Notes: generated from the letters alone by a model not told the origin. Shown: positions 1 to 64,000, numbered from the stretch's first letter. The stretch: 64,000 nt of DNA from Paraphysomonas bandaiensis (GCA_965644295.1 CBFFRP010000079.1:1-64000), one strand, 5' to 3'. Numbers and translations are program-made.

Positions 1-960
1 GAGAGGGGTCACACAAGGTGGAACTAAGATCCACAGTTGCATGGATCATTATACTGACATGATCCTATGCTGGGTCTGACCTACGCGGTGATTAGCCAAG
101 ATGAGGCGTACGCAGATGACCTCTCCCAAATCCACAGCTTCCGGTGAGGGCCACTCAGCTAAGGCCGACAGCTCTCATCCTTCTCGCCTTCTCCGGAATG
201 CAACTAAACATCCCCAAAACTGAATGCATTGCCCTGGGAGCCCCATTTGCGGTGACGGCCATGTTAGGGTAAACCACACATCATCATAAGAGACTGGAAC
301 TGGTGCCCACACCCCATCCCCATCCGAACAACCACCAATTCCGCAAGTATCTCCCGGCGTACAACTTCCATTCTCAGTAAAGGACACCGGACTCCCACAG
401 CTGGTGCACCACCTGCATATAGCCACATCCACGGCAGTTCTACGATCCAAATGCGCGACACCTGACTGCAAGCTACTCGTCCTCAACACACAAATACTCC
501 CGACCCTACCTATGCAAGGCCCACCAAAAAGCATCCTGGACATACGCTAAATACATCGCCATAGACAAACTACTCGCGCAGGCCGCTAGGAAAATACTCC
601 GTCTCCCCCCTGGATATCCCACGGATCTTATCTACCTTCCCCCGAAATACAAAGGGCTTGGACTGCGCAAATTTTCAACCCACGCCCAGACTCAGAAATG
701 GCATACTCTTCAACGAGCCCTCACACTCGGAGGACAGCCCAAGAGTGCGGCCATATCGCTCTTGCAACGCTACGAGCACCCCCCCCAGGACGTTGACACG
801 TACATCACCAGTCTGGTACAATGGGGTAACAACTAGGCATCAGAATACAGCCTCCCTCCCCAGCTACGCCACAATTCCGAGCTACCATTGACAAAGTCCA
901 ATCACAGCTACAACTGTACAATGATCACAAATATCCTTACAAAGCCATCTTCACGGCACC
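1..960 (+). pseudogene. Degenerate non-LTR retrotransposon (LINE) reverse transcriptase fragment
   Basis: Plus-strand motifs RGVTQGG (3-23), YADD (tacgcagatgac, ~109-120) and the downstream LIYLPPKYKGLG (~627-662) typical of non-LTR ORF2; frameshifts and stops between them; right boundary approximate. Confidence 0.75.
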
Positions 961-1027
961 AGCGGGTGATGCTCCTCAACTCAGACGCAAACCGCGAAAG
1001 AATTTAAATAAATCGTTATTTAAAACG

Positions 1028-1311
1028 TGTAATAGAAAAGTGAGTAACACTGCTATACAACTCTACAGTAACACACACATACAACATCATGTTCAGCATT
1101 TCACTTCAGCACACAACACACCAGATCAGAAGTATTTTATCCGGTACGTATGTACAGCTTCAACACTCCGTGTATACACTGAAAAAGTAGAAACTGAATA
1201 TGTAACTGAAAACTGAAAATACGAAAACACTCTGTACGTGTTAGAGAGTACAACAGAAGAGTAACATATAATACTACTACCAACGCAGAAAATAACCAGT
1301 ACTGCGTTACA
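1028..1311 (-). repeat. Putative 3' LTR of a Ty3/Gypsy element
   Basis: Bounded by TGTAA...TTACA inverted ends; preceded on the minus strand by polypurine tract GGGGGGAAAGAGGGTAG (1312-1328); lies downstream of the integrase ORF. Confidence 0.65.
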
Positions 1312-1541
1312 CTACCCTCTTTCCCCCCAGCTGGAGAAATTAGATTGTGAATACAGACTGTGATTTATGTATGCAAATACTTAAATCGGCCATAATAGAT
1401 AGCGTCATTCTAAGTATAAACAAACAAAATCAGATTTAAACAGATATTGAGAATAAACTAGATAGACAAGGTAGTATTATAATAGAAATAAAAGAATATT
1501 GCAAATATTATCATATAATATAATAGAAGAATAAAACCTGT

Positions 1542-3227
1542 TTACAAGAGTATATCAGGAAAACTCTTGCAAAACTCCGCATCGACAAGCACCATAGTAG
1601 ACGGATTGAAGTCGAAGCATAGTCCATAGCAGTAAACGTCATACGCACTCCATTCATAGGTAGTGTCGAAGAGTGGGCAGTATAAATCGATGCGTAGACG
1701 GCGTTTGCCTGCCCATCGTTTATAACGGCATAATACTACATAATTTGTGACATAGCAATCCGGTAAAGACAATGCATCGTAGAAATCTGCTCCCCAAGCT
1801 CGTAGGTTGATGTACACCTCTTGGCCTGGTTGAACTCCATCAATCTGCTGTTTCCGCATTCGTAGTCGTTGTTCTTTAGCTTCCTTAGCAGAAAATAAAA
1901 GTGGAAACAACGCAGGAACGTCTTTACAATACTGCTGGAAAGCCCGTGCGGTTGCAAGATCGAAATTGTATGGAATCCACACTTGTGAATCATCACTAAA
2001 TAATACGAGAAAATCCATAGTAGATCTCTTTTCAGGATCTCCCCGATACGCCACAATCTTTCGCACTTCATACTGGTTATAGTCTACTAAAGCAATGCGA
2101 AATGCCTCATCATGAGTACCAAAAAATGGTTTAAGCCAAGACATATGAAAGACTACCTCAAATCGCATTACAATATGTGTACAGGTGATATCTGCTTTGT
2201 ACGTAGAGACAACCTCGTATGGACCTTTAAATCTAGGGTATAGTTTTGACGGTTTAAATTTCGAAGAATTTGGTTGGAATAAAACAAGCTGTCCGGGTTG
2301 ATATTCCGTTAAGGTCTCCGGAGGTGTTTTGGATTTTCTCTTTGCTTGGATCTTGCGTTGAACATCACATGCAATCTCACGTATAGTTCTCAAATTCTGA
2401 TTTATAAGGGATAAATACTCCGTAGTATCAACCGAATCTGACACAGCATCTGACAATTTGAAATAAGGTTTGTCTATTGTACCAAATGTAAACTCAAAAG
2501 GTGACAATCCCGTTTCGCTACTTATTTCATCATTCAGTATGAACTGGATTACCATATAGCACTCCGGCTCTCCCCAGCAATCTTGCAACCTTTCATCATG
2601 TACAAGAGCACTTAGAAATCGTAATGTCTCTCTATGAGTTCTCTCCACCATGTTGGACTCATGTCTATCTGTCAAAGACATTCGAAAACGCACGCCAAAC
2701 CATTTTAACAATAACTGAACAACCTCTGCTGTAATATTCGAACCTGGGTCTGAAATTAACACTTCCGATATTCCGTACGTCACGAAATAAGAAAACAACG
2801 CTCGCGCTACTCCAACTGCCGTGTAATCAGTTGCTGGATACAGACCAACCAAACGCGATGGCAATTGCTTTACAACATGGATGCAACAATGCCCTTTCTT
2901 GTCAGGAGGAGACACAGAGAGTGTGTCAAATCCTACATAATGTCTACAATGCTCGGAGTCTAAAGCTCTGATGGGTGCCTGCAAGGAAGCACTCATTCCC
3001 GCATTAAACTTCTGACAAATGGGACACCGATCTATGAAATCTTGTATCACCTCTGTGGTTAGCTTGTGACCTGGAAATACCTTACTCAGCTTTAACCATG
3101 TTCGTTTAACTCCATGGTGACCTATCCGACCATTGTGAACTAAGTCGAACGCCTCTTTGGGTGAACTAGGTTTTATACCTTGAGCCGCTAGTTCATCTAA
3201 AGCTGCAAGTATCTCAGCTGGGAACAC
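1542..3227 (-). CDS. Ty3/Gypsy (chromovirus-type) integrase with chromodomain; no RT or RNase H upstream
   Basis: HHCC (HNGRIGHHG...CPICQK), DDE core (GFDT, ISDPG, VERTHR), GPY/F (RFKGPYEV), chromo-like (YEVRKIVAYRG...FLVLFSDDSQVWIPY). Confidence 0.9.
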   Translation of the reverse strand: MFPAEILAALDELAAQGIKPSSPKEAFDLVHNGRIGHHGVKRTWLKLSKVFPGHKLTTEVIQDFIDRCPICQKFNAGMSASLQAPIRALDSEHCRHYVGFDTLSVSPPDKKGHCCIHVVKQLPSRLVGLYPATDYTAVGVARALFSYFVTYGISEVLISDPGSNITAEVVQLLLKWFGVRFRMSLTDRHESNMVERTHRETLRFLSALVHDERLQDCWGEPECYMVIQFILNDEISSETGLSPFEFTFGTIDKPYFKLSDAVSDSVDTTEYLSLINQNLRTIREIACDVQRKIQAKRKSKTPPETLTEYQPGQLVLFQPNSSKFKPSKLYPRFKGPYEVVSTYKADITCTHIVMRFEVVFHMSWLKPFFGTHDEAFRIALVDYNQYEVRKIVAYRGDPEKRSTMDFLVLFSDDSQVWIPYNFDLATARAFQQYCKDVPALFPLLFSAKEAKEQRLRMRKQQIDGVQPGQEVYINLRAWGADFYDALSLPDCYVTNYVVLCRYKRWAGKRRLRIDLYCPLFDTTYEWSAYDVYCYGLCFDFNPSTMVLVDAEFCKSFPDILL

Positions 3228-4132
3228 TGAATAACAAGCTACATCGTCGGTTTCTGAACTCCATTGCCCTACTTGGTTAAGCTCAATTATAACAACACCC
3301 GGTTTGATAACCAGGGTGTTGGCTCGTAAACAATAGTACTACTATAACACCTACACTGAACCAACAAAGAACAGTAATAACGGTATTATTATTAAAACAC
3401 TTTTCTAAGTCTAGACCTAAACTTAGTTAGTGACCCCCGCAAAGAGCCACCGCGCAATGGTATACCGCCGGTACCCAAGTTCACTGGCACCAAGCTTTGG
3501 TCTAACTTAAAACAAGTGATAAACACCATAGAAGCATATATGCACACACACACACTCCTAACATGGTGCAACACACGTGATGTCATCACACCACCACAGG
3601 TTGTGTAACTCTTCAATCAAAACTGAAAAATACACAGCAACCTGATAGGGAGTGACTCACCAGCGTATGCCGAGAGTACACCGTATACTACGTATCTATA
3701 CCCTACCAGAGACTGAAAACCCCTAATCCAGGAAATACATAAATACGGTACGTATAGTACGTATAGTACGCACACCACATTTGCAATCGAACCCCAATAA
3801 GCCTTGCATAAACACTCGTGCACCTCAAGTGTACAATAGCGACTTCTCTCTTATGATGGTCACATGTACTTGCCCCCCTATAGGGTAGTACGGGTAATAC
3901 ATGTATGTATGTATATGGAAGTATATACTGCAACTGCTATACAGGAATACGGGCCCACATAACTTTGATATAAATTTGCAGCGGGTTTCACATCGACCGG
4001 AGTCACCAGCAGCAGATCATAGTCGTACATCATCATCAGCAGATAAAATTGGACATCATACCCGAACGTTGGCTCAATATGTAGGTACACTGTGGTACAT
4101 TACCAATGTCCAAATGGTGTTGCATAATATGT

Positions 4133-4138
4133 ATCCTG
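4133..4138. repeat. Left target-site duplication ATCCTG
   Basis: Identical hexamer at 19843-19848, directly outside the right TIR; an 8-bp reading TATCCTGA is possible if each TIR is 1 nt shorter. Confidence 0.9.
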
Positions 4139-4395
4139 ATATATTAGAAAAACCGGGGTTCTAGGACAAATTAAACATTTGTCTTAGAACACCTGTTTTT
4201 CTAATATAGATGATGTTGCCGATGTTCACCCATGAAATGTTCTAATGTATGACATTGGACTACGTTAGACTACAGTCCATTTCCCTACGGTGGAATTTTA
4301 GTGTATAAAAGTTTTAATAAATGAAAACTAAGGGGAGGGTCTTAGATTTATGAAAATTGTTAGACAATTGCAATGATAAGAGGAAGAAGATATTT
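4139..4395 (+). repeat. Left terminal inverted repeat (257 bp)
   Basis: Reverse complement of 19586-19842; one mismatch seen (4300 vs 19681). Confidence 0.97.
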
Positions 4396-4488
4396 CACAC
4401 CAAAATCATGAGATCTCATTTCACCTGGAAAATAATTTCGTTTAATTTTTCTCGGATTATTTTTTTCTTAACTATAATAAAACAAAAT

Positions 4489-4848
4489 ATGGAAATTTTC
4501 ATTGTGTACAAAATTACCGGAAGGCATACAAATAAAACATATTATGGAAAAACAATACTACCTGTAGAAAAGCGTCTTTCCCTTTATCTATTATCTTATA
4601 GATATTACAAAGAGACATATGGTTTACCTCCCTATCTCCCAGTTTTTGATATATTTCGAGAAAGTAATGATCTTGATAACGATATTGAAATTACAACAGT
4701 AACATCTGATTTAAGTAATTACAATGCAACCGAATTTAGAGATCTCTATATTCAGCGCGATAAAAACTGTTGTAATAAAAATAGATCAGGTTATACCATG
4801 AAGGAATATCTGGAAGAATATTATATATTAAAAAACCTGCTGCAATAA
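4489..4848 (+). CDS. GIY-YIG-like endonuclease, copy 1 (ATG at 4489 preferred over TTG at 4357)
   Basis: FIVYKITGRHTNKTYYGKT...KRLS, terminal CCNK; shares its upstream leader with the paralog at 4895. Confidence 0.75.
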   Translation: MEIFIVYKITGRHTNKTYYGKTILPVEKRLSLYLLSYRYYKETYGLPPYLPVFDIFRESNDLDNDIEITTVTSDLSNYNATEFRDLYIQRDKNCCNKNRSGYTMKEYLEEYYILKNLLQ

Positions 4849-4894
4849 AAAATAGATCAGGATTATTTTTTTCTTAACTATAATAAAACAAAAT

Positions 4895-5314
4895 ATGAAA
4901 AATTTCATTGTATACAAAATCACCGGAAAGCATACAAATAAAATATATTATGGAAAAACATCGCTACCTGTAAAGAAGCGCCTTTCTCTTCATCTATCAG
5001 CTTATAGATTTTACAAAGAGTCATATGGTTTATCTTCTTATTTCTCAGTTTTTGATATATTTCGAGAAAGCAATGATCTTAAAAGCGATATTGAAATTAC
5101 AGTATTAACACCTGGTTTAAGTAATTACAATGCAGCAGCAATTGAGGATCACTATATTCAGCGAGATAAAAACTGTTGTAATAAAAATAGATCAGGTTTC
5201 ACCACAAGCAACATGAAGGAATATCAAAAAGATTATTGGGAAAAACATAAAAATAAAATTAATAAAATGAGACGTGAGAAATATGCTCAAAATAAAAAAT
5301 CTTGTGTACATTAA
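4895..5314 (+). CDS. GIY-YIG-like endonuclease, copy 2
   Basis: FIVYKITGKHTNKIYYGKT...KRLSLH...AIEDHYI...CCNK plus basic tail KEYQKDYWEKHKNKI; tandem paralog. Confidence 0.8.
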   Translation: MKNFIVYKITGKHTNKIYYGKTSLPVKKRLSLHLSAYRFYKESYGLSSYFSVFDIFRESNDLKSDIEITVLTPGLSNYNAAAIEDHYIQRDKNCCNKNRSGFTTSNMKEYQKDYWEKHKNKINKMRREKYAQNKKSCVH

Positions 5315-5317
5315 AAC

Positions 5318-5593
5318 ATGGAAAATAAAAAACGCGGACGTCCCATAAAATATAACTCGGAAGAAGAGCGAAAGCAAGCAAAGCGGTTACAAGATCAACT
5401 TTCATATAAACGAAGAAAATCACAGCAGAATGAAATTTTAGAAATACTATCTAATGATGAATCATCATCATCGACTTATGAACCCTCGGAAACTGGAACA
5501 TCAGTGTACACAAATACAGAAATCCGTCAAGAAGAGATAAAAATTGAAATTTACTCGGATAGTTTTAATTTGTGTTTGAGTATAAAGAAATAA
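5318..5593 (+). CDS. Small basic protein with AT-hook-like N-terminus
   Basis: KKRGRPIKYNSEEERKQAKR; similar to the pPolB N-terminus. Confidence 0.6.
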   Translation: MENKKRGRPIKYNSEEERKQAKRLQDQLSYKRRKSQQNEILEILSNDESSSSTYEPSETGTSVYTNTEIRQEEIKIEIYSDSFNLCLSIKK

Positions 5594-5620
5594 AATATTG
5601 ACAATAATAAAAAGTATACA

Positions 5621-5887
5621 ATGTCTTATTTATACGGAGATGAAATTAACACTAGCTCAGATGATGAATGGAATAATTATGAAGATTACATTGGTTTCAG
5701 AATAACTAATTCACCACCCCGCAGACAGTCAAACCGCAGGCAGAGAAATACCCGACGGGTGAATAGACAACAAGCTACATCACCAGTTAGCATTACAGAA
5801 CACCCGAATATAACAGAAGAGCAAAATACACCCGCTTGTCCCAGTTCCCCAGTGTCAGTTACAGACCATCCAAATCTGTCTGATTAA
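5621..5887 (+). CDS. Hypothetical viral protein (acidic/Arg-rich, low complexity)
   Basis: ATG-initiated ORF tightly packed in the viral gene run; internal repeat SPVSITEHPN / SPVSVTDHPN. Confidence 0.45.
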   Translation: MSYLYGDEINTSSDDEWNNYEDYIGFRITNSPPRRQSNRRQRNTRRVNRQQATSPVSITEHPNITEEQNTPACPSSPVSVTDHPNLSD

Positions 5888-6007
5888 CAAAAGAGTATAA
5901 AGAAAAAATATTTTTATAGAATAAAAAGAGTATAAAGAAAATATATCTTGTATATAATAAGAACAAGTTTAAACGCTATATTTAAAAACAATCTTGATAA
6001 TAATAAC

Positions 6008-9000
6008 ATGCCAAGACCTTTGAAATACAAAAACGATGAGGAGAGAAAAGCCGCCCGCAATAAACGAACTAAACAACGATCAGGGAAAGAGGCACTGGAA
6101 AAGATGTTATTAGATATCATTTATCAAAAGGGTGAGCATACAGAATATTCACCTATTACAAAGTTGACTGCACGTAAGTTACTGTTAAGACTACCTCGCA
6201 TGCGGAAAGATGAGGTTGGCTTAATTGGTTCACTTATTGAACATAATGAAAAATTTAATGTTGGAACCCTTAAAACAAAATTAAAGAAAATCCGTAAAAC
6301 TGCGGTGATGAAGGGTAAACTAGATAAGGATGATATTGTTGAAACCACAGCAATAAATGGTTCAATGATAAGAGTTGAGTTGAAAGCTGGATTAGGTGAA
6401 AGCGTTGATGTTGACCGTGTTTCAGATGATCTCGGTAAGATCCTTGACGAATTAATCCAAAAACACGGCTCAAATACAATGTTTCGGATATCCACTCAAA
6501 CAACACTTTTATTTAAGGTTGAGATTGAGAAGGACGTGTGGGTGGAAGAAAGAGGCTTCCACTCCACTGCTGGTAGAAATGTAAGTAGGGGTAATGTATT
6601 GGATTTTATTACATATATAACATCTGAAATTGAAAAGACAATTGAATCATGGAAGAGAAGCTCTTATGTTTTTTTAGGAGTTGAGAAGATCGATTTACGA
6701 ATTACACCCATGCGACCTATATATGCAGGAGGGAGTAAACCAACTTGTTTACCTACACCAAAAGATCTGGCAGTGAAGAAATGTATTATTAATGTTGAAT
6801 GCACAGATGGTCGCTGTCTTGAATATTGCATGGTATTGGAAAACCACTATGATGATATTATTAAGGAGGGGAAAAAACCCCAGCGTATTAGTTCATTTAA
6901 AAAAGAATGGTTCGATGAGATTGTAAAACCAAAGAATGTAAGTTATCCTATTAACTTATACAAACACATCCCGCAATATGAACGATTAAACAATATAAAA
7001 ATTACTGTTCTGGGTTACAATGAAGAACATAATGATAAGAAAGGTTTATACACAATGTATTCATCCATGTCAAAATACGAGAAAACAATAACCCTGGTTT
7101 ACATATGCGACAGTAAAACACAAAATGAACATTTTCTATGGGTGCGCAACGTATCCCGTCTTTTTAATAATGGTGAACAGAAAAACGCATACCATTATTG
7201 TATGAATTGTTTGAATGCAAAATATGAAACACATGAAGCACTTAAAGAACATGAAGCACTATGTTTAAAAAACCAATCCTCTAAAGCTATCTTACCACAA
7301 GAGAGAGAAGATGGTACTAAACCTGTTCAGAAGTTTAATAGTTTTTATAAAACACTCAAGCATCCATTTACAATATACACTGATTTTGAGTCAACGCTAA
7401 TAAAAAATAAAGATGGTAAAAGGGGGAATACTGATAAATACCAAATACACAAACCAAATTCATTTGGTTTAAAGTTTAATTGCATTCACGAGAATCACAA
7501 TAAACCAGTAATTACATTTAGACATTGTGATGAAGAGGTAGTTCTTCGCACATTTGTAGAACAAGTTGAAGAGTATGCAAAGGAGGCGTACAACATTAGT
7601 CAATTATACCCTCATTATCACGGGTCAACAAATGATAAAATATGTGAGCTATGTAGAAACTATACAAAGGATGGATTGAAACCTTTACACGATACTATAA
7701 CAGGTGAATTAATAAATTGGGTATGCCCACGCTGTTTAAAATCCCATATGAAAAACAAAAATTTTATCCCTGTTTATGCTCATAACTTAAAAGGATACGA
7801 TAGTCATTTGTTTATTCGAGCTTTAGCTCAATACGGATACACACAGGAAAAAGATAGCACTATTAGTTGTATTCCCAATAATGAGCAAAAGTATATCACT
7901 TTTAGTAAGAAAATTGAGGTGGATAGGGTAATTACTTCAATAGAGGTAGATGAAAACGGGAACCATGTAAAAACATTTAATCCGATATACTTTGAAATAC
8001 GATTTCTTGACACCAACGCGTTTTATTGTTCAAGCCTAGAAAAAGTGATATCTAATTTAACAGCAGAACCTAAAGGAGATATCTCTAAATTACGCAGGAT
8101 CTTAAAAAGCACATCTGAAGCTTTTCCGGATGATGAACAATTCCAACTGATGATTAGAAAAGGAGTATACCCATATGAATGGGTGGATGCAGATTATAAA
8201 TTTATGTCGTCCTCATTACCCCCGAAAAACGCGTTTTTCTCTACACTAGTAGGCGGAGGAATTTCAGATTCCGAGTATAAGCACGGGCAAATGGTGTGGG
8301 ATTCATTCAAATGTCAAACTTTCAAGGATTACCATAATCTCTATTTAAAAGCAGATGTTTTACTTTTAGCAGACTCATGGGAGGTTTTTCGTGATAATAT
8401 TATGAGTATGTTTAATTTAGATTGTGTGTATTCATATACAGCACCTGGGCTAGCATGGGAAGCTTATCTTAAAAAATCAGGAGTTGAACTCGAGCTTCTC
8501 ACCGATATTGATATGTATATGTTTTACGAAAAAAGCATACGCGGTGGTGTTTCTCTAATTACTAAACGACTAGCAACTGTATCAGAAGAAGAGATGAAGA
8601 AACCTCCATTAGAGCGCAATGAAGCTCTGTTATATTTAGACGCTACCAATCTATATGGGTGGGCAATGATTCAGAACTTACCCTATGGTGGATTTGAATG
8701 GGATGATGATGTAAACAAATACACAGAGGAATATATTAAAAGTTTAAAGGATGATGGGGATGAGGGGTATACTCTTGAAGTAGACTTAGAGTATCCAAAA
8801 GAATTACACGATCTCCATAACGACTACCCTTTATGCCCGGAAAGACTTCTTCCTAAGAACGAAATGCTTAATCAATGGCAGATACGCTATGATTCACGCG
8901 GGAACGAAATTCATGAGACAACCCCCAAACTTTGCCCTAATTTACAAGATAAGGAAAAATATGTAATTCACTACCGTGCTCTCAAATTAGCACTTCAACT

Positions 9001-9904
9001 CGGTTTGAAGCTAAAGAAGGTTCACCGTGTGATGCAGTTTTATCAGTCACCTCATATGAAAGAATATATCATGGGCAACACAAAGCTACGAGCTCAAACA
9101 AAGGATGCTTTCAAACGCAATTTATATAAATTACTTAACAATGCAATTTTTGGTAAATCAATGGAAAATGTACGCCAACGCATTAACTTTGAACTGGTTA
9201 CTCAAAGGCCAACAGAGTATAAATTAAGACGAATGAAAGATTTTACAATATTCTCAGAAAATTTGGTTGGTGTTCACCAATATAAATCATTTGTGAAATT
9301 AAATAAACCTATCTATGTGGGTTCAGCTATTTTAGATCTTTCTAAAGTACTCATGCAAGGCTTTCACTATAATGCAGTGCAACCAAGTATTCACGAGATG
9401 GGTGGTAGTGTAGAGTTACTTTTTACTGATACAGATAGTTTATGTTATCATATCAAGGGCTGTAATCCCTATGAATTCATGCATAAGAATAAGAGTTACT
9501 TTGATATGTCAACTTTCTTTGAAAAAGAAAACAAGTACTATGATGAGGAAAATAAAGGTGTTCTCGGAAAAATGAAAGTAGATAAGGATCAAGTAATTAA
9601 AGAGTTTGTAGGTTTACGACCTAAATGTTATAGTTTAAAATATGAAGGTGATAAAGAGGATTACACTTGTAAAGGTGTAAACCGGGCTGCTCGTGCATCA
9701 ATATCCCATCAGGCGTATAAGGAAACACTCTTAACCTTACAATCATTCCCTGTAGTACAAAATAGCATTCGATCCTATAATCATGATGTTTACACTATAC
9801 AACAAGGGAAAATAGGATTATCTGCATATGATAACAAACGGTATATATATGATGATCGAATCCATACCCTATCATTTGGACATTACAAATTATCTCAAAA
9901 CTAA
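6008..9904 (+). CDS. Protein-primed family B DNA polymerase (pPolB) with long N-terminal terminal-protein region
   Basis: ExoI DFES, ExoII HNLKGYD, KGVYPYEW, ExoIII YLKAD, Pol A DATNLYG, Pol B KLLNNAIFGK, Pol C TDTDS, KCY, KGV; first ATG at 6008 (track start TTG at 5948). Confidence 0.97.
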   Translation: MPRPLKYKNDEERKAARNKRTKQRSGKEALEKMLLDIIYQKGEHTEYSPITKLTARKLLLRLPRMRKDEVGLIGSLIEHNEKFNVGTLKTKLKKIRKTAVMKGKLDKDDIVETTAINGSMIRVELKAGLGESVDVDRVSDDLGKILDELIQKHGSNTMFRISTQTTLLFKVEIEKDVWVEERGFHSTAGRNVSRGNVLDFITYITSEIEKTIESWKRSSYVFLGVEKIDLRITPMRPIYAGGSKPTCLPTPKDLAVKKCIINVECTDGRCLEYCMVLENHYDDIIKEGKKPQRISSFKKEWFDEIVKPKNVSYPINLYKHIPQYERLNNIKITVLGYNEEHNDKKGLYTMYSSMSKYEKTITLVYICDSKTQNEHFLWVRNVSRLFNNGEQKNAYHYCMNCLNAKYETHEALKEHEALCLKNQSSKAILPQEREDGTKPVQKFNSFYKTLKHPFTIYTDFESTLIKNKDGKRGNTDKYQIHKPNSFGLKFNCIHENHNKPVITFRHCDEEVVLRTFVEQVEEYAKEAYNISQLYPHYHGSTNDKICELCRNYTKDGLKPLHDTITGELINWVCPRCLKSHMKNKNFIPVYAHNLKGYDSHLFIRALAQYGYTQEKDSTISCIPNNEQKYITFSKKIEVDRVITSIEVDENGNHVKTFNPIYFEIRFLDTNAFYCSSLEKVISNLTAEPKGDISKLRRILKSTSEAFPDDEQFQLMIRKGVYPYEWVDADYKFMSSSLPPKNAFFSTLVGGGISDSEYKHGQMVWDSFKCQTFKDYHNLYLKADVLLLADSWEVFRDNIMSMFNLDCVYSYTAPGLAWEAYLKKSGVELELLTDIDMYMFYEKSIRGGVSLITKRLATVSEEEMKKPPLERNEALLYLDATNLYGWAMIQNLPYGGFEWDDDVNKYTEEYIKSLKDDGDEGYTLEVDLEYPKELHDLHNDYPLCPERLLPKNEMLNQWQIRYDSRGNEIHETTPKLCPNLQDKEKYVIHYRALKLALQLGLKLKKVHRVMQFYQSPHMKEYIMGNTKLRAQTKDAFKRNLYKLLNNAIFGKSMENVRQRINFELVTQRPTEYKLRRMKDFTIFSENLVGVHQYKSFVKLNKPIYVGSAILDLSKVLMQGFHYNAVQPSIHEMGGSVELLFTDTDSLCYHIKGCNPYEFMHKNKSYFDMSTFFEKENKYYDEENKGVLGKMKVDKDQVIKEFVGLRPKCYSLKYEGDKEDYTCKGVNRAARASISHQAYKETLLTLQSFPVVQNSIRSYNHDVYTIQQGKIGLSAYDNKRYIYDDRIHTLSFGHYKLSQN

Positions 9905-9923
9905 TTATAGTACCTTAAAGTAA

Positions 9924-10982
9924 ATGAGTAAGTTGCATAAGGTGTTATCGAAATTATACTATACTTCTTTTGATTCTATTCAACGACTTTATGAAAGAGC
10001 GAAAGAACACTTACCCGATCTTCAAATTGCTGATGTAAAAGACTTTGTGGAGAAACAAGCTGTTTTTCAAATAGCTCATAAACCTAAGCGGAAAAAACAT
10101 ATGTCTATTCCTATTGTGAGTCATGTTGAAAACTCATTTCAGGGGGATCTTATGTTTTTGACTCAATATAAAAAGCATAACTCAGGGTATCATATTATTC
10201 TCGTTTTAGTAGATGTGAGTAGTCGTTATTTATTCGCATACCCTCTCAAGGATAAGGGGCTTACCTCTGTAAAAAGAGCATTTGAACAATGGTTTGAAGA
10301 TGTTACGGAGATAACAGGATTCCCACCTATGAAATTAATATCAGATCAGGAGGCTTCTTTTAATTCAAAGGAGATGAAAAAATGGTTTCAATCAAAGGAG
10401 GTTAATTATCGATCTTATCCTAGCGGGCAACATCGGGTGAGATTATGTGATAATATCATAAGAACAATTCGTACAAAGGTGATGAAATATTTTATCTCCT
10501 ATGAAACTCTACGATGGATTGAAAAGGATGGATCACGCAATGTGATTCAAGGGATTGCAAGACGGTATAATAATAAACCACATATCAAATTCCTTGGTGA
10601 ATATAGTCCTAAGGAAATATATACAAATCCAGAGCTTCAAAATGATTTCCGGCAAATGACAATTCGTGAACGTAAGTATATTCTTAAACAAATAAGTGAT
10701 AACTTAAAACCTGGTGATGTAGTACGCATTCAACTCTCTAAAAAACTCTTTCGGAAAACCACAGGAGTGAATTTTAGCTCTCAAACGTATACGGTAATGG
10801 AAGTGCGAAATACAAATGCGACCATTATGGATCAATCAGGTGAGGAACAAAAAATCCATAAAAAGTACCTTATGAAAGTTCATCCTAATATTGAGCGTAA
10901 AGTAGACTCGGTGGAGGAGATGTTTGCACGTAATGAAAAACAAAACAAAATCCGACGTGATTTAAATGAACTCTATTATTAA
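9924..10982 (+). CDS. Polinton-type rve (retroviral-like) integrase, D-D(34)-D variant
   Basis: FQGDL...GY..ILVLVDVSSRYLFAYPLKDK...ISDQEASF...CDNIIRTIR...YNNKPH...LKPGDVVRI. Confidence 0.93.
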   Translation: MSKLHKVLSKLYYTSFDSIQRLYERAKEHLPDLQIADVKDFVEKQAVFQIAHKPKRKKHMSIPIVSHVENSFQGDLMFLTQYKKHNSGYHIILVLVDVSSRYLFAYPLKDKGLTSVKRAFEQWFEDVTEITGFPPMKLISDQEASFNSKEMKKWFQSKEVNYRSYPSGQHRVRLCDNIIRTIRTKVMKYFISYETLRWIEKDGSRNVIQGIARRYNNKPHIKFLGEYSPKEIYTNPELQNDFRQMTIRERKYILKQISDNLKPGDVVRIQLSKKLFRKTTGVNFSSQTYTVMEVRNTNATIMDQSGEEQKIHKKYLMKVHPNIERKVDSVEEMFARNEKQNKIRRDLNELYY

Positions 10983-10990
10983 TAAAGACC

Positions 10991-11947
10991 ATGGTTAAAC
11001 ATCATTATACAAACGAAACATTTCTATATGTAATTGCATCTACGAACCGCACAGAAGGAGATAATGCAGATTGTAACATCCCGATGGGATGTTATTTACC
11101 ACACGATGTATCCTATTTTATATGTACACCTATCTTTTTCAATAGCACCAATCGATTATTAGACATACCACCTTCAGGATGTTTTATAGTGGAAGGGGAG
11201 GGGATTGTACAAAATTCAATCAGCACGCATGGGAAAAACCATCAATGGGGTGCTATCACGCCACCTATTCGCTCGGGAGAGGTTCATTATAGAGCAGCAC
11301 TTAGTTTTAATACAGATAGCTTTCAATTTATTTGTCGTAATTTTAATAATGAGAGCATACACTTTGTTCTTCGCAATTGTGATGGATTCACACAGAATTG
11401 TGTTGCGTTGAGTGGTTGGAAAAAGTGTTGGATTTTATACCTTGCAATGACACCTATTCGTGAATGTCCACAGCGGGGATTTGTTCCCTCGGAAAGTTTT
11501 ACTTATGTGATATCAAGTAGTCAGGCAATAGAAGGGAGCGCACACGATTGTTTGATTAACTTACCTGCAATTATTAAACCTTACCATCGATATTTTGTGG
11601 ATGTGATTGCGTGTATTGTAAACAACGACTCTATTTCCCTAGGACCTGTGAGGTTTATTAATATTTACTCATATGGCTGGAAAGACTCAGGATATGGTTA
11701 TGGAGGACTACAAGGTGATCCTGAAGCAATGATTATTGGTTCACCTTATTGTTTAGATTCTCAAGAACCCAGTCACTTTAGTGGAGATAGCGCTTGTTTT
11801 ATTGTAAATAATATGGACCGTATACGCCCTGTTCGCTTTCAAATGTATCAACCACATGGACCACCTGTTGAAGCAGCTGAAATTAATTTAAATGGGGTAA
11901 CAACTATTTTTACCATTATTTGTCGGATAACACCGGTTGTTGAATAA
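10991..11947 (+). CDS. Protein of two tandem penton-like (single jelly-roll) domains
   Basis: The halves resemble each other (FLYVIASTNRTEGDNADCNIP / FTYVISSSQAIEGSAHDCLINLP; ends WILYLAMTPI / FTIICRITPV) and ORF 11968; fold is inferred. Confidence 0.55.
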   Translation: MVKHHYTNETFLYVIASTNRTEGDNADCNIPMGCYLPHDVSYFICTPIFFNSTNRLLDIPPSGCFIVEGEGIVQNSISTHGKNHQWGAITPPIRSGEVHYRAALSFNTDSFQFICRNFNNESIHFVLRNCDGFTQNCVALSGWKKCWILYLAMTPIRECPQRGFVPSESFTYVISSSQAIEGSAHDCLINLPAIIKPYHRYFVDVIACIVNNDSISLGPVRFINIYSYGWKDSGYGYGGLQGDPEAMIIGSPYCLDSQEPSHFSGDSACFIVNNMDRIRPVRFQMYQPHGPPVEAAEINLNGVTTIFTIICRITPVVE

Positions 11948-11967
11948 TTTTCTATGCTAAAGTAATC

Positions 11968-12429
11968 ATGCTACTTTACGATAAAGCTTTTACATATATT
12001 ATTAACTCTAGCGAAGGATTAACTGGAGATGCAAGTTATTGTGATATTGAGTTAGATCCTATCCATTTCCCCTATGCTAAATACCAAGTCAAATGTACAG
12101 CATTCACCATGAATTGTAGTTCGTTACATGCAGATGCACCTCAATATATTTTATTATCTGCAAGTGGTCTAAGTGATGGTCCTAATTATTGTATGGGGAT
12201 AGAAAGCGATAAGCTTATCATTGCATATCTGAATACTCATGAATCATTATCTCAAATGACATCTGGAGAGGGGAGTGTATTTACAGTGTCATCCATGCAT
12301 CAGAAACGAAGGGTTCACTTTGAGTTGTTAGAACCTAATCTTGTTAATCTTGGTGGTTATGAAGATTATAATGGTGTTACTTATTGGACTATTTCACTTC
12401 TTTTTATTCCTATTTTAGAGTTGAACTAA
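11968..12429 (+). CDS. Single penton-like domain protein, paralog of 10991
   Basis: FTYIINSSEGLTGDASYCDIEL...RRVHFELL...YWTISLLFIPI. Confidence 0.55.
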   Translation: MLLYDKAFTYIINSSEGLTGDASYCDIELDPIHFPYAKYQVKCTAFTMNCSSLHADAPQYILLSASGLSDGPNYCMGIESDKLIIAYLNTHESLSQMTSGEGSVFTVSSMHQKRRVHFELLEPNLVNLGGYEDYNGVTYWTISLLFIPILELN

Positions 12430-12432
12430 GTA

Positions 12433-13743
12433 TTATATTTGTACCAAATCAATGTGTGTTTTCCAAAATTTAGAACCTGAACCTACTGTTTGCATATCCA
12501 CATATGTATGAATCTCAAATGTCCAGTTGTCTGACACATCCTCCACTGTAAATATTAATGGTGAGAGCGCACATCCAAATCGATTCACACTTCCACGATT
12601 TGAATCCCATACCCCAGGTGCAAATAACCCCGTTCTTTCTAGTGTACCATTTTTCTTTACTAACACGCGACCTAGAATTTCCGTCCAACTTGCAACCCCC
12701 ATAATATCAAAAGAAACTTGGAGAAAATATCGTCCTGTATACTGAATATACCCAGATGAATCAATCATATTGGAATCTCCTCCTGTAGGTGTTGTACTTA
12801 ACTCTGATGAAGTCATATAATGTCCGCCGCTTGATGTTTGATATGTTACGTTATATTCCATCGATGACCAGTATGTGACCGGACCATCAATTTCCTCCCA
12901 ATAACAGTTTTTCTTTGAAACGGTAAGTGTATCTAGATTTGTTCGATCGGTGGTGGTAAAAGCGGTTGTTTGTTCTGTAGTGTCTGGGAATTCAACTTTT
13001 TGATAACAATTCAAATGATCTACCCGAATCTCATCAATTGCACCTCCTCCGTCTGCTTTGAGAATGGTATTGATTGGAAATGTAAACTCATTTAAACTTC
13101 GACTTACACTTGACCATAAAGTTACTAAAGAGTCATAGCTTGATTTTAATGTATTTGTAAACGCCGTGCTTTGCTGAGTGAAATCATAAAACGATATTAC
13201 GGAAGACACCCCTAATAAATCAATATCCCCGAGTACTTCTAAATCATTACAATTCACCTGAGATGAAAAAGTAGTTACCCCTATCGATTTACTTTGATAT
13301 GTAGTGATTTCTTCAAGGGTAGCATTGGATGCTTCCAGATTAGTTAGCCTTGCATCGTGTGAATCATGTGATGTATCTAATAAATCAACTGTTGTTTCTA
13401 AATTCGAAAGTTCAGTTTCAATGGTGTCAAGACGTGTTTGATTGCTTGTAATTTCACTTTCCGCATTATCAAGACGTGTTTGATTGCTTGTAATATTTCC
13501 ATTTATAACAGAAAATTGATCTTGGATATTGGAGCTAACTCCGCTAAGTCTACTCACTTCCAAGGGTGTGATTTCGATTGTGTTGACTGTGATTGATTCA
13601 TCAATTGTTAAATTACTTGTTTCCACATTTTGAATATATGTGTTTTCAGAGTGAACACCTGTAGCGTGTAATTCATCTAAATGGAGTGAAGAAAGACCAC
13701 TTAGACTTGCTGTTTGAATGTTATGATAACCATTGGTATTCAT
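12433..13743 (-). CDS. Putative virion fibre (coiled-coil shaft, beta-rich head)
   Basis: Heptad repeats ITSNQTRLD x2, repeated F-x-D-x-T-x-Q-x-TAFT, C-terminal TGRYFL beta-sandwich-like segment; next to the major capsid gene. Confidence 0.6.
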   Translation of the reverse strand: MNTNGYHNIQTASLSGLSSLHLDELHATGVHSENTYIQNVETSNLTIDESITVNTIEITPLEVSRLSGVSSNIQDQFSVINGNITSNQTRLDNAESEITSNQTRLDTIETELSNLETTVDLLDTSHDSHDARLTNLEASNATLEEITTYQSKSIGVTTFSSQVNCNDLEVLGDIDLLGVSSVISFYDFTQQSTAFTNTLKSSYDSLVTLWSSVSRSLNEFTFPINTILKADGGGAIDEIRVDHLNCYQKVEFPDTTEQTTAFTTTDRTNLDTLTVSKKNCYWEEIDGPVTYWSSMEYNVTYQTSSGGHYMTSSELSTTPTGGDSNMIDSSGYIQYTGRYFLQVSFDIMGVASWTEILGRVLVKKNGTLERTGLFAPGVWDSNRGSVNRFGCALSPLIFTVEDVSDNWTFEIHTYVDMQTVGSGSKFWKTHIDLVQI

Positions 13744-13759
13744 TTACTTTATCCAATAT

Positions 13760-15223
13760 TTAATATTGTACGAGCATTGTTCCATCCTGACAAATGATAA
13801 CTGCATCGTGCATTGCAAATGTGTCATAGTGAACAGAAACGTTTCCACCTGTATTTTGGGTGTGTTTTACATTTAAGAAAATATCTTCTGTACTGGAGTT
13901 ATACCCCTGGAATATATCTTCAGGTGAAGCACCGGAATATGATTCTAAATCTGCACCGATAATAAAATGAGGTTCACTTGCAGATGAGTGGATATATGTT
14001 GCTTCCTCAGCATTTGCAGTAGGTGCGGTTACATCATAAGCACTTATATCAATGTTAGGTTCATGATTCATATCGGAAACACTACCAATGGCCTTTAAGC
14101 ACTCAATAAAGAATTCTGTTCGACTTCGAGGAGGTTTGGCGGGAACTGTTTTGCTCCCTAACCGTAAATAGTACTCTGTTAGTCCAAAATGGGTGGAACC
14201 TGAAGCATGATAAGTAATTGCACCTGCGTGTTTGCTTCGCGGAATGGTAAACAATGATTTTAAAGATGAAAACCGTGCGGGGATTGGAATACTAACTTCG
14301 GTTTCTACACCATCAATAAGAGTAGCGTTATATGCATAATGACTAAAACGAGGTACAACAAAACGAATCATTTCACCTGAATGTCCTTCAATGATCTGCA
14401 TGGCGGAATCACCTAGCTCAACCATCTGGGCAACATATTCCACATTGCTTACCGAAAAACTATCTAGTGCAAGTTCTGAGTTTAAAAACTTAGAGGGACT
14501 ATTTTGAAGTTGAAGTTCCAATCGAAGGCCTGCTCCGCTGTTTGACATTGCGAAAAGAGGGATATACTTTTGACTTAGGGATCCTACAATTGAGAGTAAG
14601 TTAATACAATATGTTCTCGCAAGGGTATCCCCATTGGCTGCTATATCTGCAAATTCGTTGGCTGCTGCATCATCCCAAAGACGTTCACCTGCATATATTT
14701 TCGTTACCTTATTTGTTTTATCATGTGTTGAAATATTTGCGAGTTCAGCGTTGGTTGGATCACCTGCTACTCCAGCGACAACAACTGGTTTGCGAACATC
14801 ACTAAAATATTCATTAGAAACACCCGCCATAATAGAAGCTTTACCTGATGCATCACCTGACTGTTGGAGAGCCATCAACTTGGAAACAAGCACCGAGTAT
14901 TCATCTAAGTCCTCAATGAGATTGGATCCGTGCCATAAGCGTAATCTTCGTATAACCCCGTGAGCTCCTGCTTGACCTAAGCGTACAAAGGCATTCGCAG
15001 CTGCTCCGTTGGTTACTGTTAAATCAAATTTCAAAACACTTTCTGTTCCTGCGAGAACCGTGTTATTAATACATGGAATTGTTAAATTAATTGTGCTTCC
15101 ATCTGTAAATGGACCCGACTGATTTGGACGTACGTGACTTGTGTAACTGCGAGCAAATGCGCTCTCTTTTGAATTATCGTATTTTAAGTTGCGTGGAATC
15201 ATGTGTTTTAATATAACCGACAT
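13760..15223 (-). CDS. Major capsid protein (double jelly-roll, PLV type)
   Basis: 487 aa; MIPRNLKY...P...F..G.TI.L.IP...SVLKFDL...GVIRRLRL..G..LIEDLDEY pattern typical of PLV capsids; located in the morphogenesis module. Confidence 0.88.
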   Translation of the reverse strand: MSVILKHMIPRNLKYDNSKESAFARSYTSHVRPNQSGPFTDGSTINLTIPCINNTVLAGTESVLKFDLTVTNGAAANAFVRLGQAGAHGVIRRLRLWHGSNLIEDLDEYSVLVSKLMALQQSGDASGKASIMAGVSNEYFSDVRKPVVVAGVAGDPTNAELANISTHDKTNKVTKIYAGERLWDDAAANEFADIAANGDTLARTYCINLLSIVGSLSQKYIPLFAMSNSGAGLRLELQLQNSPSKFLNSELALDSFSVSNVEYVAQMVELGDSAMQIIEGHSGEMIRFVVPRFSHYAYNATLIDGVETEVSIPIPARFSSLKSLFTIPRSKHAGAITYHASGSTHFGLTEYYLRLGSKTVPAKPPRSRTEFFIECLKAIGSVSDMNHEPNIDISAYDVTAPTANAEEATYIHSSASEPHFIIGADLESYSGASPEDIFQGYNSSTEDIFLNVKHTQNTGGNVSVHYDTFAMHDAVIICQDGTMLVQY

Positions 15224-15229
15224 TTTTTA

Positions 15230-15334
15230 TTTAAGCAAAATGTGAACTAAGCAAAATGCAAACTCAAATGCGAACTAAGCAAAATGCAAACTCAAATGCA
15301 AACTCGAATCTAGCATTTAAGCAAAATGCGAACT
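15230..15334. repeat. Short tandem array (about 6 AAATGYRAACT units) upstream of the capsid gene
   Basis: ttaagcaaaatgtgaact aagcaaaatgcaaact caaatgcgaact aagcaaaatgcaaact caaatgcaaact ... ttaagcaaaatgcgaact. Confidence 0.85.
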
Positions 15335-15697
15335 TGTATCCGAATCTTTGTCTTCCTGTTTTTTACGAAAATTAATTTTCTCAAGGTCATGGTGAACTTT
15401 TCGTGCTTTCTGATTAAGTCGAGAAGCTTTATCCACCGTTTTCCGAGCTTTATGGAGTCCTTTTCCTGCTGCGCTGGAAAGGGCTCCACCTATCGGGATA
15501 TTTTTTAACCCTGCATCATTCAATATGCGTAAACCATCATCTGCCGCATCAATAACTTTATGAGCTTTTACCACTTTTCGATCTATCTGTTTTAACCCTG
15601 AGTTAATTTTCCTTCCGATTTGTTTACTATCCTTTTTTACCTTTTGACCGAGTCTTTTTGCTTGCTTGTTTATTTTTTTAATACCAACTCTTTTCAT
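15317..15697 (-). CDS. Small Lys-rich amphipathic protein (candidate core or membrane-lytic virion protein)
   Basis: LGQK / IGRK periodicity and IPIGGALSSAAGK; between penton and capsid genes; function inferred. Confidence 0.55.
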   Translation of the reverse strand: MKRVGIKKINKQAKRLGQKVKKDSKQIGRKINSGLKQIDRKVVKAHKVIDAADDGLRILNDAGLKNIPIGGALSSAAGKGLHKARKTVDKASRLNQKARKVHHDLEKINFRKKQEDKDSDTSSHFA

Positions 15698-15720
15698 CTG
15701 TTTTTAATAATGTAAAGATT

Positions 15721-16440
15721 TTATTTATATCGAATCACTAATGTACAGGACCAATGTTGACCATTTAAATCCACTATTCTACCTCTTTGATCGAGTAATC
15801 GTAAGTGTGTATTGACTAAATTCTCAATTGAGTTTACCTGAGACATTAAATCCCCTTGATAGTAAATGACACTATTTGGAGGAACCGAGTTTTGAATGCT
15901 ACAAAGGTAACATGCGTTCCGGGTGTCGTTGCTTGATAAATTCTTCGTAATAAAATTGCTTGAGGTGATATGTAATGTACGAATAGGGAACAAATTGATA
16001 TTTGTATTGCTGGTGATAGTTTGATTAGATGATGAATAAGGTTGTCCCTCGCTAAGTCCAAGCAACTCAAAACATGTAGATGTTGCGTATAATGTAAATT
16101 CATAATTTGCATGGGTGATGATGTATGTATTTGTTGTGGATTGATAAGTGAAAATTAACCCTGTATTGTTTTGGAGAACTGTTTTTAAAGTGTTCACATT
16201 ATAATTTCCTTGAGGGATGGTGAATTGTTGAATTCCACCGTTGTTAATCTCATATACTAACAACTGATTGATATTATCTACATTATAGAAACTTGTGGGT
16301 ATTTCCGCGGATTTTACCCCTACTGTTAATTCAGTAATTTGCTTAGGTAAGTCTATCCTTGGTAAATGAAAAATTACATCGCTCGTGTTCTGATTGATTT
16401 GTAAACTGGCATCTCGAGAGTTTAGAAATACTTGGATCAT
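15721..16440 (-). CDS. Minor capsid (penton) protein
   Basis: VFLNSRD...SAEIPTSFYNV...IPQGNYN...LRLLDQRGRIVDLNGQHWSCTL, typical PLV/virophage penton pattern. Confidence 0.85.
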   Translation of the reverse strand: MIQVFLNSRDASLQINQNTSDVIFHLPRIDLPKQITELTVGVKSAEIPTSFYNVDNINQLLVYEINNGGIQQFTIPQGNYNVNTLKTVLQNNTGLIFTYQSTTNTYIITHANYEFTLYATSTCFELLGLSEGQPYSSSNQTITSNTNINLFPIRTLHITSSNFITKNLSSNDTRNACYLCSIQNSVPPNSVIYYQGDLMSQVNSIENLVNTHLRLLDQRGRIVDLNGQHWSCTLVIRYK

Positions 16441-16570
16441 TGCTTACTACTCTTGATAAAATGTTCTCGAGGATAATTTCGAATCCGGGAATGTGATCAT
16501 ATTCGCACCCTCCGAGTCTTTTATTTATTTCATCTATGTCAATGTGTAAACGATAATCATATTGCTCCAT
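16343..16570 (-). CDS. Possible small hypothetical protein overlapping the penton 5' end
   Basis: ATG 14 nt after the ATPase stop and fills the gap; no recognisable motif. Confidence 0.3.
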   Translation of the reverse strand: MEQYDYRLHIDIDEINKRLGGCEYDHIPGFEIILENILSRVVSNDPSISKLSRCQFTNQSEHERCNFSFTKDRLT

Positions 16571-16583
16571 TTTATATATGGAA

Positions 16584-17309
16584 TTATTTTATTTGAAGTT
16601 GGTTAAAGTTTTTATAAAATATGTTAGATACAATGTCGATATCCAGGTGATTATATGCTCGATCAAATACATAGTTGTATAACTCAATCGCTTGATCTTT
16701 TTTCATGCGGAGTAACTCTTCAGATACCAACTCAACTTCCTTACGGTTTCTAAACTGGAATATTGTGACATTTGTTAACATTTTACGTAGTGTTAATTCA
16801 AACAGATTGTAAGACTGAAGAGTAAATATAGTTGATAAACCAATGTGCCTTGATTTTACAATGATTTTCTTTAACAGTGTAACTATTTGTTTATCTTTCA
16901 AATCATTAGCAAAGTCATCTATGATTAATAGGGAATTCTCAACAGGTAATTTATTTTCGATGCTATGTTTTTTAAATAAAGCAACTTCTTCATAAATATC
17001 CATTAATACTCCATCTGTAAGCTCATGGTATTTTTTATCATGGTTTTCAAAGGGATGATCCTTCACAGATAAATAACTTGATTCTGGGGAAATAAAGTAA
17101 ATGTTATCAAATTTTCCTCTGTAGTACTTGCTTGACCTAAATAATGAGAGAAGGAGGGAGGATTTACCTGAGCCCGGTGCACCAATTAAAGCATAAACAA
17201 ACCCATTACGGTTTGGTAAGTTAGGGTGAATATTCGGGATAAATATAGACATTGCTTCTTTTACAGGTTGAATATTGGGTAAATTACTTGGTTGTTCTGT
17301 TATATGCAT
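16584..17309 (-). CDS. A32/FtsK-HerA family genome-packaging ATPase
   Basis: Walker A GAPGSGKS, Walker B LLIIDD, arginine finger KSRH, TLQ. Confidence 0.93.
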   Translation of the reverse strand: MHITEQPSNLPNIQPVKEAMSIFIPNIHPNLPNRNGFVYALIGAPGSGKSSLLLSLFRSSKYYRGKFDNIYFISPESSYLSVKDHPFENHDKKYHELTDGVLMDIYEEVALFKKHSIENKLPVENSLLIIDDFANDLKDKQIVTLLKKIIVKSRHIGLSTIFTLQSYNLFELTLRKMLTNVTIFQFRNRKEVELVSEELLRMKKDQAIELYNYVFDRAYNHLDIDIVSNIFYKNFNQLQIK

Positions 17310-17323
17310 TTATCTTACTTATT

Positions 17324-18445
17324 CTAATTATTTTTTATTTTACGTGGTCTACCTCTTCCTCTTTTTGCTGGAGGTGAGGGTGGTGGTGGTAAAAGTGGTG
17401 TTTGCGGGGATTTTGATTTTTCAGTCTGTGGAGATTGGGTAATATTTGAATCATCGAAATCTTCTATTGCTTTATGTGGTTTTGATTCGCTTTTTGCTTC
17501 TGCTTTTTCCCCCGCTTTCTTTTTTGTTTGAAATGCTGGTAATTCTTGATATTCCTCCTCGGTTATTGGGTTAGTACGTCTTGTACGTTGCACCTTTGGT
17601 ATTGTTTGTATCCCCTTTGGTGCTACATAATCTTCATCGGGAATTGATTCACTACTATCTGATGATAATGATAATGCATTAACTAGCCCACTATTTGGTG
17701 ATGATATACCAACCAACCCACTATGGGTATATTCTTTGCTTTGAGGAGTTTGTGGAGCTGCCGCTGTTAACGTAGAGTGTACATTTGATTGTTCTTCATT
17801 CATCTGCATGAACCGCTCACTTTCAGGTGTAAATGGGAATTGATTTCCACCCATCTGCATAAAGTGTTCGCTTTCAGGTGTGTGTGGTGTTTTTAGATTT
17901 TCTTCTTGTGGTGCGTGGTTAATTGGAGATAGCACATCAGGTGCTGTAGTGATATCAAAAGCTTTTCTCCGTTTCACATTTGTCTTAGGTTTCACCGGTC
18001 TTGTTATAAGGCTCCCGGTTTTGCTAACCTTTGTTGCTACTTTATTTTGATCAATTGCGTCTGCCACATGAAATGCAATGGCTTCGTTTCTTTCATTCCA
18101 AGCTCTTTTTAAATGATTTGATGATTCTGGTTGTTGTGATTCCGGTTTAGGTTTTGAGTTTTGTAAGAGTTCTAACTTTGCTTGAAGTAGTCCATCGTTT
18201 AACTTTTGTGTATCTGCTTTGTTTCCTAATCCAAACAATGGGTTTGTTGAAACATTCCCCTGAAGTGGTTTATCCGATTTCTCTTGAGGGATAAATAATC
18301 CTCTATCATTCTTTTTCTTTGCTTTCCTAACACCTTTCTTTTTCCGACGTGCTCGTAGCTTATTTTGTAGACGTCTTTTATCAATTCCATATAACTTTAC
18401 CAAATCATCGAGATTTAAGTATATATTATTTTTTGTTTTTCCCAT
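17324..18445 (-). CDS. Low-complexity basic protein with C-terminal AT-hook
   Basis: C-terminal KRGRGRPRK; internal repeat TPESE(H/R)FMQM x2; rich in S/T-P. Confidence 0.65.
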   Translation of the reverse strand: MGKTKNNIYLNLDDLVKLYGIDKRRLQNKLRARRKKKGVRKAKKKNDRGLFIPQEKSDKPLQGNVSTNPLFGLGNKADTQKLNDGLLQAKLELLQNSKPKPESQQPESSNHLKRAWNERNEAIAFHVADAIDQNKVATKVSKTGSLITRPVKPKTNVKRRKAFDITTAPDVLSPINHAPQEENLKTPHTPESEHFMQMGGNQFPFTPESERFMQMNEEQSNVHSTLTAAAPQTPQSKEYTHSGLVGISSPNSGLVNALSLSSDSSESIPDEDYVAPKGIQTIPKVQRTRRTNPITEEEYQELPAFQTKKKAGEKAEAKSESKPHKAIEDFDDSNITQSPQTEKSKSPQTPLLPPPPSPPAKRGRGRPRKIKNN

Positions 18446-18456
18446 TCTTTACTTTA

Positions 18457-18990
18457 CTAGCGAAAGAAATTATCGTATGTTTGAAATCGCTCTTTTCGAA
18501 CTCTTGCTCTGTTATTCGATTGACGCTTAGGTCCTCGTTTATAGTGTTCATATTCTTCGTCATCATAGTCATCATCCGAGTCATCCGATTCATCGTCAGA
18601 TTCACTGGATTCACTTTCCGATTCTTCCACAATAATCCGTGCTTTTGGTCTTCGTTTCTTTTTCCTAACGACTATAAATTGCTCATCGGGGGTTTCTTCC
18701 TCTTCTGAAGGAATTAACTTTGTAGTCACCATAGGTGTTTTAACTTTCTTCTTTTTTACTTGCTGATTTTCTTGTTGAACCAAGAGTTTTGAAGCCTCTA
18801 TCACCTTTTCTTTTTTCTTTGCCTCAATAGATGCTTTTCTCTTCTCGCGAACTTTTTCAAATGCTTTCATCTGTGCTTCACTTCGGGGTTTTTTAGGTTT
18901 GGTAAGAGGAGTTTGAATTTCCGGGGTATTTTCTTCAATTGGTGTTTCGATTGGTGCTTCGATTTGTTCGTTATCGTACGTATCGGACAT
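18457..18990 (-). CDS. Charged hypothetical viral protein (ATG at 18990; track start 19008)
   Basis: KPKKPRSEAQMKAFEKVREKRK helix and acidic tract; stop directly upstream of the next viral gene. Confidence 0.6.
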   Translation of the reverse strand: MSDTYDNEQIEAPIETPIEENTPEIQTPLTKPKKPRSEAQMKAFEKVREKRKASIEAKKKEKVIEASKLLVQQENQQVKKKKVKTPMVTTKLIPSEEEETPDEQFIVVRKKKRRPKARIIVEESESESSESDDESDDSDDDYDDEEYEHYKRGPKRQSNNRARVRKERFQTYDNFFR

Positions 18991-19034
18991 GTCTTTTAAT
19001 AATACCAAGAAAATAATTTGAACGTAAATTTAAT

Positions 19035-19586
19035 ATGTTGGTTATAATAAACATGCATCGTCAACCACCTGCACCGCCTAAAGAATCAAAACCTGAAGCT
19101 TATAACGAAATGAAAACACCGAGTATTATTCCCACCAGCGATAACCCCTTTAAGTATCAACCTGTACCTGAAGTAAGTCTTTACGGTACCAAACTTAAAG
19201 CTAACCATTTGTCCAAGAAAAATATACTATTTACTAATGAAGCTAACCAATTTGTAAATGCTGTTCAGGATGCCCTTTCCAAATTTGATAAAAACTCGAA
19301 TAGGTATAGTGAGGATATTTTACTCTTTTGTATGTCTGCATGTGAAAATGCAATCCTCGGTAAAAAACAGGGTGAATTAAAATTACAAATGGTAAAAGCA
19401 TGTGTGAAGCCATTCTTCAATAATGATGAATTACTAATTGAGAAATGGGTTTCGCTTCTTATGCCTAAAATTCTTAATTATAAATTCTGGAATCGTAACT
19501 TACGTAAGCTTGCTAGAATTTTTTTAAACTGTGTTTCGATGAAGCAACAAGCACCATCACCCGGCATGCAATCAAAACCTCTATAA
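19035..19586 (+). CDS. Hypothetical viral protein; stop codon at the inner edge of the right TIR
   Basis: Open 183-aa ORF divergent from the structural module. Confidence 0.55.
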   Translation: MLVIINMHRQPPAPPKESKPEAYNEMKTPSIIPTSDNPFKYQPVPEVSLYGTKLKANHLSKKNILFTNEANQFVNAVQDALSKFDKNSNRYSEDILLFCMSACENAILGKKQGELKLQMVKACVKPFFNNDELLIEKWVSLLMPKILNYKFWNRNLRKLARIFLNCVSMKQQAPSPGMQSKPL

Positions 19587-19842
19587 AATATCTTCTTCCT
19601 CTTATCATTGCAATTGTCTAACAATTTTCATAAATCTAAGACCCTCCCCTTAGTTTTCATTTATTAAAACTTTTATACACAAAAATTCCACCGTAGGGAA
19701 ATGGACTGTAGTCTAACGTAGTCCAATGTCATACATTAGAACATTTCATGGGTGAACATCGGCAACATCATCTATATTAGAAAAACAGGTGTTCTAAGAC
19801 AAATGTTTAATTTGTCCTAGAACCCCGGTTTTTCTAATATAT
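19586..19842 (-). repeat. Right terminal inverted repeat (257 bp)
   Basis: Reverse complement of 4139-4395. Confidence 0.97.
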
Positions 19843-19848
19843 ATCCTG
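19843..19848. repeat. Right target-site duplication ATCCTG
   Basis: Matches 4133-4138. Confidence 0.9.
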
Positions 19849-19998
19849 AACACAATGAAGGTCCTAAAGCAATATATAGGGTCCTGATATAGGGTCTGTG
19901 TGTATAGGGTCCTAAAAGTCAATGTAACCATGCATGTGACTCAATAGCGTGATACTATAGCCACGTAGATAGGGCATGGGAAATGCCACGTGGTCACA
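19849..19998 (-). repeat. First part of a Gypsy 3' LTR interrupted by the Polinton
   Basis: Minus-strand polypurine tract GGGGGAGGAGGCAG (19999-20012) directly followed by TGTGACCA; downstream of integrase 20182-21195; may continue at 4138 down to ~4091 (TGTG). Confidence 0.6.
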
Positions 19999-20181
19999 CT
20001 GCCTCCTCCCCCGTTTTGGTTGTCTACAGAATAGCATGCCTCCGGTATTCACAAATGCCAACGGGTCTAGGTGTTACGTAGCCGTCAAAACGAAAATCCC
20101 CGGAGAATTATAAGTTATAATAATGATTTGATATGGAATAGAATTGAGAGAGCAATAAGTATAATGTGTCCAGCGTGGAAC

Positions 20182-21195
20182 TTAATAAGACGCACGGACC
20201 TGAGGATATTTGTTGGCAAAATCCTCGTCCACGAGTACCATTGTGCTAGCATTCACCTCGGAATGGACAAAGCAATGCACTAGGTAATTATCATAACGAT
20301 AGGTACGGAGAGTGAGAAGATCCTTCACCGATAAAACTCGCTTAGAGCTCTTGTGATACCAGTGTGTGAACTGGATAGGAGCTACATAAGTAATGAGATG
20401 AGAATCTGGTAATTCCAACTCATCGTACCAAGCATCACCATAAATTCGCAAATCAACATAGGCTAGATCACCAGGTTGAAACTGAGTGATCGGTTGCCGG
20501 CGGAAATCCGCGATGTATTTCTTTGCATAGTCAGCAGTGTAAATAAGATGGTAAAGATATCTTTTTCGAGAACAGAATTCAGCATAAGGAACGGAATCAA
20601 AAATATCCTTGCTGTAAGGGACTTCTCGGACATCTCCATCTTGAAAACGCACAGTGAAAACCATGGTAGATCGAACCTCTCTATCACCACGGTAATAAAG
20701 GATTTCATCAATAACATGTTGATCCTGATCCCGTAAAGCCATTTTATAAGCAGCATCAGAATCTCCCGGAAACAATTTAACATCGCTCACGGAAACACGA
20801 ACCACTTGCCCAGTGGCGAGATGTTGACAGTCTACGTCATTCTTGTACTGGGACTTGACTGAGAAAGGTCCCATATACCGGTGAGACATCTTAGGATGAA
20901 CCTTTGCCCCTTTGTCAAATAAGACAAAATCTCCCGGTTGGTACCTATTCTGTCTATCGGGATGCACACCTGTTCCTGCCCTCTCCGTGGCTAACTTTTG
21001 CTGATAAGCTTTGGAAGCCTCTCGGAGTTGGGCTAACTGATCATTAAGCGCAGTGAGTCTAGCATGCGCCCGATCGGGAAGATCTTTGATATCCATGTTC
21101 AAATAGTCAAGATCCTTTGAGCCAAACGTCAACTCAAAAGGCGAAAATCCTGTTTCCGAAGACACCTTCGGTACAGATAAACGTTTTTTAGCCAT
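20182..21195 (-). CDS. C-terminal part of a Gypsy chromo-integrase with a foreign 10-aa N-terminus
   Basis: SSETGFSPFELTFG, YQPGDFVL, RYMGPF, chromo-like HVIDEILYYRGD; homologous to 1542-3227 but lacks HHCC and the DDE core. Confidence 0.85.
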   Translation of the reverse strand: MAKKRLSVPKVSSETGFSPFELTFGSKDLDYLNMDIKDLPDRAHARLTALNDQLAQLREASKAYQQKLATERAGTGVHPDRQNRYQPGDFVLFDKGAKVHPKMSHRYMGPFSVKSQYKNDVDCQHLATGQVVRVSVSDVKLFPGDSDAAYKMALRDQDQHVIDEILYYRGDREVRSTMVFTVRFQDGDVREVPYSKDIFDSVPYAEFCSRKRYLYHLIYTADYAKKYIADFRRQPITQFQPGDLAYVDLRIYGDAWYDELELPDSHLITYVAPIQFTHWYHKSSKRVLSVKDLLTLRTYRYDNYLVHCFVHSEVNASTMVLVDEDFANKYPQVRASY

Positions 21196-21904
21196 TTACT
21201 GACCTTTTCACAGCAATATAATCGCCTGCAGTGTCGTCATCATTTTTGGCGAGTATTTCAAATGCGACACGTTTAAATATCTCATTCATTTTCTTACGTT
21301 TGTCTTCACGTTCATCTTCGCATTCTTCATCTTCGCATTTTTCATCTTCGCATTCTTCATCTTCGCCTTCTTCATCTTCGCATTCTTCATCTTCGCATTC
21401 TTCGTCTTCGCATTCTTCGTCTTCACTTTCTTCGTCTTCTCCTCCACATGACGGCGAAAACTCTAATGACAAGGTCCAAATTATATAGCCCACATTATCA
21501 ACAATGCATTTATAAGGTTTATTCTCTAAATCAAACAACCTAAAACGTATTCTTTTACCTCCAGAATACCTGACTTTAAACCTATTATTACCTACTGGTT
21601 TTGCCTCTTCAATAAACGGGAATATTTTACATATAAGATATTGATCTTTTTCACCGTCATTAAAATTACTTTCTTCAGTTAATCCATCAGCAACCAAACC
21701 CATTATTGGGGCGTCTTTATGGTCCAATTTTCTTTTTTTTATGGTGTCGTAGTTGATATTAAAACCAATACACTCAACATTATAATATTTACATCCCATA
21801 TATGGTATTGGTGGCAACGTTAATGTGCAATCGTGTGCATCTTCTGCAATAGCTGTCATAGATGTAAAATTATAAATAAATCGTTTGTTAAAAGGAAAAG
21901 TCAT
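21188..21904 (-). CDS. Penton-like domain protein with acidic (ECEDE)n tail
   Basis: FIYNFTSMTAIAEDAHDCTLTLPPI...YYNVECIGFNIN...KRIRFRLFD...WTLSLEFSP matches 11968; 15-bp tandem repeats at ~21313-21440. Confidence 0.65.
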   Translation of the reverse strand: MTFPFNKRFIYNFTSMTAIAEDAHDCTLTLPPIPYMGCKYYNVECIGFNINYDTIKKRKLDHKDAPIMGLVADGLTEESNFNDGEKDQYLICKIFPFIEEAKPVGNNRFKVRYSGGKRIRFRLFDLENKPYKCIVDNVGYIIWTLSLEFSPSCGGEDEESEDEECEDEECEDEECEDEEGEDEECEDEKCEDEECEDEREDKRKKMNEIFKRVAFEILAKNDDDTAGDYIAVKRSVNG

Positions 21905-21938
21905 TATATAATATAAATATATAATAATTTAAAATTAA

Positions 21939-22112
21939 TTAAAGCTTTTTTTTAATTCTTTTTTTCACTGATGTGGCCTTTTTGTTTATCTTCTTGGCTA
22001 CCTCCTTACGCTTGTTCTCTGCGTGTTTGGTTACGTCTTGTTTAGCTTTGTTTACTGTTGCTCTCAAAGCTTTATTAATCAGTTTGTTTACTTGGGCTTG
22101 TTTCTTTGGCAT
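21939..22112 (-). CDS. Small Lys-rich protein (MPKKQAQVNK...)
   Basis: Composition similar to ORF 15317; ATG at 22112 after an AT-rich leader. Confidence 0.45.
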   Translation of the reverse strand: MPKKQAQVNKLINKALRATVNKAKQDVTKHAENKRKEVAKKINKKATSVKKRIKKKL

Positions 22113-22653
22113 TATATATAATAGGTGTATATATTTTTTTACAGGATAATAGGGAGTAAAATACGGCATGTCTATATATAGTGTTAAACAGGTCTGTTGT
22201 TCCGTCTATCTGTTGTAGTTGTTCGGTGTTTAAGTCAGGGTTGGTCTATCGTTTGGTTAATAGGGTCGGTTGATCGCTGGGGTTAATATGTATAGTATTA
22301 TTTTATTTTGATTGCATTTTTTTTGACACTTTTTTTTGAAATATATTATATACAAACTTTTTTTGTTAAATAATATTTTTTTTAATAAAAAATGTTGTAA
22401 AAAATGTAGTGTATACTGTTGTAATATTTACTATAATAACATTTTTTATTACATTTTTTATTGTGAATAGGTAAACAGCATTTTAGATGTAACAAAAATG
22501 TAATAAAAATGTAATGTATAATATTGGAAGCACTTGTACGTGATAAAGAGTAATACCATAGGGGCAAGGGTTGGTGTATATTAATAGTTTTCATGGTCAC
22601 GGTTAACACTATACAGGGGGTGAAATCCCCCTCTCCTCTCTCTTTTTTTTTTC

Positions 22654-23454
22654 GTATGCTCTGACTGCGGATTTAGACTAGACTCACTCAAGCATATGTG
22701 TCTAGACTGCACAAACGACACCATAACGCAGATAAGGGAGTCTGCATTTCACAGCCACAAAAACGCGCTCCTAGAAGAAATGAGGAATCCGGAATTACCC
22801 CAATGGACCACCACTGTACTCCAGCGACTCTCCAGCAGGGCCTGGAACCCTTCCGTGCCACAGGTGGAGAGATTCTGGACGGGTACCATCACAATGACAC
22901 AGCTTGAAATGGTTTTTGGAGATCACATCCATGAATCACTGACATCCCAAGGACTGCGCAGCATCGAATCAGCGATCATCAAATTACTGCTACCGCTGTT
23001 CGCTGCAGCAAAGCTCATGATCCAAGATCGCGGAAGAAGATACGTGACCCTACGGAAAGGCCCCCCAAGGCTACTACCGCGGCCGAGTCCAAACCACAGA
23101 CAGAAACGGAAACGCCCAAGGGTGCTAAGATTACTAGGAATCCACAGACGAACCGAGACTGGAACACCGCCCACCGTACCTCTGAACCCTACCAACCATA
23201 CACAGAGGACCATAGCAACGGACCGTATGAAACAAACAGGCCCTAGACAAAGGCGACGACGTCTCCGGCAACTCCACCTATGCCCAACGCCCAAACGGTG
23301 CATGGCGACACCGCCACATTCCACCACACCATCAACCTCTCAGTCCACACATCTAGTGCTCGGTACACTCAGGACCTTAATACAGAACCCGGTACCTCAG
23401 AGTCAGGCGGAACCGTATCCCAAGGGGAGACCCCCGGACAACACGCGCCAGTGA
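22654..23454 (+). pseudogene. LINE ORF2 C-terminal fragment with CCHC zinc knuckle
   Basis: In-frame CSDCGFRLDSLKHMCLDC (C-x2-C-x8-H-x4-C) runs into ORF 22696; C/A-rich plus strand like 1-960. Confidence 0.7.
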
Positions 23455-23503
23455 GTCCTCAGACACACGAGCAGGGCGAACTCACACACAACATAAAGAA
23501 CGG

Positions 23504-23680
23504 AAGTGGTTGCACCTTGGTGCTTGCGGCGACGCACAAGCAGCTTCTGTAGCGTTAAATAGTAGGATAATAGAATTTGCGCTGATTAGTTATGGGTAGA
23601 GGTCTAACTAGTAGACTAGTATTCAACTAGCCGCTATATCGGAACGGGTTTTTAACGCCTATTGCTAAATAAAAAGACAT
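23504..23680 (+). repeat. Dispersed repeat family A, copy 1
   Basis: Core ttgcaccttggYgcttgcggYgaYgcacaagcWgct shared with ~40739-40925 and ~62726-62918. Confidence 0.85.
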
Positions 23681-25195
23681 TCAATATACAACTCAGAATC
23701 AATCCTTTTATCAAATTATTCACACGGAGCTCAGCTCACTTTTAACCATTCGAGTAATCCCTTCACTGCTAGCTCCAAATAAATGTCGCTGCCTTGTGTT
23801 TATCTTCTTACTTTGTATGTCACACGAAGTATACTTTGCTATCATGGGTGAATAAAAAACTTCATAAATTATACTTATATATTATAAAATATCACTATTT
23901 AAATGTTATTACAGTAATTTTATTATAACATGGTGTCACATACAAGGTCTCCATCCACTACATTGAGAATTGCTAACCACCTTCATCGGCGACTCCAAAA
24001 ATGCAATTAGGTAGGCTATAGTCCCCGGCTTGATTAAGGCGCTGATTGATTCAGATGACTGGGGAGTACGGCTATCAATGTCTTGAGGATAGCGACCGCT
24101 TCATATCTCCCAGGTGGGAATTTCGTGGATAGATTCTACGACGCGCTTGTATACCACCTGCTGTCTCATTTGCAGTCTCCTTTCATATAAAAGTCTTGTA
24201 AGCCCTTCCCCAGGGGTCAAACCGATCTCATCCCAGCCTTCAAACATCCTCTTTATAATGCCACTTGGGAAAGTGCCTGAGTGGATGCAGTCAGTCATAT
24301 GAATAAAGAACTTCTGAGCCATAGTGCTTTGCCGTGTCAGATCTGCGGCCTACGCACGCCTGAACTTTATCTCAGAAGTCTTGCTAATTGTTGGCCTGAT
24401 GTTCTCCGCCCAGTCATAATCCTTTGGTGTTTAGAAGTTATCCTTTAAAAAGTTCTTCCCCCGCCGCATTTCGCCATCCTGAGCCGTTCAGACTGATTCG
24501 TAGCAATCCCCCCGTTCGCCGCACACACAGCATTCACATATTGGTGGCAGTATTGCACTGCGAATTCTCATATTTCGCTTCTTCGACTATGCCCATAACC
24601 AGCTTGGTCATGGAGGTCGAATGTCACTGCCATCAAATCTCTGTCAAGACGTGATGACAGGAGGGGAGGTGATCCAGTTAGACTCGTCTGACACAAAGGC
24701 GTCCATTGATATACATACATACCACATCGAGGCATTCCCGAAGAAAGGCTTAAATCCCTAGTCAGAGTAGAAATGGAACTCCAAACTGCTCCAGGATTTC
24801 GCTCAGCTTCATTATGATAACGCGGGCTTTAGGGTTGCCATACATTCCTCAAGTTAGTAGACCTTCCTGCTTGATAGAATATTGATATCAGGGAGGATTT
24901 GACGGCTGCTCTGATGGTGTGCTCAAATACCCGGGGAGGGGCCTCAATTAAGGTGATCTATTGACAAGAGTGTCCCATACTGACAGTGTAACTAATCACT
25001 GCATGCGGCCCTCTAGTGGGTGCTACTGAGTGTTGCAATCGCGCACCTCTACCTATGTACACATTGCTTAGTTCAGCACTACCCCACCCAGGTTCTCACT
25101 GCATATTCAGCGCTGAATACTGTGTGATAATGATGTAGCTAGCTAGTTGGGTTTAGTAGGTAGCTAGCAAATAATGGATGGGACTTATCAAGTAC

Positions 25196-25332
25196 TTTGT
25201 ATATTTTTGTTCAAAGATGCCTCTAATATTGAGACAATAATTATCTATATACCAGCCGTAGTTGTATTGAACTAATATAGAGAATATTTGCTTCAATTTA
25301 TTCCCGAAAAATGAAATGCAGAGTTTCCATAC
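25196..25332 (+). repeat. Dispersed repeat family B (~135 bp), copy 1
   Basis: tttgtatatttttgttcaaagatgc...caatttattcccgaaaaat also at ~41963-42100, ~42283-42421 and inverted at ~55430-55560. Confidence 0.9.
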
Positions 25333-25342
25333 GTATTATGTA

Positions 25343-25407
25343 ATACATACATACATACATACATACATACATACATACATACATACATACATACATACAT
25401 ACATACA

Positions 25408-25443
<36 letters not shown>

Positions 25444-25684
25444 TGTACATACATACATACATACATACATACATACATACATACATACATACATACATAC
25501 ATACATACATACATACATACATACATACATACATACATACATACATACATACATACATACATACGTACATTCATGCATACATACATACGTACATTCATAC
25601 ATACATACATACATACATACATACATACATACATACATACATACATACATACATACATACATACATACATACATACATACATAC
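25343..25684. repeat. (ACAT)n microsatellite, about 340 bp
   Basis: Read directly. Confidence 0.98.
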
Positions 25685-26421
25685 GCGTAGTATAATGAGT
25701 GCATATGTGAAGCTTTTTGCTACAACTGTGAATCAACGTATTCTCTGTATACTGTGTATATGGAATACATAGGTATACGTGTACGTATATGAGTGTATAT
25801 CTCTGGGTGACTTCGAAGTGAATGTGATGTGGATATATGCATATATGAGTACATGATTCAGAGGCTCTGCTGCTGCCTCTACTCACAGACACGAGTGAGG
25901 ACTATCAACAGTGTGTGGTCATAGTGGTGTATAGTGGTGTGTGCTCCTCATGAGGAGAGAGACTCGTATGATCATATGAATAATACCGCAGCAGATACAC
26001 ACACATACATACAGAACCCCCACACACATATACATGCATAGACCGCATGGAGCACCCTGAATAGTCATATGACTGAACCAGAAGCCTTCACCACTAATGC
26101 GCTCCTGAGTGTGTTATTTTATATGGTGTATCTGCATTAATGGAGCTGTGGAAGCATGTGTATCCGTTAGAAGACTGTGACGATGTTGTTAGTGCAGCTG
26201 GTGGTGATCATCCATATGAGGACTTCCTCTATAAGGATAACATATGAATAATATGAGAGTGTGGATGAGTTGTGGGGGTGGTGGGAGTATATGTATGTGG
26301 TATAGGGACGCCTCTTACGACCCAACCAGTGAAGAGCCTGTCGACCATATGACTCCTAATACTGTATCCTTCGTAATGATCTGTTGTGTCCTGTAAATAT
26401 GACTGAGGTTTACATATAACA

Positions 26422-26700
26422 TTCATCAAGATGTAGGTGCTGTCGTAGATAAGAGATGGATGTATATCGTATATTACATATTGCTATTGCATACATATCC
26501 ACTTACTTACAACTTATATCATATATTACTATCAGTGTTTATCAGACACTGTAATGTAGAGCTGTCTACTAATCCTTCATCAAGATGAAGGTGCTGATGT
26601 AGATAACAGATGGATGCAAGTATATCGTATATCACATAATGTTATAACATATCTACTGACAATATATATACATATTTATCAGACCATGATATAGAGCTGT
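26422..26700. repeat. Diverged tandem duplication, period about 153 bp
   Basis: ttcatcaagatg.aggtgctg...agatggatg...gtatatcgtatat...tttatcagac...tagagctgt occurs twice. Confidence 0.75.
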
Positions 26701-27001
26701 TTGTCAAGGTAAGGTGGTGCTTTAGCTAAGAAATTGTAGAGTGTGATATATACTACTTAAATTTAAAGAAGTGTCATTTATCTATTCCATACACATTTCA
26801 ACTTGCAGATTGAATTGTACAAGCTACCATACGAAACTGTATCCACTTACGATATGACTCACAATTATATCCAGCGCACTAGAAAATGTTCATTACTAAT
26901 ATTTTTTGACCGGTTTGTGTCCTTGCTCTTGAACAAGCATTGCATCATCTTTCCAGTCAAAATGTTCAATCATCAATGAAGCTACTGAATCAGTTCTACT
27001 C

Positions 27002-29090
27002 TGTTGAGTTCTGCAATATGATGTGATATATATTGTGCAATTGAAGTGAGTTAACAGTGTGCAATAGGCAAAGTCAACTCACAGGTGTAACGGGTGATTA
27101 TAGTTACAAAGGAATTAAATTCAGTTACTGATGTGTAACTATACAAGATATAGAACTGACCGATGAACATATGATAAACAGGTGTTGCTGGGAACAGATG
27201 TTTCAACATATGTTAGACGAATACGTAGTGAAGTGTTCAGAATAATAATTATAATTTCTTACTTGAAAGTGCATTGTGTTCCACATAGCAAGATTAAGGT
27301 TTACGTGTAGAGCAAAGTTAAATTCAGTGAAATGTCCAATTCGAACATGATTAATAAGTGAATACACGTCCAGTTAACTTACTAATCATCCAATTGTGTC
27401 ATAACTTGACATGGTAGCGGATGGTAGTTGGAAGCAACTGCTGAAGTGTGACCATTGGAATGAAACTGGACAGAGAAGCAGGAGTACTGCTTTTTATAGT
27501 AGAAACATACAGTATATAGGATATAAAACCAGTATTATTTACGAAAATCGGGGTTTTTAATACGAACATGACAGAAAAAGTAGACTGGAAAAATGACTGA
27601 CGTTGGAGTGTGTATGTTGTAGTGGTTGATGAATGTATGAACCCTCTGAAGAGACCCGCATAATTATCAGAATGATGTCTACCCATGTGCAGAGTGTAAG
27701 CACGGTGATTCAGTAATGTGTCTGATTGTGTTGATGGGGATGCGAGTGATGAGGAGTCGTGTCCATTGTGTTATATATGATGAGAGTAGTTCCTCATGAG
27801 ATAGATGGAGTGCTATCGATGATGAGCTTGAGGCGGTTGTTGTCAAGAGTGACCCACTGGTTCGAGCTGTTGCAGAGTTCGGCCATCGTATAGTCGATAG
27901 AGACGTGTATAACCGCCGGCTGTACTAAAAACCTCGTTCTTGTGACGACAAGAGAGGTGGGTCTTCATCTACGCCGGCTTCGTGGGGAACACACAATAAG
28001 TCTATACGGCGGATGAGATTCCAGGGAAGAGAATGTCCCTTCGTACTTTGCCTAGTGATACTGTGTATACTAAGTCTAGTGAGATCAGTGCGAATCGTGA
28101 CTGAGACTGTACCTTTTGTGTCTAGTGAGATCAGTGGTACTGTACCTGCTGAGTCTAGAGGGACTTGTGTGGTAAGCGTACGGGTGTTGACTAGTGTGTC
28201 CACCCTGGGTGAGGTAATCCTTCTTTATGATGAGGAGATTGTCAACCTGTGTGATGACAGTGACTGTATCTAATAACTAACATAATATGTCTAATTGTAG
28301 AGAGATCAAGGCATAATATATGCGAAGTTCGTTAATTGCGATTGATTCGTTTCAGTGTGTAAGTATCAGGCTATGTCTGCTGGCATGCAGGAACTGGTGT
28401 GGCTTCGGGTGGTGGTGATCGAACAGGGACTTCGATTGTACGAACCCACTCCGTTCTTGCTGACAGCCAGGGTGCTCGCGACTTAGCGTTGAAGTTGAAT
28501 GATGTGGTGTGATTGATCTCAGTGACGAGGATAAGAAATCATACGTGCTGTTATCAGAGACAGAAGATCTTTCAGATGTGTTGTCTATGGTGAGACTTGC
28601 TGAAACGTCGGAGCCATACGTCCACCTGTTTGTCCTATATGGTTTCGGTGGTTGCGTATCCGTCAGTTATGTCTCGTGATGTAAGGATTCAATCTACAGC
28701 GTATCCGTCAGTGCGATGTGAAGATTCAATGTACAGCTCATGAGGTCTTGGTGGTTGCGTATCCGTCAGTTATGTCTCGTGGTTTGACAATTCAATGTAC
28801 AGCTTTGAATTGAGAGGGAGTGTTGAGTTTTGCTGTTTGAGCAATTAAAAGCTGTAATTCTAAGGTGTTGGAATTAAGACCGTTAGTCGAAGAATACAGT
28901 AGTGATGAGCTGTATTATGAGAAGTGATATCATGACGATGTAAGATCGTACTAGAAATGAGTGGTAGTAGAGATAACGTAATATATTGCTTATTATATTT
29001 ATGATAATCTTCTCTTATCTTAACTTGATTCATGAGTGAATACACGTCCAGTTAACTTAGTAAATCATCCAATTGTGTCATATCTTGACG
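27002..29090 (+). mobile_element. Degenerate, internally deleted Ty1/Copia element
   Basis: LTR-like starts TGTTGAGTT at 27002 and 28821; shared ~50-bp ends (27361-27411, 29039-29090); PBS-like TGGTAGC at 27412; PPT GAGAGGGAG at 28812-28820; RNase H remnant YQAMSAGMQELVWLR at ~28364-28490. Confidence 0.75.
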
Positions 29091-30024
29091 AAAAGCAAAC
29101 TTACACTCAATGTTGTGAATTATAAATTATAATCAATATTTCTTATCATTCATCAATTGCATATTATCACTACAACCACCCTCTCTTCTCATACGATCTT
29201 ACATCATCAATGTCCTTCATGACCACTATATTTCCGTTTCACTACTATATAGACACCGTAATTATATCACTTCTCATAATACAGCTCATCACTACTGTAT
29301 ATTGACAATTGACCATTTTCAGATGATTAAGATCGTTGTAAGAGAAGTTTAAGTTAGTCAAACTAGATAGATTACTTTATTATGATTGTATACACAATTG
29401 TGCGTGTTGTCATGTAACACATGTCGACAACATGATAAATTATTTCGTTCATGTCAACCACTGCTCAACTTCCGTATCTTGAATCGTCATGATATAATAC
29501 TTCAGTTTCACAGTTATAGCTATATAGCACCTTTGACTATTGACTACGTATTACTATTTTTCACATTGTATTTAACGTATTCTACAGTACTATCTTAGAG
29601 AACCATACGTATTCCAACACTGTATACACTATGTAACGGTTATAATTTAAATACCTTATAGCTACAGCTTGCAATTACTCACAAACAGCCCTCAACACAT
29701 GATAATCACGTACAACGGATTAGTTATAAATGTAACTGGCAATGGCAATCGTTATAATGACGATCATGTGTGTATCTTCAATAGATATTCTCACTAATTC
29801 AGGTCGTGATATATTTCATTGAACACTGTAATTCATATATATTATCGTTTATTAAGATGAATCCGAATAAATCGAGTATATATTACGCGCAGTCAATTAA
29901 ATCTTAATCATCCAACAAAGTCAAATCTCGTCAAACCCTTCGAGCAGCAGCACATCCGATTATATTACTACAAGGACATGGAGGGTCGACACACCGTAAA
30001 CCGTTCATCTCAGGGGCATGGTTC

Positions 30025-33000
30025 CTAGGAATTAGGCCAATTTAGAACAGTAAAGTGTCCACCCGCTGCAGCAGCATCGATGCAAGTATCTTCATTCCAA
30101 GGACATGGAGGGCGGCTCTTTGAACGAAGCCACTGCAGTACACCCAAGTGTCCACCCGCTGCAGCAGCAGTGCAAGTATCTTCATTCCAAGGACATGGAA
30201 AGATCTGTGAACGAAGCCACTTCAGTACAGCCAAGTGTCCACCTCTTGCAGCAGCAGTACAAATCTCTTCATTCCAAAGACATGATGGGTTCTCTGAACG
30301 AATCCACCGCAGAGCAATCAACTGTCCACCCCTAGCAGCCTTAATGCACGCCTCTCCATCCGAAAGACATGGAGATTTCACGAGACGAAGCCAATCCAGA
30401 ATACTCGTGTGTGCACCCCTACCAGCAGCTTCGATACAGACCAAATCATCCTCTAGACATGGAGGGTTCAGTGAACGAATCCACTGTACAACCATCAAAC
30501 GTCCAGCACTAGCAGCAGCCTCCATGCAAAGTCGTTTACTCCAGGGACATTGAGGGTCCTGTGAACGAAGCCACTGCAGTACAGCCAACTGTCCACCTCT
30601 TGCAGCAGCACGGCAAGTCGCTTCATTCCAAGGACATGGAGGGTCCTGTGAACGAAGCCACTGCAGTACACCCAAGTGTCCACCCGCTGCAACAGCACAG
30701 CAAGTCGCTTCATTCCAAGGACATGGAGGGTCCTGTGAACGAAGCCACTGCAGTACACCCAAGTGTCCACCCCCTGCAGCAGCACGGCAAGTCGCTTCAT
30801 TCCAAAGACATGGAGGGTCCTGTGAACGAAGCCACTGCAGTACACCCAAATGTCCACCCCCTGCAGCAGCACGGCAAATCTCTTCATTCCAAGGACATGG
30901 AGGGATCTGTGAACGAAGCCACTGCAGTACATCATAGTGTCCACCCCCTGCAGCAGCAGTGCAAATCTTTTCATTCCAAAGACATGATGGGTTCTCTGAA
31001 CGAATCCACTGCAGAGCAATCAACTGTCCACCGCTAGCAGCCTTAATGCACGCCTCTCCATCCGAAAGACATGGAGATTTCACGAGACGAAGCCAATCCA
31101 GAATACTCGTGTGTGCACCCCTACCAGCAGCTTCGATACAGACCAAATCATCCTCTAGACATGGAGGGTTCAGTGAACGAAGCCACTTTAGAACATTCAA
31201 GTTTCCTACCCTAGCAGCAGCCTCCATGCAAGTCTCTCCTTCCATTAGACATGGAGGGTCCTGTGAACAAACCCACTCCATAACATTCCTGTATCTCCCC
31301 TCTGCAGCACTCGCAATGCATTTCCATGAATCCCAAGGACATGGAGGGATCTGTGAACGAAGCCACTGCAGTACAGCCAAGTGTCCACCTCTTGCAGCAG
31401 CAGTACAAATCTCTTCATTCCAAAGACATGATGGGTTCTCTGAACGAATCCACCGCAGAGCAATCAACTGTCCACCCCTAGCAGCCTTAATGCACGCCTC
31501 TCCATCCGAAAGACATGGAGAGTTCACGAAACGAAGCCAATCCAGAATACTCGTGTGTGCACCCCTACCAGCAGCTTCGATAAAGACCAAATCATCCTCT
31601 AGACATGGAGGGTTAAGTGAACGAATCCACTGTACAACCATCAAACGTCCAGCACTAGCAGCAGCCTCCATGCAAAGTCGTTTACTCCAGGGACATAGAG
31701 GGTCCTGTGAACGAAGCCACTGCAGTACAGCCAAGTGTCCACCTCTTGCAGCAGCACGGCAAGTCGCTTCATTCCAAGGACATGGAGGGCGGCTCTTTGA
31801 ACGAAGCCACTTCAGTACACCCAAGTGTCCACCCGCTGCAGCAGCAGTACAAATCTCCTCATTCCAAAGACATGGAGGGATCTGTGAACTAAGCCACTGC
31901 AGTACAGCCAAGTGTCCACCTCTTGCAGCAGCAGTACATATCTTTTCATTCCAAAGACATGATGGGTTCTCTGAACGAATCCACCGCAGAGCAATCAACT
32001 GTCCACCCCTAGCAGCCTTAATGCACGCCTCTCTATCCGAAAGACATGGAGAGTTCACGAAACGAAGCCAATCCAGAATACTCGTGTGTGCACCCCTACC
32101 AGCAGCTTCGATAAAGACCAAATCATCCTCTAGACATGGAGGGTTCAGTGAACGAATCCACTGTACAACCATCAAACGTCCAGCACTAGCAGCAGCCTCC
32201 ATGCAAAGTCGTTTACTCCAGGGACATTGAGGGATCTGTGAACGAAGCCACTGCAGTACAGCCAAGTGTCCACCTCTTGCAGCAGCACGGCAAGTCGCTT
32301 CATTCCAAGGACATGGAGGGATCTTTGAACGAAGCCACTTCAGTACACCCAAGTGTCCACCCGCTGCAGCAGCAGTACAAATCTCCTCATTCCAAAGACA
32401 TGGAGGGTCTTGTGAACTAAGCCACTGCAGTACAGCCAAGTGTCCACCTCTTGCAGCAGCAGTACAAATCTTTTCATTCCAAAGACATGATGGGTTCTCT
32501 GAACGAATCCACTGCAGAGCAATCAACTGTCCACCCCTAGCAGCCTTAATGCACGCCTCTCCATCCGAAAGACATGGAGAGTTCACGAAACGAAGCCAAT
32601 CCAGAATACTCGTGTGTGCACCCCTACCAGCAGCTTCGATAAAGACCAAATCATCCTCTAGACATGGATGGTTAAGTGAACGAATCCACTGTACAACCAT
32701 CAAACGTCCAGCACTAGCAGCAGCCTCCATGCAAAGTCGTTTACTCCAGGGACATAGAGGGTCCTGTGAACGAAGCCACTGCAGTACATCCAAGTGTCCA
32801 GCCGTTGCAACAGCAGTGCAAGTATCTTCATTCCAAGGACATGGAGGGATCTGTGAACGAAGCCACTGCAGTACATCCAAGTGTCCAGCCGTTGCAACAG
32901 CAGTGCAAGTATCTTCATTCCAAGGACATGGAGGGTCCTGTGAACGAAGCCACTTCAGTACATCCAAGTGTCTAGCCGTTGCAGCAGCAGTGCAAGTATC

Positions 33001-33606
33001 TTCATTCCAAGGACATGGAGGGTTCTGTGAACGAAGCCACTTCAGTACCTCCAAGTGTCCACCTCTTGCAGCAGCAGCGCAAGTATCTTCATTCCAAGGA
33101 CATGGAGGGCGGCTCTCTGAAAGAAGCCACTTCAGAACACCCAAGTGTCCACCCGCTGCAGCAGCACGGCAAGTATCTTCATTCCAAGGACATGGATGTG
33201 GCCGTGAACGAAGCCACTTCAGAACACCCAAGTGTCCACCTCTAGCAGCATACTCTGTAGCTTTATGTTCACATCTTCTACCCCATATATCTATAGGATC
33301 CTGTGTATGTGTATCTATGAGGCTCATGATGTATTTCAACAACTCTAATCTGCCGTATAGTGCGCATCTATTCATTAGCAGTGTATGTGGCCAGCCCATA
33401 GACAGAGCACGTGAGACCATTGTGTTCTTCTTACAAATGCGAGATAGACTCATATCAGCTTTCATGCGAAGTTTCTTACAAGTCCTTATCAGAGAAAGAA
33501 CATCTGTGTATGGGATCATAGAGATGATAATATGAAACACATCATCATGAAGATCATATAGATTCATTTTATTATCAAGGATAGATATATTCGACATGTT
33601 ATTCAT
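30025..33606 (-). CDS. F-box-like plus ankyrin-like (CPW-type) repeat protein, intronless
   Basis: N-terminal LYDLHDDVFHIIISMIPYTDVLSLIRTCKKLR; about 40 repeats of type AARGGHL.VL.WLRSQ.PPCPWNE.TC. Confidence 0.88.
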   Translation of the reverse strand: MNNMSNISILDNKMNLYDLHDDVFHIIISMIPYTDVLSLIRTCKKLRMKADMSLSRICKKNTMVSRALSMGWPHTLLMNRCALYGRLELLKYIMSLIDTHTQDPIDIWGRRCEHKATEYAARGGHLGVLKWLRSRPHPCPWNEDTCRAAAAGGHLGVLKWLLSESRPPCPWNEDTCAAAARGGHLEVLKWLRSQNPPCPWNEDTCTAAATARHLDVLKWLRSQDPPCPWNEDTCTAVATAGHLDVLQWLRSQIPPCPWNEDTCTAVATAGHLDVLQWLRSQDPLCPWSKRLCMEAAASAGRLMVVQWIRSLNHPCLEDDLVFIEAAGRGAHTSILDWLRFVNSPCLSDGEACIKAARGGQLIALQWIRSENPSCLWNEKICTAAARGGHLAVLQWLSSQDPPCLWNEEICTAAAAGGHLGVLKWLRSKIPPCPWNEATCRAAARGGHLAVLQWLRSQIPQCPWSKRLCMEAAASAGRLMVVQWIRSLNPPCLEDDLVFIEAAGRGAHTSILDWLRFVNSPCLSDREACIKAARGGQLIALRWIRSENPSCLWNEKICTAAARGGHLAVLQWLSSQIPPCLWNEEICTAAAAGGHLGVLKWLRSKSRPPCPWNEATCRAAARGGHLAVLQWLRSQDPLCPWSKRLCMEAAASAGRLMVVQWIRSLNPPCLEDDLVFIEAAGRGAHTSILDWLRFVNSPCLSDGEACIKAARGGQLIALRWIRSENPSCLWNEEICTAAARGGHLAVLQWLRSQIPPCPWDSWKCIASAAEGRYRNVMEWVCSQDPPCLMEGETCMEAAARVGNLNVLKWLRSLNPPCLEDDLVCIEAAGRGAHTSILDWLRLVKSPCLSDGEACIKAASGGQLIALQWIRSENPSCLWNEKICTAAAGGGHYDVLQWLRSQIPPCPWNEEICRAAAGGGHLGVLQWLRSQDPPCLWNEATCRAAAGGGHLGVLQWLRSQDPPCPWNEATCCAVAAGGHLGVLQWLRSQDPPCPWNEATCRAAARGGQLAVLQWLRSQDPQCPWSKRLCMEAAASAGRLMVVQWIRSLNPPCLEDDLVCIEAAGRGAHTSILDWLRLVKSPCLSDGEACIKAARGGQLIALRWIRSENPSCLWNEEICTAAARGGHLAVLKWLRSQIFPCPWNEDTCTAAAAGGHLGVLQWLRSKSRPPCPWNEDTCIDAAAAGGHFTVLNWPNS

Positions 33607-33784
33607 AGTGTATATGAGACTAACAGTACTGACAAATAATGAGATGAATTCATATGCATATTACAGTATGATACATCCCTCTACAGCACATACGGCACAT
33701 ACCCATGTCATGATACAGCATACCATATATGGATGGGGACACGACTACAGAAAAGAAATTTCCTCAACACGGACCGACGTACCA

Positions 33785-34046
33785 ACATACATACATACAT
33801 ACATACATACATACATACATACATACATACATACATACATACATACATACATACATACATACATACATACATACATACATACATACATACATACATACAA
33901 ACATACATACATACATACATACATACATACATACATACATACATACATACATACATACATACATACATACATACATACATACATACATACATACATACAT
34001 ACATACATACATACATACATACATACATACATACATACATACATAC
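33785..34046. repeat. (ACAT)n microsatellite, about 260 bp
   Basis: Read directly. Confidence 0.98.
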
Positions 34047-34731
34047 AAACCATTTTCACGACACGCGTTCTTAACAAAAAAAAACCTCCTATGGGTAGGT
34101 TTTGTAAAAGGTAGGATTTTTCCGAGGTTTTTTGGTAGTTTTTTTTGTTAAGAACGGCTGTTATGTACCTATATACATACTCGTAGTACACTCTATCAGT
34201 CCAAGTCACCATCAGGAGCAGCACCTATCGACCAGTTTCAAGTACATACATACACACACATACATACATCCTTAAGCTCCATATATATACATATATACCC
34301 ATATATCACAAGAGACTCTCATATCTCTCTATTCATACCTTTATTATGTCTATGGAATCAATTGAATAGATTTCAGATAATACTTTCATATCATCCAATC
34401 ATTAGAATGAATTTTTATTAGTATTCTATTCATTCAATAGCCATACAAGGCTTCAGTAGTTGAATGTCTAGAACACATCGTTCTGGTCATACAGTGCCAT
34501 CTATTCAACCAAATGAAATATTTAAATTTCATCAGAATACAACAGGCATAAAATTGGTATAAAATTATTCATTTTGATTATAAAAATGACTATGAATTTC
34601 ATCATAAGGTTGTCGAATGGATTAGTACTGTAGGAATCATATGTGATTTAGATGTTTGTGTATTATTTTATGATGAACGAGTAAGTATAAATGATTGATT
34701 ATTATATTTACATTGATATTTATGATTATAG

Positions 34732-37700
34732 GCTCGATTTATTGAGAAATTGAATGCAGATAAGCCAATCAGCCGAGACAAAAGCACAAAGTTAGAGGCA
34801 GATATCGACTGCACTACAAGAGCGTCCTCACATCAAGAGATTGTTAACATAGACTTGGTCTCTGTTGACCCTAATACATCGGCAATTGTTTTATTTGTGG
34901 ATGGGGGAGAGCGAAATTTTCAGTTGGTGCAGCGACTTATGGTGCACTGCGCACAGGAGAACGTAGATCGTGGGGATAGCTTGTCTAAGGCTGCACAGGG
35001 GGCATTTATGACTCAGGCTCTGTTCAGCTGCGCAAGTCGTACACATAAAGAAGCTGAAGGTGTTGTGCTGAGTGTGCTGTATAAAGACGGGTGGAATGAT
35101 GATGGATCACATTGCTGGCGCATGAAAAACTTGTACGACAGTGTATTCATTGTAACGTCCCGTGAAAAGGATACACATTGTGCACATGTCGCCACTGCTA
35201 TCGTTCCAGCGTTTGAAAAATATAGGCCACGTTTATTTCCCTCTGTGAAATCAATATGTTCTGTGTTGTCATCGAAGTCTCTTCCACAACTTAAAGAACA
35301 CTTCAAGACAGGAGCCCGTGCTGATGGACTCAATATTAAAGAGTTTACTGAGACTATTTTGAGACAGCTGTACGCAACCCATGCAAAGGTTATAGAAGAG
35401 GAGGAGTGTTCGCATACGGTGGCTGTTATTCAGGTATGTGCTACTATTATCTACAGTTTCTCTCATGTCTTGACGGCATCATTGCGTGTTTGTGGATTAT
35501 CAGCTGTGATCTATCATTGACTTGCATGACATTTTCATATATCTATTACAAAATAAACACCGCGATATTCTATGTTATTTCATTTGTTACTGGTATATTG
35601 TTATGATTTTGCAACAGGAAATGTTTTGTCAAATGAATTTCAACAAAGATGCCGTTGTCGACTGGGATGAATTTACAAGTTTTTGCATTCAAACCGACGT
35701 GTCGTCCACTAACATGCACACTGGGACGTTAGATGACTATGTAATCGCCTATACCCAAGACAATAATATCGTATGCAACGGACTAACTAGCTACTCGCCT
35801 CTTGTGGCAATGAAATATATACCACAAGAGAAGCGGATTATGGTCATTCCAGAAAGCTACGACAAAGTTATCATATTCAACGAGAAATTTGAGCTATTGT
35901 CGGTTCTTGATCCCACCAAAGTTCCGGATGCGGCTGACCCCAATGAGAAGATAAAGATCCATGATGTAATTTACATTGCATCGAAGGATCTGTACACTTA
36001 CTGTGCGTCGGACCATTCTATCGTTGCTTGTAGAGAGCACAGCAGTTTCAACAAGAAACGTATTCACTACACTACAGTATTCAAAATATTTTCTAGTTTT
36101 TTACATTTGAAGCTGTGTTGGAGTGAAGGAAGCAACACACTGTGCTCGGTGGGAGCAGATAATATGATATTTGGATGGGATATAGGGAGCGGAGATCAGA
36201 TACCTGTGTTTCATATATCTCGCCATCGAGATGTTATTACCGACTTTATAGCCGTCGACGACTTGGATATTTATATCACATGCTCTTTGGACAAGAAGAT
36301 AGTTTTGTGGAGCCAGACCAGTCGTAGGGTTAAGGGTGTGTTAATGGGTCATAAACGAGGAGTTCGGTGTTTGTCATATGCGAAAGGGGTTTTGCTTTCT
36401 GCAGGGTTTGAATGTGAAGCCCGTACATGGGACTTAGCCACAAAGGAGCCTTCACTTGTACTGCGAGGACACCGAAAGCCCATTGTTGCGGCCAAAATTA
36501 TGTCCCCACCCTATTCTGGAAGTGATTTAAGGGCGATGACAGTGGATGACGACGGTGAATTCCGACTATGGAACATTCTAGTTCGTGAACGCAGCCATAA
36601 TACTGGAATGGCAGAGGTTTTGCAGGTGTTCACACTTCATATCGCTGACGCAGGATCGCATCAAGTGGCAAAAGTGCGCTTTCTTGAATTGCCTTATGAC
36701 CCGCAGTACTCTCAAGGAGGGACTTATTCTAATGTAATAGCAGGGTCCCCATCACTCATACACGTTACTCCAGAAAAAAATGTGTCTGAGTTTCTTCCCC
36801 CAGTGTGTATATGCTGTTCTGAGGCCAGTGCAGTTATAATGACTGGAGTGGGACGGAGTTTGCTTAAATATGATATCAGTAGTGGCGAATTTCAGTCCTC
36901 TTTTCCAAACATTGAATCTTCGGACATATGTTGCTTCGGGTTGGATGGCTACTACGGTCGGAAGGTATATGTGGGTTGTTCCAGTGGTCGGTTATTGCTC
37001 ATGAATTTTACAACTGGGGCTATTCTTGACTCCACGATGATCAGCTCGCGTTCAATCACCTGCGTGGATACGATGACTGAAGGCTCCAGCAACCTTGTGT
37101 GCGTAGGGTCCTCAGATGGTCGGGTTACTAGTCTAGAGGAGTTATCTGGAAAACTCTCGGTCCGTGGCTGCGCAGAGCAGCTTATCGGTGACAATTGTGG
37201 AATCGAGCACATATGTGCAGTGGAATCTCTCAAAGTCATCGTCGCAGCATCTGGAGGAAAACACTGGGGTGTGTGGGATGTCACTACATTCCGTCGGGTC
37301 TTGATAATAGCGGAGCTGGCGATCATTTCAGGCATTGAAGTACTGGGTGCATCATGTGATAAGAGGGACATTAAGGAGACAATGGCAAGTGGGTTGCCCT
37401 TAGAAAACAACCATTTACTTACACTTGCCGTATGTGTTGGCACCAATATTCGTATATATACAGTTGACACCTTTCACGCAAAGATCACAGTCACCCATTG
37501 CTTACTACAAAAGGAACCGAGATATCTTACTACCATGAAAATTCTTCGCTGTCCGAATAAGAGGTCACTGAACTACTCATCTGTCAACCCTAACTTTCCC
37601 AACTCTGAGCGATCATACGGTGATGCTATAGTAGCTGCCACGGAGGAAGGATACCTAGTTACTTGGGAAGCCACACACCTACGGTCAGAAAGTATACAAC

Positions 37701-40320
37701 GCCACTCGCAGTACTTTACCGGATCTCGATATGGGTTAGAACCTCAGAGCAGAGCAGTGACTCCTCGGGCTGAAGATACCACCACTACTGATCTTAGCTT
37801 TTTGGCTACCACTTCTTTGAGTGATGATGAGAGTGTGGGTTCACATGCAGGGCTTCTAAACGACCATGACTCGGAGAGTGATAGTATCAATGTGGATCAA
37901 AATACGTGCGGCATGGGCCCCACGGAATCAGCGAAAGTATCCGTTGATGATAGCTTAAAAGTGATTTCAGCTGAAGCATTAAGCCGACGAGAACAAAGAG
38001 AGTTGAGGGTCAAGATGCAGTCTAGTCTGTCGCAGTTTCGAATCATAACGAGCAATGTGAACGTCATGGGTGACGATAGCATGTTGTATGCAACGTCTAT
38101 ATGCACTTTTCAAGCACACAACGACTCCATTCCTGCTATTGCTGCTTTAAATGACAATGGGTGTATTATCACAGTATCACTGGATGGTTACCACCGAATT
38201 TGGAATCTAGATGCATGTTGTCTTGGGGAGCTCCCCCTTCCTAATATTCCCGATACGATGAAGAGTACCAAACTATTCAAAGACTGTCCCGAGGAATCTC
38301 GGTGGAAATTTATATCTGAGAGTATCCCTGTGTTGTTGTCACATAAAAACTTTGCCAAGAAGTTAATATCATCTATAACCGAAGACTCGAAGATACATAA
38401 CCTGAGCTCCGTGGAGGTCATGAGTATGAGGCGGGGGTCGCGCAAAGCGGTTGTTAGTGCTATTGATGATAATCGAACAGCGAATATATATAAGTTGCGG
38501 ACCCAAATGCTGTCTGTAAAGTCACCAAATTCTGAGTCCAGATGTGCTTTATTAAAGGATCTCCGTAATTGTTCCCCTGGCACCAGCGATATTGATGATG
38601 GCAACAATCCAGTTCCTCGAACTGGTAATGGACATCGTGCTATATCAACCAAATGGCAGTCCCAGACGTGCCCTGACAGTTCTAATGCTCCTGATAAAAG
38701 ATGCAGTACTGCGCCCAACAAATTATTTCCCCCTCAAGCAACGAGGGGAAGAGCTCGACCCAAAACAGCTTCGGTGTCAAAACGATCAAATAACCGCGCC
38801 CCATCAACAAGCAATGATAGTCTACCGCAGTGTATGACGAAGCCAAAAACTAACAACAACCAACCACTTAAGCTTCTGGGCGTCGGAGATTCAAGCGAAT
38901 CATCTGTCCATTCGAAGACGATATCCCGACAAGAGTCGACTGATTCTATGTGGTCATCCCCGGACAAACTTGTTGCAACTGAGGAAGCATTTTCAGATCA
39001 CTCAATTGCTCGCGGTCAGAGTGACGGTTTAATTGATACAGAGGGGCACAAACTTCTTCGTAGCCTTAGTAAGAGTCAGGATAAAAAGAGTGCATATAAA
39101 AATTCAGTACCGCAAATGTATCTTAGAAATCCGAAACTATCTACTCAAGTTGAAGTTCCTCGTTTAGGTACTATTGATCCGACAGAGGTAGTCTTTGGCA
39201 CCCAAAAGGTAAGGTTTGCATTCTTTGTCGTATCACTGATTGTAATTATTAATTATGATAGAATATGTATAAGCATGCAAATTCGAATATTGCCCACTCG
39301 AAGAAAGCAAGTAGTACTGCCGCCCAGCATGCAATTTCTGTATCTCGAATCAACCACCACCTTCGTAGCATTGGTAAAATGGTTCGTGTTGATGCACCCC
39401 CTATTCACGAAGTCACCGATCTGCCGGGTGATATCGCGGGTATTGATTCTACACTTATGACCACTGACAGTTCGGCGGTTATCACATGTTCTGACGGGAA
39501 GACAGTGTGTATTGACGGAGAATCGCCTGAGACGCACAAAAAGCTGAACCTAGATCGCATAAAAAAGTTAATGACTAAAGTGCTTCACGCTGAGACGACA
39601 GGCATTCCGGAGTGGGAATCTAGACTGATGAAGAAGCACTATAGCAACTCAAAGAAAGCCAAGGCTCTGAAAAGGATGACCTCTTCGGCTGATGCTAATG
39701 TAGCTATGCTTGAGAAAAAGCTTGCGGCTTCTATACGAAGCACGTTCAGCCACACTGTTGGTACTACCTCCGCGAAGAGTATACTCACGAGTCGCATGCT
39801 TTTGCCATTTTATAAGTTGTCAGATGTGCAGCACTTCCTTCATATTTTTCAGAAGGTGGACCAGGATTATTCAGGAGATCTGGATCCGGAAGAGTGGTGC
39901 GAGTTTTTTGTTGCACTAGATAAAACTGTTAGCCGGAAGCAGGCGCGGACAATATTTAACCGCATTGATTCTAGTGGAAATGGGTGCTTGTCTGTGAAAG
40001 ATTTAGTACCTGTTGTATTTAGCAATGCGAATAAATCTCTACAAGGTACTATACTTAAATATGTTGAATTGGAGCTGTCGAAGCGTAAAATATTTGGGAA
40101 GAACTTCTTGAAAGAATCTGACCTAGATGTGCTGTTCGAGTATTATGATGTGCAAGGCGTGGGATACATCTTGATATCTACTTTTCGGGAAAAAGTTCGC
40201 CCATTACAAATACCCGAAGCTGCACGTTATGCTATACTTGATCACGTTAAAGATATTGACGATGATGAGATGCTGAATGCTCAAGAGTTCATAAGGATAT
40301 TTCGTCCTTATTGTATGTAA
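34732..40320 (+). CDS. Large multi-exon WD40-repeat and EF-hand protein (WDR49/EFCAB8-like architecture); 5' end unresolved
   Basis: Introns ~34681-34731, 35434-35617, 39209-39261 (GT-AG, frame-preserving); EF-like VDWDEF, WD40 repeats (GHKRGV, GHRKPI, RLWN, RIWN), C-terminal EF hands DQDYSGDLDPEE and DSSGNGCLSVKD. Confidence 0.8.
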
Positions 40321-40738
40321 AATGTTTGTTCAGAATGTTGTCGTAGTATATATTAGTTTCACTTTGTGCTTTTTCCAATTATTGTATGTTGGGCTCGAAG
40401 TATGGTTGCTGTGATTATGTGTGTGAGTTTGTGTGACGTCAGGAGAGATAGTGTTGTACGAGTTTTAGCTCAAATGAGCACTCAATTAATGTGAGTGAAT
40501 GCACTGACTACAGACACCGTTCTCTAGTTAAAACCGTTTCCCCTCGCCTAAGTTTATCCCATACACTTTTCACGAAATGCTAGAATTTAGGGTTAGGGTT
40601 AAGATTTAATGGTAGGAGTAGGGCGTCCCCCTGATTACCCGCACCTCTTGACTCTGAAGGACTACACGCCCGTGGGGAGCTCTCACACTTAATTAAGGAC
40701 TCAAAATCCTGAGGTCAGCAGATGTCAGCTATATGAAC

Positions 40739-40925
40739 TTCTGCTCGCTTCCTGCGTTTGCTTTGAACGATGGAGCGAAAGTGGTTGCACCTTGGTGCTT
40801 GCGGTGACGCACAAGCTGCTTTTGTAGCGAAAAATAGTAGGATATCAGAGTTAAGCACTAGTTGGTTAAATTGCAATGCTACATTAGTTCTGCCTCTTAC
40901 ACGTCTATTGCTAATAAGATATTTA
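40739..40925 (+). repeat. Dispersed repeat family A, copy 2
   Basis: See 23504. Confidence 0.85.
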
Positions 40926-41962
40926 CTACAAGAGGCTACAAGGTATTTGGAAAGATGCAATTAGTTGTCAATTCAAGAGACGCTATTGAGAGATGATTTT
41001 GTATGCTCGTTCAACGATGGAGTATATTGTGCAAAATGTTTGTGTTTGCCCTTTCATAAATATGTAGTAGGTCAAAACGAAGTTCCATAGATCCATAGAT
41101 TCCGTGGCGACACCGTGGCATCAAATTACCCATGATTCTTACAGTGTTGAGTTATGCCCATTCATACAGTTCAGCCAAGTTCCCAATAAAAGATTCGCTG
41201 CGTTCTTTTCTCTCGGCTTTAGGTGATCATAGATCTATTAACTCTAATGGTACCTCCTCCGCAGGGAGAGTACTGCCTGCCATGTCAAGCACCATTATAA
41301 CTAGAGTGTTTTATTCATTAAAGTGAGGTATTTTGTTACAGATCTAATTTTGGATTAGGGTAATAATGTAAATGAACTTAACTAATTTTACAATAAATCC
41401 CAAAATAAAATTTATATGATGTAGTATTTTATATTATTGTGGTGACCACTGATTCGTATACTTGTAATACCATCGAGACCAGTTATAAGCAGTAATGACT
41501 AGGGGTGGAATGCTATACTTAGACAGCTTGACACAGAATAGTTCAACATTATGGTATAGTTCAACATGAATGGCGTATCCCCATCCTCGCTCGTAATTGA
41601 AGCTAAGATATATGATATATTAATCTTGATTATTTGTGGTTAAACTTAAACTTTGCTAAATAATCAGAGAAATTTCTTAATAGTCAATTAGTTAAAATTG
41701 TGATAGACATATCCTAATAAAACATTTCACTTTGTCTATTGTAATGCTTCATAGCATATCATTAACTTTATATCATTAACTAGACTCTCCATCAGAGCTA
41801 AGGAACAATATAGTGCCTCATCAATAATATAAATGGAGTTTTTAAGCCAATCTAACAATACGATTGCAATATCTTACTAATATAGTAGTATCATCGTTGT
41901 TCAATGAAGCACTTATGTAGATATCTTTAATTAGATGTAGTTCTAGTCATCGTATAGGGATC

Positions 41963-42421
41963 ATTTGTATATTTTTGTTCAAAGATGCTTCTAATATTGA
42001 GACTACAATTGTCTGTATTTTAGCCGTAGTTGTATTGCAGTAATATAGAGGATTTTTGATTCAATTTATTCCCGAAAAATAAGATACTGACTGCTGATAC
42101 GATGAAGATCGCATGATTTACTAACTGATTGCTACTTAGCTTGTCATAACATTCTTTGAACTCTCATAAGATGATGTATGTTCTTATTACCACATTCATG
42201 ACTGTGATCAGAATTGATGAGCTCATTGACTCTGTCGCTCTGAATTTAAGTCTTAAGTCGACTGTACATGTGTATAGGCATCCTTTGTATATTTTTGTTC
42301 AAATATGCTTCTAATATTGAGACAAAAATTATCTGTATTCTTGCCGTAGTTTTATTAAAGTTATATAGAGTATATTTACTTCAATTTATTTCCGAAAAAT
42401 AAGATGCTGCCTGCCCATACG
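41963..42421 (+). repeat. Two copies of dispersed repeat family B
   Basis: ~41963-42100 and ~42283-42421. Confidence 0.88.
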
Positions 42422-42611
42422 ATGAATATACAGCAGTCAAATCTGGGTTTTTAGAGTGTCAAAATCAGGGGTTTTATATTTAAGAAGAGCACATTTTACT
42501 GGTTATTATATGTTTGGTAATCAAAAAAACAGTATACAGCTAAAAACCTGGTAGTTTTTGCCTGTCTTTTTCCCACATCAATACATGCTTTCCATGTACA
42601 GGTACGTAAGA

Positions 42612-42812
42612 ACTGTACGTGAATATGTATATACAGCAGTACTGTACATAAATATGTATATAAGTACTCTGTACGTGAATATGTATATAAGTACTGTACA
42701 TGAATATGTATATAAGTACTCTGTACGTGAATATGTATATAAGTACTGTACGTGACTATGTATATAAGTACTCTGTACGTGAATATATATACAGTACTGT
42801 ACGTGAATATGT
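42612..42812. repeat. 25-27-bp minisatellite (ctgtacgtgaatatgtatataagta[ct])
   Basis: About 8 tandem units. Confidence 0.9.
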
Positions 42813-45483
42813 ACTTCGTACTGCTGTATATGTTAATGCATACTACAGAGTAGTGCAGTCATATACACCAGTATACAGTGTATTGTAGAGGCCATTTATA
42901 CACCACTCATTTTGAAATTCAACAGTTGAGTTGGTGTATATATACATATAGACACCACTATATCACTATTAATGCATATATATGCATCATAATTGCAAAT
43001 GAGATGTCATTATATATTACGAGAATAATGTGTATGCATAGAGTGTGATATGTGTGTTGGTAGTTGATACTTTCGCACTGTTACTTGCTCGTTATTTGGA
43101 TGAGTGCCCATCATGCACCTGTTGCGGGCTCTAGCTGCGCTTCCACTTACTGGATGATGAATGGACTGTGATAGAGCTTCCACTGAATTCTTCATTCAAG
43201 GTACGCACTTACATATACACAACACTACATACATACGTATCGCTGTCCCAGCTAATCACTAGGGTAACTAATGCCTAGTCGGTTCGTTCAATGGCAGCAA
43301 CATTGACTCATTTACCAGTATTGAGGGCTTCATCACCTTCTATTCCATGCGAGCTTTACATACACTGTGCAAAATGCATATGTGTTTGCTTTTCTGGATC
43401 CTGGTGTCTGATACATATAACATAACACAAAACACATGTCATCACATTCCATTTATAATCTCACGTATACTTTTCTCTCAGGAAGTGCATTGGATGCTAC
43501 GGTATACGTTTTTCGATTGAATCGACGAGGAGATAGTTACGTGATGTGCATACAACTTACATATCAGAACACTTTAGAATATTTCTTCAATGGCAGTATA
43601 TATACCTTTGCAAATATCCTGATTTATAAGTTAATGGTATAATTAGAGTGAGATTTACAACTTTAAGTCATTCGTATCAATGCAACGATTTCATGTAGGA
43701 CTGTGGTAGATATGACGTTGATAATTATTCTTGTTACTTTGACACTACATTACTAATTACTATAGTTATAGCACCACTGCCAAGCTACATAATACGTAGT
43801 TTCGTTGTAACACTGAAACGAGATTTAATAGTGTCATGAAAATTATAAAGTAGTTATTGCTAATATTAGTTGGGTACACTAGAGACTAGAGTGTAAGCGG
43901 AAGCGTCATCAATTCTGTCATTGCGCTATCAATACTTTCCTCGGTCAATTAGCAGTTATAATTACAACAACTTCTAGTAATTTTACTGTACTATCATGAA
44001 CATAAATTACCATTTTTATCTATACATACAAATGTACGAATAATAATAGTTATTGCTGTGATGTTCTCATATTTAGCCTCTTGAATAGGGAAGTATATTC
44101 CAATGCACAATGCAATATGTTGATATCGGAAGACATAACACGGTAGCACTGATTTGCAGGTACAATTTAATATCTAACTGCAACGTTACAATTCATGAAA
44201 AACACAGTTGCAATGCACGCTACCATGGCTTACCAAGTACTTGTCTTGAGTTGTAGTCGTTAATGAATTGGATTAATCGAAACTATACAGCAGTCGACTA
44301 TACAGCTGAACAGTTCAAAGCTTGCAAATCCATATTCAAAGTTCCAAATGATCAATATGCAAAACAATGGATCTATAAATTATATCATTGTGTGATTCTT
44401 ACATTCCCTAACTTGAGGAATGCAACTGTTGCTATGTGCATACGTGTGCCGTGTATCTCTTATGTATGATTCCCATATAACTCTACTCATAGTAGAATAG
44501 TAATGTTCGTGTAAGAACTACGAGTTTATAATATGGTGTGTTATAACTATATATATATATCTCTATATATGAATATGTATGTATATCTCTGTATGCACAT
44601 ATGTGTGCATAGATATATGTATGTATATATGGGGAGCTTATCAGATTCAAACACCTCTCACCTAACTATCCACTACAACTAAACAGATGGATATTTAAGT
44701 GTCTCTTATTGTCATCACTGAGATGTGTATATGAAGAGTTCATATGAATCTATATGCACATATATATATACACTGGCAGTTGATGTGCATATAAGATACA
44801 GCAGCATGCATACACAGATACTGTATATAGGTATTATCAAAATATCCCAAAAATTCCAAAATAACAGTCAAAAATCCAGGAAATATAGAAAACATGAGGT
44901 TTTGATCTCTATAAACTACATATATTGTGTGTACACATGTCCAGTACATTAGTACAGCTGTATATGGCATATAATAGCCATACAGTTCATATGGATATCT
45001 AGGAATGAATGGATATTGTATGAAAATATACGTAAAAAACATATGTCTGGATTTTCTATACATACATATATATATGTATGTGTTTTTTGTGTGATGTATA
45101 CTCCATCGTACTTGAAATTGAACTACACAATATAAGTGAACCAGGGGTTTTATATAGAAAATGGGGGTTTTATATTGAATTTTATCTTAACTGCCATTTC
45201 CTGATACTGATATTTCGTATGAAAATATAAAAATGCCTGATATTTGAGATGGGACATAGCATGATATTTGCATAAGGGAATATATAGTGTTGCAATCACC
45301 TCAATGCAACATCTAGACATTGCAATAGGACAGTAATTGCATAACCATCCACATATCAACATCCATAAACATATTCTATCATTACTAATATACGTATTCA
45401 TTATAATATTAGTAATATAATTGAATGATATAACCCATATATCATCCACCATCTGTGGTAACCGCCTCTAGTATAATACAACT

Positions 45484-45996
45484 ATGTCTACTAGTGAAGC
45501 GTCATTAACAACAGCTGAAAACTATACAGATTATGAGATTATTATCACTAATGTCCCTCATACTATCAATATTCGAACTATTATTGAGTTATTTGAAGAC
45601 TATGGCATTGTATTACATGCCTCTTTAGGATACTCTTTACATGATAATAAGATGCGTCTAACGGGAGATGCAAAACTGATTATTAAAACATCACAGAGTA
45701 AAGTGACAGATGCAATTAATGATCTCAATGAGACATATATTCCACATCTTAACACGACTCTTAATGTATGTTGTAATAGTTATTCTATTCTATGGATTCA
45801 TATCTCTGCAGGTTATTCTCCGACACTAATTCACAGCCTGAGTATCTATTCAGTCGCACGGATGAATTGTTTTTTATTGATTTTTATTACTTTGATTTTT
45901 TTAGAGTTGTATAAATGGGTTCTACCTGATTTATATCAACTTCTAGGTACTTTATACTATTTTCTGAATTGCGTAATTCTCTCCGGAGTACTATAA
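45484..45996 (+). CDS. Possible RRM-like protein, first exon or relic
   Basis: IIITNVPHTINIRTIIELFEDYGIV...AINDLN resembles an RRM; downstream structure unclear. Confidence 0.35.
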   Translation: MSTSEASLTTAENYTDYEIIITNVPHTINIRTIIELFEDYGIVLHASLGYSLHDNKMRLTGDAKLIIKTSQSKVTDAINDLNETYIPHLNTTLNVCCNSYSILWIHISAGYSPTLIHSLSIYSVARMNCFLLIFITLIFLELYKWVLPDLYQLLGTLYYFLNCVILSGVL

Positions 45997-47366
45997 AGAT
46001 AATAATGGTTGAAGAGTGACATAGACTAAGTTGTTGATGACAACTATTCGAATCTTTTCTAAGTCTGCATGCATTGTCATCCCCGTATAATATGCTGGCT
46101 GTCGTTGGAGTGTATAAACTTTAACTACTATGCTCAGACAATGATATGCTAATATACCTACAATGAAATTGAATACACTAGTAGCAACTAGTATATATGT
46201 GACCCCAGCATGTTGGTAAAATGTCTATTAGCTGGTTACATATAGTATTCACAATTTTGCACTATGATAGCAGTGGTAATATGCGCTTAGAAACCTGGAA
46301 TGCTTACAGAGTCAAAGGTTACCTTGAGAATCACACAGGAGAAATGTGCTTTACAGCTTTGTGGACAGGCAGCTATCCGAAACTGGCACAACTAGGATGA
46401 TTTAAAATAGTAAATGACGACTCACAATGCTCCATTAGTTACAATTGTGATAACCATTTCTCATCATTTATTGTCAATCTCCATATTGAAGTTGTAACTA
46501 GTTTACCAGTGATATGAGTCAATCATACATTAAACTTCTGCTAACTGAAATTCAGGTCTAGTCTCGACCTCGTATATATTACTTTGTTGCCCTCGCCTTT
46601 CAAAGTATAAGTTAAGCTTATACAAAACTCAGTTCATTGTGAAGACCATTGCTAATCGTGTATTGGCATAAAATATGTTTCTAACAACCAATAATTTACA
46701 ACAGACCTATAGGACAATATTATTCAACATATAGTCAATTCGTTGAGTTACCTATTCACACTAACTTTGGTGTAAATACCTACTCAAAGTAATAGCTCAT
46801 TCAACCTAGTCAACTCTGTTGTTAAACCCAGTCGTTCTTTTATCCATTGCATACTTTCTCACACCACACAACATATTAATAATATGCAGAGCACCAAAAC
46901 AAACATTCAAATTAATTTTTATATACATACTTATTGCAATGTAATCCAGCCTATTAGTATAACATCCCGATGGGTCCCTTGTCAGTGTAATGAATAGGAG
47001 AAGTGATCAATGAAGATGAAGACATGCCTCCACGAATCTGCAAGTGACAATAGCGCTTATATTCGTTAACGTTTTGGCGCAAACGACTTTTTATAGACAG
47101 GTTTCTGAGGTGTACCTGACAGTGGACTTTGATGGCGATGCTTCTATATTGAACACCTGGTATTTCTCATACGATCCCTAGAGAATAACACCTCTGAATC
47201 AAAATCAGATTTAGGAGGAGAGTGTCATGCTGAGGTTGGGCATTTGACATATTGTAGATTCAGGTTTTGAGAGCGACAAGCAAATCAGGTTTATATATTG
47301 TACTGATGAATATTTTAATAAAGTACTGAAAACAGTTTTACAGGTTCCTCAGTATGTTGTTCGTAT

Positions 47367-47855
47367 ATGCTAATAGCTATGTATGTGGACGATATTATTA
47401 GAGCATCTGTATCTGACACCGATATTCAACAATTCAAAGATCACTTATCCACAATGTTAGAAATTACGGATCTCGGACTCTTAGATTTTTACTTAGGCAT
47501 TTCCATTCACCAAGACTTCGATAAGAATAATATCACAACTCTAAGTCAGGAATAATATGTCACCAAAATACTGGACAAATTCAACATGTCTATCTGTAAA
47601 CCAATGTCTACACCAATGTTGCCCTCTTTCAATTATGATTTGCATGAATTCAATCATTTCCCAGACTCGAATCAACGATATGTTCAAAACTTCCCATACA
47701 AGGAGCTCATTGGATCCCTGATGTATCTAGCTGTATGAACTTGACCGGACATGGCCTACGGAGTCAATACTCTTGCCATATTTTTTTGACATGCCTAATC
47801 TAACTACCTGTAATGCTGCGTTACATATTCTTAGGCACCTCAAAGGCACTGCTAA
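47367..47855 (+). pseudogene. Ty1/Copia reverse transcriptase relic
   Basis: MYVDDI, DLGLLDFYLGI, LSQE*YV, CKPMSTPM, PYKELIGSLMYLA, PDMAY, ILRHLKGT, with in-frame stops. Confidence 0.9.
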
Positions 47856-48047
47856 GCAAGAAGATTGATATATTGTGGATCCCACATAATATCTATAAGT
47901 AGTGAGTTATTATTTTACTATAATTTGTATCTGAGAGGTTAAAGATAAAGAAAAAGTCGCAATTATAGTTGTTGTTAGAAGTATTTATTGCGTTACAAGT
48001 TGCCTCTGCTACATTTCACCAGGTGTTGGTATTACCTCGACTTCGGT

Positions 48048-48185
48048 CTCCAGCCTCTTCAGGTCATGGTCAGAGAGGTAAACAGAAGTGAGCTCGGATG
48101 CGGCTAGCTGCTAGCTGACTAGATGCAGCATAACCGCCTCTCGACCCCTCCGTGACGGCAGCATCACCCGAACCGTTCAGTGCTG
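48048..48185 (-). pseudogene. Duplicated ~135-bp fragment of the NAT10 coding sequence
   Basis: Near copy of 49336-49466 with a small internal duplication (ctagctg). Confidence 0.9.
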
Positions 48186-48678
48186 ATTCATCGATGTAAT
48201 GGTCCTTAGACCAGGAGACTGGAAGAACACGTACCTGCATCACCTCTATCAGTCTATCAGTGCGTGGATTACCCCGGAAAGAGGTATATCTATACGGGAT
48301 ATTTATGAATATGGGATTGACATGTGAACTTATGCTAAACAGATATTAATGAGAGCAGTTGTTCACTAAATGTTACGTGAAGTGTTGAAATGTTGGAAAT
48401 ACATTGTGTGCAACAAAACAATGCTTTGACCATGTGTTGCATGCAGTAAGCTGGGTGTAAGCATGAATGGGTCATTCATGGTAGCACTGTTCCCGGCTTA
48501 GACGGGATTACAACCCCTGACGAATTCAATGGCAACATTAAGATGAAACATGACTAGCAAATGTACGACAAGTGAGTAAGGAAAATATATATTATAACTA
48601 TTAGCGGTCACTTAGGATGTTAGAGGTACATCTCCACAGTATTCTCCCTTTCCAACTATCACTACTGATATCACCAGT

Positions 48679-51600
48679 CTAAGCGCGCTCTTTCTTGCTC
48701 TTCTTTTTCTTCTTTGCGCTTTTGTCACTAGTCTTCCGTTTCCCTAACTCTGAGTCCTGGTCTTTACTAACCTCCTGAGAGGTTGAAACCGACTGCTTCT
48801 TAGGTATGGAAAGACTCTTTGGTATGGCATTACCCTGCTTCTTCATCCCTCTATGTAGAGCCCCAGTGAGCTCTTCCTCATCTGCATCTATCTCATGTCT
48901 GGCAATGTCTTTGTGCTGCATCAGGAGTTTCTTTGCCTGTTGAGCGAATTCCCGTTCATCTGTCTCCTGATCCTCTTTCAGACTCACACCCCTTTCCCCG
49001 GACACTATCATCTCTTCTCCGCGCTTTGCCATTTGAGAAACTTTGGACTTTGACGCCATCTCTGCAGACACCTCCGATTCTAGCATTTCCCTGAGAACCG
49101 ACGATAGCTTGCGAATTGTTTTGTTGAAGAATGCTAATACTTGGTTGGCTGGCAAGTTCAACTCATTCGATATTTCATCAACATCTCGATGCTGTAGCCC
49201 TACTGCAAGAAGAATGGCGACCTGCAAGTGGCTGAGACGACAAGAGGTAGGAAATCGTCCTAGGAAGAATAGTCGTGATATGATAGGAACCATGTCCATT
49301 ATCATGTGATGGTCGACCATATTCCGAGAGTACAACTCCAGTCTCTTCAGGTCATGGTCAGAGAGGTGAACAGAAGTGAGCTCGGATGCGGTTAGCTGAC
49401 TAGATGCAGCATAACCGCCTCTCGACCCCCCAGCGATGGAAGCATCACCCGAACCGTTCAGTGCTGTCAGCACTTGATCAGGGTCCACCAAAGAGATGGC
49501 CGTCGCAGTACGGAGAGATCGGAACGAATAAGAAAGAAGTGACACTATTCTCCGTCTGTAGTCCTGGACATACCCCAATAGCCAGCCGGGGGAGGGCCCT
49601 CCACCAGCTGTCAGCTCGCGCAGCATCACTGCTGAGTGCTCTCCTGTAAGTTCGTTGACACTCTGACGCAGGTAGCATATTTTGAATTCCTTCTTGGACC
49701 AGAAATTGAGAAGCTGACCAGTGAGTCCGTAGGAGACGCCCAACCAGTCCAGACGCTCGGCCCTTCTGTCTGCTAAGGGAACAAGCAGAGGAGGTAACTT
49801 TGTCTTTTGTGTTACTCTTTCACTGCGAAGATCTGTGCTATCGTCGCCGTCACTGTCATTATCCTGCTCACCCTCGCGGGAGAAGGTCCCATATTCCATC
49901 AGTCCCCCACCAAGTCGTCCTTGAAAGAATTCAATAAGTAGTTCCAGAGCCCGCGATCCATATCCCATGCCCTGTACATCTACCAAACAAATTATGACGA
50001 CAAAATCCAATTGGCTCATATCTTAATACCTGGGTGGGTAGCAACTCGAACAACACGAGCACCAGATAGAGTAGCAAATTCGGTATCATTAAATTGCTGC
50101 GACACAGTCCAGGGAATCATATCCCCAGATGCCTTATTTCCCCTGGACATTTGCGCCTGCACACTCTGCTGGGAGATACGTCCTTCAAAAGCGATCTGAA
50201 CGACGCACAGAACGTCCGGTAAGGCTGGACCTCCAGAAGCAGCTGTTTGAGTCTTCCTCGGTCCTAGTAACACAAAAAGACGATGGGCAGGGGCATCTGA
50301 CAACATCTGAAGGTCATTCGGAGTGTTCTTATAATGCGCAGATGTATAAAGAGACCAGATTCTTTGCAGAAGCCCTTCCGCCATAGAATGATAAGAAAAG
50401 AGTGCATCTCGATCAACGAGATATAGTTCGCAGTCTTTAGGGGCTGGCATTACACTCACCAGTCGGTTAGACCCAGTAGCAGAGTCCAAACAGAGTAAGC
50501 CATTTAACCACTTCTCAACAGCATCCCCCTTGCCGTATCGAATGGGGGTCTCTAGTGTAATTTCGGACAGTGTACGGGCGGCCCCTCCAACAGCCGAATA
50601 ATTCGCCGCAGCCTCTGCTGCCACTCTCCACCTGTCTTCGTGCACTTTACGTTGGCCTTTCTTTACTTTCGACCCTGCAACTGAATTCCCAGCGCTAGAG
50701 GCACTTGCTGCAATGGCTTGACTCTGCTGCTGCCTCAGCTGCTGAATAAGCTTGAGTGATAAGGAGCGCCCAGTGCCCTCGTACCCATTAACAGTAGAAG
50801 ACATGAACACCAGATACGGACCGAGGAGTTTCTGTACAACTGGAAGGGGGATAGCAGCAGCCTCATCGATCGCAACAAGCTCAGCTTGAGCAAGAGCTGC
50901 ATGTTCTGTTGGAAGAATGTATTGCACTGTCTGTCGGTGATCCCGGAACACATTCACGCGGGTAACAACGCTCCCTGCTTCTCCCCGTGACTCCTGAAGT
51001 ACCTCGAAATCCATGTGGTCTTTAAACTTAAGCGCTTTCAGACCGGAGATAAGGAACTCAAAAACAGTTTTGAGGTTCTCTGGTGAGGGTGCAGTGACGA
51101 AAACGTTCGAGTATCCATAAGCGATGGCCCCTGTGGAAAGAGATTAGGCGATAGATACAGTAGCTGACCGCAAAGTCGAACCTGCAAGGCATATCCCGAT
51201 AGCAGCACTTTTACCCCGACCACGAGCAGCAGTGAGGGAAACGGTAGCTCTGAGGGTCTTTTCTGTGATGGCATCCAGAAATGACATCACAGCATGAGCC
51301 TGGCTGATCTGTTAGACAGGATAGTAAAAAGCTCAATGGTATATACCTGGTCAATAGTCTTGGCGAGTGAGACCAAAGCAGCGATATGAGAATCACCTCC
51401 ATCCAACAAAGACGCTTTTAACTCCTCTAGCTCTTCACACACTGGAGGGCCGGAAAGATCCGTGCCATTCTCTCCGCCAGCAGCAGGAATATGGTTTACT
51501 TTAGATGCAAGAGGAAGAATATTGAGTTCATCATCTAATACAAGACAAGCCTGACACTCCGCCAAAGACAATATAAATCGTTCATTAAACCGTGGAATAA

Positions 51601-52135
51601 TCTCATGATGTGCTTCAGTCCGAAATCTAGAATGTACATCCATACTCATCGTATATAGTTGTTTTAAACTCTTCACTGTTTTCAATAATAATATAACTAA
51701 TCCACCACCTTCAACAGTTTCCACAGTTCTTGCCAATAAATTTGGTGTCAATCCTTCAAAATCTTGTAATACACACATACCAAATGTTTGACCTAATACT
51801 TTATCAGTATCTTTATAATATGTCCATCTGATAGTTGTAGATGATATAAATAAATCAAATGGATCATCTCTATCTGGATCATGTAAACCTCTGGATTGAT
51901 TTCTTTTAATTTCTTTCATACGTTTTTTACGATGTGTACTAAATCCTAATTCTTTTTTATAACACCATAATACAGATGGACGTGCTTTAACGCGACATCT
52001 TGATAAAACTTTATGAAGATTCTCTACTTGATCTTTCCCATGATCACCAACTAAAACAAATAAACTTCTATGATTCTTTTTTACCCCCCATTCAATTAAT
52101 CCTTGAACACGTTCATCAACTTTCTTCTTTACCAT
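48679..52135 (-). CDS. NAT10: RNA cytidine acetyltransferase NAT10/Kre33, 4 exons
   Basis: VLWCYKKELGFS, LTPNLLARTVETVEGGG, ARGRGKSA, DEAAAIP, GYEGTGRSLSLKL, HYKNTPNDLQ, RVATHP, GYGSRA; introns 51300-51346, 51131-51181, 49980-50029. Confidence 0.97.
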
Positions 52136-52833
52136 AATAGTATGATGTATATATAATCAGATTTACTTAGAATGGTATGATGTTGTTTATATATGAATTG
52201 TCTCGTATATTTTCTAATCGAATTGTTTAGTATAATAAGACACTATATAATTCACTTCACTTCAATTCTATTGGTTGAAAATTAATACTTCGAAGTTTAA
52301 GAATATTATTAGAATATAATGAAGTGAATTGAAGTATTGTATGAATGTATGGAAGAATAGAGATTGAGATGATATAGTAGTAATTCAATGACTCTTCTAT
52401 AGACCACAGAATCATATACTGTGGATTGTGGTATAGTGGGGATGCCTCACAACCAGTGGGTGTATTCATAGATAATATTATTGGCTGTGATAGTCCTCTA
52501 AAGTAGTATAGAGTGGTATACGGTGTGTATTCCCGTGACTACATATACATCATTGTTTAGGTACGTACTGCTGTATATAGTATAGTAGGTAGGTACAGTA
52601 GTGTAGTACAATAGTTGTGGTGTATGATGCATGCAACAGTACAGCAGTGTATACATATATATCCATGTACCAACACATACATACACACATACATACATAC
52701 ATACATACATATATAACTATATATACACATATCACAACTCATCATATTAATAGTCTCATTCGACTCCATCATTCATAACCATATAAAACATACTATAACA
52801 AATTATTTACAACCTTCTATATATCAATTCAAC

Positions 52834-53175
52834 ATGCTTAGAGGTGCATATACTCTTTATTTAAGAAACCGTTCAGCTATAAGCCTCAAATCAGCCACAA
52901 GAGCCTTAACAACCTCACAATTTCAATTTAATGGATATTCTATGACAGGAAATTCATCAAATATATCAAATTTTTCATCAAATAGTTTGATGTTTCAAAT
53001 GGCGAATGCATTTTTTTTGCGTCTTCATAATCAACTCTCATATGTGTTTGATGATATGCTTGATAATATCTGGCATAGTAGCACAATGAAGAAAAGGAAC
53101 TCCAAAATGAATAAGCATAAGCTACGCAAACGCAAGAAGTTGTTGAGAAAGAATACTAAACTTTCCAGGAGTTAG
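52834..53175 (+). CDS. Mitochondrial ribosomal protein mS38 (Cox24/AURKAIP1-like, DUF1713)
   Basis: Presequence-like N-terminus; C-terminal SSTMKKRNSKMNKHKLRKRKK. Confidence 0.8.
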   Translation: MLRGAYTLYLRNRSAISLKSATRALTTSQFQFNGYSMTGNSSNISNFSSNSLMFQMANAFFLRLHNQLSYVFDDMLDNIWHSSTMKKRNSKMNKHKLRKRKKLLRKNTKLSRS

Positions 53176-53952
53176 ATTTCATATGCGGAGAATAGTAGCG
53201 GTTTAACCGTGTGTAATAATAAGTTAACACTTTGATCATGACAGTACACAAGTGCGCGTATTGCTTGTTTCTGTATACATATTTTGGAATTGGTGGTTGG
53301 CACATTGTGGCAGAGTTTTTGTTTCTGATATTCTTACAAATCGGGCTTGCGGCCAATTCATAGATGACGAGAGATTTATTTGACAACATTAACTTTAGTC
53401 AATATTACATTTACTACAACTCTATGGTAAAGACATACTGGGTACATATATGCATGTCGCGCGCGAATTGGAGTATGCGGAAGTCGTATCATGTGCCAAG
53501 AATATCTAGATTAATCTTCTATCTTTACCACGTTTACATATACGATATACGTTATGCAAACACTACCCGCGATTAAACAACCAACACATCGAAAAAAGGC
53601 TAAAATTTGAACTACCAATACGCACTTGTGATCTTATGATGGAGTTTCCTTATGAGCTAACCTTACATGATGCCGTAGTTCGAACTCAGAACATATAGCT
53701 TGTGCAACACACAACACACTACTACAGTTTGCCTGACAAATTCTTCCCTTTATTGTATTCTACATGTACTACCTTTAGAGTAAATGTAGCTACTACCCTC
53801 TACCCTCCTTGATAGCTACATTTATAATCTAGTATTAAAATGACAACAAATCGACCTAGCACTCGAGTTTTTTCATGAAATCATATAAAACAGAGGAGTA
53901 AGAGTAATACCATAACATTTTAGTATGATTAGAACTGACGTTGTTCAATGAA

Positions 53953-55338
53953 CTAAAACTCAAATTCATTATCGTCAAACATATCAGCACTTTCCTGATG
54001 TGAAAAGAACTCAGAAGCTGATTCCGGGGCGTCCGGCACTCCTCCACTAGTTGTTGACTCTTTAACCATCCACCAAGTGAACACCCATGTTAGAAGTTTG
54101 TTCAAAACTATCCAAAATATATATGCAACAACAGCTAGTAGAACGGTTCCAAGAACACCAAATATATACTTGGCACATCCTGTGCGCTGGTCTACTTGGT
54201 TATAAACACGAACCAAAGGAGCAGACAATTGTTGGAATCGAATCGCAGATCGGATTGTGTTTTTCATTGTTTCCTTGTCCATTCCCCGAAGCATGTCGAT
54301 TTGGGATTGAATTTGGCTATCTGAAAACTTCCCTAGCATGGACTGTGACTTCAACATATTGAGGGCCAACTCCGGGTTACTTGTGATAGTATTAACCATT
54401 TGCTCGAGCTGCTCTTCCGATAATACTGGCGCTTCGGGCATTGTAGAAGGCTGAGCAGAATTATTACCTGCATTGGAGGTCGATCTTGGTGCGCTGGCAG
54501 CGCTTGTTTGAGCCGGATATGATCCGCGCATTTTCTGAATATTCGCTAAATCTTCAGGAGACAAAGACTTCATGTACTCTGACATGGACTTCAGCATCTC
54601 AGGATTAGACGCAGCGAGCTCCATTTGATCTGCCGCTTGCTTAATTTGTTCATCAGTCATGGATGCCATGGATGGGTCAGAGGCACGCACAAGATGGGGG
54701 TGTTTGCGCATACATTCTGCTCTGTACTTCAGCTGCTCCGGAGTCATATCTGCAATACTATTCACTTCATCTTGAATAGAACTTGATGACGACACTCCAT
54801 TTGTACCACTTTTCGTGTGCATACGTCTAAGCTCTTCCATTTGCTGTGGAGTCATTTTGCTCATTTGTTCCTCCATCATTTTCATCATAGAGGGATTTGC
54901 AGCCATTTGTTCCATACGATCAGCAGCTTGGAGTATTTGTGCATCTGACATACCCGCTAATGCAGGTTGAGATGATCTAAATGCTCCTGGATTACGTCTA
55001 ATACATGAAGCCTGATATCTTAACTGTTCAGGGGACATATTTGATAATTGATCCATTTCCATTTTAATATCATCAGATGTTATTCCAGTAGAAGAAGAAG
55101 AAGAAGAAGGAGCAGCAGTAGATTGAGAAGATGATTGAATATCTGTATTTAATAACATATCAATCTCATCTTCATTAATATAATTCATACATAATTCTAT
55201 TAAACTTTCTTTATCTATTACACTTAATTTCTTTTGTTTTAATTCCATTTTATCATGATTTGTTAATAAAAAACATTTGGCATCAATTAAATGATTTAAT
55301 TTTTTTATTGTTAATGATTGAAAACAATTTGTTGACAT
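53953..55338 (-). CDS. STI1/DP-like repeat protein with C-terminal transmembrane helix
   Basis: Met-rich repeats MSPEQLRYQA / MTPEQLKYRA, NPSMM / NPEML; hydrophobic IFGVLGTVLLAVVAYIFWIV. Confidence 0.7.
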   Translation of the reverse strand: MSTNCFQSLTIKKLNHLIDAKCFLLTNHDKMELKQKKLSVIDKESLIELCMNYINEDEIDMLLNTDIQSSSQSTAAPSSSSSSTGITSDDIKMEMDQLSNMSPEQLRYQASCIRRNPGAFRSSQPALAGMSDAQILQAADRMEQMAANPSMMKMMEEQMSKMTPQQMEELRRMHTKSGTNGVSSSSSIQDEVNSIADMTPEQLKYRAECMRKHPHLVRASDPSMASMTDEQIKQAADQMELAASNPEMLKSMSEYMKSLSPEDLANIQKMRGSYPAQTSAASAPRSTSNAGNNSAQPSTMPEAPVLSEEQLEQMVNTITSNPELALNMLKSQSMLGKFSDSQIQSQIDMLRGMDKETMKNTIRSAIRFQQLSAPLVRVYNQVDQRTGCAKYIFGVLGTVLLAVVAYIFWIVLNKLLTWVFTWWMVKESTTSGGVPDAPESASEFFSHQESADMFDDNEFEF

Positions 55339-55429
55339 GATTCTAATATAAATTAGATAATATTTAGGTATATATATATATATATGAGGTCTATTAACAT
55401 GTAGAGGAACTCAGGTACATACATGTATC

Positions 55430-55560
55430 GGCAGTCTGCATCTTATTTTTCGGGAATAAATTGAGGCAAAATTGATGTATGTTACTGATATACAACTACG
55501 TCTAGAATACAGATATTTGTTGCCTCAATACTAGAGGCATCTTTGAACAAAAATATACTA
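55430..55560 (-). repeat. Dispersed repeat family B, inverted copy
   Basis: atttttcgggaataaattga...gcatctttgaacaaaaatatac. Confidence 0.88.
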
Positions 55561-55996
55561 AGCATGCTGATACGGGACTGCCTGCTGTAGTCAAGATATA
55601 TGGACACAGTTGCCTCTTTGAATATTCTCTGTAGGAGTTTAAATATAGGGGATATCTATATCCAATTTGTCGATTTTAAGACTACTTTCAACAAAAGGTC
55701 TATTTTTAGGAGTATACTCACCAAATATGTACAGTACTGTACATATAAGGTATAAAAATCATCCTTTTTTAGTTATGTGTTGACATAAAAAACTCCGTTT
55801 ATGTTGTACGTATGTCCCAACCGGCATTTTTGGCCTGAACCAACCCGGTCTGGCTCGGCTTCGGCCTACTATATGGATATCGTATGGTATACTGTGTATG
55901 TAGAGAACAGCATATATATATTCAGCTTATGTATATATATATGGAATAATCAAGTAGTTAAACATACCATACATAACAGTGTAAACAACATATACA

Positions 55997-56665
55997 ATGA
56001 ACATCATATACATTCTATTAAGTACAATATCACTCTCTATAGCCTCAAATAACCCTCAACCAACTTTATGGCCTATAGAATTTATTATAACCTTTCAAAG
56101 TAATATCACTGTAACTATCGATCAGCCTGTAGTTCCTGTTAACGGTATTTCATACTATGATTGGACATTAAAGGCTCAGAGGATTGAACATGATCCAGGA
56201 GCATATGAATGTACTAATTTCTATGCTACTAATCAATCATGTACGGAATATTTTTTACCAGATGGATTATATCGTGTATTACAAGCACCAACAGAGGGAC
56301 AAGAAGAGTGTTGTCTTGATATGCCTGGTATAGGAGCCTTACCTCCTGATTGGGCTTCTTCCACGAACCCCACTTATAATGGTGTCACAACTGAACTGTA
56401 CTCAGGATTAGATGCAAAGAAGTGGACATTTGACAATTTTCCCAATACTACGAATCCACATATGTACTTTGAAGTGGACAGTGGTCCTTATATGGGATTT
56501 CCATTGCTATTTACTTTTCCTGCAGTTGATGGGCGGCAGGATTTTTATTATGACCCGGCGTCAATGAAAGTGGGACCTGTTGATGACAGTCTTTTTGAGC
56601 TGCCAGAGGGGTGCGAAGGGAAGCTTTGTTCCACGTCATTGAGACGAGGAAATACTGTGCCTTAA
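55997..56665 (+). CDS. Secreted Cys-containing ependymin-like protein
   Basis: Signal peptide, WP..F, YYDW...QRIEH, CC...G.LPPDW, LFELP..C. Confidence 0.6.
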   Translation: MNIIYILLSTISLSIASNNPQPTLWPIEFIITFQSNITVTIDQPVVPVNGISYYDWTLKAQRIEHDPGAYECTNFYATNQSCTEYFLPDGLYRVLQAPTEGQEECCLDMPGIGALPPDWASSTNPTYNGVTTELYSGLDAKKWTFDNFPNTTNPHMYFEVDSGPYMGFPLLFTFPAVDGRQDFYYDPASMKVGPVDDSLFELPEGCEGKLCSTSLRRGNTVP

Positions 56666-57206
56666 AAGAATTCGAACTCTGGACATTGTTTTGCTGGGAA
56701 TGATCTTATGGCCCGATATTGCAACTCAAGAGAAAGTCCTATTCACTTCTGAGTGTGTCACTTAAATATTTATGATCATACATATTTAAATTTATGTGTT
56801 GTACATGTGCTTGCCCGAAATTAAAGCAAGTAATACCATTTCCATTACTTTTTCACGCACTTCTTATTAAACGTATAGTATATAGTACTGCTGCAGCGCA
56901 TTGGCTATAACTGCCCGCTTTGTTGTATTAGTATTTCGAAAGCAGATAACAAAAGAAAGCTTTGAAGGTTACGTTTTCATAGCAACACTGCGCACCATAT
57001 AGTTCTTGGCTTCAACTAAACTACTGTATATGTGTTATTGCAGTATATGTGTTGGCTATCTGATATTCCACTTTATTATCATATCGTGTCTGAAGTATAT
57101 GTAAGTATATAGTTAATCAAGTTATTATACTATATGCACTATGCACACTCTGCAGTACTGGAAGAGCAAATTAGGAATTAAAAATCATCATTTTACTCTA
57201 TCAAAG

Positions 57207-58568
57207 CTATAAATCTCCTTCTAAGCTATTTGCACAACTTGTGCCAGCAATATGACCCGTTGTCCACGCAGCCTGAAAATTAAATCCACCAGTGACACCA
57301 TCTATATTTAAAACTTCTCCAGCAAAAAATATTCCAGGAACAATCTTTGATTCCATTGTATTCATATTTACTTGATCTAAGTTAACACCACCAGCTGTAA
57401 CAAATTCATCTTTATTGACGGCACGACCATCCACATGTACTTTACAACCGCACAACTGCGAGGCAATAATATCAATATCTGACTTCTTTAGATCTTTCCA
57501 TTGAATATCAGGATTGACATTCGACTTGCGCAACAGGTACACCCATAGTCGTTTGGGCAATGGGTCTACATCTAACCACGCACCGGGAAAAGCGCCACCC
57601 ACCTTTTTTAAGGGATTAGACAATTTGGCCTCCTTTAAGCAAGATATTACTTCCGATTTATCCATAGTGAGCCATGATATTTCCACAGTAAATGCGTATT
57701 TTAATTCTGCCAACACACGGGCCCCAAATGACGAAAGCCGTAAAATGGCTGGCCCGGAGAGCCCTTGATGAGTGATTAGCACGGGCCCATATTGCGTCAA
57801 GTGAACTAAATCTCGGCGAGATATTACATCAAAATGGTCAGATAAAAAATTCTTATCCAATAGAAGTCGTACAGAGGCAGTTGGAACGGATATACCATTG
57901 AGCTCATTCAATTCCATATCCTTAACCTTAAATGTAAATAAGGAGGGCTTGGGATCGATTATATCATGCCCCAGTGAACTCAGCATACTATAGCCTTGCT
58001 TGGAAGAACCAGTAGCAAATATAACTCTTTCTGCTGGAAGCTTTTGAATCTCACCTCTAGGAACTCTACCATCTTTACAAGTATACTCTACAGTGAATAA
58101 GGAAGACGATGACGTTGGCAATTGAATATTTCGTACATTCGTCTTACAATTACATGTAATCGACATCTCATTAGCTGTAGACTGTAATGCATTAATAACA
58201 GTTGATGATTGGTTACTTGCAGGAAAAACACGTCCATCAGATTCAATTTTAAGATCAAATTTCTTACGAAACCATTCATATGTTTCATATGGTCCAAATA
58301 TAGACATATATGCACCTATTAATTGCTTTTCACCTCGTGGATAGTTACTTGTAATATATCGTATATCATTATTGGGATTATGCATAATATTACATCTTCC
58401 ACCACCAGATATTGCCACTTTTTGCAATGGATTACTACTAAACTCTAATATTTGTATATTATACTGAATATTGCGTTGTATAAGTATAGATGCACATTGT
58501 ATTGCTGAAAAATATCCAGCTGCACCACCACCTATGATAATAATTCGCTGAACATGTTGAGGATGCAT
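57207..58568 (-). CDS. HI0933/BaiN-family FAD-dependent oxidoreductase
   Basis: IIGGGAAG, KVAISGGGRCN, DGRVFP, ATG, LITHQGLSGPAIL, VTAGGV, FAGEVLNIDGVTGGFNFQAAWTTG. Confidence 0.93.
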   Translation of the reverse strand: MHPQHVQRIIIIGGGAAGYFSAIQCASILIQRNIQYNIQILEFSSNPLQKVAISGGGRCNIMHNPNNDIRYITSNYPRGEKQLIGAYMSIFGPYETYEWFRKKFDLKIESDGRVFPASNQSSTVINALQSTANEMSITCNCKTNVRNIQLPTSSSSLFTVEYTCKDGRVPRGEIQKLPAERVIFATGSSKQGYSMLSSLGHDIIDPKPSLFTFKVKDMELNELNGISVPTASVRLLLDKNFLSDHFDVISRRDLVHLTQYGPVLITHQGLSGPAILRLSSFGARVLAELKYAFTVEISWLTMDKSEVISCLKEAKLSNPLKKVGGAFPGAWLDVDPLPKRLWVYLLRKSNVNPDIQWKDLKKSDIDIIASQLCGCKVHVDGRAVNKDEFVTAGGVNLDQVNMNTMESKIVPGIFFAGEVLNIDGVTGGFNFQAAWTTGHIAGTSCANSLEGDL

Positions 58569-59134
58569 TATATTGATGATAATAGTTAATATATGCTACA
58601 TGAGTGATTGTATCTCTACATATGCATCTATAGACACCTCGATGAAATAGTTTTAAGTTTGTTTATAGAAATTAGTTATTTTTTTGTTAGAATAGTTGAG
58701 TTTTCATGTATAATATTGTAGTTTATAGAATGAGTTCATAGAAATAGTGGGTTTTGTAAGAGGAAATTGAAGAAAATCAATCATAGGAATGATGTGGTGG
58801 TCCTACTCATGTGGCTGTGATAGGTCGGTACATCTACATGTATGTAGGTATGTACAGTATGTATGTATATGTAGGTAGATATGTACTGTAGGTAGGTAGC
58901 TAGGTACGTGTAGGTAGGTAGGTACATGTAGGAAGGTAGGTAGGTACATATACTGTAGGTAAATGTAGGTACATGTATGTGGGGGGTGTAGCATATATAC
59001 ATGAGTCTGCATATACATGTACACTGCACTGCTGTATGTATGTATGTATGTATGTATATGGTGTGTGGTATGCTCATATCATCATCATATTAAACCCACA
59101 TAACTCTCCACTCAGTGGACTCACTACACTATCA

Positions 59135-61923
59135 ATGGAAAACTCAAGTGACAATGAGGAGAAACAAAATCTTCTTTCACTACGTAAATGTTTGAAGAAG
59201 GAACAGTATAATAAAGCTATCGATCTCTGTAATCACAGTAAGTAACGTACATACACATACATACATACATACATACATACATACATACATACATAGAGAG
59301 AGAGTTTTAGATTGTGATGCTGTTGACTGTAACTTATAGTTATAACACACACCACTGCCATACATACATACATATACACATACACACATACATACATATA
59401 CACACAGTTATATATATATGTATTGTAAATATATGTATCTGTTATCGACTAACTCTCTCTACTCTTTTCTCCTCATACAGTCATAGCTAAGAACCCCGCT
59501 GACATTGATATCTATCGGGTCAAAATATCATGCTTAGTAAACTTGAAGCGGTTCGATGAGGCCATAAAGATAGCAGAGGACAGCAATGAGTTCACTTTCG
59601 AGCGTGCCTACTGTCTCTATCGCAAAAACAAGGTATATCAACTCTACAGTCTGCTTGTTTTTTGTTAATATTATTGCAGCTGGATGAGGTTATTGAGCTG
59701 TGTGAGTCTTTTTCGGAGCCACGACCAGAGAAAGTGATCAACTTGGAAGCTCAGGCGGTAAGCACCATGAGCTATATACAGAATATATCTATAGTCGCCA
59801 TTAGCTTCATTGTGATTGTGTTATTGAATGCTTTCTAAACGATCTCGTTATTCTATAGTACTACAAGCTACAACAATACACCCAGGCTACCGCTTGCTAC
59901 GAGAGGCTTGTTGATTTATCATCCGACCCAGATTACGATTTATTGGCCAATATTTATGCAACTCACGTATCATCTGGGTGTGGACAAAGCGCTCTGTCTT
60001 CTCACCCATTGGATGAGTCTTCTGTTGGAGACAGTTTTGAGTTAATGTATAACATCGCCTGTGCATACATTTCTACTGGGAACTATTCTAAGGCTGAGGA
60101 AACATTGGAGCAAGCTAAAGCGATGTGTGTGCGTGTGTTAGAAGAGGATGGAGCCTCGGGGTCGATTATTGAGGAGGAGTGTGCGGCTATCAACTTGCAG
60201 AAAACTTTCGTGGACATAATCTGTCACAGAGCCTCTGAACAATCGCTTCAGGAATGCCGCGCGATCTTACGTAACCATAAGAAAGACAATGAGCTATATG
60301 CCGTTGCGGCCAACAACCTAGCTGTTCTGCGAGGTGATACAGATTTACCTGACTCTCTCCGTCGTTTGCGGAACACAATATCAGCTGCTTCTGAGGATAA
60401 GCTCACGAAATCTCAGCTCATGGAGATAAGGTACAACAGATGCCTTCTATTGCTGCATCTCAAAAAGGTGGATGAATGTATGAAGAATCTGGAAGAGTTA
60501 GATAAAATGTACGTGAGCGCGTTTTTCCTCGTCTTTTATTATGTTTTGGATGCGAATAGCGTCGTTTTCTATACCGTATAATATGGCGTGACTTAAAAGA
60601 GTCTGTCGTACTTGTCTTATGTCTGAGTGAGTGTAATGATTGTGTGCAGCTATGGCCCGAATCCGCGAAGTATTCTTATTCGAGCCTGTACATTTGCCCT
60701 CACCAAGGACTATACCCAATCAGATCATTTTGTGAACGAAAATATCTCTCTAATTGATTCTAGTGAGGATCCGTCCGGGCTTCGTGAGAAATTGATATTA
60801 GTGAAGGCACAAACTCTCATCGACAGGAAGCAATTTAAGGAAGCCTTTGAGATAATGTCATCGGTGTCGTCTCTGCGCCAAACTGCTGCAGGCGTGTCTG
60901 CTATGTATAACCTTCAAACCATTATGAGCAAAACTAATTCTGTTGACACCAACTCCGCGACCGACTTTCTTCTTAAATGTGCAAAGGAAATCGCAGATAC
61001 AGATGACACAACGGATGCCCAAATACATACCTTGCGTTCTATTGCCCATGAGTTTCAAAGTAAGCACCTATATTCCGAAGCCGCACAAGTGTGGCGATAT
61101 CTATTGCAATGTGCTTCTGCCATAGATTCTAGCGACAGGCTTACAGCAACAGCACAACTCGCTGTGTGCTTATCTCATTGTGATGTTGAAGAAAGTGGGC
61201 GTATTGCCGTGTCTCTTCCACAGGTGCGTTTTCTTTTCTGGCGCGTACCTAATTCACGCAGCCACGATACGTAGTTATATATTGTTCTGTAAATCGACCA
61301 CAATTTGTATTAATAATTCTTTGAACAGGTTGATGCGGAGGGCGTAAATGCGGAGGAGCTAGAGAAGTCTGAAATTCCGCTGTTGTCTAAGCGTGTTAAT
61401 ACATCAAACTCGCATTCACATAGCCAAGATGCTGGTACGACGACCGAAGTGCCCACCGAAGCTTCCAAGAAGGAACGCGCGGAAGAAATGCGCCGGGCTC
61501 GTTTACAAAGGCGCAAGGCCAAGTGCCGCGAGGAGTATTTGAAGAAACTTGAGGAGGCAGGGAAGTATGACCCCAACAAGCCTGTAAAGCCAGACCCAGA
61601 GAGGTACGTTTTGCGTCATATTTTTCTGCCACTGCCTGGCATGGGAAATATATATGGTACGAAATATGTGTCGTCTCGTTCTCATGTGGTGTGTATCGTT
61701 TCGCAGATGGATTCCGTTGAAGCACCGCTCATATAATAAGCGGGGACGACGCAACCGCAACAAATTCGTCGGCGGACAAGGGTCTGGGGATGGGGCAGCA
61801 AAGGATATGCTCAAACTGGACGCATATGCTCGAGCTAATGCATCAGACTCGGCAAGTAAGAAGCCTAAAGGTACCGTCGTGGAGTCGTCAAGTGCGAAGA
61901 ATAAAGGCAGGAAGAAGCGTTAA
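59135..61923 (+). CDS. SRP72: Signal recognition particle subunit SRP72, multi-exon
   Basis: TPR-like exons (FERAYCLYR, LEAQA|YYKL, ELMYNIAC, VAANNL), spliced KPDPE|RWIPLKHRSY RNA-binding motif, basic tail. Confidence 0.92.
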
Positions 61924-62725
61924 AAGAGTTGTTGCGAATATCCGGCTCAGTAAGATGTACACACAGCTTCGTAGTGTATATGGGTTCGTGATACTCGTAG
62001 TAGTTGTGGTTTACCTCCGCCTAAGTTAGTAATTAATATACCATTGCTAATATAAACCTATGACTTCTATTTTCTATATGACGGGGTGCCACTCTCAAAA
62101 ATATGGTAAGTCGAAATATTAAGATATTAAGTATAGATATAGAATGATGTACTTCTGCCATATAATCTAGCAACAGTACTACTCGCTGTAGGTTTTTATA
62201 TACTTATTTATACAGATACGCAGTATATATTTTAATGATTTCACTAGATCCTTTTTCCTCTGTCGGTGGCCTTGCCTCTTCGCTTTTACAATATATAGAA
62301 AGTTATCATACTTGCCCTCAATATAATGAATGACAAATGTTGAAAAATAGAAACTGACGAATTCTCACAGGCGGTCTCAAACAAAATTGAAATTCTAGGT
62401 GACGGATACTCCGATCTTCTATCACCATCCCCGCCGAAGCTACTGTAGGAAGCAATTATGATACAAGAATAAGGATGAAGTAGTGTAAGTAGTAGTATGT
62501 AGTATGAGATGAGAGGTAGATAGATAGTAGACTTTATCAGATCAGAAGATATAAGTATTAAGGCCAGATATAGGGTTAGAATGTATCGGAACAATCGATA
62601 CATACGAATGAAACGGATGTTTGATGTTTATGGTTTATGGTAGCCCATAGAGAATTATGGTAGTATACATCTAGCCCTGAAATCAACAGATGTCTGGTAT
62701 ATATCAACATATCAACATTCTGCTA

Positions 62726-62918
62726 TTCTGCTTGCTCACTGCGTTTGCTTTAAGTGATAGAGCGAAAGTTGTTGCACCTTGGCGCTTGCGGTGATGCACA
62801 AGCAGCTTTCGTAGCGCGAAATAGTAGGATGATATCAGTGATAAGCACTGTTAATAAATTGCTTTGCTACGTTACATCGTCTGACTCTTGCACGCTTATT
62901 GCTAATAATAAAACATAT
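62726..62918 (+). repeat. Dispersed repeat family A, copy 3
   Basis: See 23504. Confidence 0.85.
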
Positions 62919-63543
62919 GGGAGTAGGTGGTGGGATGTTTCGAATTTCTCTACAAAATTTCTGGAATAAGGTTGAGTGACACAGATTTTTATATATAGCA
63001 GAGAGCGAAAAAAGTGGGAGATTTCGTGAGTAAGAAGTACAGTTAAGTGTTGTGTGTTGCAAGAATGCTTTAGTGCTATTCCTATCCATGTTATCACCTG
63101 TGACCTGTGCACATAGAAAAGGATGATCAAGGAGACAGCCTCCCCCTCCCCTAGTTTTATTTTCGCCTTATCATTTCATTATTCATAAAATTCATATAAC
63201 ATTGATGAGTGAGTACATATACACAAGAAAAATAAAACTATCAGCCATGTTTACCCATTATTCTCTAGAGGGAAATCAATACAAAAAACAGAAAAAACTT
63301 AAAACGTCACATCTAGAGCGTAACTCCAACAGGCATAATATCAGCTGTAGGTATATGTTCACTACACCCGAATTCACAACTCCTTATATCAAAGCTGACC
63401 ACAATGAATTTATGACCACAAAACAATAAATCAACTGAATCACCCCAATTTCCGGACTAGTAGCATCGTCATTCAGTTGCAACAATGTATAGCACAAAAG
63501 ATAAATATCACACACTCTCCCTCCCGTATATGCACGTATCGAA

Positions 63544-64000
63544 CTAGCAGTGACTTTCTGCCATTAGGGCATCAAATAACTCAATGTTTAAAGGCTTTTC
63601 GAGAACATGATTGGCACCGCTCTCAAGGAAATAGTCCACATCTCCTGACATGACATTTCCTGTTACTCCTATTATTTTTAGTGATTTAAAACCCATCTCG
63701 CGAATTCGGCGCGTGGCTTCTGGCCCGTTCATCTGCATCAAAACCAAAATGAGATTGCAAAGTATAGGCTTCGTCGTATAGATATACACAATAACATTCG
63801 CAGTATCAATTTCATCATACACTTTTGAACATGTACACATAATCAACTTACGTTCGGCATTTGAAAATCCATCATGATGCAGCAGTAATGATCAGCAGCT
63901 GTAGTTTCCATCATCTTCAAGCAATCCACACCGTCTACTGCAGTGTCGCACTCGTATCCCCTTCTCGTCAAAATCCTAGTCAGTATTTTGCGATTGGACG
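63544..64000 (-). CDS. 3' end of a gene with a response-regulator receiver domain (probably a hybrid histidine kinase); runs off the window
   Basis: SNRKILTRIL..RGYEC.TAVDG...IMMDFQMPN|MNGPEATRRIR...IIGVTGN...FLESGA..VLEKP; intron 63733-63851. Confidence 0.88.

Follow-up and report, generated by a model that had tools for sequence, protein, structure and literature searches.

The window, a 64,000-nt stretch of Paraphysomonas bandaiensis DNA, contains an inserted element of 15,704 bp (4139-19842). Its ends are formed by terminal inverted repeats (TIRs) of 257 nt at 4139-4395 and 19586-19842, the sole inverted repeat of at least 40 nt in a search of positions 3500-20500. Exactly one mismatch separates the two arms, and identity between them drops to 4 of 20 positions immediately inward of the TIRs. 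The terminal 28-mer occurred in none of 100 shuffles. A perfect target-site duplication (TSD), ATCCTG, flanks the element. The string common to both junctions is 8 nt long (TATCCTGA, 4132-4139 and 19842-19849) because the first and last TIR base are included in the overlap, and the 6-bp TSD is therefore ambiguous by 1 nt per side. Coding density reaches 92%, with 16 non-overlapping ORFs of 88-1318 aa, one doubtful overlapping ORF and very short, AT-rich spacers. The features are as follows (strand is given for coding features).

4133-4138: left TSD, ATCCTG, read directly, with the same hexamer at the right junction
4139-4395: left TIR, 257 nt, differing from the right arm at one site
4140-4208: sub-terminal palindrome within the left TIR (arm 28 nt, spacer 13 nt, arm 28 nt, 3 mismatches), with a mirror image at 19773-19841
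4357-4848, plus: GIY-YIG nuclease paralogue 1
4895-5314, plus: GIY-YIG nuclease paralogue 2, 139 aa (Pfam PF01541, E = 7.9e-5)
5318-5593, plus: basic protein, 91 aa, with an N-terminal basic motif like the polymerase N-terminus
5621-5887, plus: low-complexity protein, 88 aa
5889-5960: 35-nt tandem repeat, 2 copies, in the polymerase gene's upstream spacer
6008-9904, plus: polymerase (pPolB)
6350-6727, plus, bounds approximate: predicted terminal-protein domain of the polymerase
6755-7165, plus, bounds approximate: vOTU-like cysteine-peptidase domain of the polymerase, from invariant residues and model
9924-10982, plus: probable rve-family (retroviral-type) integrase, 352 aa (Pfam PF00665, E = 4.3e-7)
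10991-11947, plus: Cys-rich protein, 318 aa, with a ~150-aa domain duplicated in tandem
11968-12429, plus: 153-aa protein with one copy of that domain
12433-13743, minus: fibre- or spike-like protein, 436 aa
13760-15223, minus: major capsid protein (MCP), 487 aa
15238-15304: 28-nt tandem repeat, 2.4 copies, in the capsid gene's upstream spacer
15317-15697, minus: lysine-rich protein, 126 aa
15721-16440, minus: penton (minor capsid) protein, 239 aa
16343-16570, minus: 75-aa ORF, doubtful as a gene, overlapping the start of the penton gene
16584-17309, minus: A32/FtsK-type genome-packaging ATPase, 241 aa (Pfam PF04665, E = 1.8e-11, above cut-off)
17324-18445, minus: disordered Lys/Pro/Ser-rich orphan protein, 373 aa, with an AT-hook-like C-terminus
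18457-19008, minus: core gene product, 183 aa, of low complexity with alternating basic and acidic stretches
19035-19586, plus: helical protein, 183 aa, with a hydrophobic C-terminus
19586-19842: right TIR, 257 nt, pairing with the left arm
19843-19848: right TSD, ATCCTG, read directly

A preliminary description of this DNA had reported one difference in 257 TIR sites, a perfect 6-bp TSD, about 16 uninterrupted ORFs and a convergence of the two strands' genes across a 3-nt gap at 12429/12433. All four were confirmed, the first by comparison of the arms. Its division of the genes, with replication and integration on the plus strand and morphogenesis on the minus strand, held for these functions, except that the plus-strand ORFs at 10991-12429 and 19035-19586 belong to neither replication nor integration.

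The polymerase was assigned because of Exo and Pol motifs read in the sequence, its relatives and its N-terminal fold; the protein itself has no Pfam match and no PDB sequence match. PF03175 was recorded on about 20 of the 120 matches listed among its 6598 relatives. Both a terminal-protein domain and a vOTU-like domain are predicted in its N-terminal part. The AlphaFold model of the former has a beta-alpha-beta-beta-alpha-beta fold resembling a little finger/PAD, for which the best Foldseek PDB matches were the Y-family polymerases Dbh, kappa, eta and Pol IV (about 120 columns, E = 1e-3 to 1e-2, probability 0.9-1.0), in agreement with the description of polinton-type pPolBs (PMC11071308). For the vOTU-like domain, Foldseek gave no independent fold match, the multi-domain search being dominated by the terminal-protein domain. 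Asp267, Cys270 and His375 are invariant across 57 sequences, and in the model (pLDDT >90) the Cys opens a helix (270-286) and the His lies in the fourth strand (373-379), the arrangement published for vOTUs (PMC11071308). In polinton-type pPolBs, the proposed role of this domain is release of the terminal protein, not capsid maturation (PMC11071308).

The integrase directly follows the polymerase, as it does on the related contigs L083 and L086. Its PF00665 score (30.6 bits) lies just under the curated cut-off of 32.6, and its catalytic positions read Asp, Asp, Asp instead of Asp-Asp-Glu; among relatives the third position is Glu in three and Asn in two. The perfect 6-bp TSD argues that rve-type integration happened. 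Upstream lie the two GIY-YIG paralogues, which have N-terminal motifs in common and match the same region of contig L038. Members of the paralogue 2 family were found in 49 of the 86 related loci. The ORF of paralogue 1, without a Pfam match of its own, begins within the TIR, and its true start is likely near 4489. By our own reading, this paralogue has an odd start and an altered residue at a catalytic-looking position. The sole homologue of the 91-aa basic protein is encoded by the ocean contig L085.

The morphogenetic trio of double jelly-roll MCP, single jelly-roll penton and A32-like ATPase is complete. The MCP was recognized by its model (pLDDT 87, pTM 0.86), 187 relatives and Foldseek matches to PBCV-1 Vp54 and to the capsids of SGIV, EhV, Sputnik, mavirus and ASFV (E = 1e-17 to 1e-12). 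Within this ranking, NCLDV capsids were best (E~1e-17), with Sputnik and mavirus lower (mavirus E~1e-12). The double jelly-roll on which the preliminary description had staked its reading of 13760-15223 is thus what the model folds into. PF16903 was detected in 20 of 57 members of the MCP family, and 150 IMG/VR viral contigs encode relatives with 32-44% identity, most of them together with PLV-type (Polinton-like virus) primase-helicases. The penton assignment comes from its occurrence in 79 of the 86 loci and from the family profile, which matches PBCV-1 P1v1 (E = 2.3e-7) and P1 (E = 0.89); DUF5901 was detected in 26 of 62 family members. The 75-aa ORF overlapping this gene is conserved in the ocean contig L001, yet no gene was called there. 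The packaging ATPase has visible Walker A and B motifs and is present in 76 of the 86 loci. The fibre-like protein combines an N-terminal coiled coil (Pfam matches) with a beta-rich C-terminus, and its homologue in the relative L002 has a recorded PF07484 Collar domain.

Among the remaining genes, the minus-strand 183-aa core gene is the most widespread (67 of 86 loci, usually adjoining the ATPase); its product is probably DNA-associated, and its alignment contains no conserved Cys or His. Homologues of the lysine-rich 126-aa protein were found in 15 loci and of the plus-strand 183-aa helical protein in 29, the latter with only one Glu and one Lys invariant. The disordered 373-aa protein contains no Cys and has no homologue in the 86 loci. 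The ~150-aa domain of the 318- and 153-aa proteins occurs in two tandem forms among 28 representatives and is weakly linked to the penton (hhalign probability 49% and 28%). In L002, the homologues of both genes share a strand with the capsid and fibre-like genes and come immediately behind them. The 318-aa protein is possibly virion-associated.

Relatives of the element were found in metagenomes; no match came from an animal, human or crop. An ocean contig (L001, ENA ERZ907739, PRJEB4352) has the same gene order and is 96-98% identical in DNA over ATPase, penton and MCP, the penton protein being 100% identical; its most diverged gene is the fibre-like gene, with 85.5% nucleotide identity and a dN/dS of 0.15. 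For L085, identity is 96% in the GIY-YIG region and 77% in the polymerase. Since L001 falls to 85.5% in one gene and L085 to 77% in another, even the closest relatives are mosaics. L083 (ENA ERZ4214608, 19,149 bp) and L086 (JGI 3300042868, 18,641 bp) are more distant, with protein identities to the element of ~40% (MCP) and ~45% (pPolB). They encode the ATPase, homologues of the penton (~250 aa) and of the MCP, then a ~1300-aa pPolB with a 356-aa rve integrase immediately behind it, and differ in a phospholipase-like gene and extra large ORFs. Across the genes compared with the ocean relatives, dN/dS was 0-0.16 (MCP 0.055, 126-aa protein 0.059; against L085, GIY-YIG paralogue 2 0.055 and pPolB 0.16). 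These ratios show a lineage under purifying selection, which would have acted until the insertion or shortly before it. Each of the seven genes with relatives matches them over its full length and is free of stops and frameshifts. The insertion is young, intact and real.

An Ulp1/adenain-type maturation protease could not be detected in the element by profiles and residue conservation, with the 436-, 373-, 318-, 153-, 126-, 91- and 88-aa proteins not folded. No ORF matched a protease Pfam family even at E = 0.1, alignments of the conserved unknown families contain no invariant Cys/His pair, and the 373-aa, minus-strand 183-aa and 126-aa proteins have no Cys at all. Neither the gene families widespread in the clade nor the records of L083 and L086 (18-19 kb) include a protease family. 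A cysteine-peptidase signature was seen solely within the polymerase, in its vOTU-like domain. The preliminary claim of a missing maturation protease stands for the Ulp1/adenain type, with this signature as a qualification. We consider it improbable that the element is a true Polinton/Maverick (Polintoviricetes) whose Ulp1-type protease has diverged too far to be recognized. The unfolded ORFs could hide such a protease and all other hallmarks are present (pPolB with terminal-protein and vOTU domains, rve, TIRs, 6-bp TSD, MCP, penton and ATPase); however, the profile searches, the lack of invariant or of any Cys, and the likewise protease-free records of related complete contigs argue against it. 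So do the typical PLV primase-helicases of most relatives with the same capsid, the PF16903 matches of the capsid relatives and the best structural matches to NCLDV capsids, as reported for PLVs. This lineage seems to complete its cycle without a dedicated Ulp1-type protease for capsid maturation.

The non-canonical third catalytic residue of the integrase and the odd start and altered residue of GIY-YIG paralogue 1 would fit an old, domesticated or decaying insertion that merely looks intact. With TIR arms differing at 1 of 257 sites, no broken gene and a dN/dS of 0-0.16 against relatives whose DNA differs by just 2-4% across the capsid module, this is a very improbable explanation. Even less credible is a free virus genome misjoined into a host contig during assembly. 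The near-identical ocean sequence implies that free or cell-associated copies exist outside the assembly, but complete TIRs with a perfect host duplication on both sides are what integration leaves behind, unlike a chimeric join, and L002 is embedded in a 206-kb contig, where it adjoins a retrotransposon. A tentative possibility, unlikely although of more weight than these, is a virophage-like satellite expressed only through a co-infecting giant virus, the integrated copy being an inducible host defence. Some PLVs and mavirus are described as acting in this way. The element encodes no RNA polymerase, very short AT-rich spacers separate its genes, the capsid and polymerase genes are each preceded by tandem repeats, and the motif TAAAGTAA stands just before four start codons (0.16 expected). 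The evidence from this motif is thin, however, as it is found at 4 of 16 genes; the window contains no giant-virus sequence, and the capsid is not of the virophage type, with Sputnik and mavirus ranking below NCLDV capsids.

Of the known systems compared, the closest to the element are published PLVs (PMC7805220, PMC10120064, PMC12220804). These are 15-30 kb long, with TIRs of a few hundred bp and TSDs of 5-7 bp (6 bp for rve), and have an MCP/penton/ATPase core without a maturation protease, capsids nearest to NCLDV, free-standing GIY-YIG genes, interchangeable replication modules and nearby retrotransposons. PLVs with the 'Polinton configuration' (pPolB, RVE, MCP, mCP, ATPase) were described by Bellas and Sommaruga (2021, PMC7805220), endogenous PLVs of protists by Bellas et al. 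(2023, PMC10120064) and cryptophyte PLVs in PMC12220804. According to the published surveys, pPolB and rve occur in PLVs, a protease-less morphogenetic module is typical of them, TSDs are 6 bp for rve, retrotransposons are found near insertions and the capsids are structurally closest to NCLDV. For the three-copy ~150-aa domain and the orphan 373-aa protein we found no description among published PLVs. Polintons/Mavericks (Polintoviricetes, including adintoviruses) have in common with the element a pPolB with terminal-protein and vOTU domains, rve, TIRs, a 6-bp TSD, double and single jelly-roll capsid proteins and an A32 ATPase. In contrast to them, the element has no detected Ulp1/adenain-type protease, its host is a protist and not an animal, and its capsid relatives are PLV contigs that mostly carry a primase-helicase instead of pPolB. 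Mavirus-type virophages, which integrate in a marine flagellate, likewise have a pPolB with terminal-protein and vOTU domains, rve, TIRs and a jelly-roll capsid, but the mavirus capsid is the weaker structural match (E~1e-12 against E~1e-17 for NCLDV). Of the virophage (Maveriviricetes) core, the element has neither a virophage-type MCP nor a detected cysteine protease.

Taken together, the region is very probably an endogenous, protease-less PLV of a marine-type protist, with an NCLDV-like capsid and a polinton-type replication and integration module. It is probably of the Aquintoviricetes type, the name given in recent classifications to protease-less PLVs with NCLDV-like capsids. The linear 15.7-kb genome with its 257-nt TIRs falls in the PLV range of about 14-40 kb. 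Established knowledge of these protein families suggests the following cycle. The integrase would link host DNA, with a stagger of 6 bp, to the ends of the TIRs, and the N-terminal domain of the polymerase would prime replication at the TIRs, after which the vOTU domain would cut it off. Capsid and penton proteins would build an icosahedral shell, to be filled by the packaging ATPase and decorated by the fibre-like protein and possibly also by the ~150-aa repeat proteins, while the basic proteins of low complexity are probably carried along with the DNA. The preliminary view of an intact, young PLV with capsid, penton, ATPase, pPolB and rve is supported. Its suggestion of an undescribed lineage is not: the pPolB/integrase and PLV-type capsid kit is already present on L083 and L086, relatives of the capsid number in the hundreds in metagenomes, L001 shares 96-98% of its DNA sequence with the element over ATPase, penton and MCP, and pPolB with rve, protease-less modules and 6-bp duplications are already known from published PLV surveys. 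The element is a clear-cut representative of a kind of which recent surveys have already reported large numbers.

The region contained one long inverted repeat, whose arms (4139-4395 and 19586-19842) delimit the element. These terminal inverted repeats (TIRs) each measure 257 nt and show one mismatch between them; just inside the arms, identity drops to 4 of 20 positions. The terminal 28-mer of the TIR occurred 0 times in 100 shuffles. Immediately outside both arms lies ATCCTG (4133-4138 and 19843-19848). Because the first and last TIR bases prolong the match, the string common to both junctions is 8 nt, so that the reading as a 6-bp target site duplication (TSD) is ambiguous by 1 nt at either side. 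Between the TIRs, 16 non-overlapping ORFs and one doubtful overlapping ORF were identified, 92% of the 15,704 bp being covered; a 3-nt gap separates the convergent ORFs that end at 12429 and 12433, and none of the genes of the element is broken. Its GC content is 34.9%; the flanks have 40-43% and host ORFs 44-50%. No further copies or fragments of the element were found in the remainder of the 64-kb window. The TIR, TSD, ORF and convergent-gap observations of the preliminary description are thus confirmed, and the near-identical arms, the perfect TSD and the lack of broken genes bear out its view that the element is a genuine polinton-like virus (PLV), intact and of recent integration. It is ordinary in kind. 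Additionally, each genome end carries an imperfect palindrome (4140-4208 and 19773-19841), in which the terminal 28 nt of the TIR recur inverted 13 nt further inward with 3 mismatches; these palindromes could form hairpins or provide paired binding sites.

The virion genes were assigned as follows.

Major capsid and penton genes of the element
13760-15223, minus strand: major capsid protein (MCP), 487 aa, assigned by family and predicted fold
15721-16440: penton protein, 239 aa, present in 79 of the 86 related loci

Nearly all of the 187 scored MCP relatives are unnamed metagenomic proteins, and 20 of 57 family members matched PF16903, the N-terminal domain of large-DNA-virus capsid proteins. 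Sequence-level PDB searches gave no significant match for the MCP or for the 436-aa fibre-like protein. The AlphaFold model of the MCP computed on the family alignment was confident (pLDDT 87, pTM 0.86), and its best matches (E = 1e-17 to 1e-12) were the double jelly-roll capsid proteins of PBCV-1, Singapore grouper iridovirus, EhV-201, Sputnik, faustovirus, ASFV and mavirus. Hence the double jelly-roll proposed earlier for 13760-15223 is supported by the predicted structure. The penton family profile matches the PBCV-1 penton variant P1v1 (E = 2.3e-7), and a 241-aa ORF matches the A32 packaging ATPase family with a score over the Pfam cut-off. Exact look-ups of the MCP, the ATPase and the host ankyrin protein found no record.

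The 436-aa protein is coiled-coil and beta-rich and is probably a fibre or spike; its homologue in L002, a more distant relative, has a Collar domain. Its gene is the fastest-evolving of the element. When the gene (12433-13743, minus strand) was compared with its counterpart in the marine metagenome contig L001 (3183-4556), DNA identity was 85.5%, while that of the adjacent capsid genes was 96-98%; the product encoded in L001 has 21 more residues. Such divergence suggests that a host-recognition gene is evolving faster or has been exchanged.

The 1318-aa polymerase ORF (pPolB) probably starts at 6008. Its own Pfam and PDB sequence searches, including a search of the polymerase profile against the PDB, yielded no significant match, nor did its sub-regions match Pfam. 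The family B exonuclease and polymerase motifs are present in order. Its relatives, about 1,300 aa in length, number more than 6,500, with PF03175 in about 20 of the 120 listed and PF02945 in some. In the N-terminal third of an alignment of 57 of these relatives, Asp267, Cys270 and His375 are among the invariant columns, followed by a Cys/His cluster and then by the Exo I Asp/Glu. The AlphaFold model of residues 1-471 (pLDDT 80 overall, >90 across residues 250-420) places Cys270 at the opening of a helix and His375 in the fourth strand of the next sheet. The best PDB matches of this model were Y-family polymerases over about 120 columns; for the vOTU part, the fold search with the 471-residue model gave terminal-protein-domain matches only and no independent vOTU match. 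As modelled, the Cys/His arrangement and the Y-family-like fold match the published architecture of polinton-type pPolB, whose protease has been proposed to detach the terminal protein (PMC11071308). A short basic motif is common to a 91-aa ORF (5318-5593, plus strand) and the pPolB N-terminus (6008-6080, plus strand), and iterative searching drew the homologue of the 91-aa ORF in the related locus L085 into the polymerase family.

The 352-aa ORF matches the rve integrase family slightly below the cut-off (E = 4.3e-7). Its third catalytic residue is Asp, with Glu in three relatives and Asn in two. The 139-aa ORF is a GIY-YIG nuclease, and the preceding ORF is its paralogue.

A dedicated maturation protease of the Ulp1/adenain type was not found in the element. 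No ORF had a protease Pfam match at E ≤ 0.1, and there is no protease among the widespread gene families of the clade. Two ORFs were considered as the missing enzyme and rejected: the 183-aa core gene beside the ATPase (18457-19008; 67 of 86 loci) encodes a low-complexity basic/acidic protein in which neither Cys nor His is conserved, and in the conserved family of the other 183-aa ORF (19035-19586, plus strand) the invariant residues are one Glu and one Lys only. Cysteine is absent from the 373-aa, the minus-strand 183-aa and the 126-aa proteins. The evidence for the lack of this protease, as claimed in the preliminary description, is strong as far as Pfam and Cys/His conservation go but not exhaustive, since seven ORFs were left unfolded.

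Relatives of the MCP are encoded by 150 IMG/VR viral contigs. The 86 fetched loci share a core of capsid, penton, ATPase and the 183-aa low-complexity protein, and most of these relatives replicate with a PriCT-2/DUF5906 primase-helicase. A supposed absence of pPolB and integrase from all related viral contigs was rejected, because the loci extend only to 10 kb from the capsid match and because two of them, L083 (19.1 kb) and L086 (18.6 kb), carry the pairing. Both show the combination of the element: ATPase, penton homologue and capsid homologue, then a pPolB of ~1300 aa directly followed by a 356-aa rve integrase. The literature covers each interpretive point. Switching of replication modules is frequent in every PLV group (preprint 10.64898/2026.06.19.733378); rve integrases yield duplications of 6 bp, PLVs of the Aquintoviricetes type typically have a reduced morphogenetic module, and GIY-YIG genes commonly occur as free-standing ones (PMC12220804); TIRs and neighbouring retrotransposons are frequent among endogenous copies of 15-30 kb, and the capsids of PLVs are similar to those of NCLDVs (PMC10120064). 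The union of pPolB and integrase with a PLV-type capsid is therefore a known pattern, and the suggestion that it marks an undescribed lineage could not be upheld. No identifiers matched when we tried to place the capsid in a named PLV group via the supplement of PMC7805220.

The closest relatives allowed estimates of selection. L001 (PRJEB4352) has the gene order of the element, with 96-97.6% DNA identity over the ATPase, penton and capsid genes, and L085 is 96% identical over the GIY-YIG region and 77% over the polymerase. Compared with these two loci, dN/dS was 0-0.06 for capsid, penton, ATPase, the 126-aa protein and GIY-YIG; the fibre-like gene and the polymerase had values of about 0.15. 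Judged by these low ratios, the PLV lineage has evolved as a functional virus. One further contig, IMGVR_UViG_3300033073_001022 (32,208 bp), came up in both orientations, the match coordinates being identical (L011 and L012), and contains several genes twice, in mirror positions; it resembles a head-to-head duplication or two inverted genome copies assembled together.

A domain of ~150 aa is present as a single copy in the 153-aa ORF and as two copies in the 318-aa ORF. It has 28 representatives among 1.84 billion proteins, PDB and Pfam searches gave no match, and the repeat family has no invariant Cys or His. As a candidate penton-like jelly-roll, it could not be linked to the penton: the hhalign probability of 49% dropped to 28% once a deeper profile was used. 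In L002 it follows the capsid and fibre-like genes, a position that suggests a structural role. We regard as rather unlikely a joint reading in which a PLV lineage now circulating in the ocean was caught as a provirus in a protist lineage without a sequenced close relative, the fibre-like gene evolves much faster than the capsid, and the three domain copies may represent a new, group-specific kind of capsid-associated (vertex or spike) protein.

From the families involved, a life cycle can be proposed. The rve integrase would insert the genome with a 6-bp stagger. Replication would be protein-primed at the TIRs by pPolB's own N-terminal domain, which the vOTU domain would then free. Capsid and penton proteins would assemble the shell, the A32 ATPase would package the DNA, the 436-aa protein would probably supply the fibre or spike, and the basic low-complexity proteins probably travel with the DNA. 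The octamer TAAAGTAA lies within about 12 nt upstream of four start codons (9924, 11968, 13743 on the minus strand and 18445 on the minus strand), where 0.16 were expected, and may be a shared promoter or initiator element; a variant lies upstream of the ATPase gene. The only sizeable tandem repeats of the element are found upstream of the capsid gene (15238-15304; 28 nt × 2.4) and the polymerase gene (5889-5960; 35 nt × 2). Together with the octamer, these repeats are the sole hints as to autonomous or giant-virus-dependent expression.

The host is eukaryotic. Its long, uninterrupted ORFs encode an ankyrin protein, a WD40/EF-hand protein, an HI0933-like flavoprotein and, across three ORFs, NAT10. 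The best relatives of the long WD40/EF-hand gene are 45% identical, and the best named one, from Ochromonas, 38%. No result indicated a genome of an animal, a human or a crop. No rRNA, tRNA or Rfam family was detected within the 64-kb window. To the left of the insertion, at a distance of 0.9 kb, is a 561-aa ORF with Integrase_H2C2 and rve domains (1542-3227, minus strand), which represents the integrase portion of an LTR retrotransposon; L002, within a 206-kb contig, likewise adjoins a Ty3/Gypsy-type element with a full polyprotein. The NAT10 (RNA cytidine acetyltransferase) gene (48679-52135, minus strand) consists of three consecutive ORFs, two with a 4-nt overlap; this suggests either short introns or a frameshift, the genome being poor in introns otherwise. 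The complete HI0933-like ORF (57207-58568, minus strand) stands amid eukaryotic genes and belongs to a mostly bacterial family; the host may have acquired it horizontally long ago.

The element leaves the current view of these viruses unchanged. As a clean reference copy with complete boundaries, in which the two ends, the duplication and all genes are intact, it documents a PLV lineage that is known elsewhere solely from fragmentary metagenomic contigs, and it links this lineage to a cellular host genome. It also shows the primase-helicase and the pPolB/rve module as alternatives in one capsid lineage and represents a well-defined case for the study of capsid assembly without an Ulp1-type protease.
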